Part shown: one piece after another, positions 1 to 64,000 of the stretch
Layout of the letters: every line of letters begins with the position of its first letter
Numbering within the stretch: the stretch's first letter is position 1
Assembly: GCA_027003075.1 (NCBI GenBank)
Contig: JALWYV010000005.1
Span: 23,198-87,197, forward strand
DNA: 64,000 nucleotides
Source of the DNA: a candidate division WOR-3 bacterium
GTDB taxonomy: Bacteria; Hydrothermota; Hydrothermia; LBFQ01
Direction: 5' to 3'
The notes under the pieces: generated by a model
Database searches by the model: none
What the model was told of the DNA's origin: nothing
The model's input: only the letters and a program-made list of their open reading frames with translations
Made by a program: the position numbers and the translations under genes

Positions 1-2
1 TA

Positions 3-824
3 TCTCTCCTTGAAGCTTACGATTACGATGCAAAGCTGGAAGATCTTGAAGCCAAGTTCCGAATCTCCGTACGCCTGATAGCCAAGTTCCCGACCATAGT
101 GGCCTACTTTGACAGGGCACGTAAAGGTCTGGAGCTCATTCCGCCCGATCCCACCCTCGGACACGCCGCCAACTTCCTGTACATGCTCAAGGGTGAGCGT
201 CCAACGGACTACGAGGCGAGGGTGATGGACGTCGCCCTGATCCTGCACGCCGATCACGGCATGAACGCTTCCACCTTCACCACAATGGTGATCGCCTCCA
301 CGCTCTCCGATATGTATTCCGCCATTACAGGTGGTGTGGCCGCCCTGAAGGGGCCCCTCCACGGTGGTGCCAACGAGCGTGTCCTTAAGATGCTTCAGGA
401 GATCGGATCTCCGGAGAACGCCGAGAAGTACATCCTTGACAAGCTCGCCAGGAAGGAGAGGATCATGGGCTTCGGCCACAGGGTCTATAAGGCTTACGAC
501 CCCCGTGCCCGTATCCTCAAGAAGTTCGCCGAGGAGCTGACCAAGCGGAGCGAGTTCTACCAGACCGCCGTCAAGGTTGAGGAGATCATGATCCGGGAGA
601 AGGGTCAGAAGGGCATCTTCCCGAACGTGGACTTCTACTCCGGCCTCGTTTACAACGCCCTCGGCATAGATACCGACCTCTTTACCCCCATCTTCGCCAT
701 AGCCCGCGTTGCCGGGTGGACGGCCCACGTCCTTGAGTACCTTGAGGACAACCGTATCTTCAGGCCTCGCGCCATATACAAGGGCGAGATAGACAAGAAG
801 TACATCCCCATAGACGAGAGATAA
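3..824 (+). CDS. gltA: Citrate synthase, 5' part outside window
   Basis: Motifs LHADHGMNAST, GPLHGGAN, MGFGHRVYK, FPNVDFYSG; frame open from window start. Confidence 0.95.
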   Translation, partial: SLLEAYDYDAKLEDLEAKFRISVRLIAKFPTIVAYFDRARKGLELIPPDPTLGHAANFLYMLKGERPTDYEARVMDVALILHADHGMNASTFTTMVIASTLSDMYSAITGGVAALKGPLHGGANERVLKMLQEIGSPENAEKYILDKLARKERIMGFGHRVYKAYDPRARILKKFAEELTKRSEFYQTAVKVEEIMIREKGQKGIFPNVDFYSGLVYNALGIDTDLFTPIFAIARVAGWTAHVLEYLEDNRIFRPRAIYKGEIDKKYIPIDER

Positions 825-843
825 GGGGAAACCCTTAACGTAT

Positions 844-870
844 GGAGGGGGCATCCGCCCCCTCCTTTTT
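844..870 (+). terminator. Intrinsic terminator after gltA
   Basis: GGAGGGGGC-ATCC-GCCCCCTCC stem followed by TTTTT. Confidence 0.8.
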
Positions 871-1282
871 ATTCTTCACCCCGCAGTTCCTTAAAGACGC
901 CCACACATCCGAGGTCCCTCTTTTCCATCTCCAGTCCAAAGGGGGTCAGATTCTGTCTGCCTGTTCCTTTACCGCCTATATCGTGGCACTCCGAACACCT
1001 GTTTTCCCTGAACCACCTCCGGGCCTCAAGGGAAGCGCTGTGCGACTTTATCCTGGTGAGCAGGGAGATGCAGCCGTACCCCTTCAGGGCTGCCTCTTTC
1101 CCGTAATCCGTGTACTCCTTCAGCCCCGGATAGACGTGACAGTTCTTACATCCGTACTTCCGAAAGACCTCAAGGGCGGAAATGGGATGTTCGGAGATAT
1201 TCGCCTGTTTTTCCCTACCTTTCCCGATTGAGGTACAGGAAAGAGTTAAAACGACGGAAATAATGAGAATGGCACGCATCAT
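869..1282 (-). CDS. Diheme c-type cytochrome lipoprotein
   Basis: Lipobox-like LTLSC; two CxxCH motifs (CKNCH, CSECH) in an internal repeat; TAAAAT 6 nt before ATG. Confidence 0.8.
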   Translation of the reverse strand: MMRAILIISVVLTLSCTSIGKGREKQANISEHPISALEVFRKYGCKNCHVYPGLKEYTDYGKEAALKGYGCISLLTRIKSHSASLEARRWFRENRCSECHDIGGKGTGRQNLTPFGLEMEKRDLGCVGVFKELRGEE

Positions 1283-1357
1283 AACGCAATTTTAAAGCGG
1301 TACGGCTCGGGAATTCCACAGGGATAAGAATAGAAGCGACCGTATAATAGCCTCCTT

Positions 1358-4096
1358 ATGTTAGGTCTGGCACTTTTGGTTATAGGCTACGGTCCTTCCG
1401 ACTTCACCCTGCAAGGGGGGAGGAGGACCATAAACGCACTCGGCCCCAACTACTACAACGGGGCCTATCAGGGCGACTTCGGTTTCGTCCTGAACTTCTT
1501 CAGTATTAACGGATTCATAAATTCCAACGTTACGTACGAGGACGTCTCCGCCGGTACAGAGCAGTATCAGGACGGTTTCTATTCCCTGAGGGATAGGTTC
1601 GGTCTTGGGATAGGGTTCAAGTACCTTGAGCTGGCCGTAGGTGGATCCTACTTCTTTGAGGCGTGGGATAAGGTAGCGTACTCCGGCAGGAAGTACGCCG
1701 ACAACGTCCACTCCCACGGCCCCGGAGACGCCTACGCCGGCGGTAAGATCATGCTTCCCTTCCACGGTGAGAAGATGTCCGTGAGTGTGGGCGGATCCTT
1801 CATCTACACCTTCCCCAGGATATTTGATATCCAGATAGCCCATGAGAGAGATCTCACGAAGGACAACTACGTATCCGATTCCCGTGGCTGGTACCAGAAG
1901 GGCGGAGTGTTCCGCACCTTCACCTACGGTGGCCCCAGCTGGGACGCCCGTTTCCTCTTTACCTTCCTTCCCAACAACAAGTACATAGAGTTCAACGTGA
2001 ACGTAGGGTACTCCCCCCGCAACCCCGACGACAACGAGGACGACGTTACTATCATAGGGTCCTCCCTGCTCTTTCACCTTCAGTCCTTCCATCCCTTCTT
2101 TGAGATCGTGCTTGAGGACTGGAAGAACGGACACGATACCTATGGGGACGCCCCTCTGTACCTCACGGGAGGCTTTAACATAGAAACCGGTACGGGTGTA
2201 ATGTGGTCCTTCGGTATAGAGAAGCTCCTGTGGTACGACGGCTCCACCATAAGGTCGGAGAGGCAGGGAGCTCCCAAACTTGATGAGTACGTCAAGTACG
2301 ACCCCGACGCACCCTCGGATCATAACGTGAACATCCTCACCAGACCCAAGTGGTGGTTCATAACGTGGAACCCTCAGGTCGGTGCATGGCTCGCCCTAAG
2401 CTACACCTTCGTGCCTCCCTACGAGAAGAAACCCGAGAAGAAGAAGCCCGAAGTCAAGCCCACGTACATAGCAGGTGTGGTTATGGACGCCCGTACCCAG
2501 AAGATGGTGGGCGGAGCGAAGGTCATACTGAAGGAGAAGGACATATCCGTAATAACGGGTGACGACGGAGCCTACAAGTTTGAGAACCTTGAGCCCGGTT
2601 CCTACACCGTGATGGTTCAGGCTCAGGGGTATGCTCCCCAGAGCGCTGTGGTGAACCTTGAGCCGGGTAAACCCGCCATAAAGAACTTTGAACTCAAACC
2701 TGCTCAGACCTATGCCATCATAGGTGTGGTCTACGATAAGGAGAGCAACACCCCCATAGGCGGTGCCAAGGTTATAATCAAGGAGACGGGGGACTCCGTA
2801 ATCACTCAGGACGACGGTGCCTACAGGTTCTCCAACGTCCTGCCCGGCACCTATACCCTGATATTCACGGCCCCCGGATACAAGGGCTACACGGCCGTGG
2901 TTGCTGTTGAGGGCGGAACGGTCACCAAAGACGCCTATCTGGCAAAGGCCGAGCAGCCGAAGAAGGTCCAGAAGGTGGAGAAGCCCAGGATAGGGGCCAT
3001 AACCGGAGTTGTCACCGACGCCAAGAGCGGCGCACCTCTCTCCGGTGTTCAGATAATACTCAAGGAAAAGAACCTTACCCATACGACGGATCAGACGGGT
3101 GCCTTCCGGTTTGACAGCCTGCCCGAGGGTACCTACACCGTATCCTTCAACAGGGCCGGTTACGTCCCCCGTACGGAGATCGTAAACGTCAAGGCCGGTT
3201 CCCCCACGGTGTTCAACGTGTCCCTCGCTCCCGTTGAGAAGAACGTGGGTACGCTCTTAGGCAAGGTCATAGACAAGGAGACCGGCAATCCCATAGCCGG
3301 TGCCGTTGTTTCGGTTGAGGGCGTGGGTTCCGCCCAGACGGATCAGAGCGGTCTGTACCGCCTTGAGAACGTACCCGTAGGTGCGAAGACCGTTAAGGTG
3401 GCCGCCCCCGGATATAAGGAGGTCGCCGAGGTCATGAAGATCGCCAGGGGCGACAACGTCAAGAACTTCGCCCTTGAGCCGATGGTAGTTAAGGGATCCA
3501 TCGTCATAAGCGTCGTTGACAAGGACAGCAAGAAACCCATAGCAAACGCCACCATCACTTTCCTCACGGGCAACTTCGGCCCCTACACCACGGACGCCAA
3601 CGGTGTGGTCACGGTTAAGGATATACCCGCCGGAACCTACACGATAAAGGTAACGGCCGGCAAGTACGCTCCCCAGCAGAAGACCGTGGTCGTTGAAAAG
3701 AACCGCACCAAAGAGGTCACCTTTGAGCTCGTGAAGAAGGGTACGGAGATCACCTTCCGTAACATCTACTTTGACGTGAACAAGGCCACCCTGAGGCCAG
3801 ACGCCGAACCCGCCCTCAAACAGATCTGCCAGTTCCTCAAGGAGAACCCCACGGTGATAGTGGAGATTCAGGGTCATACCGACGAGCGCGGTTCCGCTTC
3901 CTACAACCTCAGACTCTCTCAGGCCCGGGCCGAGTCCGTACGCCAGTGGCTCATAAACAACGGTTGCGCCACGCCCGACCGCCTCGTTGCCAAGGGGTAC
4001 GGTGAGAGTATGCCCGTTATAAAGAACGCCAAGACCGAAGCCGAACATCAGCTCAACCGACGCGTCGTGATAAAGGTTCTGGGCGAGAAGAAGTAG
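1358..4096 (+). CDS. Outer-membrane protein: N-terminal beta-barrel-like region, about 5 carboxypeptidase-regulatory-like repeats, C-terminal OmpA domain
   Basis: Repeats of GxVxD..T..PI.GA.V..T...G.Y....PG.YT; OmpA motifs IYFD, IQGHTDERG, YNLRLSQARA, LNRRV. Confidence 0.9.
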   Translation: MLGLALLVIGYGPSDFTLQGGRRTINALGPNYYNGAYQGDFGFVLNFFSINGFINSNVTYEDVSAGTEQYQDGFYSLRDRFGLGIGFKYLELAVGGSYFFEAWDKVAYSGRKYADNVHSHGPGDAYAGGKIMLPFHGEKMSVSVGGSFIYTFPRIFDIQIAHERDLTKDNYVSDSRGWYQKGGVFRTFTYGGPSWDARFLFTFLPNNKYIEFNVNVGYSPRNPDDNEDDVTIIGSSLLFHLQSFHPFFEIVLEDWKNGHDTYGDAPLYLTGGFNIETGTGVMWSFGIEKLLWYDGSTIRSERQGAPKLDEYVKYDPDAPSDHNVNILTRPKWWFITWNPQVGAWLALSYTFVPPYEKKPEKKKPEVKPTYIAGVVMDARTQKMVGGAKVILKEKDISVITGDDGAYKFENLEPGSYTVMVQAQGYAPQSAVVNLEPGKPAIKNFELKPAQTYAIIGVVYDKESNTPIGGAKVIIKETGDSVITQDDGAYRFSNVLPGTYTLIFTAPGYKGYTAVVAVEGGTVTKDAYLAKAEQPKKVQKVEKPRIGAITGVVTDAKSGAPLSGVQIILKEKNLTHTTDQTGAFRFDSLPEGTYTVSFNRAGYVPRTEIVNVKAGSPTVFNVSLAPVEKNVGTLLGKVIDKETGNPIAGAVVSVEGVGSAQTDQSGLYRLENVPVGAKTVKVAAPGYKEVAEVMKIARGDNVKNFALEPMVVKGSIVISVVDKDSKKPIANATITFLTGNFGPYTTDANGVVTVKDIPAGTYTIKVTAGKYAPQQKTVVVEKNRTKEVTFELVKKGTEITFRNIYFDVNKATLRPDAEPALKQICQFLKENPTVIVEIQGHTDERGSASYNLRLSQARAESVRQWLINNGCATPDRLVAKGYGESMPVIKNAKTEAEHQLNRRVVIKVLGEKK

Positions 4097-4117
4097 AGGA
4101 GAAAAAACCTTCCTATC

Positions 4118-4145
4118 GGGCGGGGACTGAGGTCCCCGCCCTTTT
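4118..4145 (+). terminator. Intrinsic terminator
   Basis: GGGCGGGGAC-TGAG-GTCCCCGCCC followed by TTTT. Confidence 0.8.
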
Positions 4146-4176
4146 CGTTTAAACACCACCGTAAAATACCAGTTCT

Positions 4177-5217
4177 ATGATCTGGATGATTCTGGTACAG
4201 GGTGGCGATGCTGACTTCGGCATCGTTGAGGAAGTCAAGGGTAAAAGAGCAAAGTTCTACGCTCTGGAGGGAATAATGGGGCTATGGTGGGGAAAGGACA
4301 GGCAGTACTACAGGGGGGATCTGGCGTTCCAGATGCAGTACGATGAGGGTTTCTACGGCAGGTTCTCTCTGGTTTCCTTCAACGAGTACGCTCTGCCGCC
4401 TTCTGTGGGTGTTAAGGAACTCTACGTTGAGAAAGCCTTTGATAACGGGTTAGACGTTAAGTTCGGTCTGGGACCCATATACTGGGAGAACGGTGTTTTG
4501 TTCGGAGATTACGTAGGGGGAAACCCCTTCTTTGAGGTGTTCTTCGGTAAGGAGATATGGATAGACCTCCTCCTGTACAGGGTAAACTCCAGCCTCGGAG
4601 CAGGCCTCAGGAGCGCATTTGACCTCGGCAACTTCGGACTCACGGTGTACGGTGTCTACGATACTACCCGGGCGGGATACGTTGGTCTATCCGTAGGTCT
4701 GGATCTGCCTTTCTGGACGTTATCGCTTGAGGCCACAGGTGAAAAGGACTCCTCCGGATACGAAGGGGCGTACCTGCTCTACACCTTCGTCCGGCCGGGA
4801 AGGTGGTTCGTCGGTTTAATGTCCTATTCCTTCACGTCCGGGTTTGACAGGATAACTGCTCAGGGTCTGGATCTGGATCCGGATAGGTCCCCCTTCTTCG
4901 GTGTCTCCACACCCCTGACCTATAACATGCCCGGAATACCCTGGAGCAACCCACAGAACACGTCCGCCGAGGTCCTGAGGTTCGGTTTCACCCACGTCCT
5001 GAACGAAGACTGGAAGATGACTCCCATATTTGATCTGGGAGCATACCAGTCCGTGGCCATGGACCTGAAAAACAACAACTCTCTCCTCGCCGACGTTCAC
5101 CTCAGGTTCGACTGGACGGACACGTATTACGTGGGTCTTTCGGCCGGAGCAGTCGTACAGGACACCACTTTTTCCTGGGGTGTTGCAGCCTACACGGTGA
5201 AGAACTTCAGCTTCTGA
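4177..5217 (+). CDS. Putative outer-membrane beta-barrel/porin
   Basis: Alternating hydrophobic/aromatic beta-strand pattern; C-terminal Phe (KNFSF). Confidence 0.6.
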   Translation: MIWMILVQGGDADFGIVEEVKGKRAKFYALEGIMGLWWGKDRQYYRGDLAFQMQYDEGFYGRFSLVSFNEYALPPSVGVKELYVEKAFDNGLDVKFGLGPIYWENGVLFGDYVGGNPFFEVFFGKEIWIDLLLYRVNSSLGAGLRSAFDLGNFGLTVYGVYDTTRAGYVGLSVGLDLPFWTLSLEATGEKDSSGYEGAYLLYTFVRPGRWFVGLMSYSFTSGFDRITAQGLDLDPDRSPFFGVSTPLTYNMPGIPWSNPQNTSAEVLRFGFTHVLNEDWKMTPIFDLGAYQSVAMDLKNNNSLLADVHLRFDWTDTYYVGLSAGAVVQDTTFSWGVAAYTVKNFSF

Positions 5218-5888
5218 TGACCTTCGGAGAGATACGGGAGTTTGACTTCTACCCGTTTTACGTGCGCCTTCGGGGGATAAAGATGCCCGTTCCCCTTTCG
5301 GGCGTGGACACCCTCATCATGTCGGGGAGGATAGATGCGACCCCGTACCCCTCTACCATGGCCCGTGCCATACCCGGAGGGTACGTCCGTCTGCCCTACG
5401 GCCTGGCCCTTGGTCCGGAGGCTCTTGATCTGATGTTGGTCTCCTCCGTTCAACCGTCGTCTATCTCCTCCCTCGGGATAATAAAGGGTTACGAGTTCAT
5501 CCTCCACCTCCTTGAAGACGTCCTGAGGGAAAAGTTCGGTGTAAACGTCAAGAGCCTTCGTATCTCCGTATTCTCCGACCTCGTCCCCGGCGTTGACGCA
5601 TACCTTCTGTACGGTGATATCGCCTTAAGGATAGATGGTGACTCCTTCAGGTACACCTACAACATGGCAAGAGCCTACTACGAGGTGATGGGAAAGCCCG
5701 TGGATATAGCCTTCTGGATAGCACGGGAGGACAGGGCCGGAGACGTTGAGAGTCAGGTGGGAAACTCCCTCGCCTACTGGATGTTACGCAGGGACGAGTT
5801 CCTCCTGCGTTACGCGAACGGGAGGAAGATACCCTTTGAAACCCTATATTCCCATGCCGAAGCCCTGCTGTTCAGGGTCTACGATTAA
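5217..5888 (+). CDS. Divergent MqnA/MqnD-like (futalosine pathway, SBP-fold) protein
   Basis: DAYLLYGDIAL and YYEVMGKPVDIAFWIAR resemble the MqnA pattern DA.LLIGD.AL...W...TGLP.VFA.W. Confidence 0.45.
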   Translation: MTFGEIREFDFYPFYVRLRGIKMPVPLSGVDTLIMSGRIDATPYPSTMARAIPGGYVRLPYGLALGPEALDLMLVSSVQPSSISSLGIIKGYEFILHLLEDVLREKFGVNVKSLRISVFSDLVPGVDAYLLYGDIALRIDGDSFRYTYNMARAYYEVMGKPVDIAFWIAREDRAGDVESQVGNSLAYWMLRRDEFLLRYANGRKIPFETLYSHAEALLFRVYD

Positions 5889-5909
5889 ACTACCGTAGAA
5901 TCCGCACTT

Positions 5910-6854
5910 ATGCCCAGAGTACTGGTAGCAGGTAACGCGGGGTTCATCGGCACCCACCTTACGGGGTATTTGCTTGATCTGGGATGGGATGTGGTGGGGG
6001 TTGACAATTTCTCTACCGGGAAACCAGAAAACGTGGAAAGGTACAGAAAACGTCCTAACTTTACCTTTTACGAAATGGACATAACTCAAGAAGTACCTGA
6101 GGGGGGTTACGATTACATCGTCAACCTCGCATCTCCGGCCAGTCCCAAGAAGTACCTGTCCCTCCCTGTAGATACGATGCTGGTCAACTCCATAGGTGTG
6201 AAGAACCTTCTTGATCTCGCAAAGGATACCGGAGCCACCTTCCTCCTCGCTTCCACGTCCGAAGTCTACGGCGATCCCCTTGTACATCCCCAGCCGGAGG
6301 ACTACTGGGGGAACGTCAATCCCGTAGGTCCGAGAAGCGTTTACGATGAGGGGAAGAGGTTCGCCGAGGCCATAACCATGGCCTACTACCGGTACGACAG
6401 GGTCCCCGTAAGGATAGCGAGGATATTCAACACCTACGGCCCCTTTATGGACGTAGCGGACGGCCGGATAATTCCCAACTTCGCATATCAGGCCCTTACG
6501 GGGCAGCCCCTGACCATATACGGGGATGGAAGCCAGACCCGTAGTTTCTGCTACGTTTCGGACATGGTGGAGGGACTTTTCAGACTGCTCACCTACGAAG
6601 GATTGGACGGCGAGGTGGTGAATCTGGGTAATCCGGACGAGAGGACTGTCCTGGACGTGGCCAGACTTGTCGTTAAGATATACGGTGTACCGGAGAACTT
6701 CACCTTTCTCCCCCTTCCTCAGGACGACCCGAAGAGGAGAAAACCCGATATAACGAAGGCGAAGAGGCTCCTGAAGTGGGAGCCGAAGGTTCCCTTTGAA
6801 GAGGGTCTACGCAGGACACTTGAGTGGTATAAGGAGGTGATAAATGTGGGATAG
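5910..6854 (+). CDS. UDP-glucuronate decarboxylase family SDR
   Basis: GNAGFIG, LASPASP, ASTSEVYGDP, YWGNVNPVGPRSVYDEGKR. Confidence 0.92.
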   Translation: MPRVLVAGNAGFIGTHLTGYLLDLGWDVVGVDNFSTGKPENVERYRKRPNFTFYEMDITQEVPEGGYDYIVNLASPASPKKYLSLPVDTMLVNSIGVKNLLDLAKDTGATFLLASTSEVYGDPLVHPQPEDYWGNVNPVGPRSVYDEGKRFAEAITMAYYRYDRVPVRIARIFNTYGPFMDVADGRIIPNFAYQALTGQPLTIYGDGSQTRSFCYVSDMVEGLFRLLTYEGLDGEVVNLGNPDERTVLDVARLVVKIYGVPENFTFLPLPQDDPKRRKPDITKAKRLLKWEPKVPFEEGLRRTLEWYKEVINVG

Positions 6855-7500
6855 CATCCCTTCCAGCATGCAGCCTTTCGTCTACGCCCTCCTTTTCGTC
6901 TTTGGCTTTCTCCTTGGAAGTATCCCGTGGGCCTACATAGTGGCGAAGGTGGTCGGGGGGATAGACATCCGCAAGGTAGGGAGCGGAAACGTGGGGGCAA
7001 CGAACGTCGCCCGTACCTTGGGCCTCAAGTGGGGTACCCTCGTCTTCGTTCTGGACGCCCTGAAGGGTTTCATACCCGTGTTCATCGTAAGGCTCCTTAT
7101 ACCCTACAACATAGAGCTGGCTATGGTTACGGCTCTGGGTCCGATACTCGGTCACATGTTCACGCCCTTTCTCGGCTTCAAGGGTGGCAAGGGGGTAGCG
7201 ACAGCGGTCGGTGCCTTCGCCGCTCTAACTCCTCTGGGTGTCCTGATCGGCTTTATCGTCTGGATAACCGTCGTACTTACAACGGGCTGGGTGTCCCTCG
7301 GTTCCCTCCTTGGATCCCTGACCGTGTTCCTGTGGGTTCTCCTCTTTGACCCCAACAGGCACTCCCTGCCTTTCGTGGTCGTATCCGGTATAGTTGTCCT
7401 CTTTATCTGGATCAGACACTACGGAAACATAAAACGTCTCCTTTCGGGCAAAGAGCCGAAGATATGGGATAAGAAGAGGAAGCAACAGGAGAGAGAATGA
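6844..7500 (+). CDS. plsY: Glycerol-3-phosphate acyltransferase PlsY
   Basis: DIRKVGSGNVGATN, GHMFTPFLGFKGGKGVAT, RHYGNIKRLLSGKE. Confidence 0.95.
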   Translation: MWDSIPSSMQPFVYALLFVFGFLLGSIPWAYIVAKVVGGIDIRKVGSGNVGATNVARTLGLKWGTLVFVLDALKGFIPVFIVRLLIPYNIELAMVTALGPILGHMFTPFLGFKGGKGVATAVGAFAALTPLGVLIGFIVWITVVLTTGWVSLGSLLGSLTVFLWVLLFDPNRHSLPFVVVSGIVVLFIWIRHYGNIKRLLSGKEPKIWDKKRKQQERE

Positions 7501-7853
7501 GGCTCCTCCTTATTCCCCTGATGCTCGTGGCCGTGGGATGCTCCGACGTCAGAGTCGTTAAGGATGCGGCCTACGACCCCGACCTCATGGGGGTACCGGC
7601 CTACCCCGGAGCGAGGGTGAAGGGAGCGATAGTGACGGAGTCGGAAGGGAACAGGGTGGTAACCTACGTACTGATAACGAGGTCCCCCTACGACTCGGTA
7701 GTTTCGTTTTACCTGAGGGAGGCCGGAGGTACGGACAGTGTGGCGGCCGGTCAGATCTACACCATAAGGAGGGGTACAGAACTCCTCATCCAGATAAAGG
7801 AGGAGGGAGATCACAGAGAAATAAACATCACGAGGGCTGATCCCACCCGGTAG
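7497..7853 (+). CDS. Hypothetical lipoprotein
   Basis: Signal with lipobox VAVGC; VPAYPGA motif; ATGA overlap with plsY. Confidence 0.7.
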   Translation: MRLLLIPLMLVAVGCSDVRVVKDAAYDPDLMGVPAYPGARVKGAIVTESEGNRVVTYVLITRSPYDSVVSFYLREAGGTDSVAAGQIYTIRRGTELLIQIKEEGDHREINITRADPTR

Positions 7854-7859
7854 GACTCT

Positions 7860-8699
7860 TCAGGACAGCACCATCGCCACCATACTCAGAAACATGTAAG
7901 AGGAGGCCAGTTTAAACAGGATAAAGGCTTTCCGGTCGTCGGGTTTGCGTGCGTTAAGAAGGGAAATTATGAAAAAGAACAGGAAGGCGGACGTGAGAAT
8001 GGCCATTGTGAGAATACTGGCGTTCAGGAAGAGGGCAGTGATCATCATGGCCGCGTAGGATAGTACCACGAACACAGGAACGAGGTACATGGAGAACCGT
8101 ACACCGTGGGTATTAGGGAGAACGGGAACACCGGCCCGGGCGTAATCTTCCCTGTACTTCACCTCAAAGGTTATGTTGTGGATGGGGACCCATAACAGTA
8201 CGATAAGGGCGAGGAGGAGACCGAGGGTGTCAACCCTCCCCGTAGCGAGAACCCTGCCTCCCAGTATAGGCATGGCTCCGGCTATACCGCCCCAGAGTAT
8301 GGACCAGGGGGTACGCCTTTTCGTCCACAGGGTGTAAACGACCACGTTGAAGAGGAAGCCGACCAGAGCAACTACGCCGTAGAGAGGACTGAGGGCAAAG
8401 GACCAGATCAGGCCGAGAGCCGAGGTCAGAGCAGCCACTGCGAGAACTTCCCTCCTCGGAACCCTGCCCGAAGGTATGGGCCTGTTCTTCGTCCTCTCCA
8501 TGACGGAGTCTATGTCGTGATCGTACCACATGTTGAATAGCGTTGCCCCTCCTATCGTAAGGAGCATCGTACCTAAAAGGTGCAGGATCTTAATCGGATC
8601 CGGGTTCCCGGCCGTAAGGTATCCCACCAGCCCCGTGAGCACGAGCATAAGGGTCTGGTAGGGCTTTATCATCACGAGGTAGTCCCTCAAGCGTCTCAT
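7860..8699 (-). CDS. ctaB: Heme O synthase (protoheme IX farnesyltransferase)
   Basis: NMWYDHDIDSVMERTKNRPIPSG, YREDYARAGVPVLP; start moved to ATG 8699, which overlaps the ctaA stop (ATGA). Confidence 0.92.
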   Translation of the reverse strand: MRRLRDYLVMIKPYQTLMLVLTGLVGYLTAGNPDPIKILHLLGTMLLTIGGATLFNMWYDHDIDSVMERTKNRPIPSGRVPRREVLAVAALTSALGLIWSFALSPLYGVVALVGFLFNVVVYTLWTKRRTPWSILWGGIAGAMPILGGRVLATGRVDTLGLLLALIVLLWVPIHNITFEVKYREDYARAGVPVLPNTHGVRFSMYLVPVFVVLSYAAMMITALFLNASILTMAILTSAFLFFFIISLLNARKPDDRKAFILFKLASSYMFLSMVAMVLS

Positions 8700-9514
8700 C
8701 TTATAGACCTCCAGAAGAGCAGTATGAGGGTAAGTATGGCAAGAGTGTAGTGGGTGGTTACCATGGTGGGACTGAGCATGCTGTAGGCGGATAGAGCACC
8801 AAAGATACCGGTAAGAAGCACAAGGAGAGATATAAAAACGAACCACTTTTTATTATCCGCACGGAAGATAAAGTAGAGTGATAGGCCGAATATAACGTAC
8901 CCCATGAGCCTGTGAATAACCTGAAGCATAACATCTCCCGTCCAGGGCTGCCCGAGGCAAAGAAAGATATCCTGACCACACGCAAATCCAGCCTGAGCCT
9001 TACGTACGGTAGTGCCGAGGAGGATCTGAAGGAATACAAGAGCGAAGAGGATGGTACTCAAACGCCCGTCGCGATCCCCCGCCCAGACGAGTCTATCCGG
9101 GGGGTTATCCGCCCATTTCAACATGAGGGTGGCGGTAAGTATGGTGAGAAGGGCAAACAGGGCGTGAGATATTGAAACCCAGAAGGGCATCTTCAGAATT
9201 ACCGTAAGGCCCCCTATGAGGATCTGGGCGACGAGGAATATAGCCAGCCATATACCCGCCTCGATCAAAAAGGTTCCCCTATAACGCCTGACAGCGAGAA
9301 CGGTCGCCCCGGCGACGAATACGGAGGTTAAAGCCGCAAGCACCCTGTGGATATACTCAAGCATCGCGAAGTTCTGTTCTGGAGGTAAAAGGCTACCGTA
9401 ACAAAGAGGCCAGTCCGGACATCCAAGGCAGGCCCCGAGAGCAGCGGTAGCGCTCCCGAAGACCATAAGGACAACCATACTTATTAGCGTACCCCAGAGT
9501 AAAAGTTTCCTCAT
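8696..9514 (-). CDS. ctaA: Heme A synthase (COX15/CtaA)
   Basis: LGCPDWPLCYG, EYIHR, QVIHR, multiple TM segments. Confidence 0.92.
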   Translation of the reverse strand: MRKLLLWGTLISMVVLMVFGSATAALGACLGCPDWPLCYGSLLPPEQNFAMLEYIHRVLAALTSVFVAGATVLAVRRYRGTFLIEAGIWLAIFLVAQILIGGLTVILKMPFWVSISHALFALLTILTATLMLKWADNPPDRLVWAGDRDGRLSTILFALVFLQILLGTTVRKAQAGFACGQDIFLCLGQPWTGDVMLQVIHRLMGYVIFGLSLYFIFRADNKKWFVFISLLVLLTGIFGALSAYSMLSPTMVTTHYTLAILTLILLFWRSIR

Positions 9515-9688
9515 GGTAAGTCGGCAATTCTAAACCGGAGATATTATCCGGGTAAAGAATTTTTTACCGGATGGAAGAAGTGGAAATCATTTTTGATCTG
9601 CAAAGCCGAAACATAGATTTTGAGGACAGATAAGTGCGCAACTCCGTATAGGATTTGGAGGTAGGTACCCGTCCTTATAATCCCCGTC

Positions 9689-10402
9689 TTGAGAGTGGTT
9701 GTTGTAGTTCCCACGTACAACGAGGCCGACAACATAGCCGATCTCATACGGGAGTTGAGATCCCTTCCCGTATCACCCGACGTTCTTGTGGTGGACGACA
9801 ATTCCCCGGACGGTACATGGAAGATAGTTGAGGAGATAAGACAGAAGGACCCGACCGTTCACCTCCTGAAACGCCCCGGTAAGATGGGGCTCGGATCGGC
9901 CTACGTGGAAGGGTTTAAATGGACGCTTGATAGAGGTTACGACGTGATAGTACAGATGGACGCAGACTTTTCCCACAATCCGAGGGACGTTCAGAAGTTG
10001 GTTGAGGCTCTCAAAGACTGTGACGTGGTCATAGGTTCGCGGTACTGTAACGGTGTGAGCGTTGTTAACTGGCCTATCAGCCGCCTTCTCCTCTCCTACC
10101 TTGCAAACCAGTACGCTCGCCTCCTGACCGGTGTGAAGATAAACGATCTGACCGGAGGTTTCAAGGCGTTTAAACGGGAGGCTCTACAGGCCCTTGATCT
10201 GAACAGGATCAAGTCCGATGGGTACGCCTTTCAGATAGAGGTGAACTTCTACCTCTGGATGAAGAGGTTCAAGATGTGCGAGATACCCATAATATTCGTT
10301 GAGAGGAGGGCCGGAAAGTCCAAACTCAACCGCTCCATAATATGGGAGGCCTTCTGGCTGGTTATCAGGCTCTTCCTGAAGAGGATAACCGGGAGAGTAT
10401 GA
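9689..10402 (+). CDS. Polyprenol monophosphomannose synthase-like GT2
   Basis: VPTYNEADNI, VVDDNSPDGT, QMDADFSH, GYAFQIE. Confidence 0.9.
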   Translation: MRVVVVVPTYNEADNIADLIRELRSLPVSPDVLVVDDNSPDGTWKIVEEIRQKDPTVHLLKRPGKMGLGSAYVEGFKWTLDRGYDVIVQMDADFSHNPRDVQKLVEALKDCDVVIGSRYCNGVSVVNWPISRLLLSYLANQYARLLTGVKINDLTGGFKAFKREALQALDLNRIKSDGYAFQIEVNFYLWMKRFKMCEIPIIFVERRAGKSKLNRSIIWEAFWLVIRLFLKRITGRV

Positions 10403-11349
10403 GGTTCTATCGACTGATGCGTGTGGGGTACGGTGTACTGGAGGAGGCCCTTCTCACCCTCCGCAGGGAGTTTCCCGGATGCAGGTTCCTGATCTTTACA
10501 GGGGACGAGTACTCCCAGAGATATGGCCTCAGGGTTGCCGAGGTCGTGCGGGGCGATGCGATAATAGGGGACAGAGAACCGGAGGAAAGGGGGTACGGGT
10601 TGGTCATAGGTGTAGGTGGGGGGAGTGTTATAGACAGGGCAAAGCTCTGGGCCTACGAGAGGGGACTGCCGTTTATATCCGTACCTACCCTGCCCTCAAG
10701 CGACGGCATCGCATCTCCGGTGAGTGTTCTGAACGGGAAGAGTCGTTTCCTTACCCTTCCGTACGGTATAATAGTGGATCTGGAGATAATGGAGTCTGCC
10801 CCCCGATGGAGCATTCTGGCTGGCACGGGAGATCTACTCTCCAACCTATCCGCCTCCGTGGACTGGGACCGTTTTAAAGATAGATCCACCGAGCCTTACT
10901 CTCACGAGGCTTCCGTTATGGCAAGATCCGGTGCCCTATCCCTCCTCAACTCCTCCCCGGGCGACAACCTTGATCTACTGATATGGGGACTTATCCTGAG
11001 CGGTCTGGCTATGAACGTGGCAGGCTCTTCCCGTCCTGCGAGCGGACCAGAGCATAAGGTGAGTCATGCCCTTGACTTCATAGGGTACGGAGAGAAGCAC
11101 GGCATACAGGTGGGGATATTTACCCCCCTGTTCCTCAAACTTAACGGATATACGGGTTGGGAAAGGGTCAGGGAGTTCCTTACGGGGGTGGGCTTGCCGG
11201 ATCACGTTACCCTTACGGAGGAGGAGGCCGTTAAGGTATTCAGCAGGGCTTCGGAGACCAGACCCCACAGGTACACGGTAATAGAAAGTCTCGGATGGGA
11301 GAGGGTACTTGATGAGGCCGTTAATCTGGGCTTCGTACGTATAGTTTAA
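10399..11349 (+). CDS. Glycerol-1-phosphate dehydrogenase (EgsA/AraM-like)
   Basis: GVGGGSVID, VPTLPSSDGIASP, SRPASGPEHKVSHALD, HGIQVG; start at ATG 10399 overlapping the upstream stop. Confidence 0.8.
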   Translation: MRFYRLMRVGYGVLEEALLTLRREFPGCRFLIFTGDEYSQRYGLRVAEVVRGDAIIGDREPEERGYGLVIGVGGGSVIDRAKLWAYERGLPFISVPTLPSSDGIASPVSVLNGKSRFLTLPYGIIVDLEIMESAPRWSILAGTGDLLSNLSASVDWDRFKDRSTEPYSHEASVMARSGALSLLNSSPGDNLDLLIWGLILSGLAMNVAGSSRPASGPEHKVSHALDFIGYGEKHGIQVGIFTPLFLKLNGYTGWERVREFLTGVGLPDHVTLTEEEAVKVFSRASETRPHRYTVIESLGWERVLDEAVNLGFVRIV

Positions 11350-11360
11350 ACCGACCTTAA

Positions 11361-11831
11361 GAGGATCAGGAGGTCGTTGGTATCGGTACGAAGATAAGGC
11401 TCGTCCTATCCGTATCCCATCCAGCCGGAACCCTGTACGTTACGTACCCGGACGGTTTTCCCTTCGATATCATCGTCTCTGTGGTATACTATCTCGATAG
11501 CACCTTCCTCGCCTTCTGTTCCGAGCACTATATGACATCCTTCATGTACGTATACGAGGGTAACAAAACGGTAATGTGAATACCGTACAGCGACGTCCCC
11601 ATTCGCTACGTCGGGTACCCGAACCGTCCCCGTAAGGTAGTAATAGACTACAGGGATACGGTCTTCATATACGACGACTCCTCTGGCAACATTCTGATCT
11701 CCAACGGTCACGTTAAGCTTGCTCCTTACAGCGGTGGGGTATACGCACCCCTTCCACCCGATTCGTATACGGATACCCTCCCCATTCCCGAAGGTGGTAC
11801 GGCAGTGGTATGTTTCAGGTGTACGCAGTGA
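11361..11831 (+). pseudogene. Start-less reading frame with one internal TGA (gene remnant)
   Basis: Frame from 11361 reads EDQEVVGIGTKIRL...GNKTVM*IPYSDVPIRYVG...CFRCTQ*; host-like codons; in-frame TGA at 11577-11579. Confidence 0.45.
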
Positions 11832-11835
11832 GGGA

Positions 11836-12273
11836 TTACTCCTTATCCCGATTACGGAGATTTAAAAGAGCCAAAACGGCTTCCGCGGCCTCTTCACCTT
11901 TATTCCCGAACTTTCCACCCGCCCTGTTCAATCCCTGCTCCAGACTGTCAACTGTAAGTACTCCCAGACCTACAGGTACATTCCTATCAACTGCTACCTT
12001 AAGCAGGGAGGAGATAACCGCAGAGGAGAGGTGATCCGCGTGGGAAGTTTCACCCTTCACTATACACCCTAAGACGACAAAACCTTCGTATTCCCCCTTT
12101 GCAGAAAGTATGGATACAGCCTGAGGTAATTCAAAAGAGCCGGGGACCCATACCACTTCGTACGAGCCCCCGGCTTCATCTATTTTCCTTATCGCACCTT
12201 CAACGAGCCTCTCCGTAATGACGGAGTTGAAGCGGCTCGCTACGATGCATATCTTACTTCTGTTTTCCTTCAC
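11836..12273 (-). CDS. ribH: 6,7-dimethyl-8-ribityllumazine synthase
   Basis: ASRFNSVITERL, VPGSFELP, GCIVKGETSH, GNKGEEAA. Confidence 0.95.
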   Translation of the reverse strand: MKENRSKICIVASRFNSVITERLVEGAIRKIDEAGGSYEVVWVPGSFELPQAVSILSAKGEYEGFVVLGCIVKGETSHADHLSSAVISSLLKVAVDRNVPVGLGVLTVDSLEQGLNRAGGKFGNKGEEAAEAVLALLNLRNRDKE

Positions 12274-13846
12274 CTTCCCCCTTGTCGCTCCCTTCGGGCA
12301 GGAGTACGTACACCTCTACCCTGCGGTCCTTGGCCAGACCCTTACCCGTGGGCTCAAAGATGGTGTAGTTGGCCACCTCCTCAAATCGGCTCTCGTCCAG
12401 ATCAAACTGCCTGAGGAGGTACTCCTTCACGGCGAGTGCCCTCTTCTTGGAAAGGAGTTCGTTGTAGAAGGCGCCTCCCCTGCGGTCGGCGTGTCCCCTT
12501 ATAACGACCTTGGCGTAAGGCTCCTTCATAAGGATCTCACCGACCTTGTTGAGCTCCTTCTGGTACCTGGGCTTTATTATGGTCTTGTCGGTATCAAAGT
12601 AAACCACGGCGACCAGTTTGGGCTTACGGGAAAGCTTCTTGTAGAGTTTGACCTTTAGGACGGCGTCGGTCATGAGGTTCACACCCACGTCTATGGGCTG
12701 ATAGTTCTCCTCGTCCTTGGAGATGGTAAGCAGGTAATTGGAGGCGGGGAGGCTATCGTTCCTGTAGGTGCCGCTCTGGTCGGTCGTTCCTTCGGTAGTA
12801 ACTTTACCCACGATCTTCACCTTGGCGCCCTGTATGGGCTCACCGGAGAGGGAGTCAACCACGATAACCATGAGGGTACGGGGACCCTTTTCCTCCACAG
12901 CCTGTACTACGGCAGGTCCACCGGGCCCCATCATCGTAGGACCGGCAGGTCCATAGATCCTCTCGGCTATACGTGCCGGGGAAACGTGGGCTCCAGCGAA
13001 GAGCTCCCAGTTCCACTCCCACTTTTCGGGCTTGTCGGGGGAGAGATAGTACCTGTTGACGTAGTAATTCATGGATATGTTGGTACCAGCGGAGAGAACG
13101 AGACCACCGTTGAAGAACCTGTACCGGATCATAGGAGTGGCAAAGAGGAAGTCCGTGTTGAAACTTATGGGCCCGTAGTACTTGAGCTCAAAGCCACTTT
13201 CAAGGTCGTAGTAACTGGTGAATATGCCGAGACCGAGAAAGAGCGGGTTCTCGGCAAGGCCACCCTCTTTGGTGTCAACGTTGTACCCGAAACCGAGACC
13301 GAGGTTTGCCAGAATGCGGGTGGACCACTGCTCGCTTATGAAATCGTATCCACCGGCTACACCGAGGCGACCTCCGAACAGACCCTCACGGACCTTGAAG
13401 TTGGTGGTATAGGAACCGACCTGTATCTCCCCAGCCTGCTTCTCTCCGGTAGGTACAAGGATACTTACGAGGGCAGATACGCCCCAGTTACGGCGGTTGA
13501 GAAACTGGTACTTGGCACCCAATTCAAAGTCTCTCATACCACCGAACCACCTGTCGGGCTGAGTGGTATCATCAAGCTGCCCTTTATTAAGCCAGTTTAT
13601 ACCCTTAAGGGTGGCGTATATTTCAAGGTTTCGCACGGGGACGGTGTTGATGGAACCCCATCCGAGTAGAAAGTTCTGTATACCGTAAGGGCTGCTCCAT
13701 ATTTTTTCCGCATATATGGTGGTTTCCAGATAGTTGAGGTAACCACCACTCACCAGCTTTTCCTGCGAGGCTCTCCAATCAAAAACATCAAAATACCCGC
13801 TCGCACCTGTATTGGAGAGGTAGCCTATCAGCATTAACATGGTCAT
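12254..13846 (-). CDS. Outer-membrane protein: beta-barrel-like region, one carboxypeptidase-regulatory-like repeat, OmpA domain
   Basis: VVDSLSGEPIQGAKV..TTDQSGTY; VYFDTDK, GHADRRG, YNELLSKKRA, DRRVEV. Confidence 0.85.
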   Translation of the reverse strand: MTMLMLIGYLSNTGASGYFDVFDWRASQEKLVSGGYLNYLETTIYAEKIWSSPYGIQNFLLGWGSINTVPVRNLEIYATLKGINWLNKGQLDDTTQPDRWFGGMRDFELGAKYQFLNRRNWGVSALVSILVPTGEKQAGEIQVGSYTTNFKVREGLFGGRLGVAGGYDFISEQWSTRILANLGLGFGYNVDTKEGGLAENPLFLGLGIFTSYYDLESGFELKYYGPISFNTDFLFATPMIRYRFFNGGLVLSAGTNISMNYYVNRYYLSPDKPEKWEWNWELFAGAHVSPARIAERIYGPAGPTMMGPGGPAVVQAVEEKGPRTLMVIVVDSLSGEPIQGAKVKIVGKVTTEGTTDQSGTYRNDSLPASNYLLTISKDEENYQPIDVGVNLMTDAVLKVKLYKKLSRKPKLVAVVYFDTDKTIIKPRYQKELNKVGEILMKEPYAKVVIRGHADRRGGAFYNELLSKKRALAVKEYLLRQFDLDESRFEEVANYTIFEPTGKGLAKDRRVEVYVLLPEGSDKGEGEGKQK

Positions 13847-13849
13847 AAG

Positions 13850-13922
13850 TGCCCCGCGAGGGACTCGAACCCCCGACCCGCGGATTAAGAATCCGCTGCT
13901 CTACCGACTGAGCTAGCGGGGC
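13850..13922 (-). tRNA. tRNA-Lys(CTT), CCA not encoded
   Basis: GCCCCGCTAGCTCAGTCGGTAGAGCA-GCGGA-TTCTTAA-TCCGC-GGGTCGGGGGTTCGAGTCCCTCGCGGGGCA cloverleaf. Confidence 0.95.
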
Positions 13923-13934
13923 ATCAGGTGGATA

Positions 13935-14933
13935 TTATAGAGCGGAAAAGGTATCTATGAGTATGCGGTTGAAAGCGTTTACCATATCCTTTACATCCGG
14001 CACCTCTTCCCTTCCCTTCAAAGCATCCTTTTTCCATCTTTCCAGATCCCCCATAACCTTACGTATACCCTCCGAGACTGCACCCGGATCCACGGGAACC
14101 ACAACCACCCCCGGAAGGGTCCATACCTCGCTCCCGTCAACCTCCGTGGCGACAACGGGCGTTCCACACGAGAGGGATTCCATAACCGGAAATCCGAGGC
14201 CCTCACTCCGGGATGTGAGGACGAAGAGGTCCGCCGAAGAGTACAACCTCCTCAACTCCGCATCATTTTTTGGATAGAACCGGCGAAAGGGAACGGGCAG
14301 GTCGTTTAGAATATCTTTAGGCCCACCGACGAGCCATACCTCAACTTCACAGCACCCAGAAACATTAACTATGGCCTCCCTGAAGATATCCACCCCCTTC
14401 CGGCGCTCCTTCCGGGGCATGTACATTATTACCGTACGTTCACTTACCCTCAGGGCAGGGTCCGGGTCGGGATAGAACACACCCTTGTCCACACCGGCGG
14501 GGATAACGTGGGGGGTGTCTATCGCCCTGGCCAGGGCCGGATTGTACGTGACCTTCGTTATGGGAAAAGAGTACGTGAGTCGTGCGAGGAGTTTGAAAAG
14601 GGGATTTGAGTGGAAACGGTATTCAAGATCCTGAACGAAGTAAATTGCCCTGCGGGTGAAGGGGAACAGGTACGCGGTTGGCCAGAAGTTCAGGACGGAG
14701 AGGTCGTAGGACTTAAGTAGAGTCGTATACCTGAGGAGGGCGTACAGCCTGTTCCTACCAGGTACGGTCAACCTCCTGACCTCAGGCCGTATAAAGAAGG
14801 GGGTACTACCCCTACCCTCGGGGTAAATCAACGTAACCTCGTGCCCGTGATCCACTAAACCGTTCGCTATTTCAACTAACTTACGGACACCCCCGAAACT
14901 CCCGAGGGATAGCAGGGGAAAGGCTATCCTCAA
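13935..14933 (-). CDS. Glycosyltransferase family 4
   Basis: LYSSADLFVLTSRSEGLGFPVMESLSCGTPVV (EX7E motif). Confidence 0.9.
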   Translation of the reverse strand: MRIAFPLLSLGSFGGVRKLVEIANGLVDHGHEVTLIYPEGRGSTPFFIRPEVRRLTVPGRNRLYALLRYTTLLKSYDLSVLNFWPTAYLFPFTRRAIYFVQDLEYRFHSNPLFKLLARLTYSFPITKVTYNPALARAIDTPHVIPAGVDKGVFYPDPDPALRVSERTVIMYMPRKERRKGVDIFREAIVNVSGCCEVEVWLVGGPKDILNDLPVPFRRFYPKNDAELRRLYSSADLFVLTSRSEGLGFPVMESLSCGTPVVATEVDGSEVWTLPGVVVVPVDPGAVSEGIRKVMGDLERWKKDALKGREEVPDVKDMVNAFNRILIDTFSAL

Positions 14934-14935
14934 CT

Positions 14936-15394
14936 TTACGTTCCGCTTCCGCCCTCCAACACCTTCACCTCCGGTATCTTACCATCAAAGTTTATCCACT
15001 TTCCCCCGCCGGTTATCTTCCACCGCCAGGAGACCTCGTATACCTTCTTGCTGGGTACGTGGACGGCCCGGGCGAAGTATATCACGAATACCGTATCCCC
15101 CTTCCGCTCCACCCTCCATCCGGAGGTATCCGGACGGGCCAGCTCGGGCATGTAGGCCACGTTTCCGCTGGCGGCCGCTTTTATTACCTTGCTCATAAAC
15201 TGGGGATCCCTCGCTCTCTTACCCTCGTATTGGGCGACTATTACCGCAACCCCTTTTCCTCCGGCCACTATCTCCTTCTGGGCTTCGGTGAGGTTGGCCT
15301 GCACCTTCTTTATGACAGCCTCATCCGAAAGGCTTCCGCCACCGCACCCGGCGATCAAACTACCTAAGAGCAACGCGGATATTACCTTACGCAT
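14936..15394 (-). CDS. Hypothetical lipoprotein
   Basis: MRKVISALLLGSLIAGC lipobox; TAAAAT 8 nt upstream. Confidence 0.75.
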   Translation of the reverse strand: MRKVISALLLGSLIAGCGGGSLSDEAVIKKVQANLTEAQKEIVAGGKGVAVIVAQYEGKRARDPQFMSKVIKAAASGNVAYMPELARPDTSGWRVERKGDTVFVIYFARAVHVPSKKVYEVSWRWKITGGGKWINFDGKIPEVKVLEGGSGT

Positions 15395-15418
15395 AGGATA
15401 GGATTTTACTGTCGCAAG

Positions 15419-16366
15419 TCAGTACTTTTCATCAAAGCGGTCGGCACATGCTCCGTTTATTCTCAGACGGAACTTCTTTGATAGAGACAGGTTTATGGCC
15501 GATTTCCCCCTGGTGCTGCTCCTGATAAACCGTAGATAATGGGGACGGAGGAAAGCCTTCCAGTTAACCTTTTTCACCTTCACCACAACGCTATCAACCG
15601 TGTCCTGTTTCACCTCTATGTACGGTGTGGCTATCTCTTTTATCTCGGCAAATAGACTTACCAGTGCTTCCCCCACGTCCTTCGGCCTCGGCTCCCACGC
15701 CCCTATCGCACCCTGTCTGACCATACTTATCCTATCAACGAACACTCCGACCTTCTTCTTACCTGAGGCTTTAAGTAGGTTCTGGATGTACTTTCCGGTG
15801 TTAATACGGGAATCCGAAGGTATCCATACGACCTTTACCCCGACGTCCCTAAGGTCGGATAGGGCCTGTTCCATCTGGAGAGGGTTTTCAACCACCCTTA
15901 CGTGGACCTCCGAGACCTCCGGATACTCCCCGTCAAAGGCGCCGGAGAGGGAGGACCATTCGTCCCTATGGAGCATGATGCCGAGGACCCTCGCGTCATC
16001 AAACGTACAGGTCAAACGTTTGATCTGGATCGGGTAGGATATGGCTACGTACACGGACGCGAAGTTGGGAGGGGTCCTACGGAGCCTGTGGTAATTTTTA
16101 ACGTAAAAGACCGGCCTGTCCTTCACGTTTTCCATGGCGAAGGATAGGGATTTGGGGCCGAGTACTACGACGAAGTCGTACCGTGATCCCGCCTTCTTCC
16201 AGAACCTTTTCCAGAACTCCTCCGGTTTCGTTCCCCGTGGTACCTTCTCCCACTCCATAACGTGGACGTACCCCTGAAACTCCCTGCGAAGTACGTTTGT
16301 TATATCACGGGAGTAGAAGGCCATGGTATCCCTCAAAACGAGGATCTGGCTCAGGAGAAAAAGCAT
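15419..16366 (-). CDS. ABC transporter substrate-binding-like protein
   Basis: VVVLGPKSL, VVWIPSDS, MVRQGAIGA pattern; likely start ATG 16366 (TAACAT 8 nt upstream). Confidence 0.6.
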   Translation of the reverse strand: MLFLLSQILVLRDTMAFYSRDITNVLRREFQGYVHVMEWEKVPRGTKPEEFWKRFWKKAGSRYDFVVVLGPKSLSFAMENVKDRPVFYVKNYHRLRRTPPNFASVYVAISYPIQIKRLTCTFDDARVLGIMLHRDEWSSLSGAFDGEYPEVSEVHVRVVENPLQMEQALSDLRDVGVKVVWIPSDSRINTGKYIQNLLKASGKKKVGVFVDRISMVRQGAIGAWEPRPKDVGEALVSLFAEIKEIATPYIEVKQDTVDSVVVKVKKVNWKAFLRPHYLRFIRSSTRGKSAINLSLSKKFRLRINGACADRFDEKY

Positions 16367-16420
16367 AAGATATAATGTTACGCCCGATTTGCCTGCAGGT
16401 GCGTCCTTAAAATCGCAGGC

Positions 16421-17131
16421 ATGAAACCGAAAGTGGTACTCGTAGGGTACGGAAGGATGGGAAAGGAGGTTCACAGCGTACTTCGGGAAAGGGGGTACCC
16501 TGTGGTTGGGATAGTGGAGAGGGGGGGCGGCCTGGAGGCCATAGACGGGGCGGACGTGGTCGTGGAGTTCGCCCTTCCGGAGGCCACTTTACCGGCCCTC
16601 AGGTACGCAGCAGAGAGGGGGAAGAGGTACGTCTTCGGGACGACCGGTCACACCCCGGAGCAGATGGAGGAGGTAAGGAAAATTTCGGAACGTACGGCCG
16701 TCCTCTATTCCCCTAATTTCTCCAGAGGAATAGCCGTTCTCAAACTCGTCCTGAGGAGGGTACTACCCCTCCTTGAGGACTGGGACAGGGAGGTGTTTGA
16801 GATACACCACAGGTGGAAGAAGGACGCTCCGAGCGGTACGGCCCTCGCCCTTGCGAGGATACTGGGGGAGGAGATAAACGTTAACAGGAGAGGACCGCGT
16901 AAGGAAGGGGAGGTGGGAGTGGCCAGCGTGAGAGGAGGGGACGTCTTCGGTGAACATACGGTCTTCTTTTTTGGAGAGGGGGAGAGGCTGGAGTTTACGC
17001 ACAGGCTCACGTCAAGGAGGGCGCTGGCTCTGGGAGTCCCTCCTGCCATAGATTTCATCATGGGCAAGGATAGGGGACTTTACACGTTTGACGACGTCCT
17101 CGGGGCGTACCCGGGGGAGAGTCCGCAGTAA
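16421..17131 (+). CDS. dapB: 4-hydroxy-tetrahydrodipicolinate reductase
   Basis: GYGRMG, GTTG, EIHHRWKKDAPSGTA, RGGDVFGEHTV. Confidence 0.95.
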   Translation: MKPKVVLVGYGRMGKEVHSVLRERGYPVVGIVERGGGLEAIDGADVVVEFALPEATLPALRYAAERGKRYVFGTTGHTPEQMEEVRKISERTAVLYSPNFSRGIAVLKLVLRRVLPLLEDWDREVFEIHHRWKKDAPSGTALALARILGEEINVNRRGPRKEGEVGVASVRGGDVFGEHTVFFFGEGERLEFTHRLTSRRALALGVPPAIDFIMGKDRGLYTFDDVLGAYPGESPQ

Positions 17132-17141
17132 AATACCCTCT

Positions 17142-17486
17142 ATGTGGATTCTGACCGTAAGGTACGAGTTTGATGCTGCCCACAGGTTACCCGACATAGA
17201 GGGGCCCTGCAGGAACCTTCACGGCCACAGGTGGGTGGTTGAAGCCAACGTCAGGTTCAGGGAACTGGGCAAAGGGGGTGTTTCGGTTGACTTTAAGAAG
17301 ATAAAGGCTGACCTCCATGCCCTCGGTCTGGATCATACCTACCTGAACGAGAAGATGGATGTACCCCCGAGTGCTGAAAACGTCGCTAAGTTCTTTTACG
17401 AGAGGCTCAGGGAGATGGGGTACGACGTCGTTTCCGTCAGGGTGTGGGAGACCCCCAACTACGCCGCCACGTATACCGAGGAGTGA
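17142..17486 (+). CDS. queD: 6-carboxytetrahydropterin synthase
   Basis: FDAAHRL..CRNLHGH, LDHTYLN, PSAEN, VWETP; start ATG 17142. Confidence 0.92.
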   Translation: MWILTVRYEFDAAHRLPDIEGPCRNLHGHRWVVEANVRFRELGKGGVSVDFKKIKADLHALGLDHTYLNEKMDVPPSAENVAKFFYERLREMGYDVVSVRVWETPNYAATYTEE

Positions 17487-18103
17487 TGGACAGGATAGGC
17501 AGGGCCTACGAACGGTACCTTCAGGCTCCGAGGGGGGAGAAGGGGAAGGTCCTATCAGAGCTGGCGAGGAAACTCAGGGTAAGCGAGTCCAAGCTGCGGA
17601 GAATATTTCGGGAGAGGTACGGTAAGAGGAGGAGGGTAAGGAAGTCCCCCACGAGTTACAGCAGGGACGATATACTGTACGCCATCCATTACTCACGGAA
17701 GAATCAGGTATCTCTCCTGTACGCCTGCAGTTATCTGGTAAATACCCGTAAGGTTGTGAGGAAATCCTACGAGGAGGTGAAGGACCCGGTGAGGGCTTTT
17801 TACCTCTCCGTGGTCCGGTTCATCCGCTCTTCCGACTCCCACGTACCGAAGGGCAGGAAGGTGAGCAAAACGGACCTGAAGAGGGCGCTACTCTCCACGG
17901 ATATGGACGAGAGGGAGAAGTTCCTGATAGCGATGGCCATAGATGGCATACTGACCAACTCCTCCCCCCTTAAGGACGAGGATAGGGAGGTACTCGTATC
18001 CCTCCTGCGCAGGGGGTACCTCTCACTAAGGCGGGGGAAGTACTTTATAACTCCGAAGTTGAAGTACGGGATCTTAGGGGATGGGGTACTTGAGGGGTCC
18101 TGA
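17486..18103 (+). CDS. Hypothetical basic DNA-binding protein (N-terminal HTH, C-terminal winged-helix-like)
   Basis: LSELARKLRVSESKLRRIF; LVSLLRRGYLSLRRGKYFITPK; TGATG coupling to queD. Confidence 0.55.
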   Translation: MDRIGRAYERYLQAPRGEKGKVLSELARKLRVSESKLRRIFRERYGKRRRVRKSPTSYSRDDILYAIHYSRKNQVSLLYACSYLVNTRKVVRKSYEEVKDPVRAFYLSVVRFIRSSDSHVPKGRKVSKTDLKRALLSTDMDEREKFLIAMAIDGILTNSSPLKDEDREVLVSLLRRGYLSLRRGKYFITPKLKYGILGDGVLEGS

Positions 18104-18998
18104 CCTTATAAACCCTTACGCGTGGGCGGTTACCTACCTGAGGTTCAGGAGTAAGCCGGTATACCCGGTTCTACCCTCTGTGGGTATAGGGAACCTCAGG
18201 ACCGGAGGGACGGGTAAAACCCCGCTGGTTATGGAGATGGTGAAGAGGCTACCCTCTCCAGCCGTCGTCACCCTCGGATACAGGCGGAAGTACAGGGGTT
18301 GTTTCACGTCCGAGGAGCATCCCTCTCCCGACCACCTCGGGGACGAAGGGTACATGATACACCGGAAAACGGGTGTCCCGGTCGTAGCCTGTAAGGACAG
18401 ACTGAAGGGGGCGGAGATTGCAAAGGCCCTCGGCGCCAGAGTGGTGGTGTACGACGACGTCTTCCAGTACTTCGGTGTTAGGCCCCACGTGAGCGTTCTG
18501 CTGCTCAGGCCCTCCGATGTCAACGCCTACGTTCTCCCCTTCGGCCCTTTAAGGGAGCCTTTCCCGGCATATCGGTTTGCGGATCTGCTCGTGTTCAACT
18601 TCAAACTGGATCCTCCATCACCTCTCCCCGATCTGGGTAAACCCACGTTCTCCATGAGGTACAGGGTGGAGGGAATGGTTAAGAACGGCGAGGTCCTTCC
18701 ACTGAAAGGAAGAAAGGTCTTCGTATTCTGTGCCATAGCCGACCCCATGAGCTTTATAAAGGCCGTAAAGGAGGCAGGTGGGGAGATAGTGGGGAAGAAG
18801 ATTTACCCGGATCACTGGTGGATATCCGAAAGGGACATCGTGGAGATAAGAAGGAAAGCCCGTGAAATGGAAGCCGTTCCCCTGTGTACGGAAAAGGACT
18901 TTTATCGTATGGGTTTACCCGATATTCCCTATCTGAAGGTTTCCGTAAAGGTGGACGAAGGCCTGTTCAGGGAAATAGAAAGGAGACTCGGTGTTTAA
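18081..18998 (+). CDS. lpxK: Tetraacyldisaccharide 4'-kinase
   Basis: IGNLRTGGTGKTP, GDEG, DDVFQY, LPFGPLREP, YPDHW, CTEKD. Confidence 0.92.
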   Translation: MGYLRGPDLINPYAWAVTYLRFRSKPVYPVLPSVGIGNLRTGGTGKTPLVMEMVKRLPSPAVVTLGYRRKYRGCFTSEEHPSPDHLGDEGYMIHRKTGVPVVACKDRLKGAEIAKALGARVVVYDDVFQYFGVRPHVSVLLLRPSDVNAYVLPFGPLREPFPAYRFADLLVFNFKLDPPSPLPDLGKPTFSMRYRVEGMVKNGEVLPLKGRKVFVFCAIADPMSFIKAVKEAGGEIVGKKIYPDHWWISERDIVEIRRKAREMEAVPLCTEKDFYRMGLPDIPYLKVSVKVDEGLFREIERRLGV

Positions 18999-21085
18999 TC
19001 CTTCTTCCTGCGAAAGAGAGCTGACACCTTTTCTCTGACGGTGGATAACCAGCCCGTCCGTTTCCTGCCGTACCGACCGTAGTACTTACTGTAATAGGTG
19101 GATGCCCTGCCTATCTGGTTGAATATTACGAGGTCGGGTGTCAGGTCTATCTTCTTCAGGTTGGAGCGATGTGTATAGTTATAACGTACGACCAGAACGT
19201 ACCTGACGGCGAACTGGTGCAACAGTTTTATCTCTGGTGAGACGGTAACCGGAGGGAGATCAAGCACAACCCTGAAACGCTGAATGAGATCCCCGATGTT
19301 GTTGAGCATCCTCCTGAAGACCAGCAGGTGGTCTTCCTCCGTTTTACCTACAGGGAGGATGTACAGGTAGTCGTGCACTTTGTGGGGATCGTATTTCCCG
19401 TTGGCATAACCCTCCACATCGGAAAGACCAAAGAGTTCACTCAACCCTTTGGCCCGGATATCCCCGTCTATCAAGAGCACCGGGATACCCGACAGGGCAG
19501 CGGTGGCGGCGAGGTTCGCGCTTATGAAGGTCTTCCCTTCTCCCGTCTGCGTACTGGTTATGGCCACGATCTCTTTGAGCTCGTCAAACATACCTAACCT
19601 GAAAAGTAGCTTTCTGAACTCGTTGAGAGCCGGGGAGGAGGAGTCCACCTCCTTGATACGAACCATCTGGTAGGGCAGGAGATCAAAACGGGAGAAGGTG
19701 GGCATGGATATAACCCTGTCCTTCGGGAAAGGCAGCATATCCTCGTCAAGGAGGACGTCGGTTGTCAGATCCCTGAAAAAGGCCAGAGCAATGCCGATCA
19801 CCAGTCCTATGAGGAAGCCGAGGAGGGCGGCAAACCTGCTCCTGCTGTATATTCCCACTTTTCTGACCGTCGGCTCCCCCAGAATGGATATGTCCGGGAC
19901 GAGACTCCCGAGCTGCACGTCGGTGTCGTTCAACTTCTGGCCCAGAACTATATAGAAGTCCTCCGCATTCTCAAGGTTCCTCTGGATGGTGAGCAGAACG
20001 GACTGCTCCTTAAGTACGACCGGCAGGACCCTCTTGTAATAGGCCATCTGCTCTTTAACGTACTCCAGACTCCTGTCAACGGATTTAAGTATCAGGTTGT
20101 TAAGGGCGTGGAGTTTGCCTTCAAGTATACGGAACTGGGGATGGTGCCTGCCCTTCGTGGTCTCCACACCTCTCATCTCCAGAAGTAGAGATAGCCTCTG
20201 CCTCTGCAGGTCGTTTATTACGGCATCTCCCACATCCACGAAGACCGTATCTTCAGGGGATTTCCTGAGCAGATCCTTCAACTCCTTAAGGGCCATCTCT
20301 CTCTCTTTGAGATTTCCCATCGCGAGAAGCACCTTTTCCTCCGTGAGTTCCGGATACTTCATCTGTTTCTTAAACCTCTCAATCTCACTGGCGAAGTGTG
20401 TGATCTCCTGTTTGTAGAATTCCATAAGTCTGGCGATGGTGTTCCTCTGTCTCAGGAGTTTCCGTTTTTTCTCCTCAAGGTGCTTCTTTATTATCCAGCG
20501 AGCGGTTACTTCTGCGGCCTTTAAAGCCCACCTCTTATCAGGAGACTGCTGTTCAAGTACGAAAAATACCGTAGGGGAAAGGGCGTTTCCACCTTCCCGA
20601 TCCTCAAGCAATCGGATGTTCCCTCTGGAAAGCCGTTTCCATAACCCCAGAGTGTCGTAAACGATCACCGTGAACTTACTGGAGCAGGGGCACTTGACCA
20701 CGCCGGGATTTTTCTCTGTGTACACTCCGGGTTTAAGGGCGGTTATCCCGGCTATACGGCCGCGAACGACCTCGTACATGAGAGAGGTGTCTTTCAGCCC
20801 TGTATAAAACTCCGCAAACTTTATCTTCAGCTTCAGCACGTCAATGTCCACGGATTTTCTCTCCTGAGAGGTGGGAACCTGAGCCGTAAGCACGCTGACC
20901 TCTTTCTCTTTTGCCGTCTGCATCATGTAAATCTGGCCTTTAAAGATGGGTCCTTTCCTCAGGAGAAGGTTGGCTCCCACGGTCAGGAGAGTAGAGAGGA
21001 GGGTAACCAGGAGGATTAGTTTCCATTCCCTTAAAAATACCGCTTTTATCCGCCTGTAGGTGTACTGAAATCCAGTCTCGCTCAT
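18995..21085 (-). CDS. Wzc/Etk-like polysaccharide co-polymerase tyrosine kinase
   Basis: Two TM segments around a coiled coil; Walker A STQTGEGKT, LLIDGDIR, VLDLPP; Tyr cluster STYYSKYYGRYG. Confidence 0.85.
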   Translation of the reverse strand: MSETGFQYTYRRIKAVFLREWKLILLVTLLSTLLTVGANLLLRKGPIFKGQIYMMQTAKEKEVSVLTAQVPTSQERKSVDIDVLKLKIKFAEFYTGLKDTSLMYEVVRGRIAGITALKPGVYTEKNPGVVKCPCSSKFTVIVYDTLGLWKRLSRGNIRLLEDREGGNALSPTVFFVLEQQSPDKRWALKAAEVTARWIIKKHLEEKKRKLLRQRNTIARLMEFYKQEITHFASEIERFKKQMKYPELTEEKVLLAMGNLKEREMALKELKDLLRKSPEDTVFVDVGDAVINDLQRQRLSLLLEMRGVETTKGRHHPQFRILEGKLHALNNLILKSVDRSLEYVKEQMAYYKRVLPVVLKEQSVLLTIQRNLENAEDFYIVLGQKLNDTDVQLGSLVPDISILGEPTVRKVGIYSRSRFAALLGFLIGLVIGIALAFFRDLTTDVLLDEDMLPFPKDRVISMPTFSRFDLLPYQMVRIKEVDSSSPALNEFRKLLFRLGMFDELKEIVAITSTQTGEGKTFISANLAATAALSGIPVLLIDGDIRAKGLSELFGLSDVEGYANGKYDPHKVHDYLYILPVGKTEEDHLLVFRRMLNNIGDLIQRFRVVLDLPPVTVSPEIKLLHQFAVRYVLVVRYNYTHRSNLKKIDLTPDLVIFNQIGRASTYYSKYYGRYGRKRTGWLSTVREKVSALFRRKKD

Positions 21086-22107
21086 TCCAGATCCAGCCTC
21101 TGCTTTGCCCTCTTGTAGAACCTCTTAAGGTTGCGGATGATGCGTTTGAGTTTCTTTCTATCGGAAGACGGAGCCTCCTCGTAGTACTTCAGGGCAACTT
21201 CAAAGTACTTTATCGCCTCGTCAAACTTACCCAGAAAGTACTTGGTATAACCGAGGTAGTACGCGATGTATACCACGTTGTAGGGTACGTTCGGCTGATC
21301 CCTGAGTATCAGGTATAGTAGCCCTTCGTAAACGTCCTCCGCATCGTCAAACCGGCCTTCTCTTAAAAGCAATCCACCGTACACCCATCGGAAATACCGG
21401 CTCTCCGGGTACCTCTCAACGTAAGATCTCAGTATGGGTATGGCTTCTCTCGCCCGGCCTTCCCTCATGAGGACCCAGGCCAGCGTCAGGGCGGAGATAA
21501 CGGAGGTGTAGTGTCCCTTTCTCCATGCAAGTTTGAGGTACTCTATGCCTTTCTTTTTTCTCTCCTCCCGGTTTTTCACAAGAAAGAAGGTGGGGATTAT
21601 GCCTATGCGGTTGGGTGCCTTGGATAGGGCGTAGTTGTATATGCCCAGAGGGAAATAGGCGTCGTACAGTGTGGAGTCCTCCTCTATCGTGGCCTTCAGG
21701 GGTTTAACCCCCTCAAGGGCGTACTTCAGAGCTACCACGTAGTTCCCGGATCTGCCAGCGCGCATGGCCTTGTAGCCGTAGGACCCGGCTATAAAGAAGA
21801 GCATCCACGCCTTTTCCTTACCCTTTACTCCATCGGACAGGCGGGCCTTAGCCTTCTCCTCCGCAATTTTCATGTTCTTGAAGAATTCGTTCTCGTATCT
21901 GTTAGTGTGGTAGTCCTCCATGTAGTAATCGTAAATGGCGGCCTTAAAGAAGTAACCCACCGGTTCGTGGGGATAACGCTTTATGGCCTCGTTTATTACG
22001 GAGAGAGCGGCCCCGTACCTCTCGCGATACGTGTACTCCAGAGCAGTTAACACGAGGCTGTCCAGCTCAGGACTGAACGGTACTGCTGCTGGGATTAAGA
22101 GTATCAA
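21082..22107 (-). CDS. TPR-repeat protein
   Basis: TPR-like helices (DAYFPLGIYNY, YYLGYTKYFLGKFDEAIKYFEVAL); TAAAAT 8 nt before TTG. Confidence 0.8.
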   Translation of the reverse strand: MILLIPAAVPFSPELDSLVLTALEYTYRERYGAALSVINEAIKRYPHEPVGYFFKAAIYDYYMEDYHTNRYENEFFKNMKIAEEKAKARLSDGVKGKEKAWMLFFIAGSYGYKAMRAGRSGNYVVALKYALEGVKPLKATIEEDSTLYDAYFPLGIYNYALSKAPNRIGIIPTFFLVKNREERKKKGIEYLKLAWRKGHYTSVISALTLAWVLMREGRAREAIPILRSYVERYPESRYFRWVYGGLLLREGRFDDAEDVYEGLLYLILRDQPNVPYNVVYIAYYLGYTKYFLGKFDEAIKYFEVALKYYEEAPSSDRKKLKRIIRNLKRFYKRAKQRLDLE

Positions 22108-24529
22108 CGGGTGTTATTTTACCGGTGATGGACTCGTTCAGAGGTAGGTCGTAGAAGAACCCCCTGAAGAGTATCAGGTTTCCCGGTACGTCCTTGGTTA
22201 CGGCTACGGCGACCTCGTACTCTCTATGGCCGATCTTCAGGAGGGCCTTATCCCCGTCCTTAAGTCCCTGTTTCTCTGCGTACTCGGAGCCCACGAACAC
22301 AGTCTTTTCCTTCACGAAGGGTTTGTGTATCCTGTTTCTGAAGGCGTAGTAGGAGCCACGGTAGATGTCGTGCGTGTGCAGGAGTAGCAGCCCATCACGT
22401 TTCTCGCCTTTCACAGGGGTATACCCCTCAACGGCGAAATCGTACGATGCGAGCGGGTACCTGTAAACCCTCTTGAGTTTGGCTATGGTGGGAACGTAAT
22501 CGGGGTACGGCCTCTCCTCGTACGGCATGTCGTAAGGGTGGAAGTCAAGGTTCTGATAGACGAGAACGTTCTTAACCATCTCGTCAAACACATCGCGGGC
22601 GTTCCTCCACGGGGCGGTTCCACCGAGGCGGTTTATGAGGCTCTTGAATATCCACCAGGCAGGACGGCTACCCTCGTAGGGCCACAGGGCGTCTTTGCCG
22701 TACTGCACCCTCCCCTCAAGGTTGGTACGGGTACCTTCCTCCTCGTAAGGTACGGTTATGGGCAGAACGGCCGAGGCGTACTCCGTGGAGGGGTCCCAGA
22801 AGGAGGTCATAACCACAACGAAGGGGGTGTTCTCAAGGGCCTTAACCACCAGATTCCTGTCGTAGTACTCGTAGAGAGGCTCAACCTCCCAGAGGAAAAG
22901 AACGTCTATCTCACCGTTGGCTGCTTTCTGAAGGATCTCTCCAGTGGTGGAGCCGTCGGGGAAGGGTGTGAATTCAACGTCCACGAATCCCTGCCCGTTG
23001 GGGGCCGTCCTCAGGAGGAGGAACTTCACCCGGTCGTCCACTGCCGATACGTGGGCGAGATTGGACTGAGCTTCGGCGTCCATATCGTCCGGGAAGATGA
23101 GTAGGGGGGACTTAGCATCTTTAAACGCCTTCACCACGTCTGCAAGCTCCGGATCTGGCTCGTCAACGGTGAACTGGTAGGTAAGATAAGTTTCGCTTCC
23201 CGCAGGCACCTTCACCCACTCGGCCCATCCATCCCGTACGTACCTCTCCCTGTAGGGGTTCAGGACGAATATCCTGGCTCCCCTGCGGGCGGCTCTGACG
23301 AGGCGGATACCTATACCCGGAACGGTCTCTCTCACGTCCCCGAAGATGAATATGGCGTCAGCCTTATCTATATCGGCCACCTTCGCGGTTGAGGCGGAGT
23401 AACCCACCGCTCTCCTTATCGGATCCTCCTTAAAGGCGGCGTGGGGAGGACGGAAGTCCACGTCCTGCGTCATGAGGATCTCCTTGAACAGCCTTCGGCC
23501 GGCGTAGGCGGCTTCGTTCGTCCCCCTTCCACCGGATATAACGGCGATCCTCTTACCCTTCACGTTCTCGGCTACCCAGTCAAGGGCTATCTCCCAGTTG
23601 ACCTTTACCCACTTGCCGTCTCTGGACTTCAGGTGGGGATAGTCCACCCTGTCCTTGTGGTTGTAAACGTACTCGTGGGAGAACCTGTCCCTGTCCGTGA
23701 TCCAGAACTCGTTTACGTCGGGGTTCTCGCGGCCGTTTATCCGCACCACCTTGTGGACGTCCTCCCTCTTACCACCCTTCACCATCTTACCCTTCGTGTA
23801 GGGTTTGCGGCTTATCACCTCCACCGTAACGTTGGCACCGAGGGAGTCCTCGGGACTTATGGCCGGAACTTTCTCAATGTTCCACGGCCTCGTGTAGTAC
23901 TTGTAATCCCCACCGTTTATAGCTCCGACGGGGCAGATCTCAATGAGGTTGCCGGAGAACTCGTTGTTGACGAAGCGATCCTTCTCAGGCCCGAAGACGG
24001 TGTACCATCCCCTGTCAAAGACTGACCAGTCCTTACCTCCTCCTATCGTCCAGTAGAAGGTGGAACACTTGAAGCACTGGATACACCTGTGAGGTTCAAG
24101 GTCAAAGTAGGGACCGGCGTCGTGCTTGGGGAAAAGCCTCTTGGGGAAGGTGTACTTGCTGGTCGTGGGGCCGAAGAGGTAGGTTATTTCCTGAAGGTCA
24201 CACTCTCCACCCTTATCGCATATGGGACAGTCAAGGGGGTGGTTCGTCAGGAGCAGGGCCACAACGGACCTCTGGGTCTCCTTAACCGGTTCGGTTGTCG
24301 TCCATACCTTCATCCCGTTCTCAGCCCGTGTGGCGCACGCGGGCTTTAACCCCCTGCGTCCTCTCCGATCTTCAACCTCAACGAGACAGACCCTACACCC
24401 GGCCCATACAGGGAGTTTGGGATGATAACAAAAAACGGGGATCTTCTCTCCGTTCCTCCACGCTATATCAAGTAAGGTTTCGCCCTCTTTGAACTCAACT
24501 TCCTTACCGTTAAGCAGGATTTTTGCCAT
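22067..24529 (-). CDS. nuoG: NADH-quinone oxidoreductase subunit G-like protein
   Basis: FCYHPKL..GCRVC..PAC, NHPLDCPICDKGGECDLQ, RCIQCFKC..EFSGNLIEICPVGA. Confidence 0.9.
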   Translation of the reverse strand: MAKILLNGKEVEFKEGETLLDIAWRNGEKIPVFCYHPKLPVWAGCRVCLVEVEDRRGRRGLKPACATRAENGMKVWTTTEPVKETQRSVVALLLTNHPLDCPICDKGGECDLQEITYLFGPTTSKYTFPKRLFPKHDAGPYFDLEPHRCIQCFKCSTFYWTIGGGKDWSVFDRGWYTVFGPEKDRFVNNEFSGNLIEICPVGAINGGDYKYYTRPWNIEKVPAISPEDSLGANVTVEVISRKPYTKGKMVKGGKREDVHKVVRINGRENPDVNEFWITDRDRFSHEYVYNHKDRVDYPHLKSRDGKWVKVNWEIALDWVAENVKGKRIAVISGGRGTNEAAYAGRRLFKEILMTQDVDFRPPHAAFKEDPIRRAVGYSASTAKVADIDKADAIFIFGDVRETVPGIGIRLVRAARRGARIFVLNPYRERYVRDGWAEWVKVPAGSETYLTYQFTVDEPDPELADVVKAFKDAKSPLLIFPDDMDAEAQSNLAHVSAVDDRVKFLLLRTAPNGQGFVDVEFTPFPDGSTTGEILQKAANGEIDVLFLWEVEPLYEYYDRNLVVKALENTPFVVVMTSFWDPSTEYASAVLPITVPYEEEGTRTNLEGRVQYGKDALWPYEGSRPAWWIFKSLINRLGGTAPWRNARDVFDEMVKNVLVYQNLDFHPYDMPYEERPYPDYVPTIAKLKRVYRYPLASYDFAVEGYTPVKGEKRDGLLLLHTHDIYRGSYYAFRNRIHKPFVKEKTVFVGSEYAEKQGLKDGDKALLKIGHREYEVAVAVTKDVPGNLILFRGFFYDLPLNESITGKITPVDTLNPSSSTVQS

Positions 24530-24759
24530 GGAGGGTATTATACTGGGGAAGGGAAGTAAAGAACCCCCAGTCTGGAGGAACGATGCTATTATCCGTGCAG
24601 GGGAGTTTGCAGGTGGATCGGTGTCTGTACACGGGGTGATGATAAGTTTCCGGGGAATATAGGGTAAAGGTCTTTGCTGCTATGCTGAACGTTGGGGTAA
24701 TTGTGGGACACTATGTGGCTGTGAGTGCATAAGTCTACATTACAGACTGATTTGTATCA

Positions 24760-24996
24760 CAAAGCGACTTCGTAAACCTCCGGAAAATTCTAACTTACGT
24801 GGGGTGCTTGAACGACCGTTCAAACGTATTAAAAGGCCGTTTCCTCAATAGTGATGGGCATCCACACCCACTTCGCAAACCCCCCGGGATTTCTGCAGGA
24901 TTGGAGGTTTGCGAACCTCCACCTTCATTTTCCCGCCCTTATAATACCCGGTAGTTCCGCATGAGAATTGAGAATTTGGCGAGGGATGAGAGATGG
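24760..24996 (+). promoter_or_regulatory. CRISPR leader
   Basis: Non-coding region before repeat 1; inverted repeat TTCGCAAACC (24872)/GGTTTGCGAA (24906); TATAAT at 24940. Confidence 0.7.
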
Positions 24997-26445
24997 GTTT
25001 ACAGCCTACCTATAAGGGATTGAAACTTGTAATACTCCCATGCATCTTTAACCTCCTTGCCATGTTTACAGCCTACCTATAAGGGATTGAAACTTACCTG
25101 CCAGCGCTTTACGCCGTCGTCGTAGTATTTGGTTTACAGCCTACCTATAAGGGATTGAAACGGCCGCTTAGGAGACCTATGGAGGTGTGAAAATGGGGTA
25201 CGTTTACAGCCTACCTATAAGGGATTGAAACCCAGCAGCCCTGGGCGTGGTCATGCCACGTTGATATGTTTACAGCCTACCTATAAGGGATTGAAACAAG
25301 GGGGTGAAAATGACTAAGCCTCGTATTCCCGATAGTTTACAGCCTACCTATAAGGGATTGAAACCCGCATCGCTGAATTCTGGCACGACCGGTATTCCCG
25401 TGTTTACAGCCTACCTATAAGGGATTGAAACATAATTCGGGATGTTCCCGTTCAAGGCGGCGGCGAAAACGTTTACAGCCTACCTATAAGGGATTGAAAC
25501 CGGCGAGGAGCGTCTTACCGAAACGACGGCCACAGGCGAGTTTACAGCCTACCTATAAGGGATTGAAACTCCGAGGAGTGCCACCATATAGTTGTTATAT
25601 CATGGGCGGTTTACAGCCTACCTATAAGGGATTGAAACTGCTTCATTTGAGTACTCAAGTTCCCAGACACGTTTGGGTTTACAGCCTACCTATAAGGGAT
25701 TGAAACAGGAACTCACGGAGGGACTTTTGCGGACTGGAGGTGGTTTACAGCCTACCTATAAGGGATTGAAACCGTGGAGTCCTCCGAAAACTGGCATACC
25801 CTCGTAGCCCGTTTACAGCCTACCTATAAGGGATTGAAACCCGGGGCAAGATGTGTTGCCGTGCAACCCAAGGCGGGTTTACAGCCTACCTATAAGGGAT
25901 TGAAACAGGCCATCAACCCGCCGCAGGACGTAAAGGAACTAATGTTTACAGCCTACCTATAAGGGATTGAAACTGATCCCCCGCCGTCCATACCTCCCCA
26001 TAGCAGGGATCCGTTTACAGCCTACCTATAAGGGATTGAAACCGGGCGGAGTCTGGTCCAGGAGCTGGAGGACTCCGCGTTTACAGCCTACCTATAAGGG
26101 ATTGAAACAAAGTATTTGGTCTGATTCTAACAACGTAAACGCCCAAAGTTTACAGCCTACCTATAAGGGATTGAAACTGATTCGCGTTCTATCCCGCACC
26201 CTACATAAGGATTCTGGTTTACAGCCTACCTATAAGGGATTGAAACAGCCTCATCTTTCACCTCCTTTTTCAGGTTTTCCGCAAGTTTACAGCCTACCTA
26301 TAAGGGATTGAAACGCCCTTAGAACATCCATATCAAAGTGTTTTCCGGGGGTTTACAGCCTACCTATAAGGGATTGAAACTAGTGCGATACGAGGACCAG
26401 GAGACAGAAGATAAGGTTTTCAGCCTACCTATAAGGGATTAACTC
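24997..26445 (+). CRISPR. CRISPR array, 22 repeats (last degenerate) and 21 spacers of about 35-40 nt; no adjacent cas genes
   Basis: 30-nt repeat GTTTACAGCCTACCTATAAGGGATTGAAAC; terminal copy GTTTTCAGCC...GGATTAAC at 26416; ATTGAAAC end typical of class 1 (I-B/III) repeats. Confidence 0.98.
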
Positions 26446-27553
26446 ATAGAGTTATCCCGTACCTCTCAAGCACGAGATTCTTGAACTCCTTCGGATCGCG
26501 ACTCACACGCAGCAGCCGACCTATTTCCATCCTCTTCATAACCGGGGGATAGTTGCCCGGAAACTCCTTCACAGCCTTCTGTACGAGTTCACGGAACTCC
26601 GCAATGCGGGAAGTATAGTACTTCACGAACTCTTCCCACTCCATTACCTTCCTAAATCCTGGTCCTAGAACGTTTAACGTCCTGTCGTCTCTCTTCCACG
26701 CAAAGTTCACGTTGTACCTCTCAGCCATTTCCTCCATACGATCCTCCGGCAGATTTTTAGGGGCTTCGGTGAACCGGAGAGTATGGGCTACTATTCTAAC
26801 GTCCACAGTGATAGCCCACACTTCCCTATCCTCTATCCACAGACGAACCAGAATAAACAGTGGAAATACGATGGCCAAATTACCTTTTATCCCAACAAAG
26901 GCCAACCTGACCTTTTCAAACTCTCCTCTCATCGGCTCTCCAAAGCTCTTTAGCGCCCGGAAAAACCCATGCCTGTCCTCTTCTCCCGGAACGTAGATTA
27001 TGGAAAACCCCATAGCCCTCGCATGGAGGGTTGGATCAATCTTTTTCCTCTTTGGTTTCTTCTCCTTCTCCTCATCTTTCTTCCCGGATATCAAGGATAG
27101 GACGATGCTCCTCGTTTTGGTTTCCTCAACGTCGGATCTGGAGGACAGTACTTTCCTCCTGACTATATCAATGCCGAACATCTCCTCAATCGCTTCCTCA
27201 TCCATATCCGCAACTTCTACGTACACTTCCCATCCGTTTTCTATTATCCCCTTTATCGTTTCCTTCAAAACATCTTCTGAACGTCGTACGATGTGTTGCA
27301 GATATTTCTCACCGTACTTCTCGGCTGCGTATCGGAAAAGCTTCATCCCCTGAAGTGATGATGGAGGACCTTCGGGTAACAGATCCAGCCACCACGGACT
27401 TTTAGCAAAGATGCCCTCGGCAGAAAGAAGTTTACCCCGGTATATGTAGATCGTCAGGATAGGATCTCCGAACATACCCCGCCTGACGTGTATAACACCG
27501 CTCCTCCTTTTGTGGATAAAATTGTTAACTACCTTCCGGATATCCTTCATCAA
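26444..27553 (-). CDS. Hypothetical protein with DUF4388/PATAN-like N-terminus
   Basis: KRRSGVIHVRRG...IYIYRGKLLSAE resembles the DUF4388 pattern SG.L.V....G.IYF..G.I..A. Confidence 0.5.
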   Translation of the reverse strand: MMKDIRKVVNNFIHKRRSGVIHVRRGMFGDPILTIYIYRGKLLSAEGIFAKSPWWLDLLPEGPPSSLQGMKLFRYAAEKYGEKYLQHIVRRSEDVLKETIKGIIENGWEVYVEVADMDEEAIEEMFGIDIVRRKVLSSRSDVEETKTRSIVLSLISGKKDEEKEKKPKRKKIDPTLHARAMGFSIIYVPGEEDRHGFFRALKSFGEPMRGEFEKVRLAFVGIKGNLAIVFPLFILVRLWIEDREVWAITVDVRIVAHTLRFTEAPKNLPEDRMEEMAERYNVNFAWKRDDRTLNVLGPGFRKVMEWEEFVKYYTSRIAEFRELVQKAVKEFPGNYPPVMKRMEIGRLLRVSRDPKEFKNLVLERYGITL

Positions 27554-27614
27554 CGGTAGACAATACTAAAGCCGAAATCCCCTTCCGTTATCAGGCTCTG
27601 AAAGGTAAAAATTT

Positions 27615-28754
27615 TTAACCTTGCCCTCTGGCCAGTTCCACGGCCATACGCGCCCCTTCGGACATGGTCTCAGCCGTCTTCAGGGGCAGGCCGGATTCGG
27701 CCAGCATCTTACGGCCTATCTCCTCGTTCGTACCCGTCAACCTAACCACCACAGGCACCCTCACGTCCATGGTCTTAAAGGCCTCTATCAGGCCGGCGGC
27801 TATGTCGTCGCACCGGGTTATGCCACCGAAGATATTTATGAAGACCACCTTCACGTTGGGGTCCCTCAGGATTATGTCCATGGCCTTCTTGACCTTCTCC
27901 GGGTTAGAGGACCCCCCCACGTCAAGGAAGTTAGCCGGCTCACCCCCCCAGTACTTTATAACGTCCATGGTGGCCATGGCCAGACCGGCCCCGTTCACCA
28001 TACAACCTATATCGCCGTCCAGTTTTACGAAGGAGAGACCGGCCTCCTTGGCCTCCTCCTCTTCGGGATTAACGTAATCCATGTCTTTGTACTGAAGGAG
28101 GTCAGGATGGCGGAACAGGGCGTTATCGTCTAATATTATCTTGGCATCCACGGCCACGAGATCGTTAGCAGGCGTAACGACGAGGGGGTTTATCTCGGCA
28201 AGCTGGGCATCGGTGGCGAAGTAGACTTCGGAAAGTTTCTGGTATATACCCGCGGCCTTCAGGGCGAGTTTGTTATCCTCAAAGACCTGAAAGGCCAGTT
28301 CCCTCGCCTCGTAGGGCTTCAGGGGTTCGGTTATGTGCTTCTTAACTATGGCCTCAGGCTTCGTCCTCGCTATCTCCTCTATGTCAACCCCACCCTCCTT
28401 TGAGGTTATAAACACGGCCTTAGAGGTACGCCTGTCAAGGGTTACGCTCACGTAGTACTCCTTTGCTATGTCAACGGCCTCGGTTATAAGGATCTTCTTG
28501 ACCTTTATGCCCTTTATGGTCAGGTTGAGAATCTCCTCGGCTTTTTTAACGGCCTCATCGTAATCCTTCGCGAGTTTCACCCCTCCGGCCTTACCGCGGC
28601 CCCCTACGGGGACCTGCGCTTTTATGACCACGGGGTACTTCATCCCCTTGAGTATATCCTTCGCCTCCTCCACCGTACGGGCGAGCTTGCCAGTCTGGGT
28701 AGGTATGCCGAACTTCTTAAAGACTTCTTTGGATGCCCACTCAAGCAACTTCAT
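27615..28754 (-). CDS. sucC: Succinyl-CoA synthetase beta subunit
   Basis: KAQVPVGGRGKAGGV, EINPL, MVNGAGLAMATMD, NIFGGITRCD; start ATG 28754 (TAAAAT 8 nt upstream). Confidence 0.96.
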   Translation of the reverse strand: MKLLEWASKEVFKKFGIPTQTGKLARTVEEAKDILKGMKYPVVIKAQVPVGGRGKAGGVKLAKDYDEAVKKAEEILNLTIKGIKVKKILITEAVDIAKEYYVSVTLDRRTSKAVFITSKEGGVDIEEIARTKPEAIVKKHITEPLKPYEARELAFQVFEDNKLALKAAGIYQKLSEVYFATDAQLAEINPLVVTPANDLVAVDAKIILDDNALFRHPDLLQYKDMDYVNPEEEEAKEAGLSFVKLDGDIGCMVNGAGLAMATMDVIKYWGGEPANFLDVGGSSNPEKVKKAMDIILRDPNVKVVFINIFGGITRCDDIAAGLIEAFKTMDVRVPVVVRLTGTNEEIGRKMLAESGLPLKTAETMSEGARMAVELARGQG

Positions 28755-28936
28755 AGGCGGGTATTTTACTGGTGCAGGCGAGGTTGTTCCCGTAATAGCG
28801 TTGTGAATTTTCCCAAACACTTTTCTACGTACGCTCTCCTCCCCGATGAAAGGATCCGGCTGGGGAACGTTCAGTTTTAACCTATCGTAATACTGAGTTA
28901 TAACATCGGACTTATCTCTCGTATAATCTCCCGACA

Positions 28937-30298
28937 ATGATCCTGCTTCCCCGCACCCGTTTCAACCGTATCCACATGGTGGGTATAGGGGGATCCGGCA
29001 TGAGCGGAATCGCAGAGATCCTCCACCGCCTCGGTTTTTCGGTTCAGGGGTCCGACATAAGCCGTAAGGAGACGACGGAGAGGCTTGAGAAACTCGGAAT
29101 TAAGGTCTTCTACGGTCACAGGTACGAGAACGTGAAGGGTGCGGATCTGGTGGTTTACTCCTCCGCCATACCGCCCGACAACCCCGAGCTTCAGGCGGCC
29201 AGAGAGATGGGTATACCGGTCGTCCAGAGGGCGGAGATGCTGGCCGAACTGATGAGGGTCAAGTTCTCCATAGCCGTATCCGGCGCCCACGGTAAGAGTA
29301 CCACAACCTCCATGGTGGGCCACGCCTTAAAGGCCCTGAACACCAACCCCACCGTGATAGTGGGGGGAATACTGCGGGAGGTCAGTACGGGTGGGATGTA
29401 CGGCAGCGGGGACTACCTCGTGGCCGAAGCCGACGAGTCCGACAGATCTTTTCTGAAGCTCCTGCCCACCATAGCCGTCATAACGAACATAGACCGGGAG
29501 CATATAGACACCTACGGAAGCATGGCCAACCTGAAACTGGCCTTCATAGACTTCGCCAACCGGGTACCCTTCTACGGGGCGGTCCTGGCCTGCGGGGACG
29601 ACGAGAACACCCGGCATATCCTCCCCTTCGTGGAAAGGAGGGTATTTACGTACGGCCTCGGCAGGGACAACTTCTTTCGGGCCGAAAATCTCAGGGAGGA
29701 GGGCCTGGGGAGCGAGTACGACCTCTTAGTCAACGGCCAGAGAGTAGCCCGTGTGAGGTTAAACGTACCGGGCGTATTCAACGTCAGGAACTCCCTCGCG
29801 GCTCTGGGGGTGGCGTGGGAACTGGGACTTAACCTGAAGGATGCAGCAGAGAGCCTTGCCACGTTCAGGGGCGTGGGCAGGAGGTTTGAGATCAAGGGGA
29901 AGGTAAACGGGGCAACCGTTATAGACGACTACGGTCACCATCCCACGGAGATATCCGCCGTCCTTGACGTGGCCAGAAGGCTCGGAAGGGTGATAGTCGT
30001 TTTCCAGCCCCACAGGTACACCCGTACCAGGGACCTCTACAAGCAGTTCGCCGAAGTCCTTACGAAGGCGGATTACGTGATTCTACTTCCGGTATATCCT
30101 GCGGGAGAGAAGGAGATACCCGGTGTAAGTTCCGGACTGATATACGGAAGGATGAGGGACATGGGCTATGAGAACGTTGAGATGGTTGGAAGCCTTGAGG
30201 AGGCGGCCGGGAGGGTGAAGGCCGTAGTTAGAGAGGGGGACGTAGTACTCCTTCAGGGAGCGGGGAACGTTTATAAGGTGTGGGATCTCCTCGTATAG
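28937..30298 (+). CDS. murC: UDP-N-acetylmuramate--L-alanine ligase
   Basis: GIGGSGMSGIA, GAHGKSTTT, EADESD, DDYGHHPTEI, FQPHRYTRT. Confidence 0.97.
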   Translation: MILLPRTRFNRIHMVGIGGSGMSGIAEILHRLGFSVQGSDISRKETTERLEKLGIKVFYGHRYENVKGADLVVYSSAIPPDNPELQAAREMGIPVVQRAEMLAELMRVKFSIAVSGAHGKSTTTSMVGHALKALNTNPTVIVGGILREVSTGGMYGSGDYLVAEADESDRSFLKLLPTIAVITNIDREHIDTYGSMANLKLAFIDFANRVPFYGAVLACGDDENTRHILPFVERRVFTYGLGRDNFFRAENLREEGLGSEYDLLVNGQRVARVRLNVPGVFNVRNSLAALGVAWELGLNLKDAAESLATFRGVGRRFEIKGKVNGATVIDDYGHHPTEISAVLDVARRLGRVIVVFQPHRYTRTRDLYKQFAEVLTKADYVILLPVYPAGEKEIPGVSSGLIYGRMRDMGYENVEMVGSLEEAAGRVKAVVREGDVVLLQGAGNVYKVWDLLV

Positions 30299-30341
30299 AT
30301 CGGACCAACCATCAGGATAACGGGCTTATAATCCTTAAGTC

Positions 30342-30695
30342 ATGCAGATAGACGTTCAGCGACTCAGGAATTCTATAAAAGGTACGGGATGGGCAAAGTT
30401 CCTGGCCATCGTATACTACGTTCTGGGTGCCATTTACATCCTCGGATGCGTTACTATACCTCTGGGAATCTTCATGTTCATAATCGGCATAAAGACCTGG
30501 AACGCGGCCAGCGACCTTGAAAGACTTAAATATACTGACGATCCGGAGAGACTCTATTCCGCCCTTGATAACATCGGCTCCATGTTCGTGTGGTCCGGCA
30601 TATTCATTGTCGTCACTCTGGTGCTTTACGCCATACTCCTCGTGGTTTACATCGCCTTCCTCTCATCCATGATGTCCACGATGTACACCCTTTAA
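30342..30695 (+). CDS. Small membrane protein (DUF5362-like)
   Basis: WAKFLAIV start followed by hydrophobic helices. Confidence 0.6.
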   Translation: MQIDVQRLRNSIKGTGWAKFLAIVYYVLGAIYILGCVTIPLGIFMFIIGIKTWNAASDLERLKYTDDPERLYSALDNIGSMFVWSGIFIVVTLVLYAILLVVYIAFLSSMMSTMYTL

Positions 30696-31390
30696 AAGCC
30701 CCGTACCCGCAGCGAAACGTAGGGGACGCCCTCGGCGTCCCTTATTATGCCCGTCCTCTCGTAGGGCCGGTAGCCCAGGGCTACCGTGAAGTCCCCCTTC
30801 TCGTTCCGAAACTCCAGACCGCCTTCAAGTGATAGGCTCGCATAAACCTTACGGTAATTTCTGCTCAAAGCCACAAAGGTTCTGACGTCCAAAAAGAGGC
30901 CCACGCTGTCCCTGAGGGGTTTCCTGAACCTCTTAAAGGCCTTTACGTCTGTTCCCCAGTCCGTACCTTGAGATAGGAACTTGTACCTCTCATCGTAGAT
31001 GTACTGGGCTGCGGATATCTCCAGATCTCTCTCCCTGTACATGAAACGAAAAGCGTTCCAGTAGAGGGGCAGGGTATCAAGCTTGTCTATGTAATGCAGG
31101 CAGGGATGCTCTATCAGGAGGTAGAACGTTCCTCTGTCGGTCTCTTTGAACGCCCCAAACCAGACGTAGTAGTCAGCGTATATGGGGTCCAGCTGTATGG
31201 GACCCACGTCGTACCCCAGCCACACGATAAAATCCCCCCCAACTACGGGGCCGTAATCCCTCCACCTGAAGAGTTTTATATAACCTCCTATATCTCCCAC
31301 TGCGCTCTTATCCCTGTACTTGTAGGAGAACTTTGAGAAAGATGCCCACGATTCGTGCCGCATGTAAACGAAGGATAGGATAAACAGCAT
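30692..31390 (-). CDS. Putative outer-membrane beta-barrel protein
   Basis: Aromatic-rich beta-strand pattern, C-terminal VSLRVRGF; TACAAT 6 nt before ATG. Confidence 0.55.
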   Translation of the reverse strand: MLFILSFVYMRHESWASFSKFSYKYRDKSAVGDIGGYIKLFRWRDYGPVVGGDFIVWLGYDVGPIQLDPIYADYYVWFGAFKETDRGTFYLLIEHPCLHYIDKLDTLPLYWNAFRFMYRERDLEISAAQYIYDERYKFLSQGTDWGTDVKAFKRFRKPLRDSVGLFLDVRTFVALSRNYRKVYASLSLEGGLEFRNEKGDFTVALGYRPYERTGIIRDAEGVPYVSLRVRGF

Positions 31391-31606
31391 GCGGGTATTG
31401 TACCGACGACCTCTTTACCGACTTCAGAAAATCTCCATCTTACGGTCGGCACCCAACGGGGAGGTTCATCGTCGTTCCAGCAGAACGATCCGAACAGAAG
31501 GCGCTTCAATATCTACCGTTCCTCCACTTGACATACGGGTGAACTGTGGCCATTATTCTACACCGCATCAAGTTAACATAAGTTAAACACAAAAAGGAGG
31601 TGAACC

Positions 31607-32041
31607 ATGGCAAGGCTCGTAAGGTTTGATCCCTTCAGGGAGCTTGAGGCGCTTCGCAGGGAGATGGAAAGGGTCTTTGACACCTTTCTGGCCGAGAGGG
31701 GGCTGGAAGGGGAGTTCGTCTGGACCCCGCCCCTTGAGGTCAAGGAGACCGACGACCGCTACATCGTCCGCATGGACATACCCGGCGTGAACAAGGAGGA
31801 CATCAAGATAGAGGTCACGGACAACACCCTCATCGTGTCCGGCGAGAGGAAGGAGGAAAAGGAGGAGAAGGAGGCCAGCTACTACCGCCGGGAGATCGCC
31901 TACGGTTCCTTCTACCGCGCCATACAGCTCCCCTCCGACATAGACCCTGAGAAGATAAACGCAAAGTACGAGAACGGCGTTCTCGTGATAGAGATACCCA
32001 AGAGCGAAAAGGCCCGAAAGAGGGAGATCAAGGTACAGTAA
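31607..32041 (+). CDS. Hsp20/alpha-crystallin small heat-shock protein
   Basis: DIPGVNKEDIKI, YGSFYRAIQLP, AKYENGVLVIEIPK; strong SD AGGAGGTG. Confidence 0.95.
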   Translation: MARLVRFDPFRELEALRREMERVFDTFLAERGLEGEFVWTPPLEVKETDDRYIVRMDIPGVNKEDIKIEVTDNTLIVSGERKEEKEEKEASYYRREIAYGSFYRAIQLPSDIDPEKINAKYENGVLVIEIPKSEKARKREIKVQ

Positions 32042-32049
32042 AAGTCAGT

Positions 32050-32076
32050 GGGGCGGCTTGACCGCCCCGTTTTTTT
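32050..32076 (+). terminator. Intrinsic terminator
   Basis: GGGGCGG-CTTGA-CCGCCCC followed by GTTTTTTT. Confidence 0.8.
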
Positions 32077-32104
32077 ATGAGCGGGGTTAGAATCCCCTCC
32101 TTAT

Positions 32105-32623
32105 ATGTTTGGGAACGTCATGTACGCTTTTTCACCGGAGAACCTGAAGATATCTCTCCTCCTGTTTTTTTACTCCGTGTTCCTCGGAATCCTTGACCTT
32201 ATAACCAAGGCCTGGGCTTACTCGTCCCTCAAACTGCACACTCCCGTGGAGGTGTTCGGTGACTTCTTCCGTTTTACCCTCGTCATAAACTACAACACGG
32301 CCTTCGGCCTGTCCTTCGGTGAGAACTTCCCCTACGCCCTGATGGCGACCGTACTGGCCGTAGCCCTGTTCGTCGTCATGGTTCTGGAGAGGAGAAAGGT
32401 GTACAAGTTCCTTTACGCTACCATCCTCGGAGGTGCGATCGGCAACATAGTGGACAGAATATTGCGGGGCGGTGTGGTGGACTTTGTGGACGTCGGTGTT
32501 GGCGGATTCAGATGGTACACGTTCAATCTGGCGGACGTCTGGGTGACCATAGGACTTGCGGGACTGATGATCCTTCTGATCGTAAACGAGATTCCATCCC
32601 GCAGGGAGAAGTCTCAGTCGTAA
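32105..32623 (+). CDS. lspA: Lipoprotein signal peptidase II
   Basis: NYNTAFG, GGAIGNIVDR, VVDFVD, FNLADV. Confidence 0.95.
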   Translation: MFGNVMYAFSPENLKISLLLFFYSVFLGILDLITKAWAYSSLKLHTPVEVFGDFFRFTLVINYNTAFGLSFGENFPYALMATVLAVALFVVMVLERRKVYKFLYATILGGAIGNIVDRILRGGVVDFVDVGVGGFRWYTFNLADVWVTIGLAGLMILLIVNEIPSRREKSQS

Positions 32624-32637
32624 AATAGACTCTCAGG

Positions 32638-33975
32638 ATGTGCGGAATCGTCGGTGTAAGGAGTAAAAGGGGCGTTCACCTCAGTCGTTTGATAACCGTC
32701 CTTCAGGGTCTACAACACAGGGGGCAGGAGGCGAGCGGTTTTGTGGGGATAACCGTGGACGGCAGGGAGGTGGGGTTTAAGGATCTCGGCCTGGTATCGG
32801 ACGTCTTCCGGCGCTACGGCCACGACCCCATCCTCAGAGTCGCAATAGCCCATACCCGGTACTCAACGCACGGCGAAACCTACAGACCGGAAAACGTTCA
32901 GCCCTTCGTGGGGTTCATAGACGGCAGGATGATAGCCCTCGTCCACAACGGCAACCTGACCAACTACATGGACCTGCGCAGAGAACTTGAGAGGGAGGGG
33001 GTAATATTCCGTTCCACGTCCGATTCCGAGGCCATACTCCTACTTTACGCCAAGGAAACTGGAGAACCGGACGAGAGGTTGAAGAAGCTCTCCGAACGTC
33101 TTGAAGGGGCCTGGACCGTCCTGATGATAGACGGGGACAGGATCGTGGCCTTCAGGGACCCTTACGGTTTCCGGCCCCTGTGGATGGGGAGGGAGGGAGA
33201 GGACGTGTGGTTCGCCTCCGAGGACTCCGCCCTCCGCTCTGCCGACATAGAGGTGGTTGAGGAAGTGGGTATAGGCAAAGGGTACGTGGTGGGCGAAGGT
33301 TTAAAGCCCTTTACCGTAGGGAAAAAGCTATCCCTTCCATGTTCGTTTGAGCTGGTTTACTTTGCCCGTCCCGACAGCAACATCTTCGGCAGATCGGTTT
33401 ACGAGTGGAGGCTACGGGCGGGTGAGATACTCGCTAAGGTGGACGAGGTGGAGGCGGACGTCGTGGTCCCCGTTCCAGATTCCGGGACGATATACGCCAT
33501 AGGGTACTCGGGGGTGTCGGGAGTACCCTTCCAGATGGGGCTGATAAGGAGCCACTACGTGGGGAGGAGCTTCATACAGCCCAGTCAGGACATGAGAAGG
33601 AGGACGGTACGGTCCAAACTCTTCCCGGTCCCCTTCGTACTTAAAGGCCGACGCGTGGTTTTAGTGGACGACTCCCTCGTCAGGGGAACCACCATGAGGG
33701 AGATAGTCAGGATGGTCAGGGAGGCCGGAGCAAAGGAGGTGCACGTCCGTATAGGTTCTCCTCCAGTGATCTCCCCCTGTTATTTCGGAATAGATACGCC
33801 AACGAAGGAGGAGCTGGCGGCGGCCCGGATGAGCCTTGAGGAGATAGGCAGGTTCATAGAGGCGGACAGTATCCTTTACCTGCCGTTAGATGAGTACAAA
33901 AGGGACATGGAGAACTTCTGCGTTTCCTGTTTCACGGGGAGGTACCCAGTCAGGGTACCGGATCTCCAGCCTTAA
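32638..33975 (+). CDS. purF: Amidophosphoribosyltransferase
   Basis: MCGIVG, LQHRGQE, HTRYST, VPVPDSG, LVDDSLVRGTT. Confidence 0.96.
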   Translation: MCGIVGVRSKRGVHLSRLITVLQGLQHRGQEASGFVGITVDGREVGFKDLGLVSDVFRRYGHDPILRVAIAHTRYSTHGETYRPENVQPFVGFIDGRMIALVHNGNLTNYMDLRRELEREGVIFRSTSDSEAILLLYAKETGEPDERLKKLSERLEGAWTVLMIDGDRIVAFRDPYGFRPLWMGREGEDVWFASEDSALRSADIEVVEEVGIGKGYVVGEGLKPFTVGKKLSLPCSFELVYFARPDSNIFGRSVYEWRLRAGEILAKVDEVEADVVVPVPDSGTIYAIGYSGVSGVPFQMGLIRSHYVGRSFIQPSQDMRRRTVRSKLFPVPFVLKGRRVVLVDDSLVRGTTMREIVRMVREAGAKEVHVRIGSPPVISPCYFGIDTPTKEELAAARMSLEEIGRFIEADSILYLPLDEYKRDMENFCVSCFTGRYPVRVPDLQP

Positions 33976-33986
33976 AATTCCCTGCT

Positions 33987-34511
33987 ATGAAGAGGATGAT
34001 ACCCCTTCTTGTGGGAGTACTTTTCTTTGTCGGAGCGACCGGCGACAAGCCCTTATTCAAGGCCAAAGCCTCAGTTTTCGGTTTCAAGGATAAGAAGATA
34101 AAGGGTGAGGTCTTTTTCTACCAGTACCCAGATATGAGCGTCCACGTCTTTGGCAAGATAACCGGCCTTCCCAGGAACCGCACCTTCGCCATACACGTAC
34201 ACCAGTTCGGGGATTGCTCCTCACCCAAGGCCTCCGGTGGTCACTTTGATCCCTACCACAGTGGTAAACACGGCCACCCCAACGATCCTATAGGCACACA
34301 CCACTCAGGAGATATGCCCAACATAAAGAGCAACGGTAAGGGGGAAGCCCTGATAGATTTCCGTACTAAGGCCTTTACCGTGATACCCTCTCCCTATTCC
34401 GTACTCGGAAGGGCGGTTATAATCCACGCCGGTCCGGACGATTACAAGTCCCAGCCCGCAGGGAACGCCGGTTCCCGTATAGCCTGCGGAGTTATAGGTG
34501 TGGTGAAGTAG
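33987..34511 (+). CDS. sodC: Periplasmic Cu/Zn superoxide dismutase
   Basis: AIHVHQFGDC, GGHFDP, HGHP..HSGD, IIHAGPDD, GNAGSRIACGVI; signal peptide. Confidence 0.95.
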   Translation: MKRMIPLLVGVLFFVGATGDKPLFKAKASVFGFKDKKIKGEVFFYQYPDMSVHVFGKITGLPRNRTFAIHVHQFGDCSSPKASGGHFDPYHSGKHGHPNDPIGTHHSGDMPNIKSNGKGEALIDFRTKAFTVIPSPYSVLGRAVIIHAGPDDYKSQPAGNAGSRIACGVIGVVK

Positions 34512-34514
34512 GTC

Positions 34515-34952
34515 TCAACGCAGGTTAAAGATTCTCTCTATACGCTGTATTCTGTTTTCGTCGTAGTTCCGGGATAGCACATCCCGGAGCTCCGTCAGTA
34601 TAACCTGCAGGACGGTTCCCATCTGTATGGTGCCGAGTTTGACGTGAACGACGAAGGCGAACCTTGAGGCCACGTTGAAAACGACGATCAGGCCGTTGTC
34701 CTCCGTCTCAAATAGGTAATAGGAGCCGAACCTTACTTCCCCACTTTTGAAACTTATGGCCGGATTTTTCCTCATCAGGTTCACGATGCGACCGTGGTAT
34801 CTCAAGAACTGCGGTGGGATGTTGTAGGTAAAGTCAAGGATATCTCCCCTTATGACGTCTATTGCGCCCATCCCCAGAATGATGTCCCCGAACTCCTTCT
34901 TTAACACATCAAAGGAGGCCCGAAGGGCCCCCTCGATCTCCCTCGGAGCCAT
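34515..34952 (-). CDS. Roadblock/LC7-like protein (paralog of the neighbour)
   Basis: Helix-strand pattern; YYLFETEDNGLIVV...VHVKLGTIQMGTVLQVI parallels the next ORF. Confidence 0.5.
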   Translation of the reverse strand: MAPREIEGALRASFDVLKKEFGDIILGMGAIDVIRGDILDFTYNIPPQFLRYHGRIVNLMRKNPAISFKSGEVRFGSYYLFETEDNGLIVVFNVASRFAFVVHVKLGTIQMGTVLQVILTELRDVLSRNYDENRIQRIERIFNLR

Positions 34953-35335
34953 CAGGAGAACACTTTGGAGTTGAATTCCCTGATGACTTTCGGTATAACA
35001 ACGTTCAAAACTATACCTATCTGGACCTTCGCAAGGTCCACCAACATCCCCAGAAGGTACTTTTCATGGAGGTCAACCACTATGACCGCCTTATGGTCCT
35101 TCAGGTCTATGAGGAAGTAGCGGTGCATGGGAGGGAATCCGGCCTCCTTAGCGGCCTCGTGTATGAAGTGGTATATCTTTCCAAAGAGGGCGCAGGCCAC
35201 CGGGTTGGAGTTGTACCCTATCAGGGGAACGAGATTCTCCTTGTCAAAGATGTCCGACGCCAGAAGACCCGCCCCCATATCCTGCTTGAAGGTCTCAAAG
35301 ACCTCCTGAAGTTTCTTAACGTTCAGCTCAGCCAT
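34952..35335 (-). CDS. Roadblock/LC7-like protein
   Basis: GLLASDIFD, YFLIDLKDHKAVIVV..YLLGMLVDLAKVQIGIVLNV. Confidence 0.55.
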   Translation of the reverse strand: MAELNVKKLQEVFETFKQDMGAGLLASDIFDKENLVPLIGYNSNPVACALFGKIYHFIHEAAKEAGFPPMHRYFLIDLKDHKAVIVVDLHEKYLLGMLVDLAKVQIGIVLNVVIPKVIREFNSKVFS

Positions 35336-35373
35336 AGCCTTCTATTGTAACGGTGAAGTAATAATTTATAATC

Positions 35374-36936
35374 TCAGTCCTGCAACTTCTCCATAACGTC
35401 AAGGTAGAGGCCGTCCGGGGTGGTCTGGAGCAGTATGCGAACCTTCGTATCCGGAGGATAAAGGCCGAGGAACCCCTGAGGGTCTATAACCCTGACCCCG
35501 AGGAGCTTGTTGGATATGTCCTCCAGCCTGCCCTCTATCAGGATGTAGGAGTTCAGACCCAAAAAGCCCATCTTAACGAGATCCTTGAAGAACTTGTCGT
35601 CAACCTCTTCGGACTTGAGTACGAGGTCCGCCTTGGCGCTGACGTAGTCTATGTCTCCCTTCTCGGCGAAGAAGGCGTCTATCTCCTCAACGAGTGAGGG
35701 TAGGAAGGCCTCGTCCATGGAGAAACCGGAGGCCACCTTGTGTCCACCGTAGTCTATCAGCATCCAGGAGATGCTATCAAGGAGTTCCAGCGTGTCAAAG
35801 CCCTGAGGAGCCCTCAGCTCTCCCACGACCTTCTTGTCGTCCCTGCGGCCGAGGGCTATTGATGGCACCTTGTACTTCTCCTTTAGCTTGTTGGCGACGT
35901 ACCCCAGATATCCCATCCCTTTCTTTCCGAGGTCAACCATTATGTAGGGACGGGAAGTGGAAACGCTATGCTTTATCTCGGAAAGGATCTCCTCCGCTTT
36001 GCGGTACCAGATCTCGGAGAAGGTTACCAGCCTCCTCATTATCTCCTCGGCCACGTTTATATCTTTGGTCATAAGGAGCTCAACACCCTCGTGGTAGTTA
36101 CCCTTCGTGTGGGACGAGGATATGATGTTGGTAAGCTCGTAGAGGGTGGGCTTTTTACCCTTGACGTTCTCGTAGGCCTTCTGGAAGGTAAAGGTGTGCT
36201 CGGTGAATATCTCCTCAGCCTTGTTATAAAGCGCCCTGTTTTCGGAGAAGATGGGCATGCGATCGGCGATTATCCCTATGGTGGACCATACGAAGTACTC
36301 CGGTTTTTCCTGAATAATCGTGGATATGTCCCAGTGGTTGGTTATCTTGAAGAGGTACCACGCGAACTTAAAAGCCACACCAGACCCCGACAGGTAGGGG
36401 TACGCTCCTCCCCGCTTGGGGTTCACTATCAGGTAGTCCGGATCCTGAACGAAGACCTCGTGGTGGTCTGTAACGATCACCTCTATACCCATCTCCCGCG
36501 CCATCGCTATTTCCTCTTCGGCGTTCGTACAGCAATCGGTCGTTATTATGAGTTTCACCTCGTTCTGAGCCGCGTACTTAAGGCCTTCCTCGTTGATAGA
36601 GTGCCCGCCTTTACTTTTCTTATCAGGGATGTAATAGAGTGCACGCCCTCCCACCGTTTTTATGGCATCGTAAAGGATGGAAGTCCCGGTGACACCGTCG
36701 GCGTCGTCGTGTCCCCACACCAGAATCGTCTCCTTACGACCTATAAACTTCGCAGTGAGTTTTACGGCCTCCTCCATATCGGGTATGAGTTCGGGAGGAG
36801 GCATGTTCTCCACCTTCGGCTCAAAGGTCACCTCCAGAAGAGCCTCGTCGTTTATACCCTTTTCCACGAGCAACCTCGCGACGAGCGGATGTATATCCCT
36901 CTCTACTATGGCAGAGACTATGTCCCCTTTGATCAC
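35374..36936 (-). CDS. recJ: RecJ-like DHH exonuclease
   Basis: WGHDDADG, ITTDC, VTDHH, LSGSGVAFK, YGGHKVASG. Confidence 0.75.
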   Translation of the reverse strand: MIKGDIVSAIVERDIHPLVARLLVEKGINDEALLEVTFEPKVENMPPPELIPDMEEAVKLTAKFIGRKETILVWGHDDADGVTGTSILYDAIKTVGGRALYYIPDKKSKGGHSINEEGLKYAAQNEVKLIITTDCCTNAEEEIAMAREMGIEVIVTDHHEVFVQDPDYLIVNPKRGGAYPYLSGSGVAFKFAWYLFKITNHWDISTIIQEKPEYFVWSTIGIIADRMPIFSENRALYNKAEEIFTEHTFTFQKAYENVKGKKPTLYELTNIISSSHTKGNYHEGVELLMTKDINVAEEIMRRLVTFSEIWYRKAEEILSEIKHSVSTSRPYIMVDLGKKGMGYLGYVANKLKEKYKVPSIALGRRDDKKVVGELRAPQGFDTLELLDSISWMLIDYGGHKVASGFSMDEAFLPSLVEEIDAFFAEKGDIDYVSAKADLVLKSEEVDDKFFKDLVKMGFLGLNSYILIEGRLEDISNKLLGVRVIDPQGFLGLYPPDTKVRILLQTTPDGLYLDVMEKLQD

Positions 36937-37472
36937 TGCTTACCTCCTTCTTTTAAAGCTTTTTCCAGAAATATTCCGAGCTTACGCGTTTTCTCCACCT
37001 CCTCGTGGAGATGTTCGGCCTCGTCCTCTATCTTGAGGCCACATACCGGGCATATACCCTTACAGTCCGGAGAGCAGACAGGATTTATGGGCAGGTTTGA
37101 TATGAAGATCTCCCTTATTATGGGTAATACGTCCACCTCATCCCGCTCAATGTAAATGCTATCAACGTCCTCGTCCTTCAAAGACTCCCCACCCGTGTAC
37201 TCCCCTCTCCGTAGTATGTTTTCGTCGGAAAAATGGAAGGTTTCCACGTACTCGTCAAGGCACCGGGAACATACGAACCGCATCTTCACCTCACCCTCAA
37301 CCTTCAGGTGGTACCCTATATCCACCCTGGCGACGGTTATCTTAACGCTGGCATTCCCCACCACGGAGTACTCCCCCCTGTAGTCCATCTCCTCCGGTGT
37401 CACCTCAACCTTGAAAGTGCGGGGTTTGTACCCTATGTCCTTGAGCAGGATGAGTATCTCACTCCTTCCCAC
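36933..37472 (-). CDS. YceD/DUF177 family protein
   Basis: CSRCLD, PVCSPDCKGICPVCG. Confidence 0.9.
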   Translation of the reverse strand: MGRSEILILLKDIGYKPRTFKVEVTPEEMDYRGEYSVVGNASVKITVARVDIGYHLKVEGEVKMRFVCSRCLDEYVETFHFSDENILRRGEYTGGESLKDEDVDSIYIERDEVDVLPIIREIFISNLPINPVCSPDCKGICPVCGLKIEDEAEHLHEEVEKTRKLGIFLEKALKEGGKQ

Positions 37473-37902
37473 TTTCCAACCTCTTTTTAAAAGACTTCAG
37501 TACTCCCATCACGAAGGACGGGGACTTCTCCGCGGAAAAGCGCTTCGCGAACGTGCCGTAGTCGTAGATGGTCCGGTTCACGTCATCGGCACCCTTCAAT
37601 ATCTCGGCCATTCCGGCAAGTATAGCCGCCCTGTCAAGGGCGAGCAACCTCTCGGGTCTCCATCCCGTCAGGGTATCGGATAGGTGCCCGTATAGGGCGT
37701 CCTCGTTCCGAAGGTAGAACTCTATAAGATCCCTCAGCCTGTCCACCTCCTCCGGGGATAGATCCTCCCTCTCCCTTACGTCGCTAAGGAAACTTTCAGG
37801 ATCCTCCTCGTTGCTCTCGTACCTGTAGATGTACTCCGCGAATAGGCTCCGCACCACCTCCTGAGGGGTCTTGAACATATCGCGGTAAAGTCGTTTATCC
37901 AT
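37459..37902 (-). CDS. nusB: Transcription antitermination factor NusB
   Basis: GWRPERLLALDRAAIL, AKRFSAEKSPSFVMGVL. Confidence 0.8.
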   Translation of the reverse strand: MDKRLYRDMFKTPQEVVRSLFAEYIYRYESNEEDPESFLSDVREREDLSPEEVDRLRDLIEFYLRNEDALYGHLSDTLTGWRPERLLALDRAAILAGMAEILKGADDVNRTIYDYGTFAKRFSAEKSPSFVMGVLKSFKKRLESGKE

Positions 37903-39286
37903 CTTTCCTCCAGTCTTCTACTATCTTTGCCGCTTTTACAAAGAACGAAGGTGAAACGGAGAACCTGCGAAATCCAAGAGACAGCAGGAAACGGAGCCCA
38001 TCCTCGTCGGATGCGAGCTGTCCGCATACGCTTACGGGTCTTCGGGAGTTATTGAGTACGTGTCTGAGGAGGTCACCGAATACCGGGTTTACCTGTTCTT
38101 TTATGTCGCTCGTACCCCTCTCCCTTCCCGTGAAAAAGGCCCAGAGGTCGTTCGTCCCCACCGAGAAGAAGGTAGCGTAATCGTTCACCCCGGATATGCT
38201 CCATGCAAACGAAGGGACCTCAACCATGAAACCTAAGTGTTCTATCCCCTTTGAGGTTACGTAGTCGTAGAAGGTTCGGGCGGTGTCGGGGAAGTCTACC
38301 ATGGGTATCATTATACGGAAGTTCGGATACCTTTTTACGATTTCCAGAAGGGAATCAAACTTCTCCCTGAGGTCGTTCAGGAGCCTCATGGCCCCCCTCG
38401 TCCCGTGGTACTTCTCGCCCCCAACGTCGTACGCTCTGATTATTACGGGGGCATTGAGGCGGGCGAACCTCTCCCAGTCCACCCGTCCCAGATCCACGTT
38501 CAGGAGGTACTCCGTTCGCAGCAAACCCACGCCCGTTTCGTACCTCTCCGCCCAGAACACGTCCTCCGGGATGTCAAGATTAAGAAGTATCTCCACCTCC
38601 TCACCGTCGGCCGTCAGGAAGATTCTCCCCTTCCTTATGTGTTCCTGTCTGTCAAAGGTATCTATGGGTTTACGGGAGACGATCCCGGCCTCCCCATCAA
38701 CGTAAACGACCTCGCCGTTCCTGAACTTCGTGGGATCTATTCCCACAACTGTAGGTATATGGGCGTTAGCGAGGATTATGGCCGCGTGGGAGTCAGATGA
38801 AAGTTCCTTCAGGACCACGGCCGCCACCTTTCTGGTTTTTAGTTTGAGGGCTAGGGGGATGCTTACGCTCTCGGCCACGAAAACGGTGTCCTCGTTTATG
38901 GGAAGGTCAAGGGTGCCGTTATGGAGTATATCGTGTATTATCTGTACTATCTCCTGAGCCTTGCGGGCGAAGAAGGGGTCAGCGGATCTCATCCTCTCAA
39001 CTAAGGGTCTCAGGGCTATGTCAACGGCCTCCTTTTCGGATACACCGAGGTCAAGACAGGTTTTAAGCCTCTTTCTGAACGTCGGGTCGGTGATTATCAG
39101 CCGTACGAACTGGGCGAAGACGTCCTCCTTTTCCCTCTCAAGATCACCGGCTATGCGATCCAGCACACCTAAGAAATCTTCCTCTATTCGGGAGGGAGTG
39201 GCGAAAACGAAGACCCTCCCCTTCGCCCTTCCCGGCACCAGTCCAACGCCTGTAAGTACTTCGTCAGTCCCTGTGCTATTCCTCAT
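37895..39286 (-). CDS. ptsI: PTS enzyme I (shortened)
   Basis: DSHAAI phospho-His, GVGLLRTE, IMIPMV, MVEVPS, FFSVGTNDL, VSVCG. Confidence 0.85.
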   Translation of the reverse strand: MRNSTGTDEVLTGVGLVPGRAKGRVFVFATPSRIEEDFLGVLDRIAGDLEREKEDVFAQFVRLIITDPTFRKRLKTCLDLGVSEKEAVDIALRPLVERMRSADPFFARKAQEIVQIIHDILHNGTLDLPINEDTVFVAESVSIPLALKLKTRKVAAVVLKELSSDSHAAIILANAHIPTVVGIDPTKFRNGEVVYVDGEAGIVSRKPIDTFDRQEHIRKGRIFLTADGEEVEILLNLDIPEDVFWAERYETGVGLLRTEYLLNVDLGRVDWERFARLNAPVIIRAYDVGGEKYHGTRGAMRLLNDLREKFDSLLEIVKRYPNFRIMIPMVDFPDTARTFYDYVTSKGIEHLGFMVEVPSFAWSISGVNDYATFFSVGTNDLWAFFTGRERGTSDIKEQVNPVFGDLLRHVLNNSRRPVSVCGQLASDEDGLRFLLSLGFRRFSVSPSFFVKAAKIVEDWRKDG

Positions 39287-39566
39287 TGAACTTTACCACC
39301 TCTATTAAATGGGCAAGTGCCTCAACGGCTTCCTCCGCGTCCGGACCCTCGGCCTCAATTACGAGTTCCGTTCCCATGGGTGCGGTAAGCATCATTACAC
39401 CGAATACGCTCTTGGCGTTCACCTTCATCCTGGAACCGTCCGCTTCCTCCTTTATCAAAAAAATGTCGCTCTCAAACTGCCCCGCCAGAGAGGAAATAAG
39501 CGTACTCGGCCGGGCGTGCAACCCCAACTTGTTCCTCAACCTTACTTTTCTTACGACTTTACTCAC
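39276..39566 (-). CDS. ptsH: HPr phosphocarrier
   Basis: NKLGLHARP, NAKSVFGVMML, AEGPDAEEA. Confidence 0.95.
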   Translation of the reverse strand: MSKVVRKVRLRNKLGLHARPSTLISSLAGQFESDIFLIKEEADGSRMKVNAKSVFGVMMLTAPMGTELVIEAEGPDAEEAVEALAHLIEVVKFNEE

Positions 39567-39603
39567 GGGAGGGAAGGCATTTTACGGTCGGAAGGTTCAC
39601 TTC

Positions 39604-40272
39604 TCAAAGGGGGTATATCCTGTGCCACATCGTGAAGGTCCTTCCGTCGCCCGAGACTATACCGACGTCTCCGGATCGCACAACGGTCTTTACCCGGTTT
39701 AAGCCATGGCGGAGGAGGAAGTCGGCGGCGCTTGAGAGGGTTCCCGTGGCACACCCCATCGGCTCCTCTGGATAACCGTACTCCCACGTCCTGACGAAGA
39801 GGGAGTTGCCCACGAGGGTGTAGACGTTAGTATGGTACGGCATCCCCCCCTTCACCGTGGCCCGGTAGAATTCCCTGAGGGGAAAGTCCTCCATTCTCCC
39901 CACGACAGGTACGACCAGATGTTTTACCCCCTCCATCTCAACGAGGGTGTGATCCCCTCTAATGTTAACCTTCAGATCAAGGGTTATGCCGACGTAATCG
40001 CCCCGGACCTTTACCACTTTGGGGCCGTGGGCATCAACCACGGTCTCCCCGTCCCTACCGTTGAGGCCGAGGTATCCCACCACCCGTGTGGCGTTCCCAC
40101 AGAAGGGTACCCTATTGCTCAGGTAATTGAAGTAGTAGAGTTCCGTAGTCCTTTCCTTTTTGATGTACACCCATCCGTTGAAACCTTCCGGCAACTCCGG
40201 AAAACGTGCAGGATCCGGTTCTCCAGACCCCTTAACTACGAGGAACCTATCTCCACCGATGGATACCTTCAT
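39604..40272 (-). CDS. dapF: Diaminopimelate epimerase-like protein (short, divergent)
   Basis: PFCGNATRVV, VRTWEYG..EPMGCATG. Confidence 0.75.
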   Translation of the reverse strand: MKVSIGGDRFLVVKGSGEPDPARFPELPEGFNGWVYIKKERTTELYYFNYLSNRVPFCGNATRVVGYLGLNGRDGETVVDAHGPKVVKVRGDYVGITLDLKVNIRGDHTLVEMEGVKHLVVPVVGRMEDFPLREFYRATVKGGMPYHTNVYTLVGNSLFVRTWEYGYPEEPMGCATGTLSSAADFLLRHGLNRVKTVVRSGDVGIVSGDGRTFTMWHRIYPL

Positions 40273-40529
40273 ATCATCCGGCTTATCAGGAGAAAGATTA
40301 AACCGGTGAACACGCCCATAAGGGAGAGTTCAACCTTCAAGCCCACGGAGAAGACGAGGAAGTAGAGGTCAAGGGTAACGTTCTGAAAACCCATGGAGAA
40401 GCGGTACGTTACGGCTTCAAGCGCTCCGCTCGGTGGTACGAAGAGGGGTAGAACGGCCGATAGAACCTCCCCTACGGCTATCCCCAGAATCGTCATAAAC
40501 AAATAAAATACGGGAGGTTTTTGAAACAA
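40269..40529 (-). CDS. DUF4321-like small membrane protein
   Basis: TLDLYFLVFSVGLKVELSLMGVFTGL pattern; two hydrophobic ends. Confidence 0.65.
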   Translation of the reverse strand: MFQKPPVFYLFMTILGIAVGEVLSAVLPLFVPPSGALEAVTYRFSMGFQNVTLDLYFLVFSVGLKVELSLMGVFTGLIFLLISRMI

Positions 40530-40530
40530 G

Positions 40531-40614
40531 TGCCGGGAGTGGGACTCGAACCCACACGGGGATTACCCCGGGGGATTTTAAATCCCCTGCGTCTACCGAT
40601 TCCGCCATCCCGGC
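40531..40614 (-). tRNA. tRNA-Leu(TAA), CCA not encoded
   Basis: GCCGGGATGGCGGAATCGGTAGACGCA-GGGGA-TTTAAAA-TCCCC, long variable arm, GGTTCGAGTCCCACTCCCGGCA. Confidence 0.95.
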
Positions 40615-40663
40615 AAGGACTATATTTTAAAGTGGTCGGGTACGCAAATTGGTCATAGGATCG

Positions 40664-41839
40664 TTATGGTAGATGTAAAAGTGGACTTGAGGACCCTCTT
40701 TCGTAGAATTCTCGTTTGAAATATTCTTCCTCAACGTCGTTGGTAGGCAGATATATCTCTACAGGGATTTTTAAATTCTTTAAATAATGGTACATAAGAG
40801 GACCAACGTCTTTCCATTTCAGACCACCCAGTCCACAACCAAGGGCAGGAAAGGCTATGGATTTAACACCGTATTCCTCGTAATGCTTCACAAACCATTT
40901 TAATCCCTTTTCTATAACCTCCAATTTACTTTTTTCCCTCCAGTGACCTTTGGTAGGGAAGAATAAAAAACCTCTATCCTCCGTCATATAAAAGGCGGGA
41001 CGTCCGGGTACTAGCAACTTTGACTTTACCATATCCTGATATGCCACGTACGCGGCCGGATACATGTACTTGAACCTACTCGCTAACCCCTTACCCATTA
41101 CACCAACAGTGTTAACACTTATTGTTAAAGTATGCATTTCACTTATAAACATATCCCCATGGACTATATAAAGTCCATCGGCAATTTCCACCTTTCTTAG
41201 GGGGAGGAAAAACATATCGGGCTCCACAGATACGGACAACTTCCCGGACACCAAGTTGATTTCACGCAAAAGATCATTATTAGGAACATATATGGCTTTT
41301 ATGTACTTTTTAGGAACACGTCGGGGAACCAGAATTTCGGACTGCAAAAACTTTTTGGGTTCCATATAGTAGCCGTAATATCTCTTGCGATAAGCGGATT
41401 CTCTTTTGAAAACCTTCCAGATAGGTACACTTGAAGCTTCTGAAACCCAATCCCTTACACTTCGTACAAGTTTTAGAAATCTTGTAAAATCTATTTCAGA
41501 CGGTGGAACTGTTATAGAACTATCGCTGGCGGCATTTCCTACAGATACAAGGACACCCCGCAATTTCAGGATATCCCCACTTATCCCCAACACAACAATT
41601 TTCCATCCCATCTTTAACACCATATACATCATAGCATTACGGCTACTCACATAAAGGTTGGCATAGCTCGTAAGCCCCTTTTCCCTCCTTTTCTCTACTA
41701 TATCTTCTTTACTGATGCGTTTAAAATCCAATCCTCTACGGTTAACCTCGTCGTTTGAGAGTATGCCGAACCGTAGAATAGAGTTAAGATTCTTAACCGG
41801 TGTGATATAGTAAAATTCCAGTTCTCGTCCCTTAGTCAT
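40664..41839 (-). CDS. DarT (DUF4433) DNA ADP-ribosyltransferase fused to a DarG-type macrodomain
   Basis: N-terminal FYYIT..NL.SIL..GILS, KRR, YANLY..RNAMMY, GNAAS, QSEILV; C-terminal GDMF, SVNTVGVMGKGLA, FPTKGHWR, SIAFPALGCGLGGLKW; AT-rich. Confidence 0.88.
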   Translation of the reverse strand: MTKGRELEFYYITPVKNLNSILRFGILSNDEVNRRGLDFKRISKEDIVEKRREKGLTSYANLYVSSRNAMMYMVLKMGWKIVVLGISGDILKLRGVLVSVGNAASDSSITVPPSEIDFTRFLKLVRSVRDWVSEASSVPIWKVFKRESAYRKRYYGYYMEPKKFLQSEILVPRRVPKKYIKAIYVPNNDLLREINLVSGKLSVSVEPDMFFLPLRKVEIADGLYIVHGDMFISEMHTLTISVNTVGVMGKGLASRFKYMYPAAYVAYQDMVKSKLLVPGRPAFYMTEDRGFLFFPTKGHWREKSKLEVIEKGLKWFVKHYEEYGVKSIAFPALGCGLGGLKWKDVGPLMYHYLKNLKIPVEIYLPTNDVEEEYFKREFYERGSSSPLLHLP

Positions 41840-43754
41840 CCACCTCCCTCCTCATCCTCTCTATCAGCTCCTCCACCTTCATGGCCCCCAGGTCCCCTTC
41901 TTTTCTCCGCCTAACGGAGACGGTACCGCTCTCAACCTCCCTCTTTCCGACGACCAGGATGTAGGGGACCTTCTGGGTCTCGGCGTCCCTTATCTTGTAG
42001 GAGAGCCTCTCGTTCCGGTCGTCTATCTCCACCCTGAAGCCAGCCTCCTCAAGCCGCTCCTTTACGCTCCGGGCGTACTCCGCGAAGGCGTCCTTTATGG
42101 GTATCACCCTCGCCTGTACGGGGGCCAGCCATAATGGGAAGTCCCCGGCGTAATGTTCTATCAGAATACCGAAGAACCTCTCTATGGATCCGAGGATCGC
42201 CCTGTGTATCATTACGACGAAATGCTCCTTACCGTCGGGGCCTACGTACGTGGCGTTGAACCGCCTGGGCAGGTTGAAGTCCACCTGTACGGTCGTACAC
42301 TGCCACCTCCGGCCGAGGGCATCCTTGAGCTTGACGTCAATTTTGGGGCCGTAGAAGGCGGCCTCCCCCTCCTCAACCTCGTAGGAGAAGCCCTCCGCCT
42401 CAAGGGCGTTCTTTAGGGAGTTTATGGCCTGCTTCCACATCTGGGGGGTCCCCATGTACTCCTCCGGTCTGTTGGGGTCCCATATGGACAGTTCCACCTC
42501 AAAGTCCTTAAAGCCGAAGCGGCCGAGGATCCTCTTCATCAAGGCGAGGACCCGCCTAACCTCCTCCTCCACCTGATCCGGGGCGGCGAAGATGTGGGCG
42601 TCGTCCTGGGTGAAGCCCCTGACCCTCATCAGGCCGTGGAGGACGCCGGACAGCTCGTAGCGATACACCGTCCCCAGCTCGGCGAGCCTTACGGGGAGGT
42701 CCCGGTAGCTATGCACCTTTGACTTGTATATGAGGATGTGGGCGGGACAGTTCATGGGCTTGACGGCGTAGGTCTGCCCGTCCTTCTCAAAGACGAACAT
42801 GTTCTTCTGGTAGTAGTTGAGGTGGCCGCTTATCTCCCAGAGTTTCCCGGAGAGGACGTGGGGGGTGATGACGAAGGTGTAGCCGTCTTTTATATGCTCC
42901 CGCTTGATGTAGTCCTCAATCGCAAAGCGCACAGCCGTCCCCTTTGGGTGCCAGAAGACGAAGCCTGCCCCCGCCTCCTCGTAGAAGTTGAAGAGATCCA
43001 GCTGGCGACCCAGTACCCTGTGATCCCTCTTCTTCGCCTCCTCAAGCATCTTCAGGTACTCGTCTAACTGCTCCTGTGTCGGGAAGGATACGCCGTAGAT
43101 CCTCTGGAGGGAGGGGTTGTTGGGGTCTCCCTTCCAGTAGGCGGAGGATACGGTCGTAACCTTGAAGGCTCCTATGACCCCCGTCCGATGTATATGGGGA
43201 CCCCTACACAGGTCAGTGAACTCCCCCTGATGGTAGACGGAGACGACCGGCTCACCGAACTCCTCTATCAGGAGGACCTTGTAGTCCTCCCCCCTCTCCC
43301 TGAAGAACTCCTTGGCCTTTTCGGCCGGCCACTCCTCCCGCTTTACGGGGTAATCCGCCTCAATTACCTTCTTCGCCTCCTCCTCAATCCTCTGGAGGTC
43401 CTCCGGCGTCAGGGTCCGGCCCCCGAAGTCTATGTCGTAGAAGAAACCGTTCTCTATGGGAGGGCCGACGGTGAGCTTGGCGTCGGGCCACAGCCTCTTG
43501 ACCGCCTGAGCCAGTACGTGGGCGGAGGAGTGCCAGAAGACCTCCTTCCCGTCCCTGTCGCTGAAGTCCAGAATGTCAATCTCGGAGACGTCCTCCGGTA
43601 TCGGGACGAAGAGGTCAAAGAGCCGTCCGCCCGCACGGGCGACGAAGCCCCCCTTCAGCCCCTCTTCGCCGAGGACGTCAAGTACGCTTTGCCCTTCTTT
43701 TACTTCCTTTTCAACCTTACTTCCGTCGGGGAGATGAAAGATTACCCTTCTCAC
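41832..43754 (-). CDS. thrS: Threonine--tRNA ligase
   Basis: FWHSSAH, DLCRGPH, KPMNCPAH, RVRGFTQDDAH, AAFYGPKID; likely start GTG 43754 (TAAAAT 7 nt upstream). Confidence 0.98.
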   Translation of the reverse strand: MRRVIFHLPDGSKVEKEVKEGQSVLDVLGEEGLKGGFVARAGGRLFDLFVPIPEDVSEIDILDFSDRDGKEVFWHSSAHVLAQAVKRLWPDAKLTVGPPIENGFFYDIDFGGRTLTPEDLQRIEEEAKKVIEADYPVKREEWPAEKAKEFFRERGEDYKVLLIEEFGEPVVSVYHQGEFTDLCRGPHIHRTGVIGAFKVTTVSSAYWKGDPNNPSLQRIYGVSFPTQEQLDEYLKMLEEAKKRDHRVLGRQLDLFNFYEEAGAGFVFWHPKGTAVRFAIEDYIKREHIKDGYTFVITPHVLSGKLWEISGHLNYYQKNMFVFEKDGQTYAVKPMNCPAHILIYKSKVHSYRDLPVRLAELGTVYRYELSGVLHGLMRVRGFTQDDAHIFAAPDQVEEEVRRVLALMKRILGRFGFKDFEVELSIWDPNRPEEYMGTPQMWKQAINSLKNALEAEGFSYEVEEGEAAFYGPKIDVKLKDALGRRWQCTTVQVDFNLPRRFNATYVGPDGKEHFVVMIHRAILGSIERFFGILIEHYAGDFPLWLAPVQARVIPIKDAFAEYARSVKERLEEAGFRVEIDDRNERLSYKIRDAETQKVPYILVVGKREVESGTVSVRRRKEGDLGAMKVEELIERMRREVDD

Positions 43755-43884
43755 GGGGGCTATTTTACGGTCGGCCGTTCCCGTCTGTTTAATTGACGCC
43801 ATGCTGAATAAAGGAAGGCGTTTAAACGGCCGAAAAATGCAATTCGGGTGAGGTGTACGTATGAGCCCTAATCTGAATTAAAAT

Positions 43885-44325
43885 ATGCGATGTATGGAAA
43901 TAAAGGATAGATGGTGGGAAAAGACAAAGTGGGGGGAAATTGAGCCTCCGGATAAGCCTGAAGGATTGGATGAGTCAGGTGATGGCGTCTGGTATGGAAT
44001 ATGGGAGTTGATATATAGAGCGCAGGGGGAAGGATACCATCCAGGGAGAGTGGTGGAGTTTGTAGATGAGTTCAGGCTTCTTATGATGGGACTAACTGAC
44101 ATCGTTAATGAGGGCTACGACATAACGCAGCTGGAAATCTACCCCATATTTGAATACGTGATGCTCAGGTGGGCGGAGTTAGTTAAAGCCGGGAAGTGTG
44201 GGTGGATAACGCTTGAAGATGCGAAAGCTAACTATTTACCTACCTACAATAAGGAACTTGTAGAGGAAATAGGCTTTCTACCCGACCGTATAACACACTG
44301 GTGGTGGTACGTGCTTGAGGACTGA
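43885..44325 (+). CDS. Hypothetical acidic, Trp-rich protein (AT-richer than flanks)
   Basis: 146-aa ORF ending PDRITHWWWYVLED; start may be ATG 43894. Confidence 0.6.
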   Translation: MRCMEIKDRWWEKTKWGEIEPPDKPEGLDESGDGVWYGIWELIYRAQGEGYHPGRVVEFVDEFRLLMMGLTDIVNEGYDITQLEIYPIFEYVMLRWAELVKAGKCGWITLEDAKANYLPTYNKELVEEIGFLPDRITHWWWYVLED

Positions 44326-45636
44326 TTACCCCTCTGTTTCCCCCTTGCCCACTACCCAGACCTTCCAGCCCTTCGGGACGTCCTTACGGAATATGCCCAC
44401 GCTGTCAACCACGTAGGGATTCCTGACGCTCTCCCGTATCCTATCCCAGTCAAGAGAGGAGAACTCTTTCCACGCCGTGAGGATAAGGACGGCGTCCACG
44501 TCCCTCAGAGCCTCATAGGGGTCGTCGTAGATTTCTATGGCATCCCCGAAAACTACCTTCGCGCTCTCCCTGCCCATGGGATCGTAGGCCTTGATCCTTG
44601 CCCCCTGCTTTCTCATACGGGTGAGGAGGGGGATGGATACGGAGTTTCTAACGTCATCCGTATTGGGTTTGAACGTGAGACCGAGTACACCGACCGTCCT
44701 GCCCGTGAACACGCCGCCGAGGGCCTCCTTCACCTTCCAGACTATGCGCCGCTTCTGAGACTCGTTTCTGAGGTGAATGGCCTCCAGAAAGTGGGGGAAG
44801 TGGCCGTGTTCCTCCGACATCCTTATGAGGGCCATCAGATCCTTGGGGAGGCATGGACCCCCGTACCCCGGTCCCGGCCTGAGGTACTGCCGACCTATCC
44901 GCGGATCCAGACCCACACCCTCGGCCACGTCCCACACGTCTCCGCCAAGGGCCTCGCATACGGAAGCTATCTCGTTTATGAAAGACACGCGGGCTGCCAG
45001 AAAGGCGTTGGATGCGTACTTTATGATCTGGGCGTTCTTTATGGTGGTGGTGAGCTTCGGGGCGTTTATACCCTCGTAGAGGGACATCACCTCCCGTGCT
45101 ATTTCGGGATCGTCGGCACCCACCACAACCCTGCTGGGGTTAAGGAAGTCGTATATTCCCGTCCCCTCTCTCAAAAACTCCGGGTTATACGCCAGTTCGT
45201 AATCCTTCCCCCTCTCCTTCCCCTCCTGCCTCATAACCTGAACCATGGCGTCAAGGCTGCCAACCGGCGCCGTACTCCTCACTATGAGGATGGCAAAGTC
45301 GCCAAGCGCTTTCGCTATGCTCCTGCTGGCCGATAGAAGCTGACTGAGGTCAGCGCTGCCGTCGTCGTCCATAGGTGTGTTTACGGCTATGAAGATGTAC
45401 CTTGCTCCCCGTACTGCCTCTGCGGTATCAAGGGTAAACCTCAGGTTCCCCTTCTCCATGGCCTCCCTGAGGTACCTGTCCAGTCCCTCCTCGTAAAAGG
45501 GGAGTTCCCCCCTCTTCAACTTCCTTATCTTGTTTTCGTCCCTGTCCATTCCGACCACCTCGTGGCCGAGGGCGGCCATTCCCACCGCACTCACCAGACC
45601 AACGTATCCCGTACCTATTACTCCGATCCGTGCCAT
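44326..45636 (-). CDS. ugd: UDP-glucose 6-dehydrogenase
   Basis: GTGYVGL, YNPEFLREG, KYASNAFLA, GYGGPCLPKD, GLTFKPNTDDVRNS. Confidence 0.93.
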   Translation of the reverse strand: MARIGVIGTGYVGLVSAVGMAALGHEVVGMDRDENKIRKLKRGELPFYEEGLDRYLREAMEKGNLRFTLDTAEAVRGARYIFIAVNTPMDDDGSADLSQLLSASRSIAKALGDFAILIVRSTAPVGSLDAMVQVMRQEGKERGKDYELAYNPEFLREGTGIYDFLNPSRVVVGADDPEIAREVMSLYEGINAPKLTTTIKNAQIIKYASNAFLAARVSFINEIASVCEALGGDVWDVAEGVGLDPRIGRQYLRPGPGYGGPCLPKDLMALIRMSEEHGHFPHFLEAIHLRNESQKRRIVWKVKEALGGVFTGRTVGVLGLTFKPNTDDVRNSVSIPLLTRMRKQGARIKAYDPMGRESAKVVFGDAIEIYDDPYEALRDVDAVLILTAWKEFSSLDWDRIRESVRNPYVVDSVGIFRKDVPKGWKVWVVGKGETEG

Positions 45637-45647
45637 AGGCGGCTATT

Positions 45648-46556
45648 CTACCCCTGAAAGTATCTGGGGTCCTGAGGACGGCAGGTTATCTTATCGGTTA
45701 TCTGGTAGATCAGACCGCAGATCACACGTCCGGGCCCTACCTCCCACGCCTCGTTAACGCCCAGTTTAACCGCCTCCTCTACCATATCAATAAACCGTAC
45801 GGGAGAACGGAGCTGAACCATGAGGGCATCTCTAACCTCTTCCGCCGTCCTCGCTACCTTACCCGTCGCGTTCATTATTACGGGGATGCGGGGATCCCTG
45901 AACTCCACCTTCTCAAGGAGCCTTGCGAACTCTCTTGCGGCTGTCTCCATTAGGGGTGAATGGAAGGCCGCCCCCACCTTTAAAGGTATAAGCCTCAACC
46001 TCAGTCGTCGGGATTCCATCTCTTCCTTAAGCAGGTTTAAAGCTTCGTCTATCTCCTCCTTCGTACCTGAAAGGACGACCTGTTTGGGTGAGTTGTAGTT
46101 GGCTATCACGAGGGTTTTGAAGTTCCCCTTCTCTAACACCGCCATGGCCACATCGTGGGCGCCGGCTCCCACAACGGCGAGCATCGTCCCTCCACCGGAT
46201 CTACCCATCAGCCTTCCCCTCTCTATGACGAGGTTAAGGGCAGTCTCAAAGTTGAAGACTCCCGCAGCGTACAGAGCAGAAAATTCCCCAAGGCTGTGGC
46301 CGAAGACGACGTCGGGCTGCCTCCTCTTCTTCAGGACCTCGTAGAGTGCAGCAGAGTACAGGAATATCGCCGGTTGGGTGTTTATCGTATCCTTAAGTTC
46401 CTCCTCCGAGGCTTCGGTTAAGAGGCGGCTTACGTTTATTCCCGTAATACTGTCGGCAAGTTTGAAAGTTTCCTCAACTGAGGGATACCTCTCAAGCAGG
46501 ATTTTTCCCATGCCTGAGTATTGGCTTCCCTGGCCCGGAAAGGCGTAGGCGAGCAT
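45648..46556 (-). CDS. fabD: Malonyl-CoA:ACP transacylase
   Basis: FPGQGSQ, TQPAI, GHSLGE, AFHSPLM, EVGPG. Confidence 0.97.
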   Translation of the reverse strand: MLAYAFPGQGSQYSGMGKILLERYPSVEETFKLADSITGINVSRLLTEASEEELKDTINTQPAIFLYSAALYEVLKKRRQPDVVFGHSLGEFSALYAAGVFNFETALNLVIERGRLMGRSGGGTMLAVVGAGAHDVAMAVLEKGNFKTLVIANYNSPKQVVLSGTKEEIDEALNLLKEEMESRRLRLRLIPLKVGAAFHSPLMETAAREFARLLEKVEFRDPRIPVIMNATGKVARTAEEVRDALMVQLRSPVRFIDMVEEAVKLGVNEAWEVGPGRVICGLIYQITDKITCRPQDPRYFQG

Positions 46557-46610
46557 ATGGAGATTTTAACTGTGAAAATCAGGCACCACACCCGATGTTG
46601 CGGACGGTAC

Positions 46611-49144
<2,534 letters not shown>

Positions 49145-49168
49145 AACCGGGAATTATACCCTCGTAAG

Positions 49169-49888
49169 TCAGGATTTATGGGTGAGACGTCTGAGGTAAT
49201 CCCAATCCGTGAGGTCAAGGCTCAGAGGAGAGACGGATACGTACAGGTTCAGGACAGCCCAGACGTCCGACCCCTCCTTAACGGTGAATATTGGCTTCCC
49301 CCCTATGGTGTAGGTGCCGTCTCCGTTCCTCTTAACCGGTCTTTCGTACGTACGGTTCCCGAGGTAGGTCCACATCTTTCCCCGGAGCATACCGTAGGGT
49401 ACCGAAGGGAAGTTCACGGAGAGCAGGCGGAAGTCCCTCCTCCCTGCAAACTCCAGAAGTACATCGCGGGTCACCTTCTCGGCCGTATCCCAGTGCATCT
49501 CCTCCTGCCTCTCCATGGATAGGGCTATGGAGGGGACGCCGTAGAGCGCCCCTTCACGGGCTGCGGAGACCGTTCCGGAGTAGAAGACGTCCTCGGCGAG
49601 GTTGTACCCCGCGTTCACGCCTGAGAGGACGAGGTCCGGCCACTCGGGGAGTATCTCAAACAAGGCTATGAGGACGGAATCAACTGGGGACCCGTTGACG
49701 GCGTACGTACGCCTATCTATTCGGGTTACCTGAATGTTCCGGCGCATCGTAAGGCTATGGCTGGCGGCACTCATCTCCTCCGTAGGAGCCACGACCCACA
49801 CGTCGCCGAAGTCGGAGGCCACGTCTGCAAGTACCTTTATGCCGGGGGCGTGGACGCCGTCGTCGTTGGTTACCAGTATGGTCGGCAC
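49169..49888 (-). CDS. surE: 5'/3'-nucleotidase SurE
   Basis: ILVTNDDG, SGVNAGYN, YSGTVSAA. Confidence 0.96.
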   Translation of the reverse strand: MPTILVTNDDGVHAPGIKVLADVASDFGDVWVVAPTEEMSAASHSLTMRRNIQVTRIDRRTYAVNGSPVDSVLIALFEILPEWPDLVLSGVNAGYNLAEDVFYSGTVSAAREGALYGVPSIALSMERQEEMHWDTAEKVTRDVLLEFAGRRDFRLLSVNFPSVPYGMLRGKMWTYLGNRTYERPVKRNGDGTYTIGGKPIFTVKEGSDVWAVLNLYVSVSPLSLDLTDWDYLRRLTHKS

Positions 49889-50101
49889 GGCGTGTATTCT
49901 AAGCGGAAAACGACCTTACCGAATACCCGGCCGGGAAATAATCAGTTTAAATTGGAGAAATTTACAGCGATCGTGGTCTCCGATATGTGCAAAATTATCC
50001 TTCACCATTCCCGGTAATTTTGCATAAAATTGAATAATTGTTTTTTATGATCAAATTGCATAATATTACCTTTCACATATATTCCCCTTTATACTACCTT
50101 C

Positions 50102-52045
50102 ATGTTGATTCTCATCGTTTTTCCAGATGCTTACAACATGGAAATTGTTAACACCGTATCCTACGGTGAGGTAAGAACCACGAAGTACTCCGGAATGATA
50201 GGAGGGGGAGGGGAACTCTTATTTGCAGGATACGGAGGAACCGTAGGTATCTTTTCCCCACCCTTCTCCCCGGTGAAACTCTCAGAGATATTCACATCGG
50301 GTGTAGTTCGTTCTTTTAAAGAGCGTAACGGGAACCTTTACGTAGCCCTGGGAAAGAGCGGATACGAGGTATGGCAGATAGGTGATGCCACAAGTCCGTC
50401 CCTTTTACATCGGGGGTCACCTCCGTGTGGTTTTACCACAGATGTGGAAGCGGTATCCGGGCGGACGTTTGTGGGTACGTTATGCGGCGTGTTCGTGTAC
50501 GACTCCACCTTTTCGCTGGTCGGATCTTTTGATATGGCCGTATCGGGTATTCTTTCTCACGGTGAGAACTTAATCCTGTTGGGGGATAGCATTCTGACTG
50601 TGGATTTCTCGGATCCTTCCTATCCCGTAGTAATAGGAAGGGACACCGTACCCTATGGAATAAGCGTGGGAAAGGTATGGAGAGACTATCTGTACGTCCT
50701 GAGTGGTGACACGGCATTGTACATATACTCCCTGCCTGACCTTACCCTGTGGGCCTCCCACTATCTGGTGGCACCATCCTCGGATTTCGTCGTAAACGAC
50801 ACGCTTCTGGTTGGCGCTAGCCCCCGGGGGGCAGTGCTTTACCTATACGCTCTTACCTCACCTACAGACCTTACCTATCTGGAGACGGATACCATAAGTA
50901 CTCACGGATACGACACCGTCCGAACCATGGCCATGGATGGGGATCACGTATATCTAACCGGGAGGATCAACCTGGAGAACAGTCTGGTCATATTTGATAG
51001 GGATACGGTTAAACGTGTACTGTTACCCGAAATTCTGGGGGAACCTGACTTTGCAGACAACTTCATGTACCTCCCCCTTAACGTGGGAGTGGGGGTAGTG
51101 GACATCACGGATCCCGGTGATCTGGCGGTTGTAGGATATCTGAACCCCAGAGGGTACCCGTACGTCGTACGATGGGGTTCCGGGAACCGTGTCTTAGTCG
51201 TAGCCTCCGTCCTTAAGGACAGTACGTTCTTCTACGATCTTTCAGACCCCGGAAATCCTGTTTTACTCTCCTCAATGGGAACTCAACTTCAATGCCTTGA
51301 CACCATAAACGGTACGGGATCGTGCCCGTATCGGGCGAGTAAGGACTCAATCTTTTATCTGGGAGATAACAGGAACCATGGTTACATACTGGATATATCA
51401 ACCTCTCCACCTACCCACATAGGTTCCTATCCGGACCTGTCCGGAGGACACATGGACGTATCTGGAAACCTTATGCTGGTCTCTACGGCCCTTTACGATG
51501 TGAGCGATCCGGGAACACCTACCTATATCACCTATCTTGTAATAATAGACTTTGGAGGAAGGATCGTAGACAATGCTGTAGTTGACACTTTTGCTTTTTC
51601 GTCGTATATTGATCCTTATCTCAATATTAGCGATATGTTCGTTCACGGAATATCTGACCCTTTTTCCCCAAGTTATCTGTCTCCCCCTGTCAGCGGTCGC
51701 TTCATAGACGCCCGAAACGATACCCTCATAACGGAGAGGAAGAACGGGGTTGTGGTACAAAGTCTCAGGACATGGGACACCGTCGCGTACTACCTTTTCC
51801 CGGAAGACCTGTCTCCGAACGGGGTGAGATTTCATAATATGTACATATATGCTACGTTCCGGGATAGAGGACTAAATATCTTCACGTTCCCTGCACCGTT
51901 GAATTCCTATGAGAGAAGGGATAACAGGTTGAAAAAAGGGTGTTTGAAAGCTTATGACGTTTCCGGAAGGCTGGTGAGGAAGGGATACAGAGGTGTGGTG
52001 TTCTGCCGGGACGGTAAGAGTTTCCGTAAGTTTATAAGGAGGTAG
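50102..52045 (+). CDS. LVIVD-repeat beta-propeller protein with a T9SS-like C-terminal tail
   Basis: Repeated VD(I/F)SDP..P motifs; C-terminus AYDVSGRLVRKGYRGVVF...RKFIRR. Confidence 0.75.
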   Translation: MLILIVFPDAYNMEIVNTVSYGEVRTTKYSGMIGGGGELLFAGYGGTVGIFSPPFSPVKLSEIFTSGVVRSFKERNGNLYVALGKSGYEVWQIGDATSPSLLHRGSPPCGFTTDVEAVSGRTFVGTLCGVFVYDSTFSLVGSFDMAVSGILSHGENLILLGDSILTVDFSDPSYPVVIGRDTVPYGISVGKVWRDYLYVLSGDTALYIYSLPDLTLWASHYLVAPSSDFVVNDTLLVGASPRGAVLYLYALTSPTDLTYLETDTISTHGYDTVRTMAMDGDHVYLTGRINLENSLVIFDRDTVKRVLLPEILGEPDFADNFMYLPLNVGVGVVDITDPGDLAVVGYLNPRGYPYVVRWGSGNRVLVVASVLKDSTFFYDLSDPGNPVLLSSMGTQLQCLDTINGTGSCPYRASKDSIFYLGDNRNHGYILDISTSPPTHIGSYPDLSGGHMDVSGNLMLVSTALYDVSDPGTPTYITYLVIIDFGGRIVDNAVVDTFAFSSYIDPYLNISDMFVHGISDPFSPSYLSPPVSGRFIDARNDTLITERKNGVVVQSLRTWDTVAYYLFPEDLSPNGVRFHNMYIYATFRDRGLNIFTFPAPLNSYERRDNRLKKGCLKAYDVSGRLVRKGYRGVVFCRDGKSFRKFIRR

Positions 52046-52176
52046 ACCCGGATAGCCCTCCAGAGATAAGTGTGCCCCGGATTTGGGGAATAGAGACAGA
52101 ACGAACGTCGTTTAAGGGAAAGAATTCCAGAAATTCTGCATGAGGTCGGGAGGGTCGTCCGTAAAATTTAAAAACC

Positions 52177-54114
52177 ATGACAGCATTACCTTTTAAAGAG
52201 TACGTAAAAGTTGAAGGCTGGGACTTCGTTGAGCCTGAGGAGTACCTCAAGGCTCATACCGAAACTTTAACACCGGAGTTCTGGCTTGATGTGGCTCAGG
52301 ATCTGGACTGGTTCGTGAAACCCACCAGAGCATTAGAGGGAGATCCGCCCTTTTACAAATGGTTTACCGACGGCAAACTTAACATGTCCTACCTCGCCCT
52401 TGACCGCCACGTAAAGAAAGGCAGGAAGAACAAGGTCGCCCTCTACTGGCTTGGTGAGGACGGCACGGAGAGGGTCCTGACCTATTACGAGTACTACAGG
52501 CTCGTCAACCGTCTCGCCTACGCCTTTCAGAACAAGTGGGGACTGAAGAAGGGGGACAGGGTGGCCATATACATGCCCATGATACCGGAACTTCCGGCCG
52601 TGATGCTGGCTCTGGCCCGTCTCGGTGTAATATTCTCCGTCGTCTTCTCCGGATTTTCGGCCAACGCCCTCGCCGACCGCATAAAGGACAGTGGAGCGAG
52701 GTACCTCATAACCGCAGACGGCTACTACAGGCGTGGGAAGAAGATCCTCCTTGAGGAGAACGTACGAAAGGCCACGGAGATGGCCCCCGTTGAAAACATC
52801 CTCGTGTTTGAGAGGCTCAAAGGGGTCTGGAACTTCAGGGAGGGAGACGTATCGGGTGAAGACTTCATCAGGGACGTACCTCTCAACACGTACGTTGAAC
52901 CTATACCCGTAGAGTCAGAACATATCCTCTTCATCCTCTACACGTCCGGGACCACAGGTAAGCCCAAGGGAATAGTCCACGATACGGGTGGGTACGCCGT
53001 CCTGCTTCACGCCACGTTGAACTGGGTGTTTGACGCGAGGGAAGACGACGTCTTCTGGTGTGCTGCGGACGTGGGCTGGATTACCGGCCACTCCTATATC
53101 GTATTCGGCCCCTTCATGGAGGGACTTACCAGTGTAATGTACGAGGGCGTTCCCAACTGGCCCGACCCCGGAATATGGTGGAGCGTAGTGGAGAGGTACG
53201 GCGTCACCATATTCTACACCTCACCGACGGCCATAAGGCTCCTGATGAGGTACCCCGACGAGTACGTTGAGAAGTACGACCTCTCCACCCTCAGGGTACT
53301 CCACTCCGTCGGTGAGCCTATAAACCCGGAGGCCTGGTGGTGGTACTTTGAGAAGGTGGGAAAGCGCAGGTGTCCCGTCGGCTCAACGTGGTGGATGACG
53401 GAAACGGGCGGCGTTATGATCTCCCACACACCCGGCTGGAAGCTCGTACCCCTGAAACCCGGAACGAACGGTTATCCCATACCCGGCGTGAAAGCGGCGG
53501 TCGTAAAACCCGATGGCAGTGAGGCCTCTCCGGGAGAGAGGGGGTACCTCGTACTTACCCGACCCTGGCCCGGTATGCTCATGACCGTATGGGGAGACGA
53601 CGAGAGGTATATAAAGACGTACTGGGAAAAGTTCCCCGGCAGGTTCTACACCGGAGACTACGCCATAATGGACGAGGACGGGTACATCTGGGTCCTCGGA
53701 AGGGCGGACGAGGTTATGAACGTGGCCGGCCACCGCCTCGGCACCTACGAGATAGAGTCCGCCATCGTGGAGCATGAGGCCGTCAGCGAAGCCGCCGTCG
53801 TGGGCGTGCCGGACGAGGTAAAGGGGGAGGTACCCGTTGTCTTCGTCGTACTGAAGGAGGGGTACGAGCCTTCGGAGGGCCTTAAGAAGGAGATAAAGGA
53901 TACCGTGAGGGAGATCCTCAGCCCCATAGCCGTACCGAAGGAGGTCGTATTCGTGTCCAAACTCCCCAAGACCCGGTCCGGAAAGATAATGCGCCGCCTC
54001 CTAAGGGCGGTCTTCCTCGGCAAGCCACTCGGGGACGTTACCACGCTTGAGGACGAAGCCTCCGTGGAGGAGGTGAAGAAGGCGTACGAGCATCTGAAGG
54101 GAGAGTTGGGTTAG
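52177..54114 (+). CDS. acs: Acetyl-CoA synthetase
   Basis: YTSGTTGKPKG, ADVGWITGHSY, SVGEPINPEAW, LPKTRSGKIMRR. Confidence 0.96.
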   Translation: MTALPFKEYVKVEGWDFVEPEEYLKAHTETLTPEFWLDVAQDLDWFVKPTRALEGDPPFYKWFTDGKLNMSYLALDRHVKKGRKNKVALYWLGEDGTERVLTYYEYYRLVNRLAYAFQNKWGLKKGDRVAIYMPMIPELPAVMLALARLGVIFSVVFSGFSANALADRIKDSGARYLITADGYYRRGKKILLEENVRKATEMAPVENILVFERLKGVWNFREGDVSGEDFIRDVPLNTYVEPIPVESEHILFILYTSGTTGKPKGIVHDTGGYAVLLHATLNWVFDAREDDVFWCAADVGWITGHSYIVFGPFMEGLTSVMYEGVPNWPDPGIWWSVVERYGVTIFYTSPTAIRLLMRYPDEYVEKYDLSTLRVLHSVGEPINPEAWWWYFEKVGKRRCPVGSTWWMTETGGVMISHTPGWKLVPLKPGTNGYPIPGVKAAVVKPDGSEASPGERGYLVLTRPWPGMLMTVWGDDERYIKTYWEKFPGRFYTGDYAIMDEDGYIWVLGRADEVMNVAGHRLGTYEIESAIVEHEAVSEAAVVGVPDEVKGEVPVVFVVLKEGYEPSEGLKKEIKDTVREILSPIAVPKEVVFVSKLPKTRSGKIMRRLLRAVFLGKPLGDVTTLEDEASVEEVKKAYEHLKGELG

Positions 54115-54142
54115 ACAGCCCGTACCCCTTAGAATAGCAGGA

Positions 54143-54943
54143 GTGAGGAAGTTTAGCGTTTTTACGATCGTTCTGATGTTTCCTTTGCTTCTCGCAGGGG
54201 AAACGGGAAAGGGTAACGTTCTGGACATCCTTCACGCACGTATGCTCTCGGACTCTGCGGGCGAAAGGATAAACGATTTGGGATCGGCCAGAAAGATGCA
54301 GGAGGCCTGCTCCCTCTCGGAGGAGGTAAAGAACGAAGCGGGAATACTCCTATCGTGTGGGGTGTTGGCCTTTCAGAGGGCGGCAGAAAAGGAATACGGG
54401 GAAGCGGACAGTCTCTACAACAGGGTCCTGAAGGTTCTCAGGGGTACGGATCTATCTGAGGAGAGGAAGAAGGAGTACGTATGGAGGATCTCAGACATGC
54501 TGGCCTTCGCCCATCTGGAGACCGGGAACTACACGGGGGCGTTGAAATACTACCGGATCGCCCTTGATAACTTCAGCCCAGTGTTCGGGGATACCCTCTA
54601 CGAGGCCTACGCCTACAACCGCATGGGTATGGCCTACCACCGGGCCGGAGAGTACGACAGGGCGGAGGAGTACTACCGTAGGGCTCTGAAAGCGGCGGGA
54701 AAGGGGGAGATGGTCGCCCGGATATACAACAACCTCGGCATGCTCTACTACGACCGCATAAACTACTCTAAGGCTCTGGAATACCTGCGGAAGGCCGAAA
54801 GGGTCCTGAAAGAGAGCGTCGGCGATAAGGCGAAGCAACTCGCCTACGTGTACGGTAACATGGCGGACGTATGCGAGGCTAAAGGGGATAGCACAAAGGC
54901 GAAGGAGTACAGGGAAAAGGCCCGGAGGATAGGGCAGCAGTAA
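54143..54943 (+). CDS. Exported TPR protein
   Basis: Canonical signal peptide; TPRs AYNRMGMAY, IYNNLGMLY. Confidence 0.8.
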   Translation: MRKFSVFTIVLMFPLLLAGETGKGNVLDILHARMLSDSAGERINDLGSARKMQEACSLSEEVKNEAGILLSCGVLAFQRAAEKEYGEADSLYNRVLKVLRGTDLSEERKKEYVWRISDMLAFAHLETGNYTGALKYYRIALDNFSPVFGDTLYEAYAYNRMGMAYHRAGEYDRAEEYYRRALKAAGKGEMVARIYNNLGMLYYDRINYSKALEYLRKAERVLKESVGDKAKQLAYVYGNMADVCEAKGDSTKAKEYREKARRIGQQ

Positions 54944-54985
54944 GGTAGCCGTAAGTGGTCAGATGGCATCCGTAGAATAGTCCGG

Positions 54986-55438
54986 ATGCTTGAACGCCTT
55001 AAAGGTTTACTTCTGGACATCCTCAACAGGAAGGGCCTTTCGCCCATCGTGATGGTGGACAACGGTAAGATGTTCGGCGTCCAGTTCGTGGCGAGGGACG
55101 TCCTCTTCTCTGTACACATAGTACCCACCGGCCTTGACAAACTCCCCTACGCCGTCGTCCTCAACTCACCCGCCGTCGTGGGACTTCCCATAAACACGGA
55201 CGTTCTCCTCGCAATCCTCCAGATAAACCTCCAGATACCCATAGGGGCCTTCGGTTACATGAACGGTACCCTGATATACAAGCACTCCATAACCGACAAC
55301 GACCTGACCGACGAAGAGCTGGACAGGATCATAGACATAGCCATAAACGTGGTGAATATCCATGCCAACGGCATAGTTAACACCTTCGGCGGGCGTCTCG
55401 CCCTTGACTTCCCGCCCGGATTTGAGCTGAAGGCATGA
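54986..55438 (+). CDS. YbjN/T3SS-chaperone-like protein
   Basis: LLAILQINLQIPIGAFGY..LIYKHSI pattern. Confidence 0.55.
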   Translation: MLERLKGLLLDILNRKGLSPIVMVDNGKMFGVQFVARDVLFSVHIVPTGLDKLPYAVVLNSPAVVGLPINTDVLLAILQINLQIPIGAFGYMNGTLIYKHSITDNDLTDEELDRIIDIAINVVNIHANGIVNTFGGRLALDFPPGFELKA

Positions 55439-56340
55439 GGGAGATTCCGGTACTCGTCGGACCCACGGCGAGCGGAAAGACCGAGATAGCCGTAAAACTG
55501 GCCGAGGAAATGGGGGCGGTGGTCGTAAACGCCGACAGCAGGAAACTCTACAGGCACCTTGACGTTGGTACGGCGAAACCACCGGTAGAGTACCGCCACC
55601 TTTACAGGCTTCTGGATATTCTGGAACCCTGCGAGGAGTTCTCCGCCCACGCGTGGGCCCGTCTGGCCGAAAGGGAGATAGACGAGGTCCTCAGGGAGGG
55701 GAGACCCGTATTCTTAGAGGGGGCCAGCGTTCTCTACCTCAGGGCGCTCTTCTTCGGTTTCTTCCCACAGCCGGATATACCGGAGGAGATAAGAGAACGG
55801 GCTAAGGCTCTCGCCGAAAGCGGTGAGGGGTACCGCATCCTGACTGAGAGGGATCCGGAGACGGCCGAAAAGGTCCATCCCCACGACCTCTACCGCATAT
55901 CGCGGGCCCTTGAGATACTGCTGGCCACGGGAAAGCCCATATCGTGGTGGAGGAAACAGAAGGAGACACCGAAGTACAGGGGTGTGTTCGTATACGTGGA
56001 CGTGCCGAGGGAGATACTCTACCGGCGTATAGAGGAGCGGGCGCGGAGGATGTTCCTTGAAGAGGGCCTGATTGAGGAGACGAGAAAGGTTCTGGAGATG
56101 TACCCGTGCTTTCGGGAGTGGGGGAAGAAGGTCATAGCCTACAGGCAGGCCATAGAGTACCTTGAAGGGAAGTACGACCTTGAGACGGCCATAAGGAAGA
56201 AGGCGAAGGCGGACAAGGTCCTATCCCGCAGACAGAGGAGGTTCATGAGGAGTTTGAAGCCTTTAATCGTCGTGAGCCGGGAGGAGGCCTACGAAAGGAT
56301 GAAGGAGTTACTGGCGGGTTTCCCCGGATCTCCCGTTTAA
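55435..56340 (+). CDS. miaA: tRNA dimethylallyltransferase
   Basis: GPTASGKT, NADSRKLY..LDVGTAKP, HPHDLYRISRALE. Confidence 0.95.
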   Translation: MREIPVLVGPTASGKTEIAVKLAEEMGAVVVNADSRKLYRHLDVGTAKPPVEYRHLYRLLDILEPCEEFSAHAWARLAEREIDEVLREGRPVFLEGASVLYLRALFFGFFPQPDIPEEIRERAKALAESGEGYRILTERDPETAEKVHPHDLYRISRALEILLATGKPISWWRKQKETPKYRGVFVYVDVPREILYRRIEERARRMFLEEGLIEETRKVLEMYPCFREWGKKVIAYRQAIEYLEGKYDLETAIRKKAKADKVLSRRQRRFMRSLKPLIVVSREEAYERMKELLAGFPGSPV

Positions 56341-56350
56341 AATCTCACCT

Positions 56351-57376
56351 ATGAAGGCAGCCTACATAGAAGAGTTCGGTGGACCCGAGGTAATAAAGTA
56401 CGGGGAACTTCTCACACCGAAGCCGGGACCCTGCGAGGTCCTGGTCCGGGTGAAGGCCGTAAGCGTGAACCATCTGGACGTGTGGGTGCGCAGAGGTATA
56501 TACAAAAACCTCCCCATGCCCCACGTTCTGGGCAGCGATATAGCCGGGGTCGTGGAGGAGGTGGGACCGGGCGTGAAGAACGTAAAACCCGGCCAGAAGG
56601 TCCTTATAAATCCGGGAACGAGTTGCGGCGTGTGTGAGGCCTGCCTATCCGGAAGGGACAACCTGTGTAAGGAGTACAAAATACTCGGAGAACACGTGTG
56701 GGGCGGGTACGCCGAATACGTTAGGGTACCTTCCGCCAACGTACTACCCTATCCGGAGGGCCTTACGTGGGTTGAGGCCGCGGCCGTACCGCTCACCTTC
56801 CTCACGGCGTGGCACGCGGTGGTGACGAAGGGACAGATAAAGCAGGGAGAAACCGTACTCGTGATGTCCGGGGGAGGAGGTGTCGGGAGTGCGGCGGTGC
56901 AGATAGCCAAACTCTTCAACGCCTACGTAATTACGACCGTAGGGTCGGACTGGAAGGTTGAAAAGGCGTACGAACTGGGAGCAGACCTCGTAATAAACTG
57001 GCGTAAGGAGGACATAGAGAAGGTGATAAGGGAGAAGGTCGGCAGGGTTGACCTCGTGATAGACCACACCGGTCAGGAGCATACCCAGAGGCTCATAAAC
57101 GTAACGAAGTGGGGAGGAAGGATAGTCATGTACGGGGCCACGAGCGGGTACAGGGCGCAGATAGACCTGAGGCACATATTTTACCGACAGGTCTCCCTTA
57201 TCGGTTCCACGATGGGAAGTAAGGGGGAACTCTTCAACGTGGTCCGCCTCGTTGAAAAGAGGAAACTCCGTCCGGTCGTATATAAGGTCCTTCCCCTTGA
57301 GCAGGCCCGGGAGGCCCACAGGCTCCTTGAGAGCTTCTCCCCCTTCGGTAAGGTTGTTCTGGAGGTGGATGGATGA
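56351..57376 (+). CDS. Zinc-binding alcohol dehydrogenase (MDR)
   Basis: SCGVCEACLSGRDNLC, GGGGVG, YGATSG. Confidence 0.9.
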   Translation: MKAAYIEEFGGPEVIKYGELLTPKPGPCEVLVRVKAVSVNHLDVWVRRGIYKNLPMPHVLGSDIAGVVEEVGPGVKNVKPGQKVLINPGTSCGVCEACLSGRDNLCKEYKILGEHVWGGYAEYVRVPSANVLPYPEGLTWVEAAAVPLTFLTAWHAVVTKGQIKQGETVLVMSGGGGVGSAAVQIAKLFNAYVITTVGSDWKVEKAYELGADLVINWRKEDIEKVIREKVGRVDLVIDHTGQEHTQRLINVTKWGGRIVMYGATSGYRAQIDLRHIFYRQVSLIGSTMGSKGELFNVVRLVEKRKLRPVVYKVLPLEQAREAHRLLESFSPFGKVVLEVDG

Positions 57377-58299
57377 AGGGTCCTGAACCCTTTTACCTTT
57401 CGGAAGGCACTCTTCACGTCCTTGACCAGAGGGTACTGCCTAAAAGGGTGGTCTACAGGAAGGCCAGAGATGCTTTTGCGGTCGCCCGACTCATAAGGAA
57501 GATGGTGGTGAGGGGCGCCCCGATGATAGGTATAGTGGCCGCCTACGGCCTTTACCTCCAGAGCCTTAAGAATCCGAGGAGGCTCCGGGAGGGCTGGGAA
57601 GCCCTAAAAAGCTCCCGCCCGACGGCCGTCAACCTCCACAACGTCCTTGAGGAGGCCTTACCCCTCGTTGAAAGAGGGGAGTCCCCGGAGGAGTTCCTTG
57701 AGTTCGCCAGAAAAGTTGAGGATAGGGAGAGGAGGATAAACGAGGCCATAGCCGAAAACGGCCTTCAGTTCTTCAACCGCCCTATGAGGGTTCTGACGTA
57801 CTGCAACACGGGTATGTGGGCTACGATGTACCCGGGGACGGCCCTCGGAATAATAAGGTGGGCATACAGGAGGGGACTCGTGAAACACGTCTTCGCTCCG
57901 GAAACTGCCCCTTACATGCAGGGGGCCAGGCTTACCGCCTACGAACTGCAACTTGAAGGTATTCCCTACAACGTGGTCCCCGACAACCACATACCCTTCC
58001 TCATGGAGAGGGGGATGGTGGACATAGCCGTGGTGGGAGCCGACCGCATCACGTCCGACGGGTACGTCTTCAACAAGATAGGGACCCTATCCATAGCCCT
58101 CGCTGCCAAACGCTTCGGCGTTCCCTTCGTAGTCGCTGCACCGAGTACGACGTTTGATCCCAACCCCTACACAAAGGATATTGTCGTAGAGAGGAGAAAG
58201 GACGCACCGAGGGAGGATTACCTTTACTACGCATTTGATATAACGCCCCCCGACCTCGTGGGGGCTATCGTGAGCGAGAAGGGGGTATGGAGACCTTAG
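57373..58299 (+). CDS. mtnA: Methylthioribose-1-phosphate isomerase
   Basis: VRGAPMIG, RPTAVNL, YCNTG, QGARLT, VGADRI, NKIGT, FDITP. Confidence 0.9.
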   Translation: MKGPEPFYLSEGTLHVLDQRVLPKRVVYRKARDAFAVARLIRKMVVRGAPMIGIVAAYGLYLQSLKNPRRLREGWEALKSSRPTAVNLHNVLEEALPLVERGESPEEFLEFARKVEDRERRINEAIAENGLQFFNRPMRVLTYCNTGMWATMYPGTALGIIRWAYRRGLVKHVFAPETAPYMQGARLTAYELQLEGIPYNVVPDNHIPFLMERGMVDIAVVGADRITSDGYVFNKIGTLSIALAAKRFGVPFVVAAPSTTFDPNPYTKDIVVERRKDAPREDYLYYAFDITPPDLVGAIVSEKGVWRP

Positions 58300-59555
58300 C
58301 CCTTTCGCTGATCGGGGGACTTCTGGGGGCGCTAATAACCCTGATCCTCCTCTATATGGGTCCCGTAAGGGGTCTGGGTGTGGCCGTATTCGTGATAATC
58401 ATGGTCCTCACGCTGTTCCTCCCCTTCCTCTCCTACCTGATACTGATCGTCTTCAAGCCGATCGTGGACTCCCTGTACACGGTCAGGTTCTCCTTCCTGA
58501 AGCTCACCCACCTGTTTTCCGTTTACTCCATAGCCATATGGGGGGTATTTCTCGTACTCAGGAGAGCCATACGCAACCCCATAACCTACCTTGACGTCGC
58601 CCACTTATTACTCCTCGCACCCGTTCCCTTCGTACTGCTCTTTTCGCCCAACATAGGAGGTATAGACCTCGCCCTGCGCATCCTATCCGGATGGGGGTTC
58701 TACTTCATGGCGAGGGAGATTGACCTGAAAAACGCCCGCTGGATAGAGCTGGCCTTCCTCCTTTCCATCCTGTTTCCGATGATAACCGGCCTCCTTTCCG
58801 TCCTCGGTTATTTTCCCGACGGCTTTCAGGAAGGGGCCTTTGAGAGGTTGAAGGGGCCCTACCACGACGCCACGGCCTTCGGCTTTGAACTCGTTCCGGG
58901 CTTTCTCGTCCTCCTCCACCGTCTGGGGCGGAGGTTCAATCCCGTTGAGTTCGTCCTCGTTCTGGCCACGGTCTACCTCTTCTATCGCACGTATACCCGC
59001 GCCCTGTGGATCTCCGTGGTTCTGTCCTCCGTGGTGGTCGTCCTCCGAAAGGAGGCTAAGGGGAACCGTTTGCCACTCCTTATTCTCCTTGGCATCTTAG
59101 TGGTCGGATTTATCGCCTTTTATCCCGAAATATCCGCCCGTTTTGCCCAGCACGGTCTGGGTACGGATCCCGACTCCTTCAACGGAAGGATGATCATATG
59201 GCAGGACGGTTTCAGGCGGTTCTTTTCCCTCAACCCGATAGCCACCTTTTTCGGTCTGATCACTACAGGAAAACCAATGGGTCTTTACCTCCACAACACC
59301 TACCTCGTCTTTCTCATAGACATGGGCATATTCGGCTTTACCGTATTTACAATATGGCTGCTCAACGTTATCCGGTTTGCCCTCTCGTGTAAGGGTACGT
59401 ACTCCGGGTTACTCAGGGCGTCCCTCGTGTTCGTCCTCGTGAGCGGTATAACGAGCGGGGGGATCCTCTACCCCAACTTTCAGTGGTTCTTCCTTACCGT
59501 ACTGGGTCTTGCGATGAACGACCACGTTAGCAGGCTAAGGTCTTCGTCCGTATAA
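58287..59555 (+). CDS. O-antigen ligase/Wzy-like membrane protein
   Basis: About 11 TM segments; TYTRALW, GRMIIW, LHNTYL..DMGIFG. Confidence 0.8.
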   Translation: METLALSLIGGLLGALITLILLYMGPVRGLGVAVFVIIMVLTLFLPFLSYLILIVFKPIVDSLYTVRFSFLKLTHLFSVYSIAIWGVFLVLRRAIRNPITYLDVAHLLLLAPVPFVLLFSPNIGGIDLALRILSGWGFYFMAREIDLKNARWIELAFLLSILFPMITGLLSVLGYFPDGFQEGAFERLKGPYHDATAFGFELVPGFLVLLHRLGRRFNPVEFVLVLATVYLFYRTYTRALWISVVLSSVVVVLRKEAKGNRLPLLILLGILVVGFIAFYPEISARFAQHGLGTDPDSFNGRMIIWQDGFRRFFSLNPIATFFGLITTGKPMGLYLHNTYLVFLIDMGIFGFTVFTIWLLNVIRFALSCKGTYSGLLRASLVFVLVSGITSGGILYPNFQWFFLTVLGLAMNDHVSRLRSSSV

Positions 59556-59564
59556 TCCCCGCTT

Positions 59565-59774
59565 ATGCCCAAGGTAGGAGTAAGGAAACAGGAAGGCGAG
59601 ACCTTTGAGTCCATGCTGAGGAGGTTCAAGAAGCTCGTAGGCAGGGAGGGTATACTCAACGACTACCGTCGTCATCTCGTCTACGAAAAGCCCTCCGAGA
59701 TCCGTAAGAAGAAGGAGGCCATGAAGTGGAGGAAGATCCGGAGGAAACTCATGAAGATGATGGAGGAAGACTGA
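59565..59774 (+). CDS. rpsU: 30S ribosomal protein S21
   Basis: FESMLRRFKK, YEKPSEIRKKK. Confidence 0.93.
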   Translation: MPKVGVRKQEGETFESMLRRFKKLVGREGILNDYRRHLVYEKPSEIRKKKEAMKWRKIRRKLMKMMEED

Positions 59775-59781
59775 CCTCCGG

Positions 59782-60753
59782 ATGCCCGTCATTGAGGTAG
59801 AGAACCTCAGAAAAGTCTACCGTGTACCCGTAAAGGGTGAGGGTTTTTTGTCAACTTTCCGGCACTTCTTCCGTCGCCAGTACAGGGATATAGAGGCGGT
59901 AAAGGGGATAAGTTTCACGGTTGAGCGGGGGGAGGTGGTGGGTTTCCTCGGTCCGAACGGGGCGGGTAAGACCACTACCCTGAAGATGCTCGTCGGCCTC
60001 ATAAAGCCGACGTCCGGAAGGGTGAGGGTACTGGGATACGATCCCTTTGAGAGGAGGAAGGACTTCCTGAAACGGATAACCCTCGTAATGGGGCAGAAGC
60101 AGCAACTGATATGGGACCTGCCCCCAATAGAGTCCCTCAGGATAAACGCCGCAGTCTACGAGATACCGGAGGACGTATTCCGTAAGCGGTTGAACTACCT
60201 TGCCGAAATGTTAACGATAAAGAAGCGCCTATACCAGCCCGTACGTAAACTCTCCCTCGGAGAGAGGATGAAGGCCGAGATCCTCGCCGCCCTCATTCAC
60301 GAGCCGGACGTACTCTTCTTAGACGAGCCGACTCTGGGACTGGACGTGAACGCCCAGATATCCATCCGTAACTTCCTGAAGACCTACAACGAAGAGTTCG
60401 GTGCCACCATAATACTGACGAGCCATTACATGGGGGACATAGAGGCCCTGTGCGACAGAGCCATAGTCATACATAAGGGCAGGCTCATATTTGACGGGGA
60501 CCTCTACGATCTATCCGAAAAGGTTATGCCCTTCAAGGAAATATACGTTGAGTTCAAGGGGAGGGTGCCGATAGAGGAACTGCGGAGGATGGGGGATATC
60601 CGGGAGATAGAGGGTCAGGAGGTCAAGTTGCTCGTGCGGAGGGACGAGGTGTTCCGGAAGGTGAGGGAAATAATGGACAGGTACGACGTGGACGACCTCT
60701 CAGTTACGGACCCTCCACTGGACGAGGTCCTGGCCAAGGTGTTTGAGAGTTAG
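59782..60753 (+). CDS. ABC-2 type transporter ATP-binding protein
   Basis: GPNGAGKTT, LSLGERMK, FLDEPT, LTSHYM. Confidence 0.92.
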   Translation: MPVIEVENLRKVYRVPVKGEGFLSTFRHFFRRQYRDIEAVKGISFTVERGEVVGFLGPNGAGKTTTLKMLVGLIKPTSGRVRVLGYDPFERRKDFLKRITLVMGQKQQLIWDLPPIESLRINAAVYEIPEDVFRKRLNYLAEMLTIKKRLYQPVRKLSLGERMKAEILAALIHEPDVLFLDEPTLGLDVNAQISIRNFLKTYNEEFGATIILTSHYMGDIEALCDRAIVIHKGRLIFDGDLYDLSEKVMPFKEIYVEFKGRVPIEELRRMGDIREIEGQEVKLLVRRDEVFRKVREIMDRYDVDDLSVTDPPLDEVLAKVFES

Positions 60754-61061
60754 TCTTCCCGCCAGAGTAAAAAGCCTATCAGCAGGATAAGGATAAGCAA
60801 GGGGAGGTGTTCCCATACTCTGGGATGCAGGTGACCGTGGGCGTCTATCACGCTACGGGATACCCTGCCGGCGTTGAAGAACACGAGGCTCAGGAGAGGC
60901 ACCTTCCAGCCCCTTCTTAAGTACACGTACGTAAGGAGAGGGTAAAGGAGCGTGTATACCACGTTCTGGATCTTCACGAAGGTGGGAATCGGTACGAACA
61001 GGGTTATGGATACGTACATGAGCAGAAGCAAACCTATAAGTGCAACTATTACCTTCCTCAT
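60750..61061 (-). CDS. Small membrane protein
   Basis: 3-4 hydrophobic segments; ATG 61061 overlaps the upstream stop. Confidence 0.6.
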   Translation of the reverse strand: MRKVIVALIGLLLLMYVSITLFVPIPTFVKIQNVVYTLLYPLLTYVYLRRGWKVPLLSLVFFNAGRVSRSVIDAHGHLHPRVWEHLPLLILILLIGFLLWRED

Positions 61062-61456
61062 AGCCTGTCCGCCCAGGCCCACGTCTTCGGTGTCGTTATC
61101 TCAACGGAGTTCCCTTCCGGGTCGCGGAAGTACAGGGATCTACCACCGTTCGGCCAGGTTATCTCGGCCTCTATCTCCACCCCCATGGCCTCCAGCCTCC
61201 CCCTCCACGCATCGTACTCCTCTTCTGGCGTGTAGAAAGCGATATGCGACGGCCCCCTGCACCCGTGAGGGGGAACGTCGGTACTCTTCAGGGTCTTATC
61301 CGGATCAAATATCAGCAACATGGTCTCACCGAGTTTAAAGAACACGTGCCTGTCCTCCTCAACCACCGGATGGACACCGAGGAGCATGGAATAAAACTCC
61401 CTCATACGCTTCAGATCCCTGCCGTATAGGCACACCTCGGCTATCCTCAGGTTCAC
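61058..61456 (-). CDS. VOC/glyoxalase family protein
   Basis: FYSMLLG, HIAF, RSLYFRDPEGNSVE. Confidence 0.9.
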   Translation of the reverse strand: MNLRIAEVCLYGRDLKRMREFYSMLLGVHPVVEEDRHVFFKLGETMLLIFDPDKTLKSTDVPPHGCRGPSHIAFYTPEEEYDAWRGRLEAMGVEIEAEITWPNGGRSLYFRDPEGNSVEITTPKTWAWADRL

Positions 61457-62709
61457 TTCCCTATGTCCCTCCTGTAGTACATCCCCTCAAAGTGTATCTT
61501 CTCCATGGCCTCGTAGGCCCTGTTTCGGGCCTCTTCAAGCGTTTCCCCCGTGGCCACGACCGAAAGGACCCTGCCCCCGGAGGTTATCAACTGACCACCT
61601 TCCTCCTTTACGCCGGCGAGGAAAACGGCGTCGGCTATCCTTTCGGCCTCCTCAAGACCGGTTATAGGGAAGCCCGTTATGGGCCTCTCAGGGTACCCCC
61701 TAGATGCGGCGACGACGCAACAGGAGAAACGGGAAGGTTCTTTTATGAGATCTTCCTTCAGATTGCCCTCCGCCGCAGATACCACGACCTCCCCGAAGTC
61801 GTAATCCATAAGGGGCAGGATGGCCTGGGTCTCCGGATCGCCGAGCCGTACGTTGTACTCAAGGACGAAGGGTCCGTTCTCTGTCAGCATGAGGCCGAAG
61901 TAAAGGATACCTTTGTACTTAAGGCCCTCCCGTGCCAGCCCTTCAAAAGTCCGCCTTACGACGTTCTCCTCTATCAGGGATTTCGTCTGCTCGTCCAGAA
62001 CCACGGGAGATATGGACCCCATACCTCCGGTGTTGGGGCCGTCGTCCCCGTCCCTCAACCTCTTGTAGTCTCTGGCGTAAGCGAAGACCTTCCAGCGGCT
62101 GCCATCGGCTACGGCGAAGACGGAGACCTCTTCACCCCTGAGAAAACGCTCTATCACCACCCTCCTGGAGGCTTCGCCGAACTTCGCCCTGTTCATGAAC
62201 TGGTCAAGGGTGTTTATCGCCTCCCCAACGCTGCGAGCTATTACCACCCCCTTACCTCCGGCCAGACCGTCCGCCTTTATAACTATGGGGAACCTCTGCC
62301 CCTTCACGTACTCAACGGCGTCGTCAAACTCCTCCTCCGTAAAGACCTCAAAGTCCGCCGTGGGTACCCTGTACTTCTTTGCGAAGCTCTTGGCCCATAT
62401 CTTGCTCGCCTCCAGTCTGGCCGCTGCCCTGTTCGGAGCGAACACCTTCAGGCCTCTCCTCTCCCCCTCATCCGCTATCCCTAAGGCTATGGAGGTTTCT
62501 CCGCCGGGAAAGATCAGGTCAACACCGTTGTCAAGGGCGAAGTCCACGAGGGCGTTTATCTCACTCTCCTTTATTGGAACGTTCCTACCGTAACGGGCGG
62601 TGAAGGGGTTCCCCGGTGCGGTGAATATCTCAAACCCGACCTTTGACTGGGCCAGTTTCCAGACTATGGCGCTTTCCCTGCCTCCCTTTCCTACGACCAG
62701 GACCTTCAT
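61453..62709 (-). CDS. purD: Phosphoribosylamine--glycine ligase
   Basis: GKGGRE, KADGLAGGKGV, GPNTGGMG, EYNVRLGDPETQ, TSGGRVL. Confidence 0.97.
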   Translation of the reverse strand: MKVLVVGKGGRESAIVWKLAQSKVGFEIFTAPGNPFTARYGRNVPIKESEINALVDFALDNGVDLIFPGGETSIALGIADEGERRGLKVFAPNRAAARLEASKIWAKSFAKKYRVPTADFEVFTEEEFDDAVEYVKGQRFPIVIKADGLAGGKGVVIARSVGEAINTLDQFMNRAKFGEASRRVVIERFLRGEEVSVFAVADGSRWKVFAYARDYKRLRDGDDGPNTGGMGSISPVVLDEQTKSLIEENVVRRTFEGLAREGLKYKGILYFGLMLTENGPFVLEYNVRLGDPETQAILPLMDYDFGEVVVSAAEGNLKEDLIKEPSRFSCCVVAASRGYPERPITGFPITGLEEAERIADAVFLAGVKEEGGQLITSGGRVLSVVATGETLEEARNRAYEAMEKIHFEGMYYRRDIGK

Positions 62710-62711
62710 CT

Positions 62712-63446
62712 CTACCTCCCCAGAGAGAATTTGAGACCTACACTTACACGCATTCCACCAAGATCCTCTTTGGCGTTGATCTCGTTCTTATCAGGATCCG
62801 GAGGCCTATCCTTCACCGAGAGAGATTTATTTTTGGTGTTGAACACCCAGTAGGCCACACCCCTATCCTCGTTCCCCCCGGAGTCCCTGTCCACGTACTC
62901 ACCCTCGTAGCCGGAGAACGAGAGGACGTCGTACCCTACCCTCACGGCGAGGGCGAGTTTGTCCGAAATGGAAACGTCACCCCCGAAGGCCATACCCATA
63001 CCCACGGACGAGGCCGACAGGGAGGCCTCCCTTATCCCCCAAGTATGTACGCCGAGTACGTTGATATGGGAGGAGTCGTAAACCGAGAGGCTGGAGAAGC
63101 CGAGGAGCATCTTAACGCCGGCGTACATCCGGAAGGTTTCCGTCAGGGGATAGGAGAAGCCTATCGGCAGGCCGAATATGAAGTTCATGAGGCTGTGCTT
63201 ACGGTGAAAGTAAACCGTCGCCCCAGACGTTTTTTTGCTGTCCCCACCGTTTACGGAGGTGTAAAGTATAGCAGGTTCTATACCGACGTCCAGAAAGGTC
63301 GCACGGTATCCCATACCCACACCGAACCCCAGACCCACCTTCTGGTTGGGCAGGTCAAAGTCCTCGCTCCTCATCTCGTCAACCCACAGGTTGTAGTGAG
63401 TTAGGGAGACGGTTCCGAACTGAAAGAGGGGATAAAGGTACAACAT
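62712..63446 (-). CDS. Outer-membrane beta-barrel protein (OmpA/OmpW-like strands)
   Basis: Amphipathic strands (GFGVGMGY, RMYAGVK, MRVSVGLKFSL); likely start ATG 63446 (TAAAAT 8 nt upstream). Confidence 0.65.
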   Translation of the reverse strand: MLYLYPLFQFGTVSLTHYNLWVDEMRSEDFDLPNQKVGLGFGVGMGYRATFLDVGIEPAILYTSVNGGDSKKTSGATVYFHRKHSLMNFIFGLPIGFSYPLTETFRMYAGVKMLLGFSSLSVYDSSHINVLGVHTWGIREASLSASSVGMGMAFGGDVSISDKLALAVRVGYDVLSFSGYEGEYVDRDSGGNEDRGVAYWVFNTKNKSLSVKDRPPDPDKNEINAKEDLGGMRVSVGLKFSLGR

Positions 63447-63650
63447 AAGGAAGTATTTTACCCCCGTTCCGTTTTCCCTAGTTCCGTTTCCGTGTGGCAA
63501 GATATCCCCACCCGGTATTCAGCGAGTGTAGGGGCCGGAACATTATATCCTGCGATCCCCGAATCAGCAACGATTACGATGGCTCGGTAGAGCCGCCCTT
63601 CAGCCTCAACGCAATCCCCTTTTCTCTGTCTAAGCGCGAAACTACTGGGT

Positions 63651-63680
63651 AAAAAAAGGGGGGGCGTACGCCCCCCTCTT
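63651..63680 (-). terminator. Intrinsic terminator after groEL
   Basis: GGGGGGC-GTAC-GCCCCCC hairpin with a T7 tract on the minus strand. Confidence 0.8.
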
Positions 63681-63701
63681 TAATGGCGGGCCTTCCCCCG
63701 A

Positions 63702-64000
63702 TTAGAAGTCAAGGTCGGAAGGCGCGCCACCCTCTTTCTTCTGCTCCTTTATCTCAACGACCACGGCCTCGGTGGTCAGAAGGAGACCGGAGACGGAGGC
63801 GGCGTTCTGGATGGCGGAACGGACCACCTTGGTGGGGTCTATGATGCCGGCCTCAAACATGTCCACGAACTCACCGGTAAGGGCGTTGAAGCCGATGTTG
63901 GGGTTCTCCTTGTGTTTCTCCTTGATCTTCTCAACTATGAGGTTGCCCTCGTACCCGGCGTTGTTGGCTATCATACGGGCGGGCTCGTGGATGGCCTGCT
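63702..64000 (-). CDS. groL: Chaperonin GroEL, C-terminal part
   Basis: [37 protein letters not shown]. Confidence 0.96.

Follow-up and report, generated by a model that had tools for sequence, protein, structure and literature searches.

Most proteins of a candidate division WOR-3 bacterium and its relatives that by their domains belong in the outer membrane or outside the cell begin with hydrophobic peptides of only about 7-10 residues that lack lysine and arginine; comparison with relatives indicates that these are probably genuine, drastically shortened Sec signal peptides and a heritable trait of the WOR-3 ('Pyropristinus'/Caldipriscus-type) lineage. In its typical form such a signal would consist of Met, five to eight Leu/Ile/Phe/Val residues and then A, S or G, in some cases with a Gln behind it, and would end by residue 7-10. 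Our search of the published literature found no account of ultrashort signals or of an absent signal recognition particle (SRP) in these bacteria.

Results

Eight proteins with short, uncharged N-termini had been singled out by a sequence-only reading of the window (the whole stretch of DNA analysed, 64,000 nucleotides, from a hot-spring bacterium), and at all eight positions the N-termini are as quoted there and coincide with the starts of open reading frames (Table 1). That reading had also held each start to be fixed by an adjacent -10 box or tRNA end, which we find to be so for seven of the examples and for one, respectively. The -10-like hexamer lies 6-9 nt 5' of the start, and all seven boxes have the promoter mark of this genome, a C 6 nt 5' of the hexamer. 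An in-frame stop is found 6-72 nt upstream of seven of the eight starts (6 nt for the TTG at 22107); the frame of the 16366 gene is open for 222 nt upstream, and its start depends solely on a weak -10 box. The junction of tRNA-Lys and the 13846 gene is also kept in genus g2, and orthologues of the 22107 TPR protein open with a hydrophobic stretch too. Canonical signals are present, as the same reading had noted, on the lipoproteins starting at 1282 (-), 7497 (+) and 15394 (-), on the Cu/Zn superoxide dismutase SodC and on the TPR protein at 54143.

Table 1. Short-signal genes of the window, the elements that fix their starts, and control genes
Feature	Coordinates	Strand	N-terminus or remark
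Lipoprotein (control)	869..1282	-	canonical signal MMRAILIISVVLTLSC; own promoter leaderless-type
-10 box TATAAT	1343-1348	+	9 nt before ATG 1358
OmpA-like outer-membrane protein, 912 aa	1358..4096	+	MLGLALLVIG
-10 box TAAAAT	4162-4167	+	9 nt before ATG 4177
Probable outer-membrane barrel, 346 aa	4177..5217	+	short signal MIWMILVQ; no Pfam match
Second OmpA-like protein (CarboxypepD_reg + OmpA), 530 aa	12254..13846	-	MTMLMLIG
tRNA-Lys	13849..13922	-	3' end 2 nt before ATG 13846
Lipoprotein (control)	14936..15394	-	canonical signal MRKVISALLLGSLIAGC
Protein, no family assigned, 315 aa	15419..16366	-	MLFLLSQ; weak -10 box TAACAT 16375-16380
TPR protein, 341 aa	21082..22107	-	TTG start read as MILLIPAA; -10 box TAAAAT 22116-22121
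Protein, 232 aa	30692..31390	-	MLFILSF; -10 box TACAAT 31397-31402
Cu/Zn superoxide dismutase (control)	33987..34511	+	canonical signal MKRMIPLLVGVLFFVGATG
Membrane-protein ORF, 86 aa	40269-40529	-	TTG 40529; second tRNA-fixed start in window
tRNA-Leu	40530..40614	-	3' end abuts TTG 40529
Protein, no family assigned, 647 aa	50102..52045	+	MLILIVF; -10 box TATACT 50090-50095
TPR protein (control)	54143..54943	+	GTG start; canonical signal MRKFSVFTIVLMFPLLLAG
Outer-membrane beta-barrel (Pfam OMP_b-brl)	62712..63446	-	MLYLYPLFQ; -10 box TAAAAT 63455-63460

The claim that domain content marks these proteins as exported is upheld for the 1358 and 13846 proteins by their OmpA domains and for the 63446 protein by its barrel domain. 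The 1358 protein is composed of an N-terminal part of ~370 aa, five CarboxypepD_reg domains and a C-terminal OmpA domain, and its predicted signal occupies the first 10 codons (1358-1387), directly before a conserved YGPS. For the 4177 protein the evidence is circumstantial: the N-termini of its homologues (5/5) are 7-9 hydrophobic residues ending in Q, their C-termini (5/5) read F/V-S-F, and an Atlas lead is porin-like. The 31390 protein has an Atlas lead, the sole family named among its look-alikes being DUF1207, with no link to export established.

Short, uncharged N-termini are confirmed as real and extend far beyond these eight examples. A longest-ORF test, in which the start is the first ATG/GTG/TTG past the upstream in-frame stop so that an upstream signal is impossible, placed 282 of 1961 genes (14.4%) in a class defined by Met and 5-8 hydrophobic residues without K/R. 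The same test applied to 200 kb of E. coli K-12 returned 7 of 158 genes (4.4%), none of them exported (Fisher p = 0.00015). The hydrophobic stretch runs to residue 8 (median), and in 73% of the 282 it stops there or earlier, giving a core of 5-8 residues, at the lower edge of the 7-15 or so that make up an ordinary h-region. The logo of the class is uncharged and Leu-rich (M1; L2 51%; L3-5 37-45%), with A/S/G at positions 6-8 and no K/R. Of 313 short-class genes, 140 have an in-frame stop no more than 12 nt upstream, so that a signal could not fit, and 202 have one no more than 30 nt upstream; 71 of the other 111 have a strict -10 box. True starts further upstream are thereby largely refuted. 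The classifier admits false positives (4 cytoplasmic enzymes and 5 integral membrane proteins among 36 annotated members) and so, given also the 4.4% in E. coli, the true class would be nearer 8-10% of genes than 14%.

Domain matches show that many members of the class are predicted exported proteins. Scanning of 397 kb gave 61 members, 36 of them with a Pfam match, and 22 of the 36 belong to envelope or secreted families, including Peptidase_C25 (twice), TonB receptor, FadL, OmpH/Skp, cytochrome c, Big_5, FG-GAP/PQQ, BNR, LTD and others. BamA of this genome starts MILLLIGQ. The peptides thus occupy the position of Sec signals, N-terminal on proteins that work outside the cytoplasm. They had been thought a minority class, but on the 32 proteins matching type IX secretion system (T9SS) C-terminal domains the short N-terminus is instead the commonest form, with 19 short, 5 canonical-like, 2 with K/R and a short core, and 6 unclassed.

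Alignment with relatives ties the short peptides to ordinary signals. Orthologues of the OmpA-like protein read MLGLALLVIG|YGPS in genus g1 and MLELILLA|YGPS in genus g2, and in family f5 the orthologue, sited behind AGGAGG, reads MKGKGAILVALMTSALWA|YGPS, its K-containing signal of 18 residues ending at the same conserved site. The residue just before YGPS is G, A or S in all the short orthologues, and the canonical orthologue has ...LWA there. The BamA signal measures 8 residues in f1, 9 in f5 and 12-13 in f4 and f13, versus 18-23 residues with K/R in f12, f15, f18 and f20. Within this genome, paralogues begin MKYNLIYFLLLLFTANLMAQ... and MLVLLFAQ... The trait appears to be heritable: orthologues in 11 further genomes of this family show the same short N-termini, and 47 short-class proteins of genome G000 have a reciprocal best hit in G007, where the counterpart is short in 24 cases and canonical in 1. 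Because they align with the end of canonical 18-23-residue signals in orthologues and paralogues, the short peptides would be truncated Sec signals. The comparison thus supports the core of the sequence-only reading, a lineage-specific minimal class of export signal, but not its suggestion of a separate kind, since the peptides appear to be the end of an ordinary Sec signal.

The composition of the class is distinctive. No basic n-region is present, K/R being excluded from residues 2-7 by the class definition and absent there from the logo, and an acidic flank stands in for it: the five residues past the core carry on average 0.67 acidic and 0.27 basic residues in the strict short class (n=237) versus 0.32 and 0.35 in canonical non-lipoprotein signals (n=117). 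The class length of 7-10 residues lies below the 15-30 residues of Sec signals, and many members have no clear AxA-type site, the residue past the core often being just D or E. Gln after the short signal is weakly enriched (20% vs 12% expected), and a domain search of this genome did not find Glu_cyclase_2. Other signal types were considered and rejected: a lipobox-like motif for signal peptidase II occurs in just 9 of 313 short-class members versus 76 of 193 canonical-like ones; the twin-arginine of Tat signals is absent, residues 2-7 being free of R/K; and the logo has neither the conserved G or E nor the basic leader of type IV pilin-like (class III) signals.

The short signals are not bound to leaderless transcripts. 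Leaderless-type promoters are certainly frequent: 623 of 1991 genes have a TAnAAT hexamer whose end lies 6-9 nt ahead of their first start codon, the background being ~4.6 per position, and a -10 box lies close before the first start in 685 of 1961. The GlmS start under this spacing rule is exactly MCGIVG, and the hexamer would set transcription to begin at or next to the start codon, the hallmark of leaderless mRNAs. Leaderless-type genes fall in the short class in 194 of 987 cases. Short N-termini are also found behind AGGAGG sites in this genome and in relatives in which the -10 arrangement precedes just 9-11% of genes; because many lie behind good Shine-Dalgarno sites, short signals are independent of leaderless mRNAs.

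The genome encodes SecY, SecA, YidC, trigger factor and one type I signal peptidase, with one match each to PF00344, PF07517 and PF10502. To our knowledge SRP is near-universal and usually counted among universal genes, yet the class to which this bacterium belongs seems to lack it, judging from genome searches. Neither the Ffh M domain (PF02978) nor PF00448 (E <= 1e-10) was found in 41 class genomes, nor SRP RNA (RF00169) in 11, with controls recovered in 14/14, 14/14 and 12/14 cases, respectively. All three components are present in 37-38 of 61 genomes sampled across the phylum. A phmmer search with E. coli Ffh and FtsY gave no match among 19,196 six-frame ORFs of this genome, and the same queries match an FtsY of the phylum at 1e-42 to 1e-78. 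Ffh, FtsY and SRP RNA were likewise not found in a second clade of the phylum.

A link between SRP loss and short signals is not clean, with one SRP-bearing genome, 200 kb of it, sampled for signals. In genome G084, SRP RNA was not found and one SRP-type GTPase matched, and signals are mostly canonical (24 short, 50 canonical, of 343); in the SRP-bearing families f13, f14 and f27, BamA signals are uncharged too, but 11-13 residues long. The export machinery was inspected for lineage-specific changes. The branch of this genome's SecY is very long (0.88 vs median 0.096), and 15 SecY substitutions are private to the class; the SecY pore ring shows no prlA-type change, the isoleucines (E. coli 82, 86, 191, 278, 408) being conserved, and the signal peptidase I is normal.

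Discussion

We infer Sec export, cleavage, a mode of orientation and a causal tie to the missing SRP as follows. The short peptide would be the last third of an 18-23-residue signal, namely its c-region and the end of its h-region; the n-region and the initial half of the h-region would have disappeared. It would still interact with SecA and with the lateral gate of SecY. The free alpha-amino group of Met1 and the acidic stretch past the core may replace Lys/Arg in holding the N-terminus in, the membrane potential helping to draw the acidic stretch across, and the single type I signal peptidase would then cleave behind the small residue. Since Ffh, FtsY and SRP RNA were not found in the class, targeting would be SRP-independent and presumably falls wholly to SecA together with trigger factor. 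Most lipoproteins retain long signals, possibly owing to a requirement of Lgt and LspA for an anchor that spans the membrane.

A point against this reading is that a 5-8-residue hydrophobic core is at or below the working minimum in E. coli. In an alternative that the shortness of the core also favours, the N-terminus would initiate translocation by Sec but remain uncleaved on the mature protein as a weak peripheral anchor or periplasmic tail, its length being insufficient to cross the bilayer. The many members in which D or E takes the place of a clear AxA-type site fit such a fate, as does the prevalence of long signals among lipoproteins, which are held in the membrane for modification (76 canonical vs 9 short lipoboxes). 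We nevertheless consider it unlikely: BamA, OmpA-like, TonB-receptor and FadL barrels must leave the inner membrane, A/S/G is enriched at positions 6-8 in a genome that encodes a normal signal peptidase I, and the OmpA-like orthologues keep G, S or A at the position just ahead of where the canonical orthologue would be cleaved. Cleavage is favoured over an anchor on account of this retained small -1 residue and of the barrels.

It could also be supposed that the peptide matters little, having decayed to a stub while a relaxed, prl-like translocon or signals in mature domains drive export. In E. coli, prlA alleles permit the export of proteins whose signals are defective, targeting signals inside mature domains have been described, and the fast-evolving SecY with its private substitutions, together with the SRP components not found, would suit this view; against it, the pore-ring isoleucines are conserved without a prlA4-type change, and the stub is kept Leu-rich, uncharged and acid-flanked across genera, a strong constraint that argues for selection on the peptide itself, so that decay appears quite improbable. 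Least credible, and in our judgement very improbable, is an artefact of upstream true starts or of cytoplasmic proteins. The open frame and weak box of the 16366 gene and the 4 cytoplasmic enzymes among the 36 annotated members could be read this way, but not the in-frame stops within 12 nt, the recurrence of short N-termini in the 11 other genomes, or the OmpA, TonB-receptor, FadL, Skp, cytochrome c and T9SS-tail domains of the members; moreover, the 31390 protein appears in a public protein collection with the same start.

Shortened Sec signals remain the preferred reading, and they admit a bolder extension that we advance only tentatively, as one that may well prove wrong: a whole class of free-living thermophiles may have dropped SRP, its receptor and its RNA, with the Sec signal cut to a charge-free, acid-flanked stub of 7-10 residues, and SecA and a fast-evolving SecY may recognise this minimal signal and do all membrane targeting. 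If so, the lineage would have a secretion system that is naturally free of SRP, and its signal peptides would be the shortest natural ones known. Should uncharged peptides of 7-10 residues indeed export BamA, porins and T9SS cargo throughout the lineage, the secretomes of these uncultured bacteria, and perhaps of others, are seriously underestimated, the least that SecA/SecY recognition and signal peptidase I demand of a signal has to be rethought on the basis of a natural system rather than mutants, and very short export tags become usable in engineering. With Ffh, FtsY and SRP RNA not found, membrane-protein targeting without SRP becomes a directly testable question. A cultured WOR-3 isolate exists (PMC12285271).

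Comparison with known systems

Textbook signal peptides have n-, h- and c-regions, the first of them basic, and prediction tools and proteomic filters assume as much. A typical length of 15-30 residues is given in a review (PMC12190922), and a proteomic survey accepted just signals of 15-35 residues with early basic residues (PMC3509430) and would therefore miss short ones. Like canonical Sec signals cut by signal peptidase I, the peptides described here are N-terminal, carry small residues behind a hydrophobic core and align at the same position; they differ in being just 7-10 residues long, with a core of 5-8, an acidic flank and no basic (K/R) n-region. The 'Q-rule' of Bacteroidota describes signal peptidase I substrates with Gln at +1 behind signals of normal length and charge. 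The present genome resembles this system in having T9SS cargo and some signals, short or canonical, that end in A/S-Q (...LMAQ, ...FAQ, ...SQ), but differs in its weak Q enrichment and in that Glu_cyclase_2 was not found.

Engineered E. coli signals with no n-region charge or with minimal poly-Leu cores show that hydrophobicity can make up for missing charge, and prlA suppressors, with their altered SecY, that even very poor signals can function. Those are laboratory constructs of reduced efficiency, whereas here the short signal is the natural majority form, borne by the essential BamA, and SecY has no prlA-type pore change. In Deinococcus deserti, the transcription start of 47% of mRNAs coincides with the initiation codon, and that of 60% coincides with it or lies very near; the same paper describes ordinary signal peptides (PMC4007540). 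The likeness is that in a sizeable fraction of genes a -10 box precedes the start codon by a few nucleotides; the differences are the short signals, which here occur also on non-leaderless genes, and the conserved C 5' of the hexamer. Bacteria can also do without SRP elsewhere: Streptococcus mutans is said to live without SRP components as a mutant. E. coli suppressor strains, too, reportedly grow independently of it in the laboratory (PMC7844537; bioRxiv 10.1101/2021.01.06.425660). The present bacteria, which by genome search appear to be without Ffh or FtsY, are comparable, but in place of mutants they would constitute an entire class occurring in nature, joined by another clade of the phylum.

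Gene starts and size of the short class

The source genome (G000; 2.11 Mb in 62 contigs, 93% complete, with the window lying within contig C5) was surveyed for ultrashort N-termini, defined as Met followed by 5-8 hydrophobic residues without K/R, using a longest-ORF test in which the start is the first ATG, GTG or TTG past the upstream stop, hence no longer N-terminus is possible. The sequence-only reading had weighed the doubt that canonical upstream signals were missed; the class persists under this test, with 282 of 1961 ORFs (14.4%), or 210 under a tighter definition. Of 313 short-class genes, 140 have the upstream stop no more than 12 nt away, and 202 have it no more than 30 nt away. Picking starts by any -10 or Shine-Dalgarno (SD) site was dropped in favor of the longest-ORF test because Leu, Val and Met codons inside signals get picked, which makes it noisy. 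In the E. coli K-12 control (200 kb), 7 of 158 ORFs fell in the short class; by sequence and length against the annotation, six are AraB, MraY, RseP, YaaA, KefF and FolK, with no exported soluble protein among these six, and the seventh is a 61-aa ORF to which no annotated gene was assigned. Identical genes, with the same N-termini and lengths, occur on contig pairs C18/C46 and C20/C45 of G000, so part of the assembly is redundant and duplicates enter a few of the counts.

All eight example starts in the window are present with the N-termini previously quoted, as is the -10 box or tRNA end said to adjoin each: a hexamer lies 6-9 nt upstream in seven (TATAAT, TAAAAT three times, TACAAT, TATACT and TAACAT), each with a C placed six nt before the hexamer, and the start at 13846 is 2 nt past the end of a tRNA-Lys. 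An in-frame stop is found 6-72 nt upstream in seven of the eight; the exception, 16366, has 222 nt of open frame upstream. The canonical-signal controls (three lipoproteins, SodC and the TPR protein at 54143) are also as described, and several of them share the promoter arrangement of the examples.

Across the genome, 623 of 1991 ORFs have a TAnAAT whose end lies 6-9 nt ahead of their first start codon, gene calls and class assignments both being our own heuristics; the counts at the four positions are 160, 140, 187 and 137 over a background of ~4.6. Upstream of the -10 box in these 623 leaderless-type genes, the base six nt away is C in 92% and the base three nt away is C in 65%, with a T-rich stretch at 7-9 nt; no -35 element appears in their logo. 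Window examples of such promoters are 1337-1348 and 4156-4167. The -10 spacing rule places the start of GlmS, whose mature N-terminus must be Cys, exactly at MCGIVG. A same-strand ORF begins within 0-9 nt after the tRNA end at 19 of 49 tRNAs, among them probable L28, MurA, MnmA and Prs genes, identified by N-terminal sequence alone, and two OmpA-like paralogues, each after a tRNA-Lys. The junction between tRNA and OmpA-like gene is conserved in genus g2. Given these abutting starts, the mRNA 5' ends of such genes may be produced by tRNA 3' processing.

Coordinates of tRNA-fixed starts (in the window) and of SecY
Feature	Position	Adjoining start
tRNA-Lys	13849-13922	13846
tRNA	40530-40614	40529
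SecY	G000:C20:22850-24187	

Among 987 G000 genes with a promoter-type start, an uncharged hydrophobic run begins at residue 2 in 194. In the short-class logo M is followed by L (51%) and then by L/I/F/V, A/S/G become more frequent at positions 6-8, and the first polar residue stands at positions 7-13. The five residues after the core carry 0.67 acidic vs 0.27 basic residues per protein, compared with 0.32 vs 0.35 in canonical non-lipoprotein signals, and the net charge over ten residues is -0.56 in the short class vs -0.01 in the canonical. Lipobox motifs number 76 in the canonical class and 9 in the short class; a few lipoproteins have ultrashort signals, e.g. MIPLILGGC and MFWVALAGC. Gln at positions 6-13 is modestly enriched (20% vs 12%), too weakly for a Q-based rule, and Glu_cyclase_2 was not found in G000.

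Proteins of the short class

A Pfam scan of the 61 short-class members lying wholly inside a sampled 397 kb of G000 gave 36 with a match at E <= 1e-5, comprising 22 envelope or secreted proteins, 4 cytoplasmic enzymes, 5 integral membrane proteins and 5 uninformative repeat proteins. Window members include OmpA and OMP_b-brl domains, and BamA of G000 begins MILLLIGQ. The T9SS tail PF18962 has 32 matches in G000 at E <= 0.01 (10 over the cut-off), of which 19 have short signals, 5 canonical-like signals (two of them duplicates, from C18 and C46), 2 K/R with a short core, and 6 were unclassed; by eye, the last six comprise two gene fragments, two ambiguous cases, and one each of the short and canonical types. 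A large protein collection contains six relatives of the protein starting at 4177. One is the window's own protein with its start called three codons downstream; each of the remaining five has an N-terminus of 7-9 hydrophobic residues closing with Q and a C-terminus of F/V-S-F. The AlphaFold model of the 4177 protein (6-row alignment, mean pLDDT 37) was left out of the argument.

The OmpA-like proteins at 1358-4096 and 12254-13846 carry one to five CarboxypepD_reg (transthyretin-like) domains between an N-terminal membrane part and a C-terminal, peptidoglycan-binding OmpA domain; from this domain order, the run could be a long periplasmic spacer. At about 25400-26300 of the window, ORFs translate to repeated LQPTYKGLKP units, which suggests a CRISPR array translated as if it were coding.

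Relation to canonical signals

The sequence-only reading proposed a second, minimal class of export signal. Alignment points instead to the short N-termini being truncated canonical signals, as the OmpA-like proteins, BamA and paralogues all align in this way. In each of the family's 11 other genomes the OmpA-like orthologue opens with 8-10 hydrophobic residues, followed by a conserved YGPS, and a -10 box precedes its start. In family f5, which belongs to the same taxonomic class, the orthologue has AGGAGG upstream, and its signal, 18 residues long and including K, leads through ...LWA to the same YGPS. BamA signal length is graded across 30 genomes of the phylum, and the pairing of short with canonical signals recurs among paralogues inside G000. 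Reciprocal best hits in genus g2 exist for 47 short-class proteins, and the g2 counterpart is short in 24 cases and canonical in one, the rest falling in other bins; these comparisons indicate that the short class is inherited.

BamA signals by family, and share of genes in which an uncharged hydrophobic N-terminus stops at residue 10 or earlier (relatives sampled over 200-400 kb each; they share kinship, so counts across them are not independent; the SRP-bearing sample is one genome)
Quantity	Family or genome	Value
BamA signal	f1	8 residues
BamA signal	f5	9 residues
BamA signal	f4, f13	12-13 residues
BamA signal	f12, f15, f18, f20	18-23 residues, with K/R
Share of genes	G000	13.3%
Share of genes	G017	12.9%
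Share of genes	G027	11.6%
Share of genes	G007 (genus g2)	9.9%
Share of genes	G020	5.3%
Share of genes	G084 (another class)	5.2%
Share of genes	G066 (SRP-bearing, 200 kb)	2.3%

Secretion machinery and signal recognition particle

SecY, SecA, YidC, trigger factor and SPase I are each encoded once in G000. SecB was not found in G000, by a search that matched only 4 of 14 control genomes, 3 of them over the cut-off. In the SecY tree the taxonomic class of G000 forms one clade (support 99/95), and the terminal branch of G000 is 0.88 vs a median of 0.096 (31 rows). Inspection of the export machinery for lineage-specific changes, as proposed earlier, shows 15 SecY columns private to the class (e.g. 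E. coli positions 239, 350, 405, 428 and 441); the SecY pore ring is unaltered except for I187A, and SPase I has the expected Ser motif (GSMEDT).

Signal recognition particle (SRP) components were not detected in this class. The Ffh M domain PF02978 was found in 0 of 41 class genomes (31 of them at least 90% complete) and in 14 of 14 controls, the SRP GTPase domain PF00448 in 0 of 41 at E <= 1e-10, and the SRP RNA RF00169 in 0 of 11. A phmmer search with E. coli Ffh and FtsY and a phylum FtsY against 19,196 six-frame ORFs of G000, a sequence free of N, gave a best E of 0.018, and in the positive control E. coli Ffh and FtsY match the phylum FtsY at 1e-42 to 1e-78. Among 61 genomes sampled from the phylum, strong matches to Ffh and FtsY occur in 38 and the SRP RNA in 37, the sets coinciding by family; five have one weaker GTPase match and no RNA, and eighteen have nothing real. 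A second SRP-less clade (f11, f17, f24, f25 and f26) stands elsewhere on the SecY tree, with 7 rows and support 100/99.

Proposed account

The most economical account is that the short N-termini would be shortened Sec/SPase I signals, handled by SecA without SRP, the orientation of the signal being set by its free N-terminal amine together with the acidic flank. A permissive, prlA-like SecY is argued against by the pore-ring and prlA positions, which are unchanged except for I187A; we take these positions to be those of E. coli, where the Ile, Phe and Ser were confirmed in the sequence. YidC (G000:C42) has a Lys-rich stretch right after its first membrane helix. Its C-terminal tail is short, and the idea of a ribosome-binding YidC tail standing in for SRP was rejected.

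Leaderless mRNAs are not the cause of the short signals, because such signals also lie behind good SD sites in G000, and behind SD sites in G020 and G027, where the -10 arrangement accounts for 9-11% of genes. The evidence tying shortened signals to SRP loss is no more than suggestive, and a one-to-one relation was rejected: G084 lacks SRP RNA, yet its signals are mostly canonical, and in the SRP-bearing families f13, f14 and f27 the BamA signals are uncharged but longer.

We found no description of ultrashort signals or SRP loss in the lineage papers searched or by full-text search, subscription journals lying outside its scope. The terms "signal peptide" and "leaderless" are absent from PMC4791363 and PMC11696919, and "signal peptide", SRP, ffh and ftsY from PMC12542636 and PMC12285271; full-text search found no paper pairing WOR-3 with the signal recognition particle. 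A literature search of the same scope on short signal peptides with leaderless mRNAs and on natural SRP loss likewise returned nothing relevant. In reviews and surveys the rule for signal peptides is a length of 15-30 or 15-35 residues with a basic n-region (PMC12190922, PMC3509430).

Follow-up and report, generated by a model that had tools for sequence, protein, structure and literature searches.

The closest described relatives of the gene analysed here are the two-gene DarTG modules and one single-chain DarTG of solved structure. In DarTG2 (Thermus aquaticus / Thermus sp. 2.9, Mycobacterium tuberculosis and EPEC), darT precedes darG in the operon; in DarTG1, the toxin DarT1 is guanosine-specific and its partner is a NADAR antitoxin. 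The single-chain structure is PDB 7OMU, 'Thermosipho africanus DarTG in complex with ADP-ribose', released on 2021-06-23, whose source we take to be Schuller et al. 2021 (Nature 596:597). PMC11543638 assigns roles to residues E160, R51 and Y71 of DarT2, E152 and R52 of DarT1, and K80 of DarG. It also describes the C-terminal domain of DarG as the part that binds and neutralises DarT2, and D54 as essential in DarT1. An association of DarTG with type I restriction-modification (R-M) genes is also on record (Jankevicius 2016). In the full-text literature that we searched, we found no discussion of a natural DarT-DarG fusion or of 7OMU, and no account of the control or function of fused DarTG; text matches to '7omu' were unrelated.

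The window, a stretch of 64,000 nucleotides of DNA from a candidate division WOR-3 bacterium, carries an intact gene of the 7OMU type, which belongs to the family of natural DarT-DarG(macrodomain) fusions. Translation of 40664-41839 on the minus strand gives a 391-aa ORF with an ATG start and zero internal stops, in agreement with the original prediction of a single uninterrupted frame (Table 1). Every motif that had been quoted from it is found in the translation, in the DarT half (FYYIT at residues 9-13, KRR at 50-52, YANLY at 59-63, RNAMMY at 67-72, GNAAS at 101-105, QSEILV at 166-171) as well as in the macrodomain half (NTVGVMGKG at 243-251, FPTKGHW at 294-300, PALGCGLGG at 331-339). The flanking genes, thrS and tRNA-Leu, had also been named correctly. 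The gene was said to be AT-richer than its flanks, and against thrS it is: GC is 41% in the fused gene versus 59% in thrS (GC 0.407 and GC3 0.408 versus GC 0.588 and GC3 0.805).

Table 1. Positions in the window of the fused gene, its parts and its neighbours.
Feature	Coordinates	Strand	Evidence
Fused DarT-macrodomain gene (single-chain DarTG), 391 aa + stop	40664..41839	-	ORF, Pfam DarT + Macro, 7omu match
DarT ADP-ribosyltransferase domain, residues 10-211	41207..41812	-	PF14487, Foldseek 7omv, clade profile
E168 codon, aligned with catalytic Glu (DarT2 E160, DarT1 E152)	41336..41338	-	profile alignment
R51 codon, aligned with DarT2 R51 and DarT1 R52	41687..41689	-	profile alignment
Y11 codon, canonical NAD-site His position (Y-H-I-T-H in Thermus DarT)	41807..41809	-	profile alignment
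DarG/TARG1-type macrodomain, residues 225-372	40724..41167	-	PADLOC DarG, 5m31, Foldseek 5m3e
K297 codon in FPTK, aligned with DarG catalytic Lys K80	40949..40951	-	5m31 alignment (FPTKKHW)
C-terminal tail, residues 373-391, motif E-[YL]-[FL]-x-x-E-F-[YL]	40667..40723	-	family alignment
GGAGG Shine-Dalgarno-like motif, within thrS 3' end, 3 nt before ATG	41843..41847	-	sequence
thrS (threonine-tRNA ligase), upstream neighbour	41832..43802	-	TIGR00418, 730.8 bits vs cut-off 383.65
tRNA-Leu(TAA), downstream neighbour	40530..40614	-	
DNA without homology in same-genus G003, G005, G006; approximately the gene alone	40637..41832	.	blastn end points

The N-terminal half matched Pfam DarT (PF14487 / DUF4433) along the entire profile (residues 10-211, profile positions 1-201 of 201, 97.1 bits versus a cut-off of 22.5), and residues 242-346 matched Pfam Macro (PF01661; 43.9 bits, cut-off 22). 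PADLOC DarG recognised residues 225-372 with 168.5 bits, over profile positions 4-152 of 329 only; NCBIfam DarG was matched over positions 3-157 of 338 only, with 160.7 bits, under its equivalog cut-off of 250. Because both DarG profiles were matched only in their N-terminal part, the C-terminal domain of DarG is absent, and the protein ends 19 residues past the DarG-profile match. The NCBIfam toxin_DarT equivalog (NF048013) gave 48.3 bits, under its cut-off of 150. The profile searches (Pfam, PADLOC, NCBIfam) thus support the earlier call of a DarT domain joined to a DarG-type macrodomain, and their partial DarG coverage supports the claim that the C-terminal domain of DarG is missing.

Searched against the PDB, the macrodomain matched 5m31 (E 1.2e-23) and 5m3i (E 3.3e-21). 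The N-terminal half, used as a single sequence, found 7omu only, with DarT1 at E 0.42, and a clade profile of 14 N-terminal halves reached 7omv, 8baq and 7yk3. This profile scored 63 bits with Thermus DarT2, 55 bits with E. coli C7 DarT1 and 44 bits with M. tuberculosis DarT; since these scores are similar, the fused clade is about equidistant from DarT1 and DarT2. A template-free AF2 model, computed from a 19-sequence alignment, had a pLDDT of 89.9 and a pTM of 0.81. In Foldseek searches, the DarT half of the model matched 7omv (E 1.9e-9, TMt 0.66), 7yk3 (E 1.1e-9) and 8baq (E 7.2e-9), each with a probability of 1.00, and the macrodomain matched 5m3e (TMt 0.90). After 7omu, the hits were, in order, the T. 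aquaticus and M. tuberculosis DarG macrodomains, human TARG1, and then the DarT structures, from M. tuberculosis, Thermus sp. 2.9 and E. coli C7. Structure prediction had been proposed as a check, and a DarT fold is present in the N-terminal half of the model.

Over its whole length, the protein has its best PDB match in chain 7omu_AAA (406 aa; query 7-366 versus chain 24-389, E 3.7e-75), and a profile search against 7omu gave E 2.8e-146. The AF2 model fits 7omu with TM 0.84/0.88 and an rmsd of 1.9 over 400 columns at 38% identity. Both proteins are single chains (406 versus 391 aa) in which the two domains are collinear and, as the predicted model suggests, similarly arranged, and both have the Y-Y start motif (ELYYITH in 7OMU), GNAAS, FPTK and GCGLGG. 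They differ at position 14, which is His in 7OMU and in most of the clade whereas the window protein has Pro; identity is only 38%, and the window protein has an insertion of ~25 residues at 135-160. This insertion is common only to the closest relatives, in Thermotogota and Aquificota MAGs. The 7omu chain reads MAACLVP where a natural Thermosipho orthologue (L047) reads MAECLVP. Because this natural orthologue has Glu there, 7omu is an engineered Glu-to-Ala construct; this substitution is used to counter DarT toxicity, according to PMC11543638.

Could the fusion be an artefact, an adjacent darT and short darG merged by an assembly or sequencing error? Canonical darT-darG pairs with a spacing of just 9-33 nt are indeed found, and tblastn aligns the query over each such pair in one piece, that is, in one reading frame. 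However, contigs from four runs of three studies showed no insertions or deletions over the fused gene. Two of these contigs are independent and cover the full gene: X2 record 15 covers 40616-41868 and X4 record 26 covers 40530-42000, both free of gaps, the former with 2 differences and the latter with 51 substitutions (X1 is possibly the source sample and is not counted as independent). A genome of the same genus, G002, carries a 97%-identical copy in the same place, with an open frame and no stops. A stop or frameshift between the domains, for which the gene was to be checked, is thus found neither in the contigs nor in the G002 copy. Moreover, one ORF of 325-492 aa matched the query in 80/80 of the best 80 of 582 relatives, and a fused homologue has a crystal structure (7OMU). 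We regard a merged-gene artefact as ruled out by the G002 copy, the single ORFs in 80/80 loci and the indel-free contigs, and give it practically no weight.

We surveyed how widespread the fusion is. Clustered at 90% identity, 2626 proteins matched at E <= 0.001; both Pfam domains were present in 117 of the best 120 of these 2626 clusters, nearly all of 364-433 aa. Among 50%-identity representatives, searched exhaustively, 7613 matched at E <= 0.001 and 154 of them at E <= 1e-30; past about the thirtieth match coverage was mostly of the macrodomain only. In contigs from one genome per species, a relative was encoded in 582/592 candidate stretches. The best 80 of the 582 all span both domains (80/80, from query residue <=31 to >=365), as fusions of ~390 aa. 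Chloroflexota are the most numerous among these 80, which also include Thermotogota, Aquificota, Cyanobacteria, Planctomycetota, Bdellovibrionota, Bacteroidota, Acidobacteriota and others; two of the loci are archaeal MAGs. The survey that had been suggested with the original prediction therefore finds the fusion in many bacterial phyla and in two archaeal MAGs. The prediction had named earlier characterisation of the family as a ground for its rejection, and the fusion is indeed described already, so that novelty is not supported: the architecture is widespread, annotated in public databases and structurally solved as 7OMU. For the same reason, the individual gene adds little.

Of 272 genomes sampled from the window's phylum, 23 matched Pfam DarT. 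Of the match rows, 13 lay in frames of 378-431 aa and 7 in frames of 205-268 aa, a match over both query halves being confirmed for the G002, G003, G004, G008, G014 and G015 frames only. Because fused-size frames outnumber DarT-alone-size frames (13 versus 7), the form that has been studied may not be typical in these lineages. A search for stand-alone relatives of residues 1-215 matched 1/26 candidates, at 33% identity; it depends on shared 5-residue words and so does not show that split forms are absent. In a phage collection, 254 records matched the protein and 1/254 covered at least 80% of the query, whereas 14 of the 15 records listed (of 254) covered the C-terminal part only. The sole phage record with coverage of at least 80% is an unverified, unannotated scaffold. 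Among plasmids, 4/116 matching records covered at least 80%, and the two that were inspected are two-gene darT-darG pairs.

The fused ORF overlaps thrS by 8 nt, and its ATG lies inside the last thrS codons. No terminator-like site was found between thrS and the fused gene on the minus strand. Given the overlap, the Shine-Dalgarno-like motif within thrS and the lack of a terminator-like site, the fused gene is probably co-expressed with thrS, and its translation is probably coupled to that of thrS. Promoter-like matches were not above expectation (6 versus 3.1 +/- 1.9 in shuffled sequence). A TTGCGT-17-TATAGT element seen by eye upstream of tRNA-Leu was rejected by the promoter scan.

The gene is a low-GC single-gene acquisition without a partner, patchy in its presence and sometimes decayed in relatives. 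In blastn comparisons, thrS of G003 is 94% identical and its homology with the window covers 41833-43774 only; at the opposite end, G003, G005 and G006 cease to be homologous at 40635-40637, just beyond the tRNA. The segment 40637-41832, approximately the gene alone, is unique to G000 and G002 and sits at the synteny break. No direct repeats bracketing the gene and no flanking mobility genes were found. Protein matches were present in 10/31 relatives, and there was no match in three of the six other same-genus genomes (G001, 90% complete; G005, 85%; and G006, 95%). G003 and G004 carry alleles that are 58-59% identical and lie at another locus, directly after hsdS with a 4-nt overlap; in G004, hsdR is downstream of the allele. 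The copies in G008 and G009 are pseudogenes, with one in-frame stop and several, respectively. The patchy presence, the divergent alleles elsewhere, the pseudogenes and the foreign codon composition fit a gene that is accessory and exchangeable.

No conserved partner gene was found among the best 80 loci: no neighbour family was common to more than 7/80, many of the contigs being short. An R-M methylase or HsdS adjoined the fusion in 4-5 of these loci each. The window copy adjoins housekeeping genes rather than a defence island, and housekeeping neighbours are present in many of the best 80 loci. No second DarT was found in the 93%-complete genome, and separate toxin and antitoxin genes are absent, the module being a single ORF. 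The genome has one other macrodomain gene, unrelated and on another contig (Pfam Macro, 131.9 bits).

We asked which catalytic residues are retained, using a family alignment of 258 rows, ~22-33 of which are DarG-only and hence gapped in the N-terminal half. In profile alignments, E168 occupies the place of the catalytic Glu (the crystal constructs all carry Ala there) and is Glu in 227/236 ungapped rows; R51 is Arg in 222/229 ungapped rows. Y63 lies opposite Y71 of the DarT2 H-Y-E triad and is Tyr in 224 rows, M70 lies opposite the Met of the DarT2 PRSPMLY segment, and N102 is conserved in 222 rows. In the macrodomain, K297 is Lys in 256/258 rows; its match to K80 uses an inferred offset in PDB-chain numbering. 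The triad His, on the contrary, is absent: Y11 stands opposite the His of YHITH, FHFTH and WHFTH. At this position the family has Y in 209 rows, H in 7 and F in 6, so that Tyr is found in ~92% of the clade. The His-to-Tyr change had been predicted, and Tyr proves to be the clade-wide state. The accompanying reading of the motif as 'YITP' is right for the first His, which is replaced, and conflates it with the second position (residue 14), which is His in 174 rows and Pro, as in the fused window protein, in a minority of 29. With Tyr in place of the NAD-site His, transferase activity might be low, changed or lost.

Compared with the G002 copy, the gene has 22 synonymous and 11 non-synonymous changes (dN/dS 0.13). 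All non-synonymous changes (11/11) are in the DarT half, where dN/dS is 0.28, and 0 are in the macrodomain. Both active sites look maintained, since the catalytic-aligned residues are conserved and dN/dS versus G002 is low; R51, Y63, E168 and K297, the counterparts of known catalytic residues, are conserved and under purifying selection.

The fusion thus resembles two-gene DarTG2 in its DarT fold with aligned catalytic Arg, Tyr and Glu, in its DarG-type macrodomain with a catalytic Lys, in its domain order, which is the operon order of darT and darG, and, in certain genomes, in an association with type I R-M operons. It differs from DarTG2 in being one polypeptide without the DarT-binding C-terminal domain of DarG, in having Tyr for the NAD-site His, and in a distant DarT half (63 bits with Thermus and 44 bits with M. 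tuberculosis in the clade profile). By the same measure, the DarT half is about as near E. coli C7 DarT1 (55 bits) as DarT2 (63 bits), and it has an N-A-A-S motif in common with DarT1. However, the partner is a macrodomain in the fusion and NADAR in DarTG1, and D54 of DarT1, the Asp two residues past the catalytic Arg, is not conserved in the fused clade. GNAAS aligns with TNAAS of the guanosine-specific DarT1 and also with GNAAA of M. tuberculosis DarT, which is thymidine-specific; the motif therefore leaves the target base unsettled. With a fused eraser of the DarG/TARG1 type, the simplest inference would be a thymidine-type linkage like that of DarT2, although the sequence does not fix the base.

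Taken together, these observations lead us to favour, with moderate confidence, a horizontally acquired and self-contained module within the fused DarTG family, one that ADP-ribosylates DNA reversibly and is of a defence or addiction kind. With NAD+ as its substrate, the N-terminal domain would ADP-ribosylate a base of single-stranded DNA, a mark that the attached macrodomain would then take off. Because writer and eraser share one chain, net modification of host DNA would stay low in a resting cell. As the DarT-binding domain is missing, the macrodomain would provide only the enzymatic half of DarG antitoxin action. Control would thus lie in how writer and eraser offset each other within the chain, and toxicity would emerge once that equilibrium is upset, as abundant phage ssDNA or macrodomain inhibition might do. 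Such a module would most likely be a mobile defence or addiction-type element. Points that weigh against this reading are the Tyr at the NAD site, the scores under both NCBIfam equivalog cut-offs, the housekeeping surroundings of the window copy and of most of the best 80 loci, and the fixed 1:1 ratio of writer to eraser. A further possibility, which we put forward tentatively and consider less probable, is that the fusions form a third, functionally distinct DarT lineage, marked by a Y-Y-E triad, the lack of the DarG C-terminal domain, a rigidly attached macrodomain and an approximately equal distance from DarT1 and DarT2. They would then be one-gene DNA-marking or anti-phage systems, controlled by kinetic competition between writer and eraser or by a phage-sensed switch rather than by antitoxin loss, and they may prefer another base or sequence than DarT2 does.

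The replacement of the canonical His by Tyr at Y11 (209 rows versus 7) could also mean that the DarT-like half is inactive and that the protein is an eraser only. The DarT-like half would then serve as a recognition module for ssDNA or ADPr-DNA that delivers the macrodomain hydrolase, and the protein would take ADP-ribose off DNA, in repair or in immunity to DarT-type toxins of foreign origin. That all the non-synonymous G002 differences fall in the DarT half fits this idea, as do the free-standing DarG-like macrodomains common in phages (the 254 matching records) and the phage-encoded DarG2-like antitoxin described in PMC13309987. Yet the counterparts of the catalytic Glu, the Arg and the NAM-stacking Tyr are kept in more than 95% of ungapped rows, which is unexpected of a dead enzyme, and dN/dS in the DarT half is still 0.28. 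Moreover, the 7omu homologue was made as a Glu-to-Ala mutant, the substitution that PMC11543638 describes for taming active DarTs. An eraser without a writer is therefore improbable in our judgement, and we hold a housekeeping regulator to be just as improbable. In that case, the pair would reversibly mark host ssDNA, for example at the replication origin, and so tune replication and growth with no part in defence, a role reported for DarTG in M. tuberculosis. Its appeal lies in the probable co-expression with the growth-linked thrS (8-nt overlap, Shine-Dalgarno-like motif, no terminator-like site), in the housekeeping neighbours at many of the best 80 loci and in the control of growth and transcription by DarT in M. 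tuberculosis that PMC12170906 reports. However, a housekeeping gene is hard to reconcile with the 3/6 other same-genus genomes that have no match, with the G003 and G004 alleles, so divergent and beside type I R-M genes at another locus, and with the pseudogenes of G008 and G009 and the foreign codon composition.

Under the favoured reading, a reversible defence or addiction-type module, intramolecular neutralisation is a reasonable proposal. A writer and an eraser held at a fixed 1:1 stoichiometry cannot be separated by loss of the antitoxin, so the usual trigger is unavailable, and no alternative trigger was evident from the sequence. The class as a whole poses a more interesting question than the single gene, the usual toxin-antitoxin trigger being closed to any fixed writer-eraser pair that lacks the DarT-binding domain. 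Release by proteolysis had been suggested and now looks unlikely. The junction motif P-x-x-F-F is conserved (P207, F210, F211) and is modelled by AF2 as a strand plus a short helix with a pLDDT of ~92; the whole-chain fit to 7OMU suggests that the predicted domain arrangement is fixed. A conserved and ordered junction, together with this fit, disfavours a flexible, protease-cleavable linker. CapRel(SJ46) and the eukaryotic macro-PARPs (PARP9/14/15) also carry a toxic or writer domain and a neutralising or eraser domain on one chain, as fused DarTG does, without any sequence relationship to it. The antitoxin part of CapRel is a non-enzymatic sensor, whereas the domain attached in fused DarTG is a product-reversing enzyme. 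Beyond the macrodomain, in the C-terminal tail, F378 is Phe in 206/258 family rows.

The fused DarT-macrodomain gene has alleles with 58-59% identity to the window gene in two genomes of the same genus, G003 and G004. In both, the allele lies beside type I restriction-modification genes and is immediately preceded by hsdS, with which it overlaps by 4 nt. On the downstream side, G004 has hsdR and G003 a DUF3800/PDC-M04A-like gene. Degraded copies were found in two genomes of the same family. The G008 copy is interrupted by a single stop codon (TAA), and the G009 copy carries at least seven stops over three fragments.

Loci and features compared with the window
Feature	Record	Coordinates	Strand	Remark
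Fused-gene allele locus	L084 (G003)	1459-3971		
Fused-gene allele locus	L085 (G004)	134-4168		
Degraded fused-gene copy	G008:C82	1981-3096		same-family genome
Degraded fused-gene copy	G009:C46	14361-15454		same-family genome
Canonical darT + darG pair	AP029160.1	77015-78694		plasmid
Canonical darT + darG pair	NZ_CP030864.1	540710-542461		plasmid
Phage record example	MH673674.1	27029-27478		Thermus phage phiMa
146-aa ORF	window	43885-44325	+	divergent from thrS
463-aa PtsI-like protein and adjoining ORF	window	37895-39566	-	
222-aa ORF	window	39604-40272		weak partial DapF match only

The plasmid pairs show how a fusion could arise if a stop codon and the C-terminal domain were both lost. They encode a DarT of 211-214 aa and a DarG of 344-357 aa, with 9-33 nt between the genes. 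In tblastn, the fused query matched both genes of each plasmid in one continuous alignment, and thus darT and darG lie in one reading frame.

Phages carry relatives of the macrodomain. The fused protein matched 254 phage records, and 14 of the 15 matches listed cover the C-terminal macrodomain part alone. The matches that lie around query residues 223-365 have 38-41% identity, and some of them come from jumbo phages infecting Pseudomonas, Erwinia, and Klebsiella. These matches fit the DarG-like counter-defence that has been reported for phages (PMC13309987).

Homology between the window and G003 ends at 43774, so that the other flank of thrS, the upstream neighbour of the fused gene, is likewise non-syntenic. 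The 146-aa ORF on this flank lies in an AT-richer patch (GC ∼0.46-0.51) and had no match in Pfam, NCBIfam, or PADLOC. At the thrS/DarTG junction (41839-41868), contigs break in the public sequencing runs X2 and X3. Mean word depth was higher on the thrS-side contigs, 29.7 versus 8.5 in X2 and 51.8 versus 15.5 in X3, a weak hint, contig depth being a poor measure, of coexisting strains with and without the fused gene at this site.

The PtsI-like protein scored 121 bits, far under the NCBIfam cut-off of 341.7, and its match starts only at profile position 61; the 222-aa ORF reached 27.8 bits against a DapF cut-off of 114.65. The ORF adjoining the PtsI-like gene is HPr-sized (96 aa).
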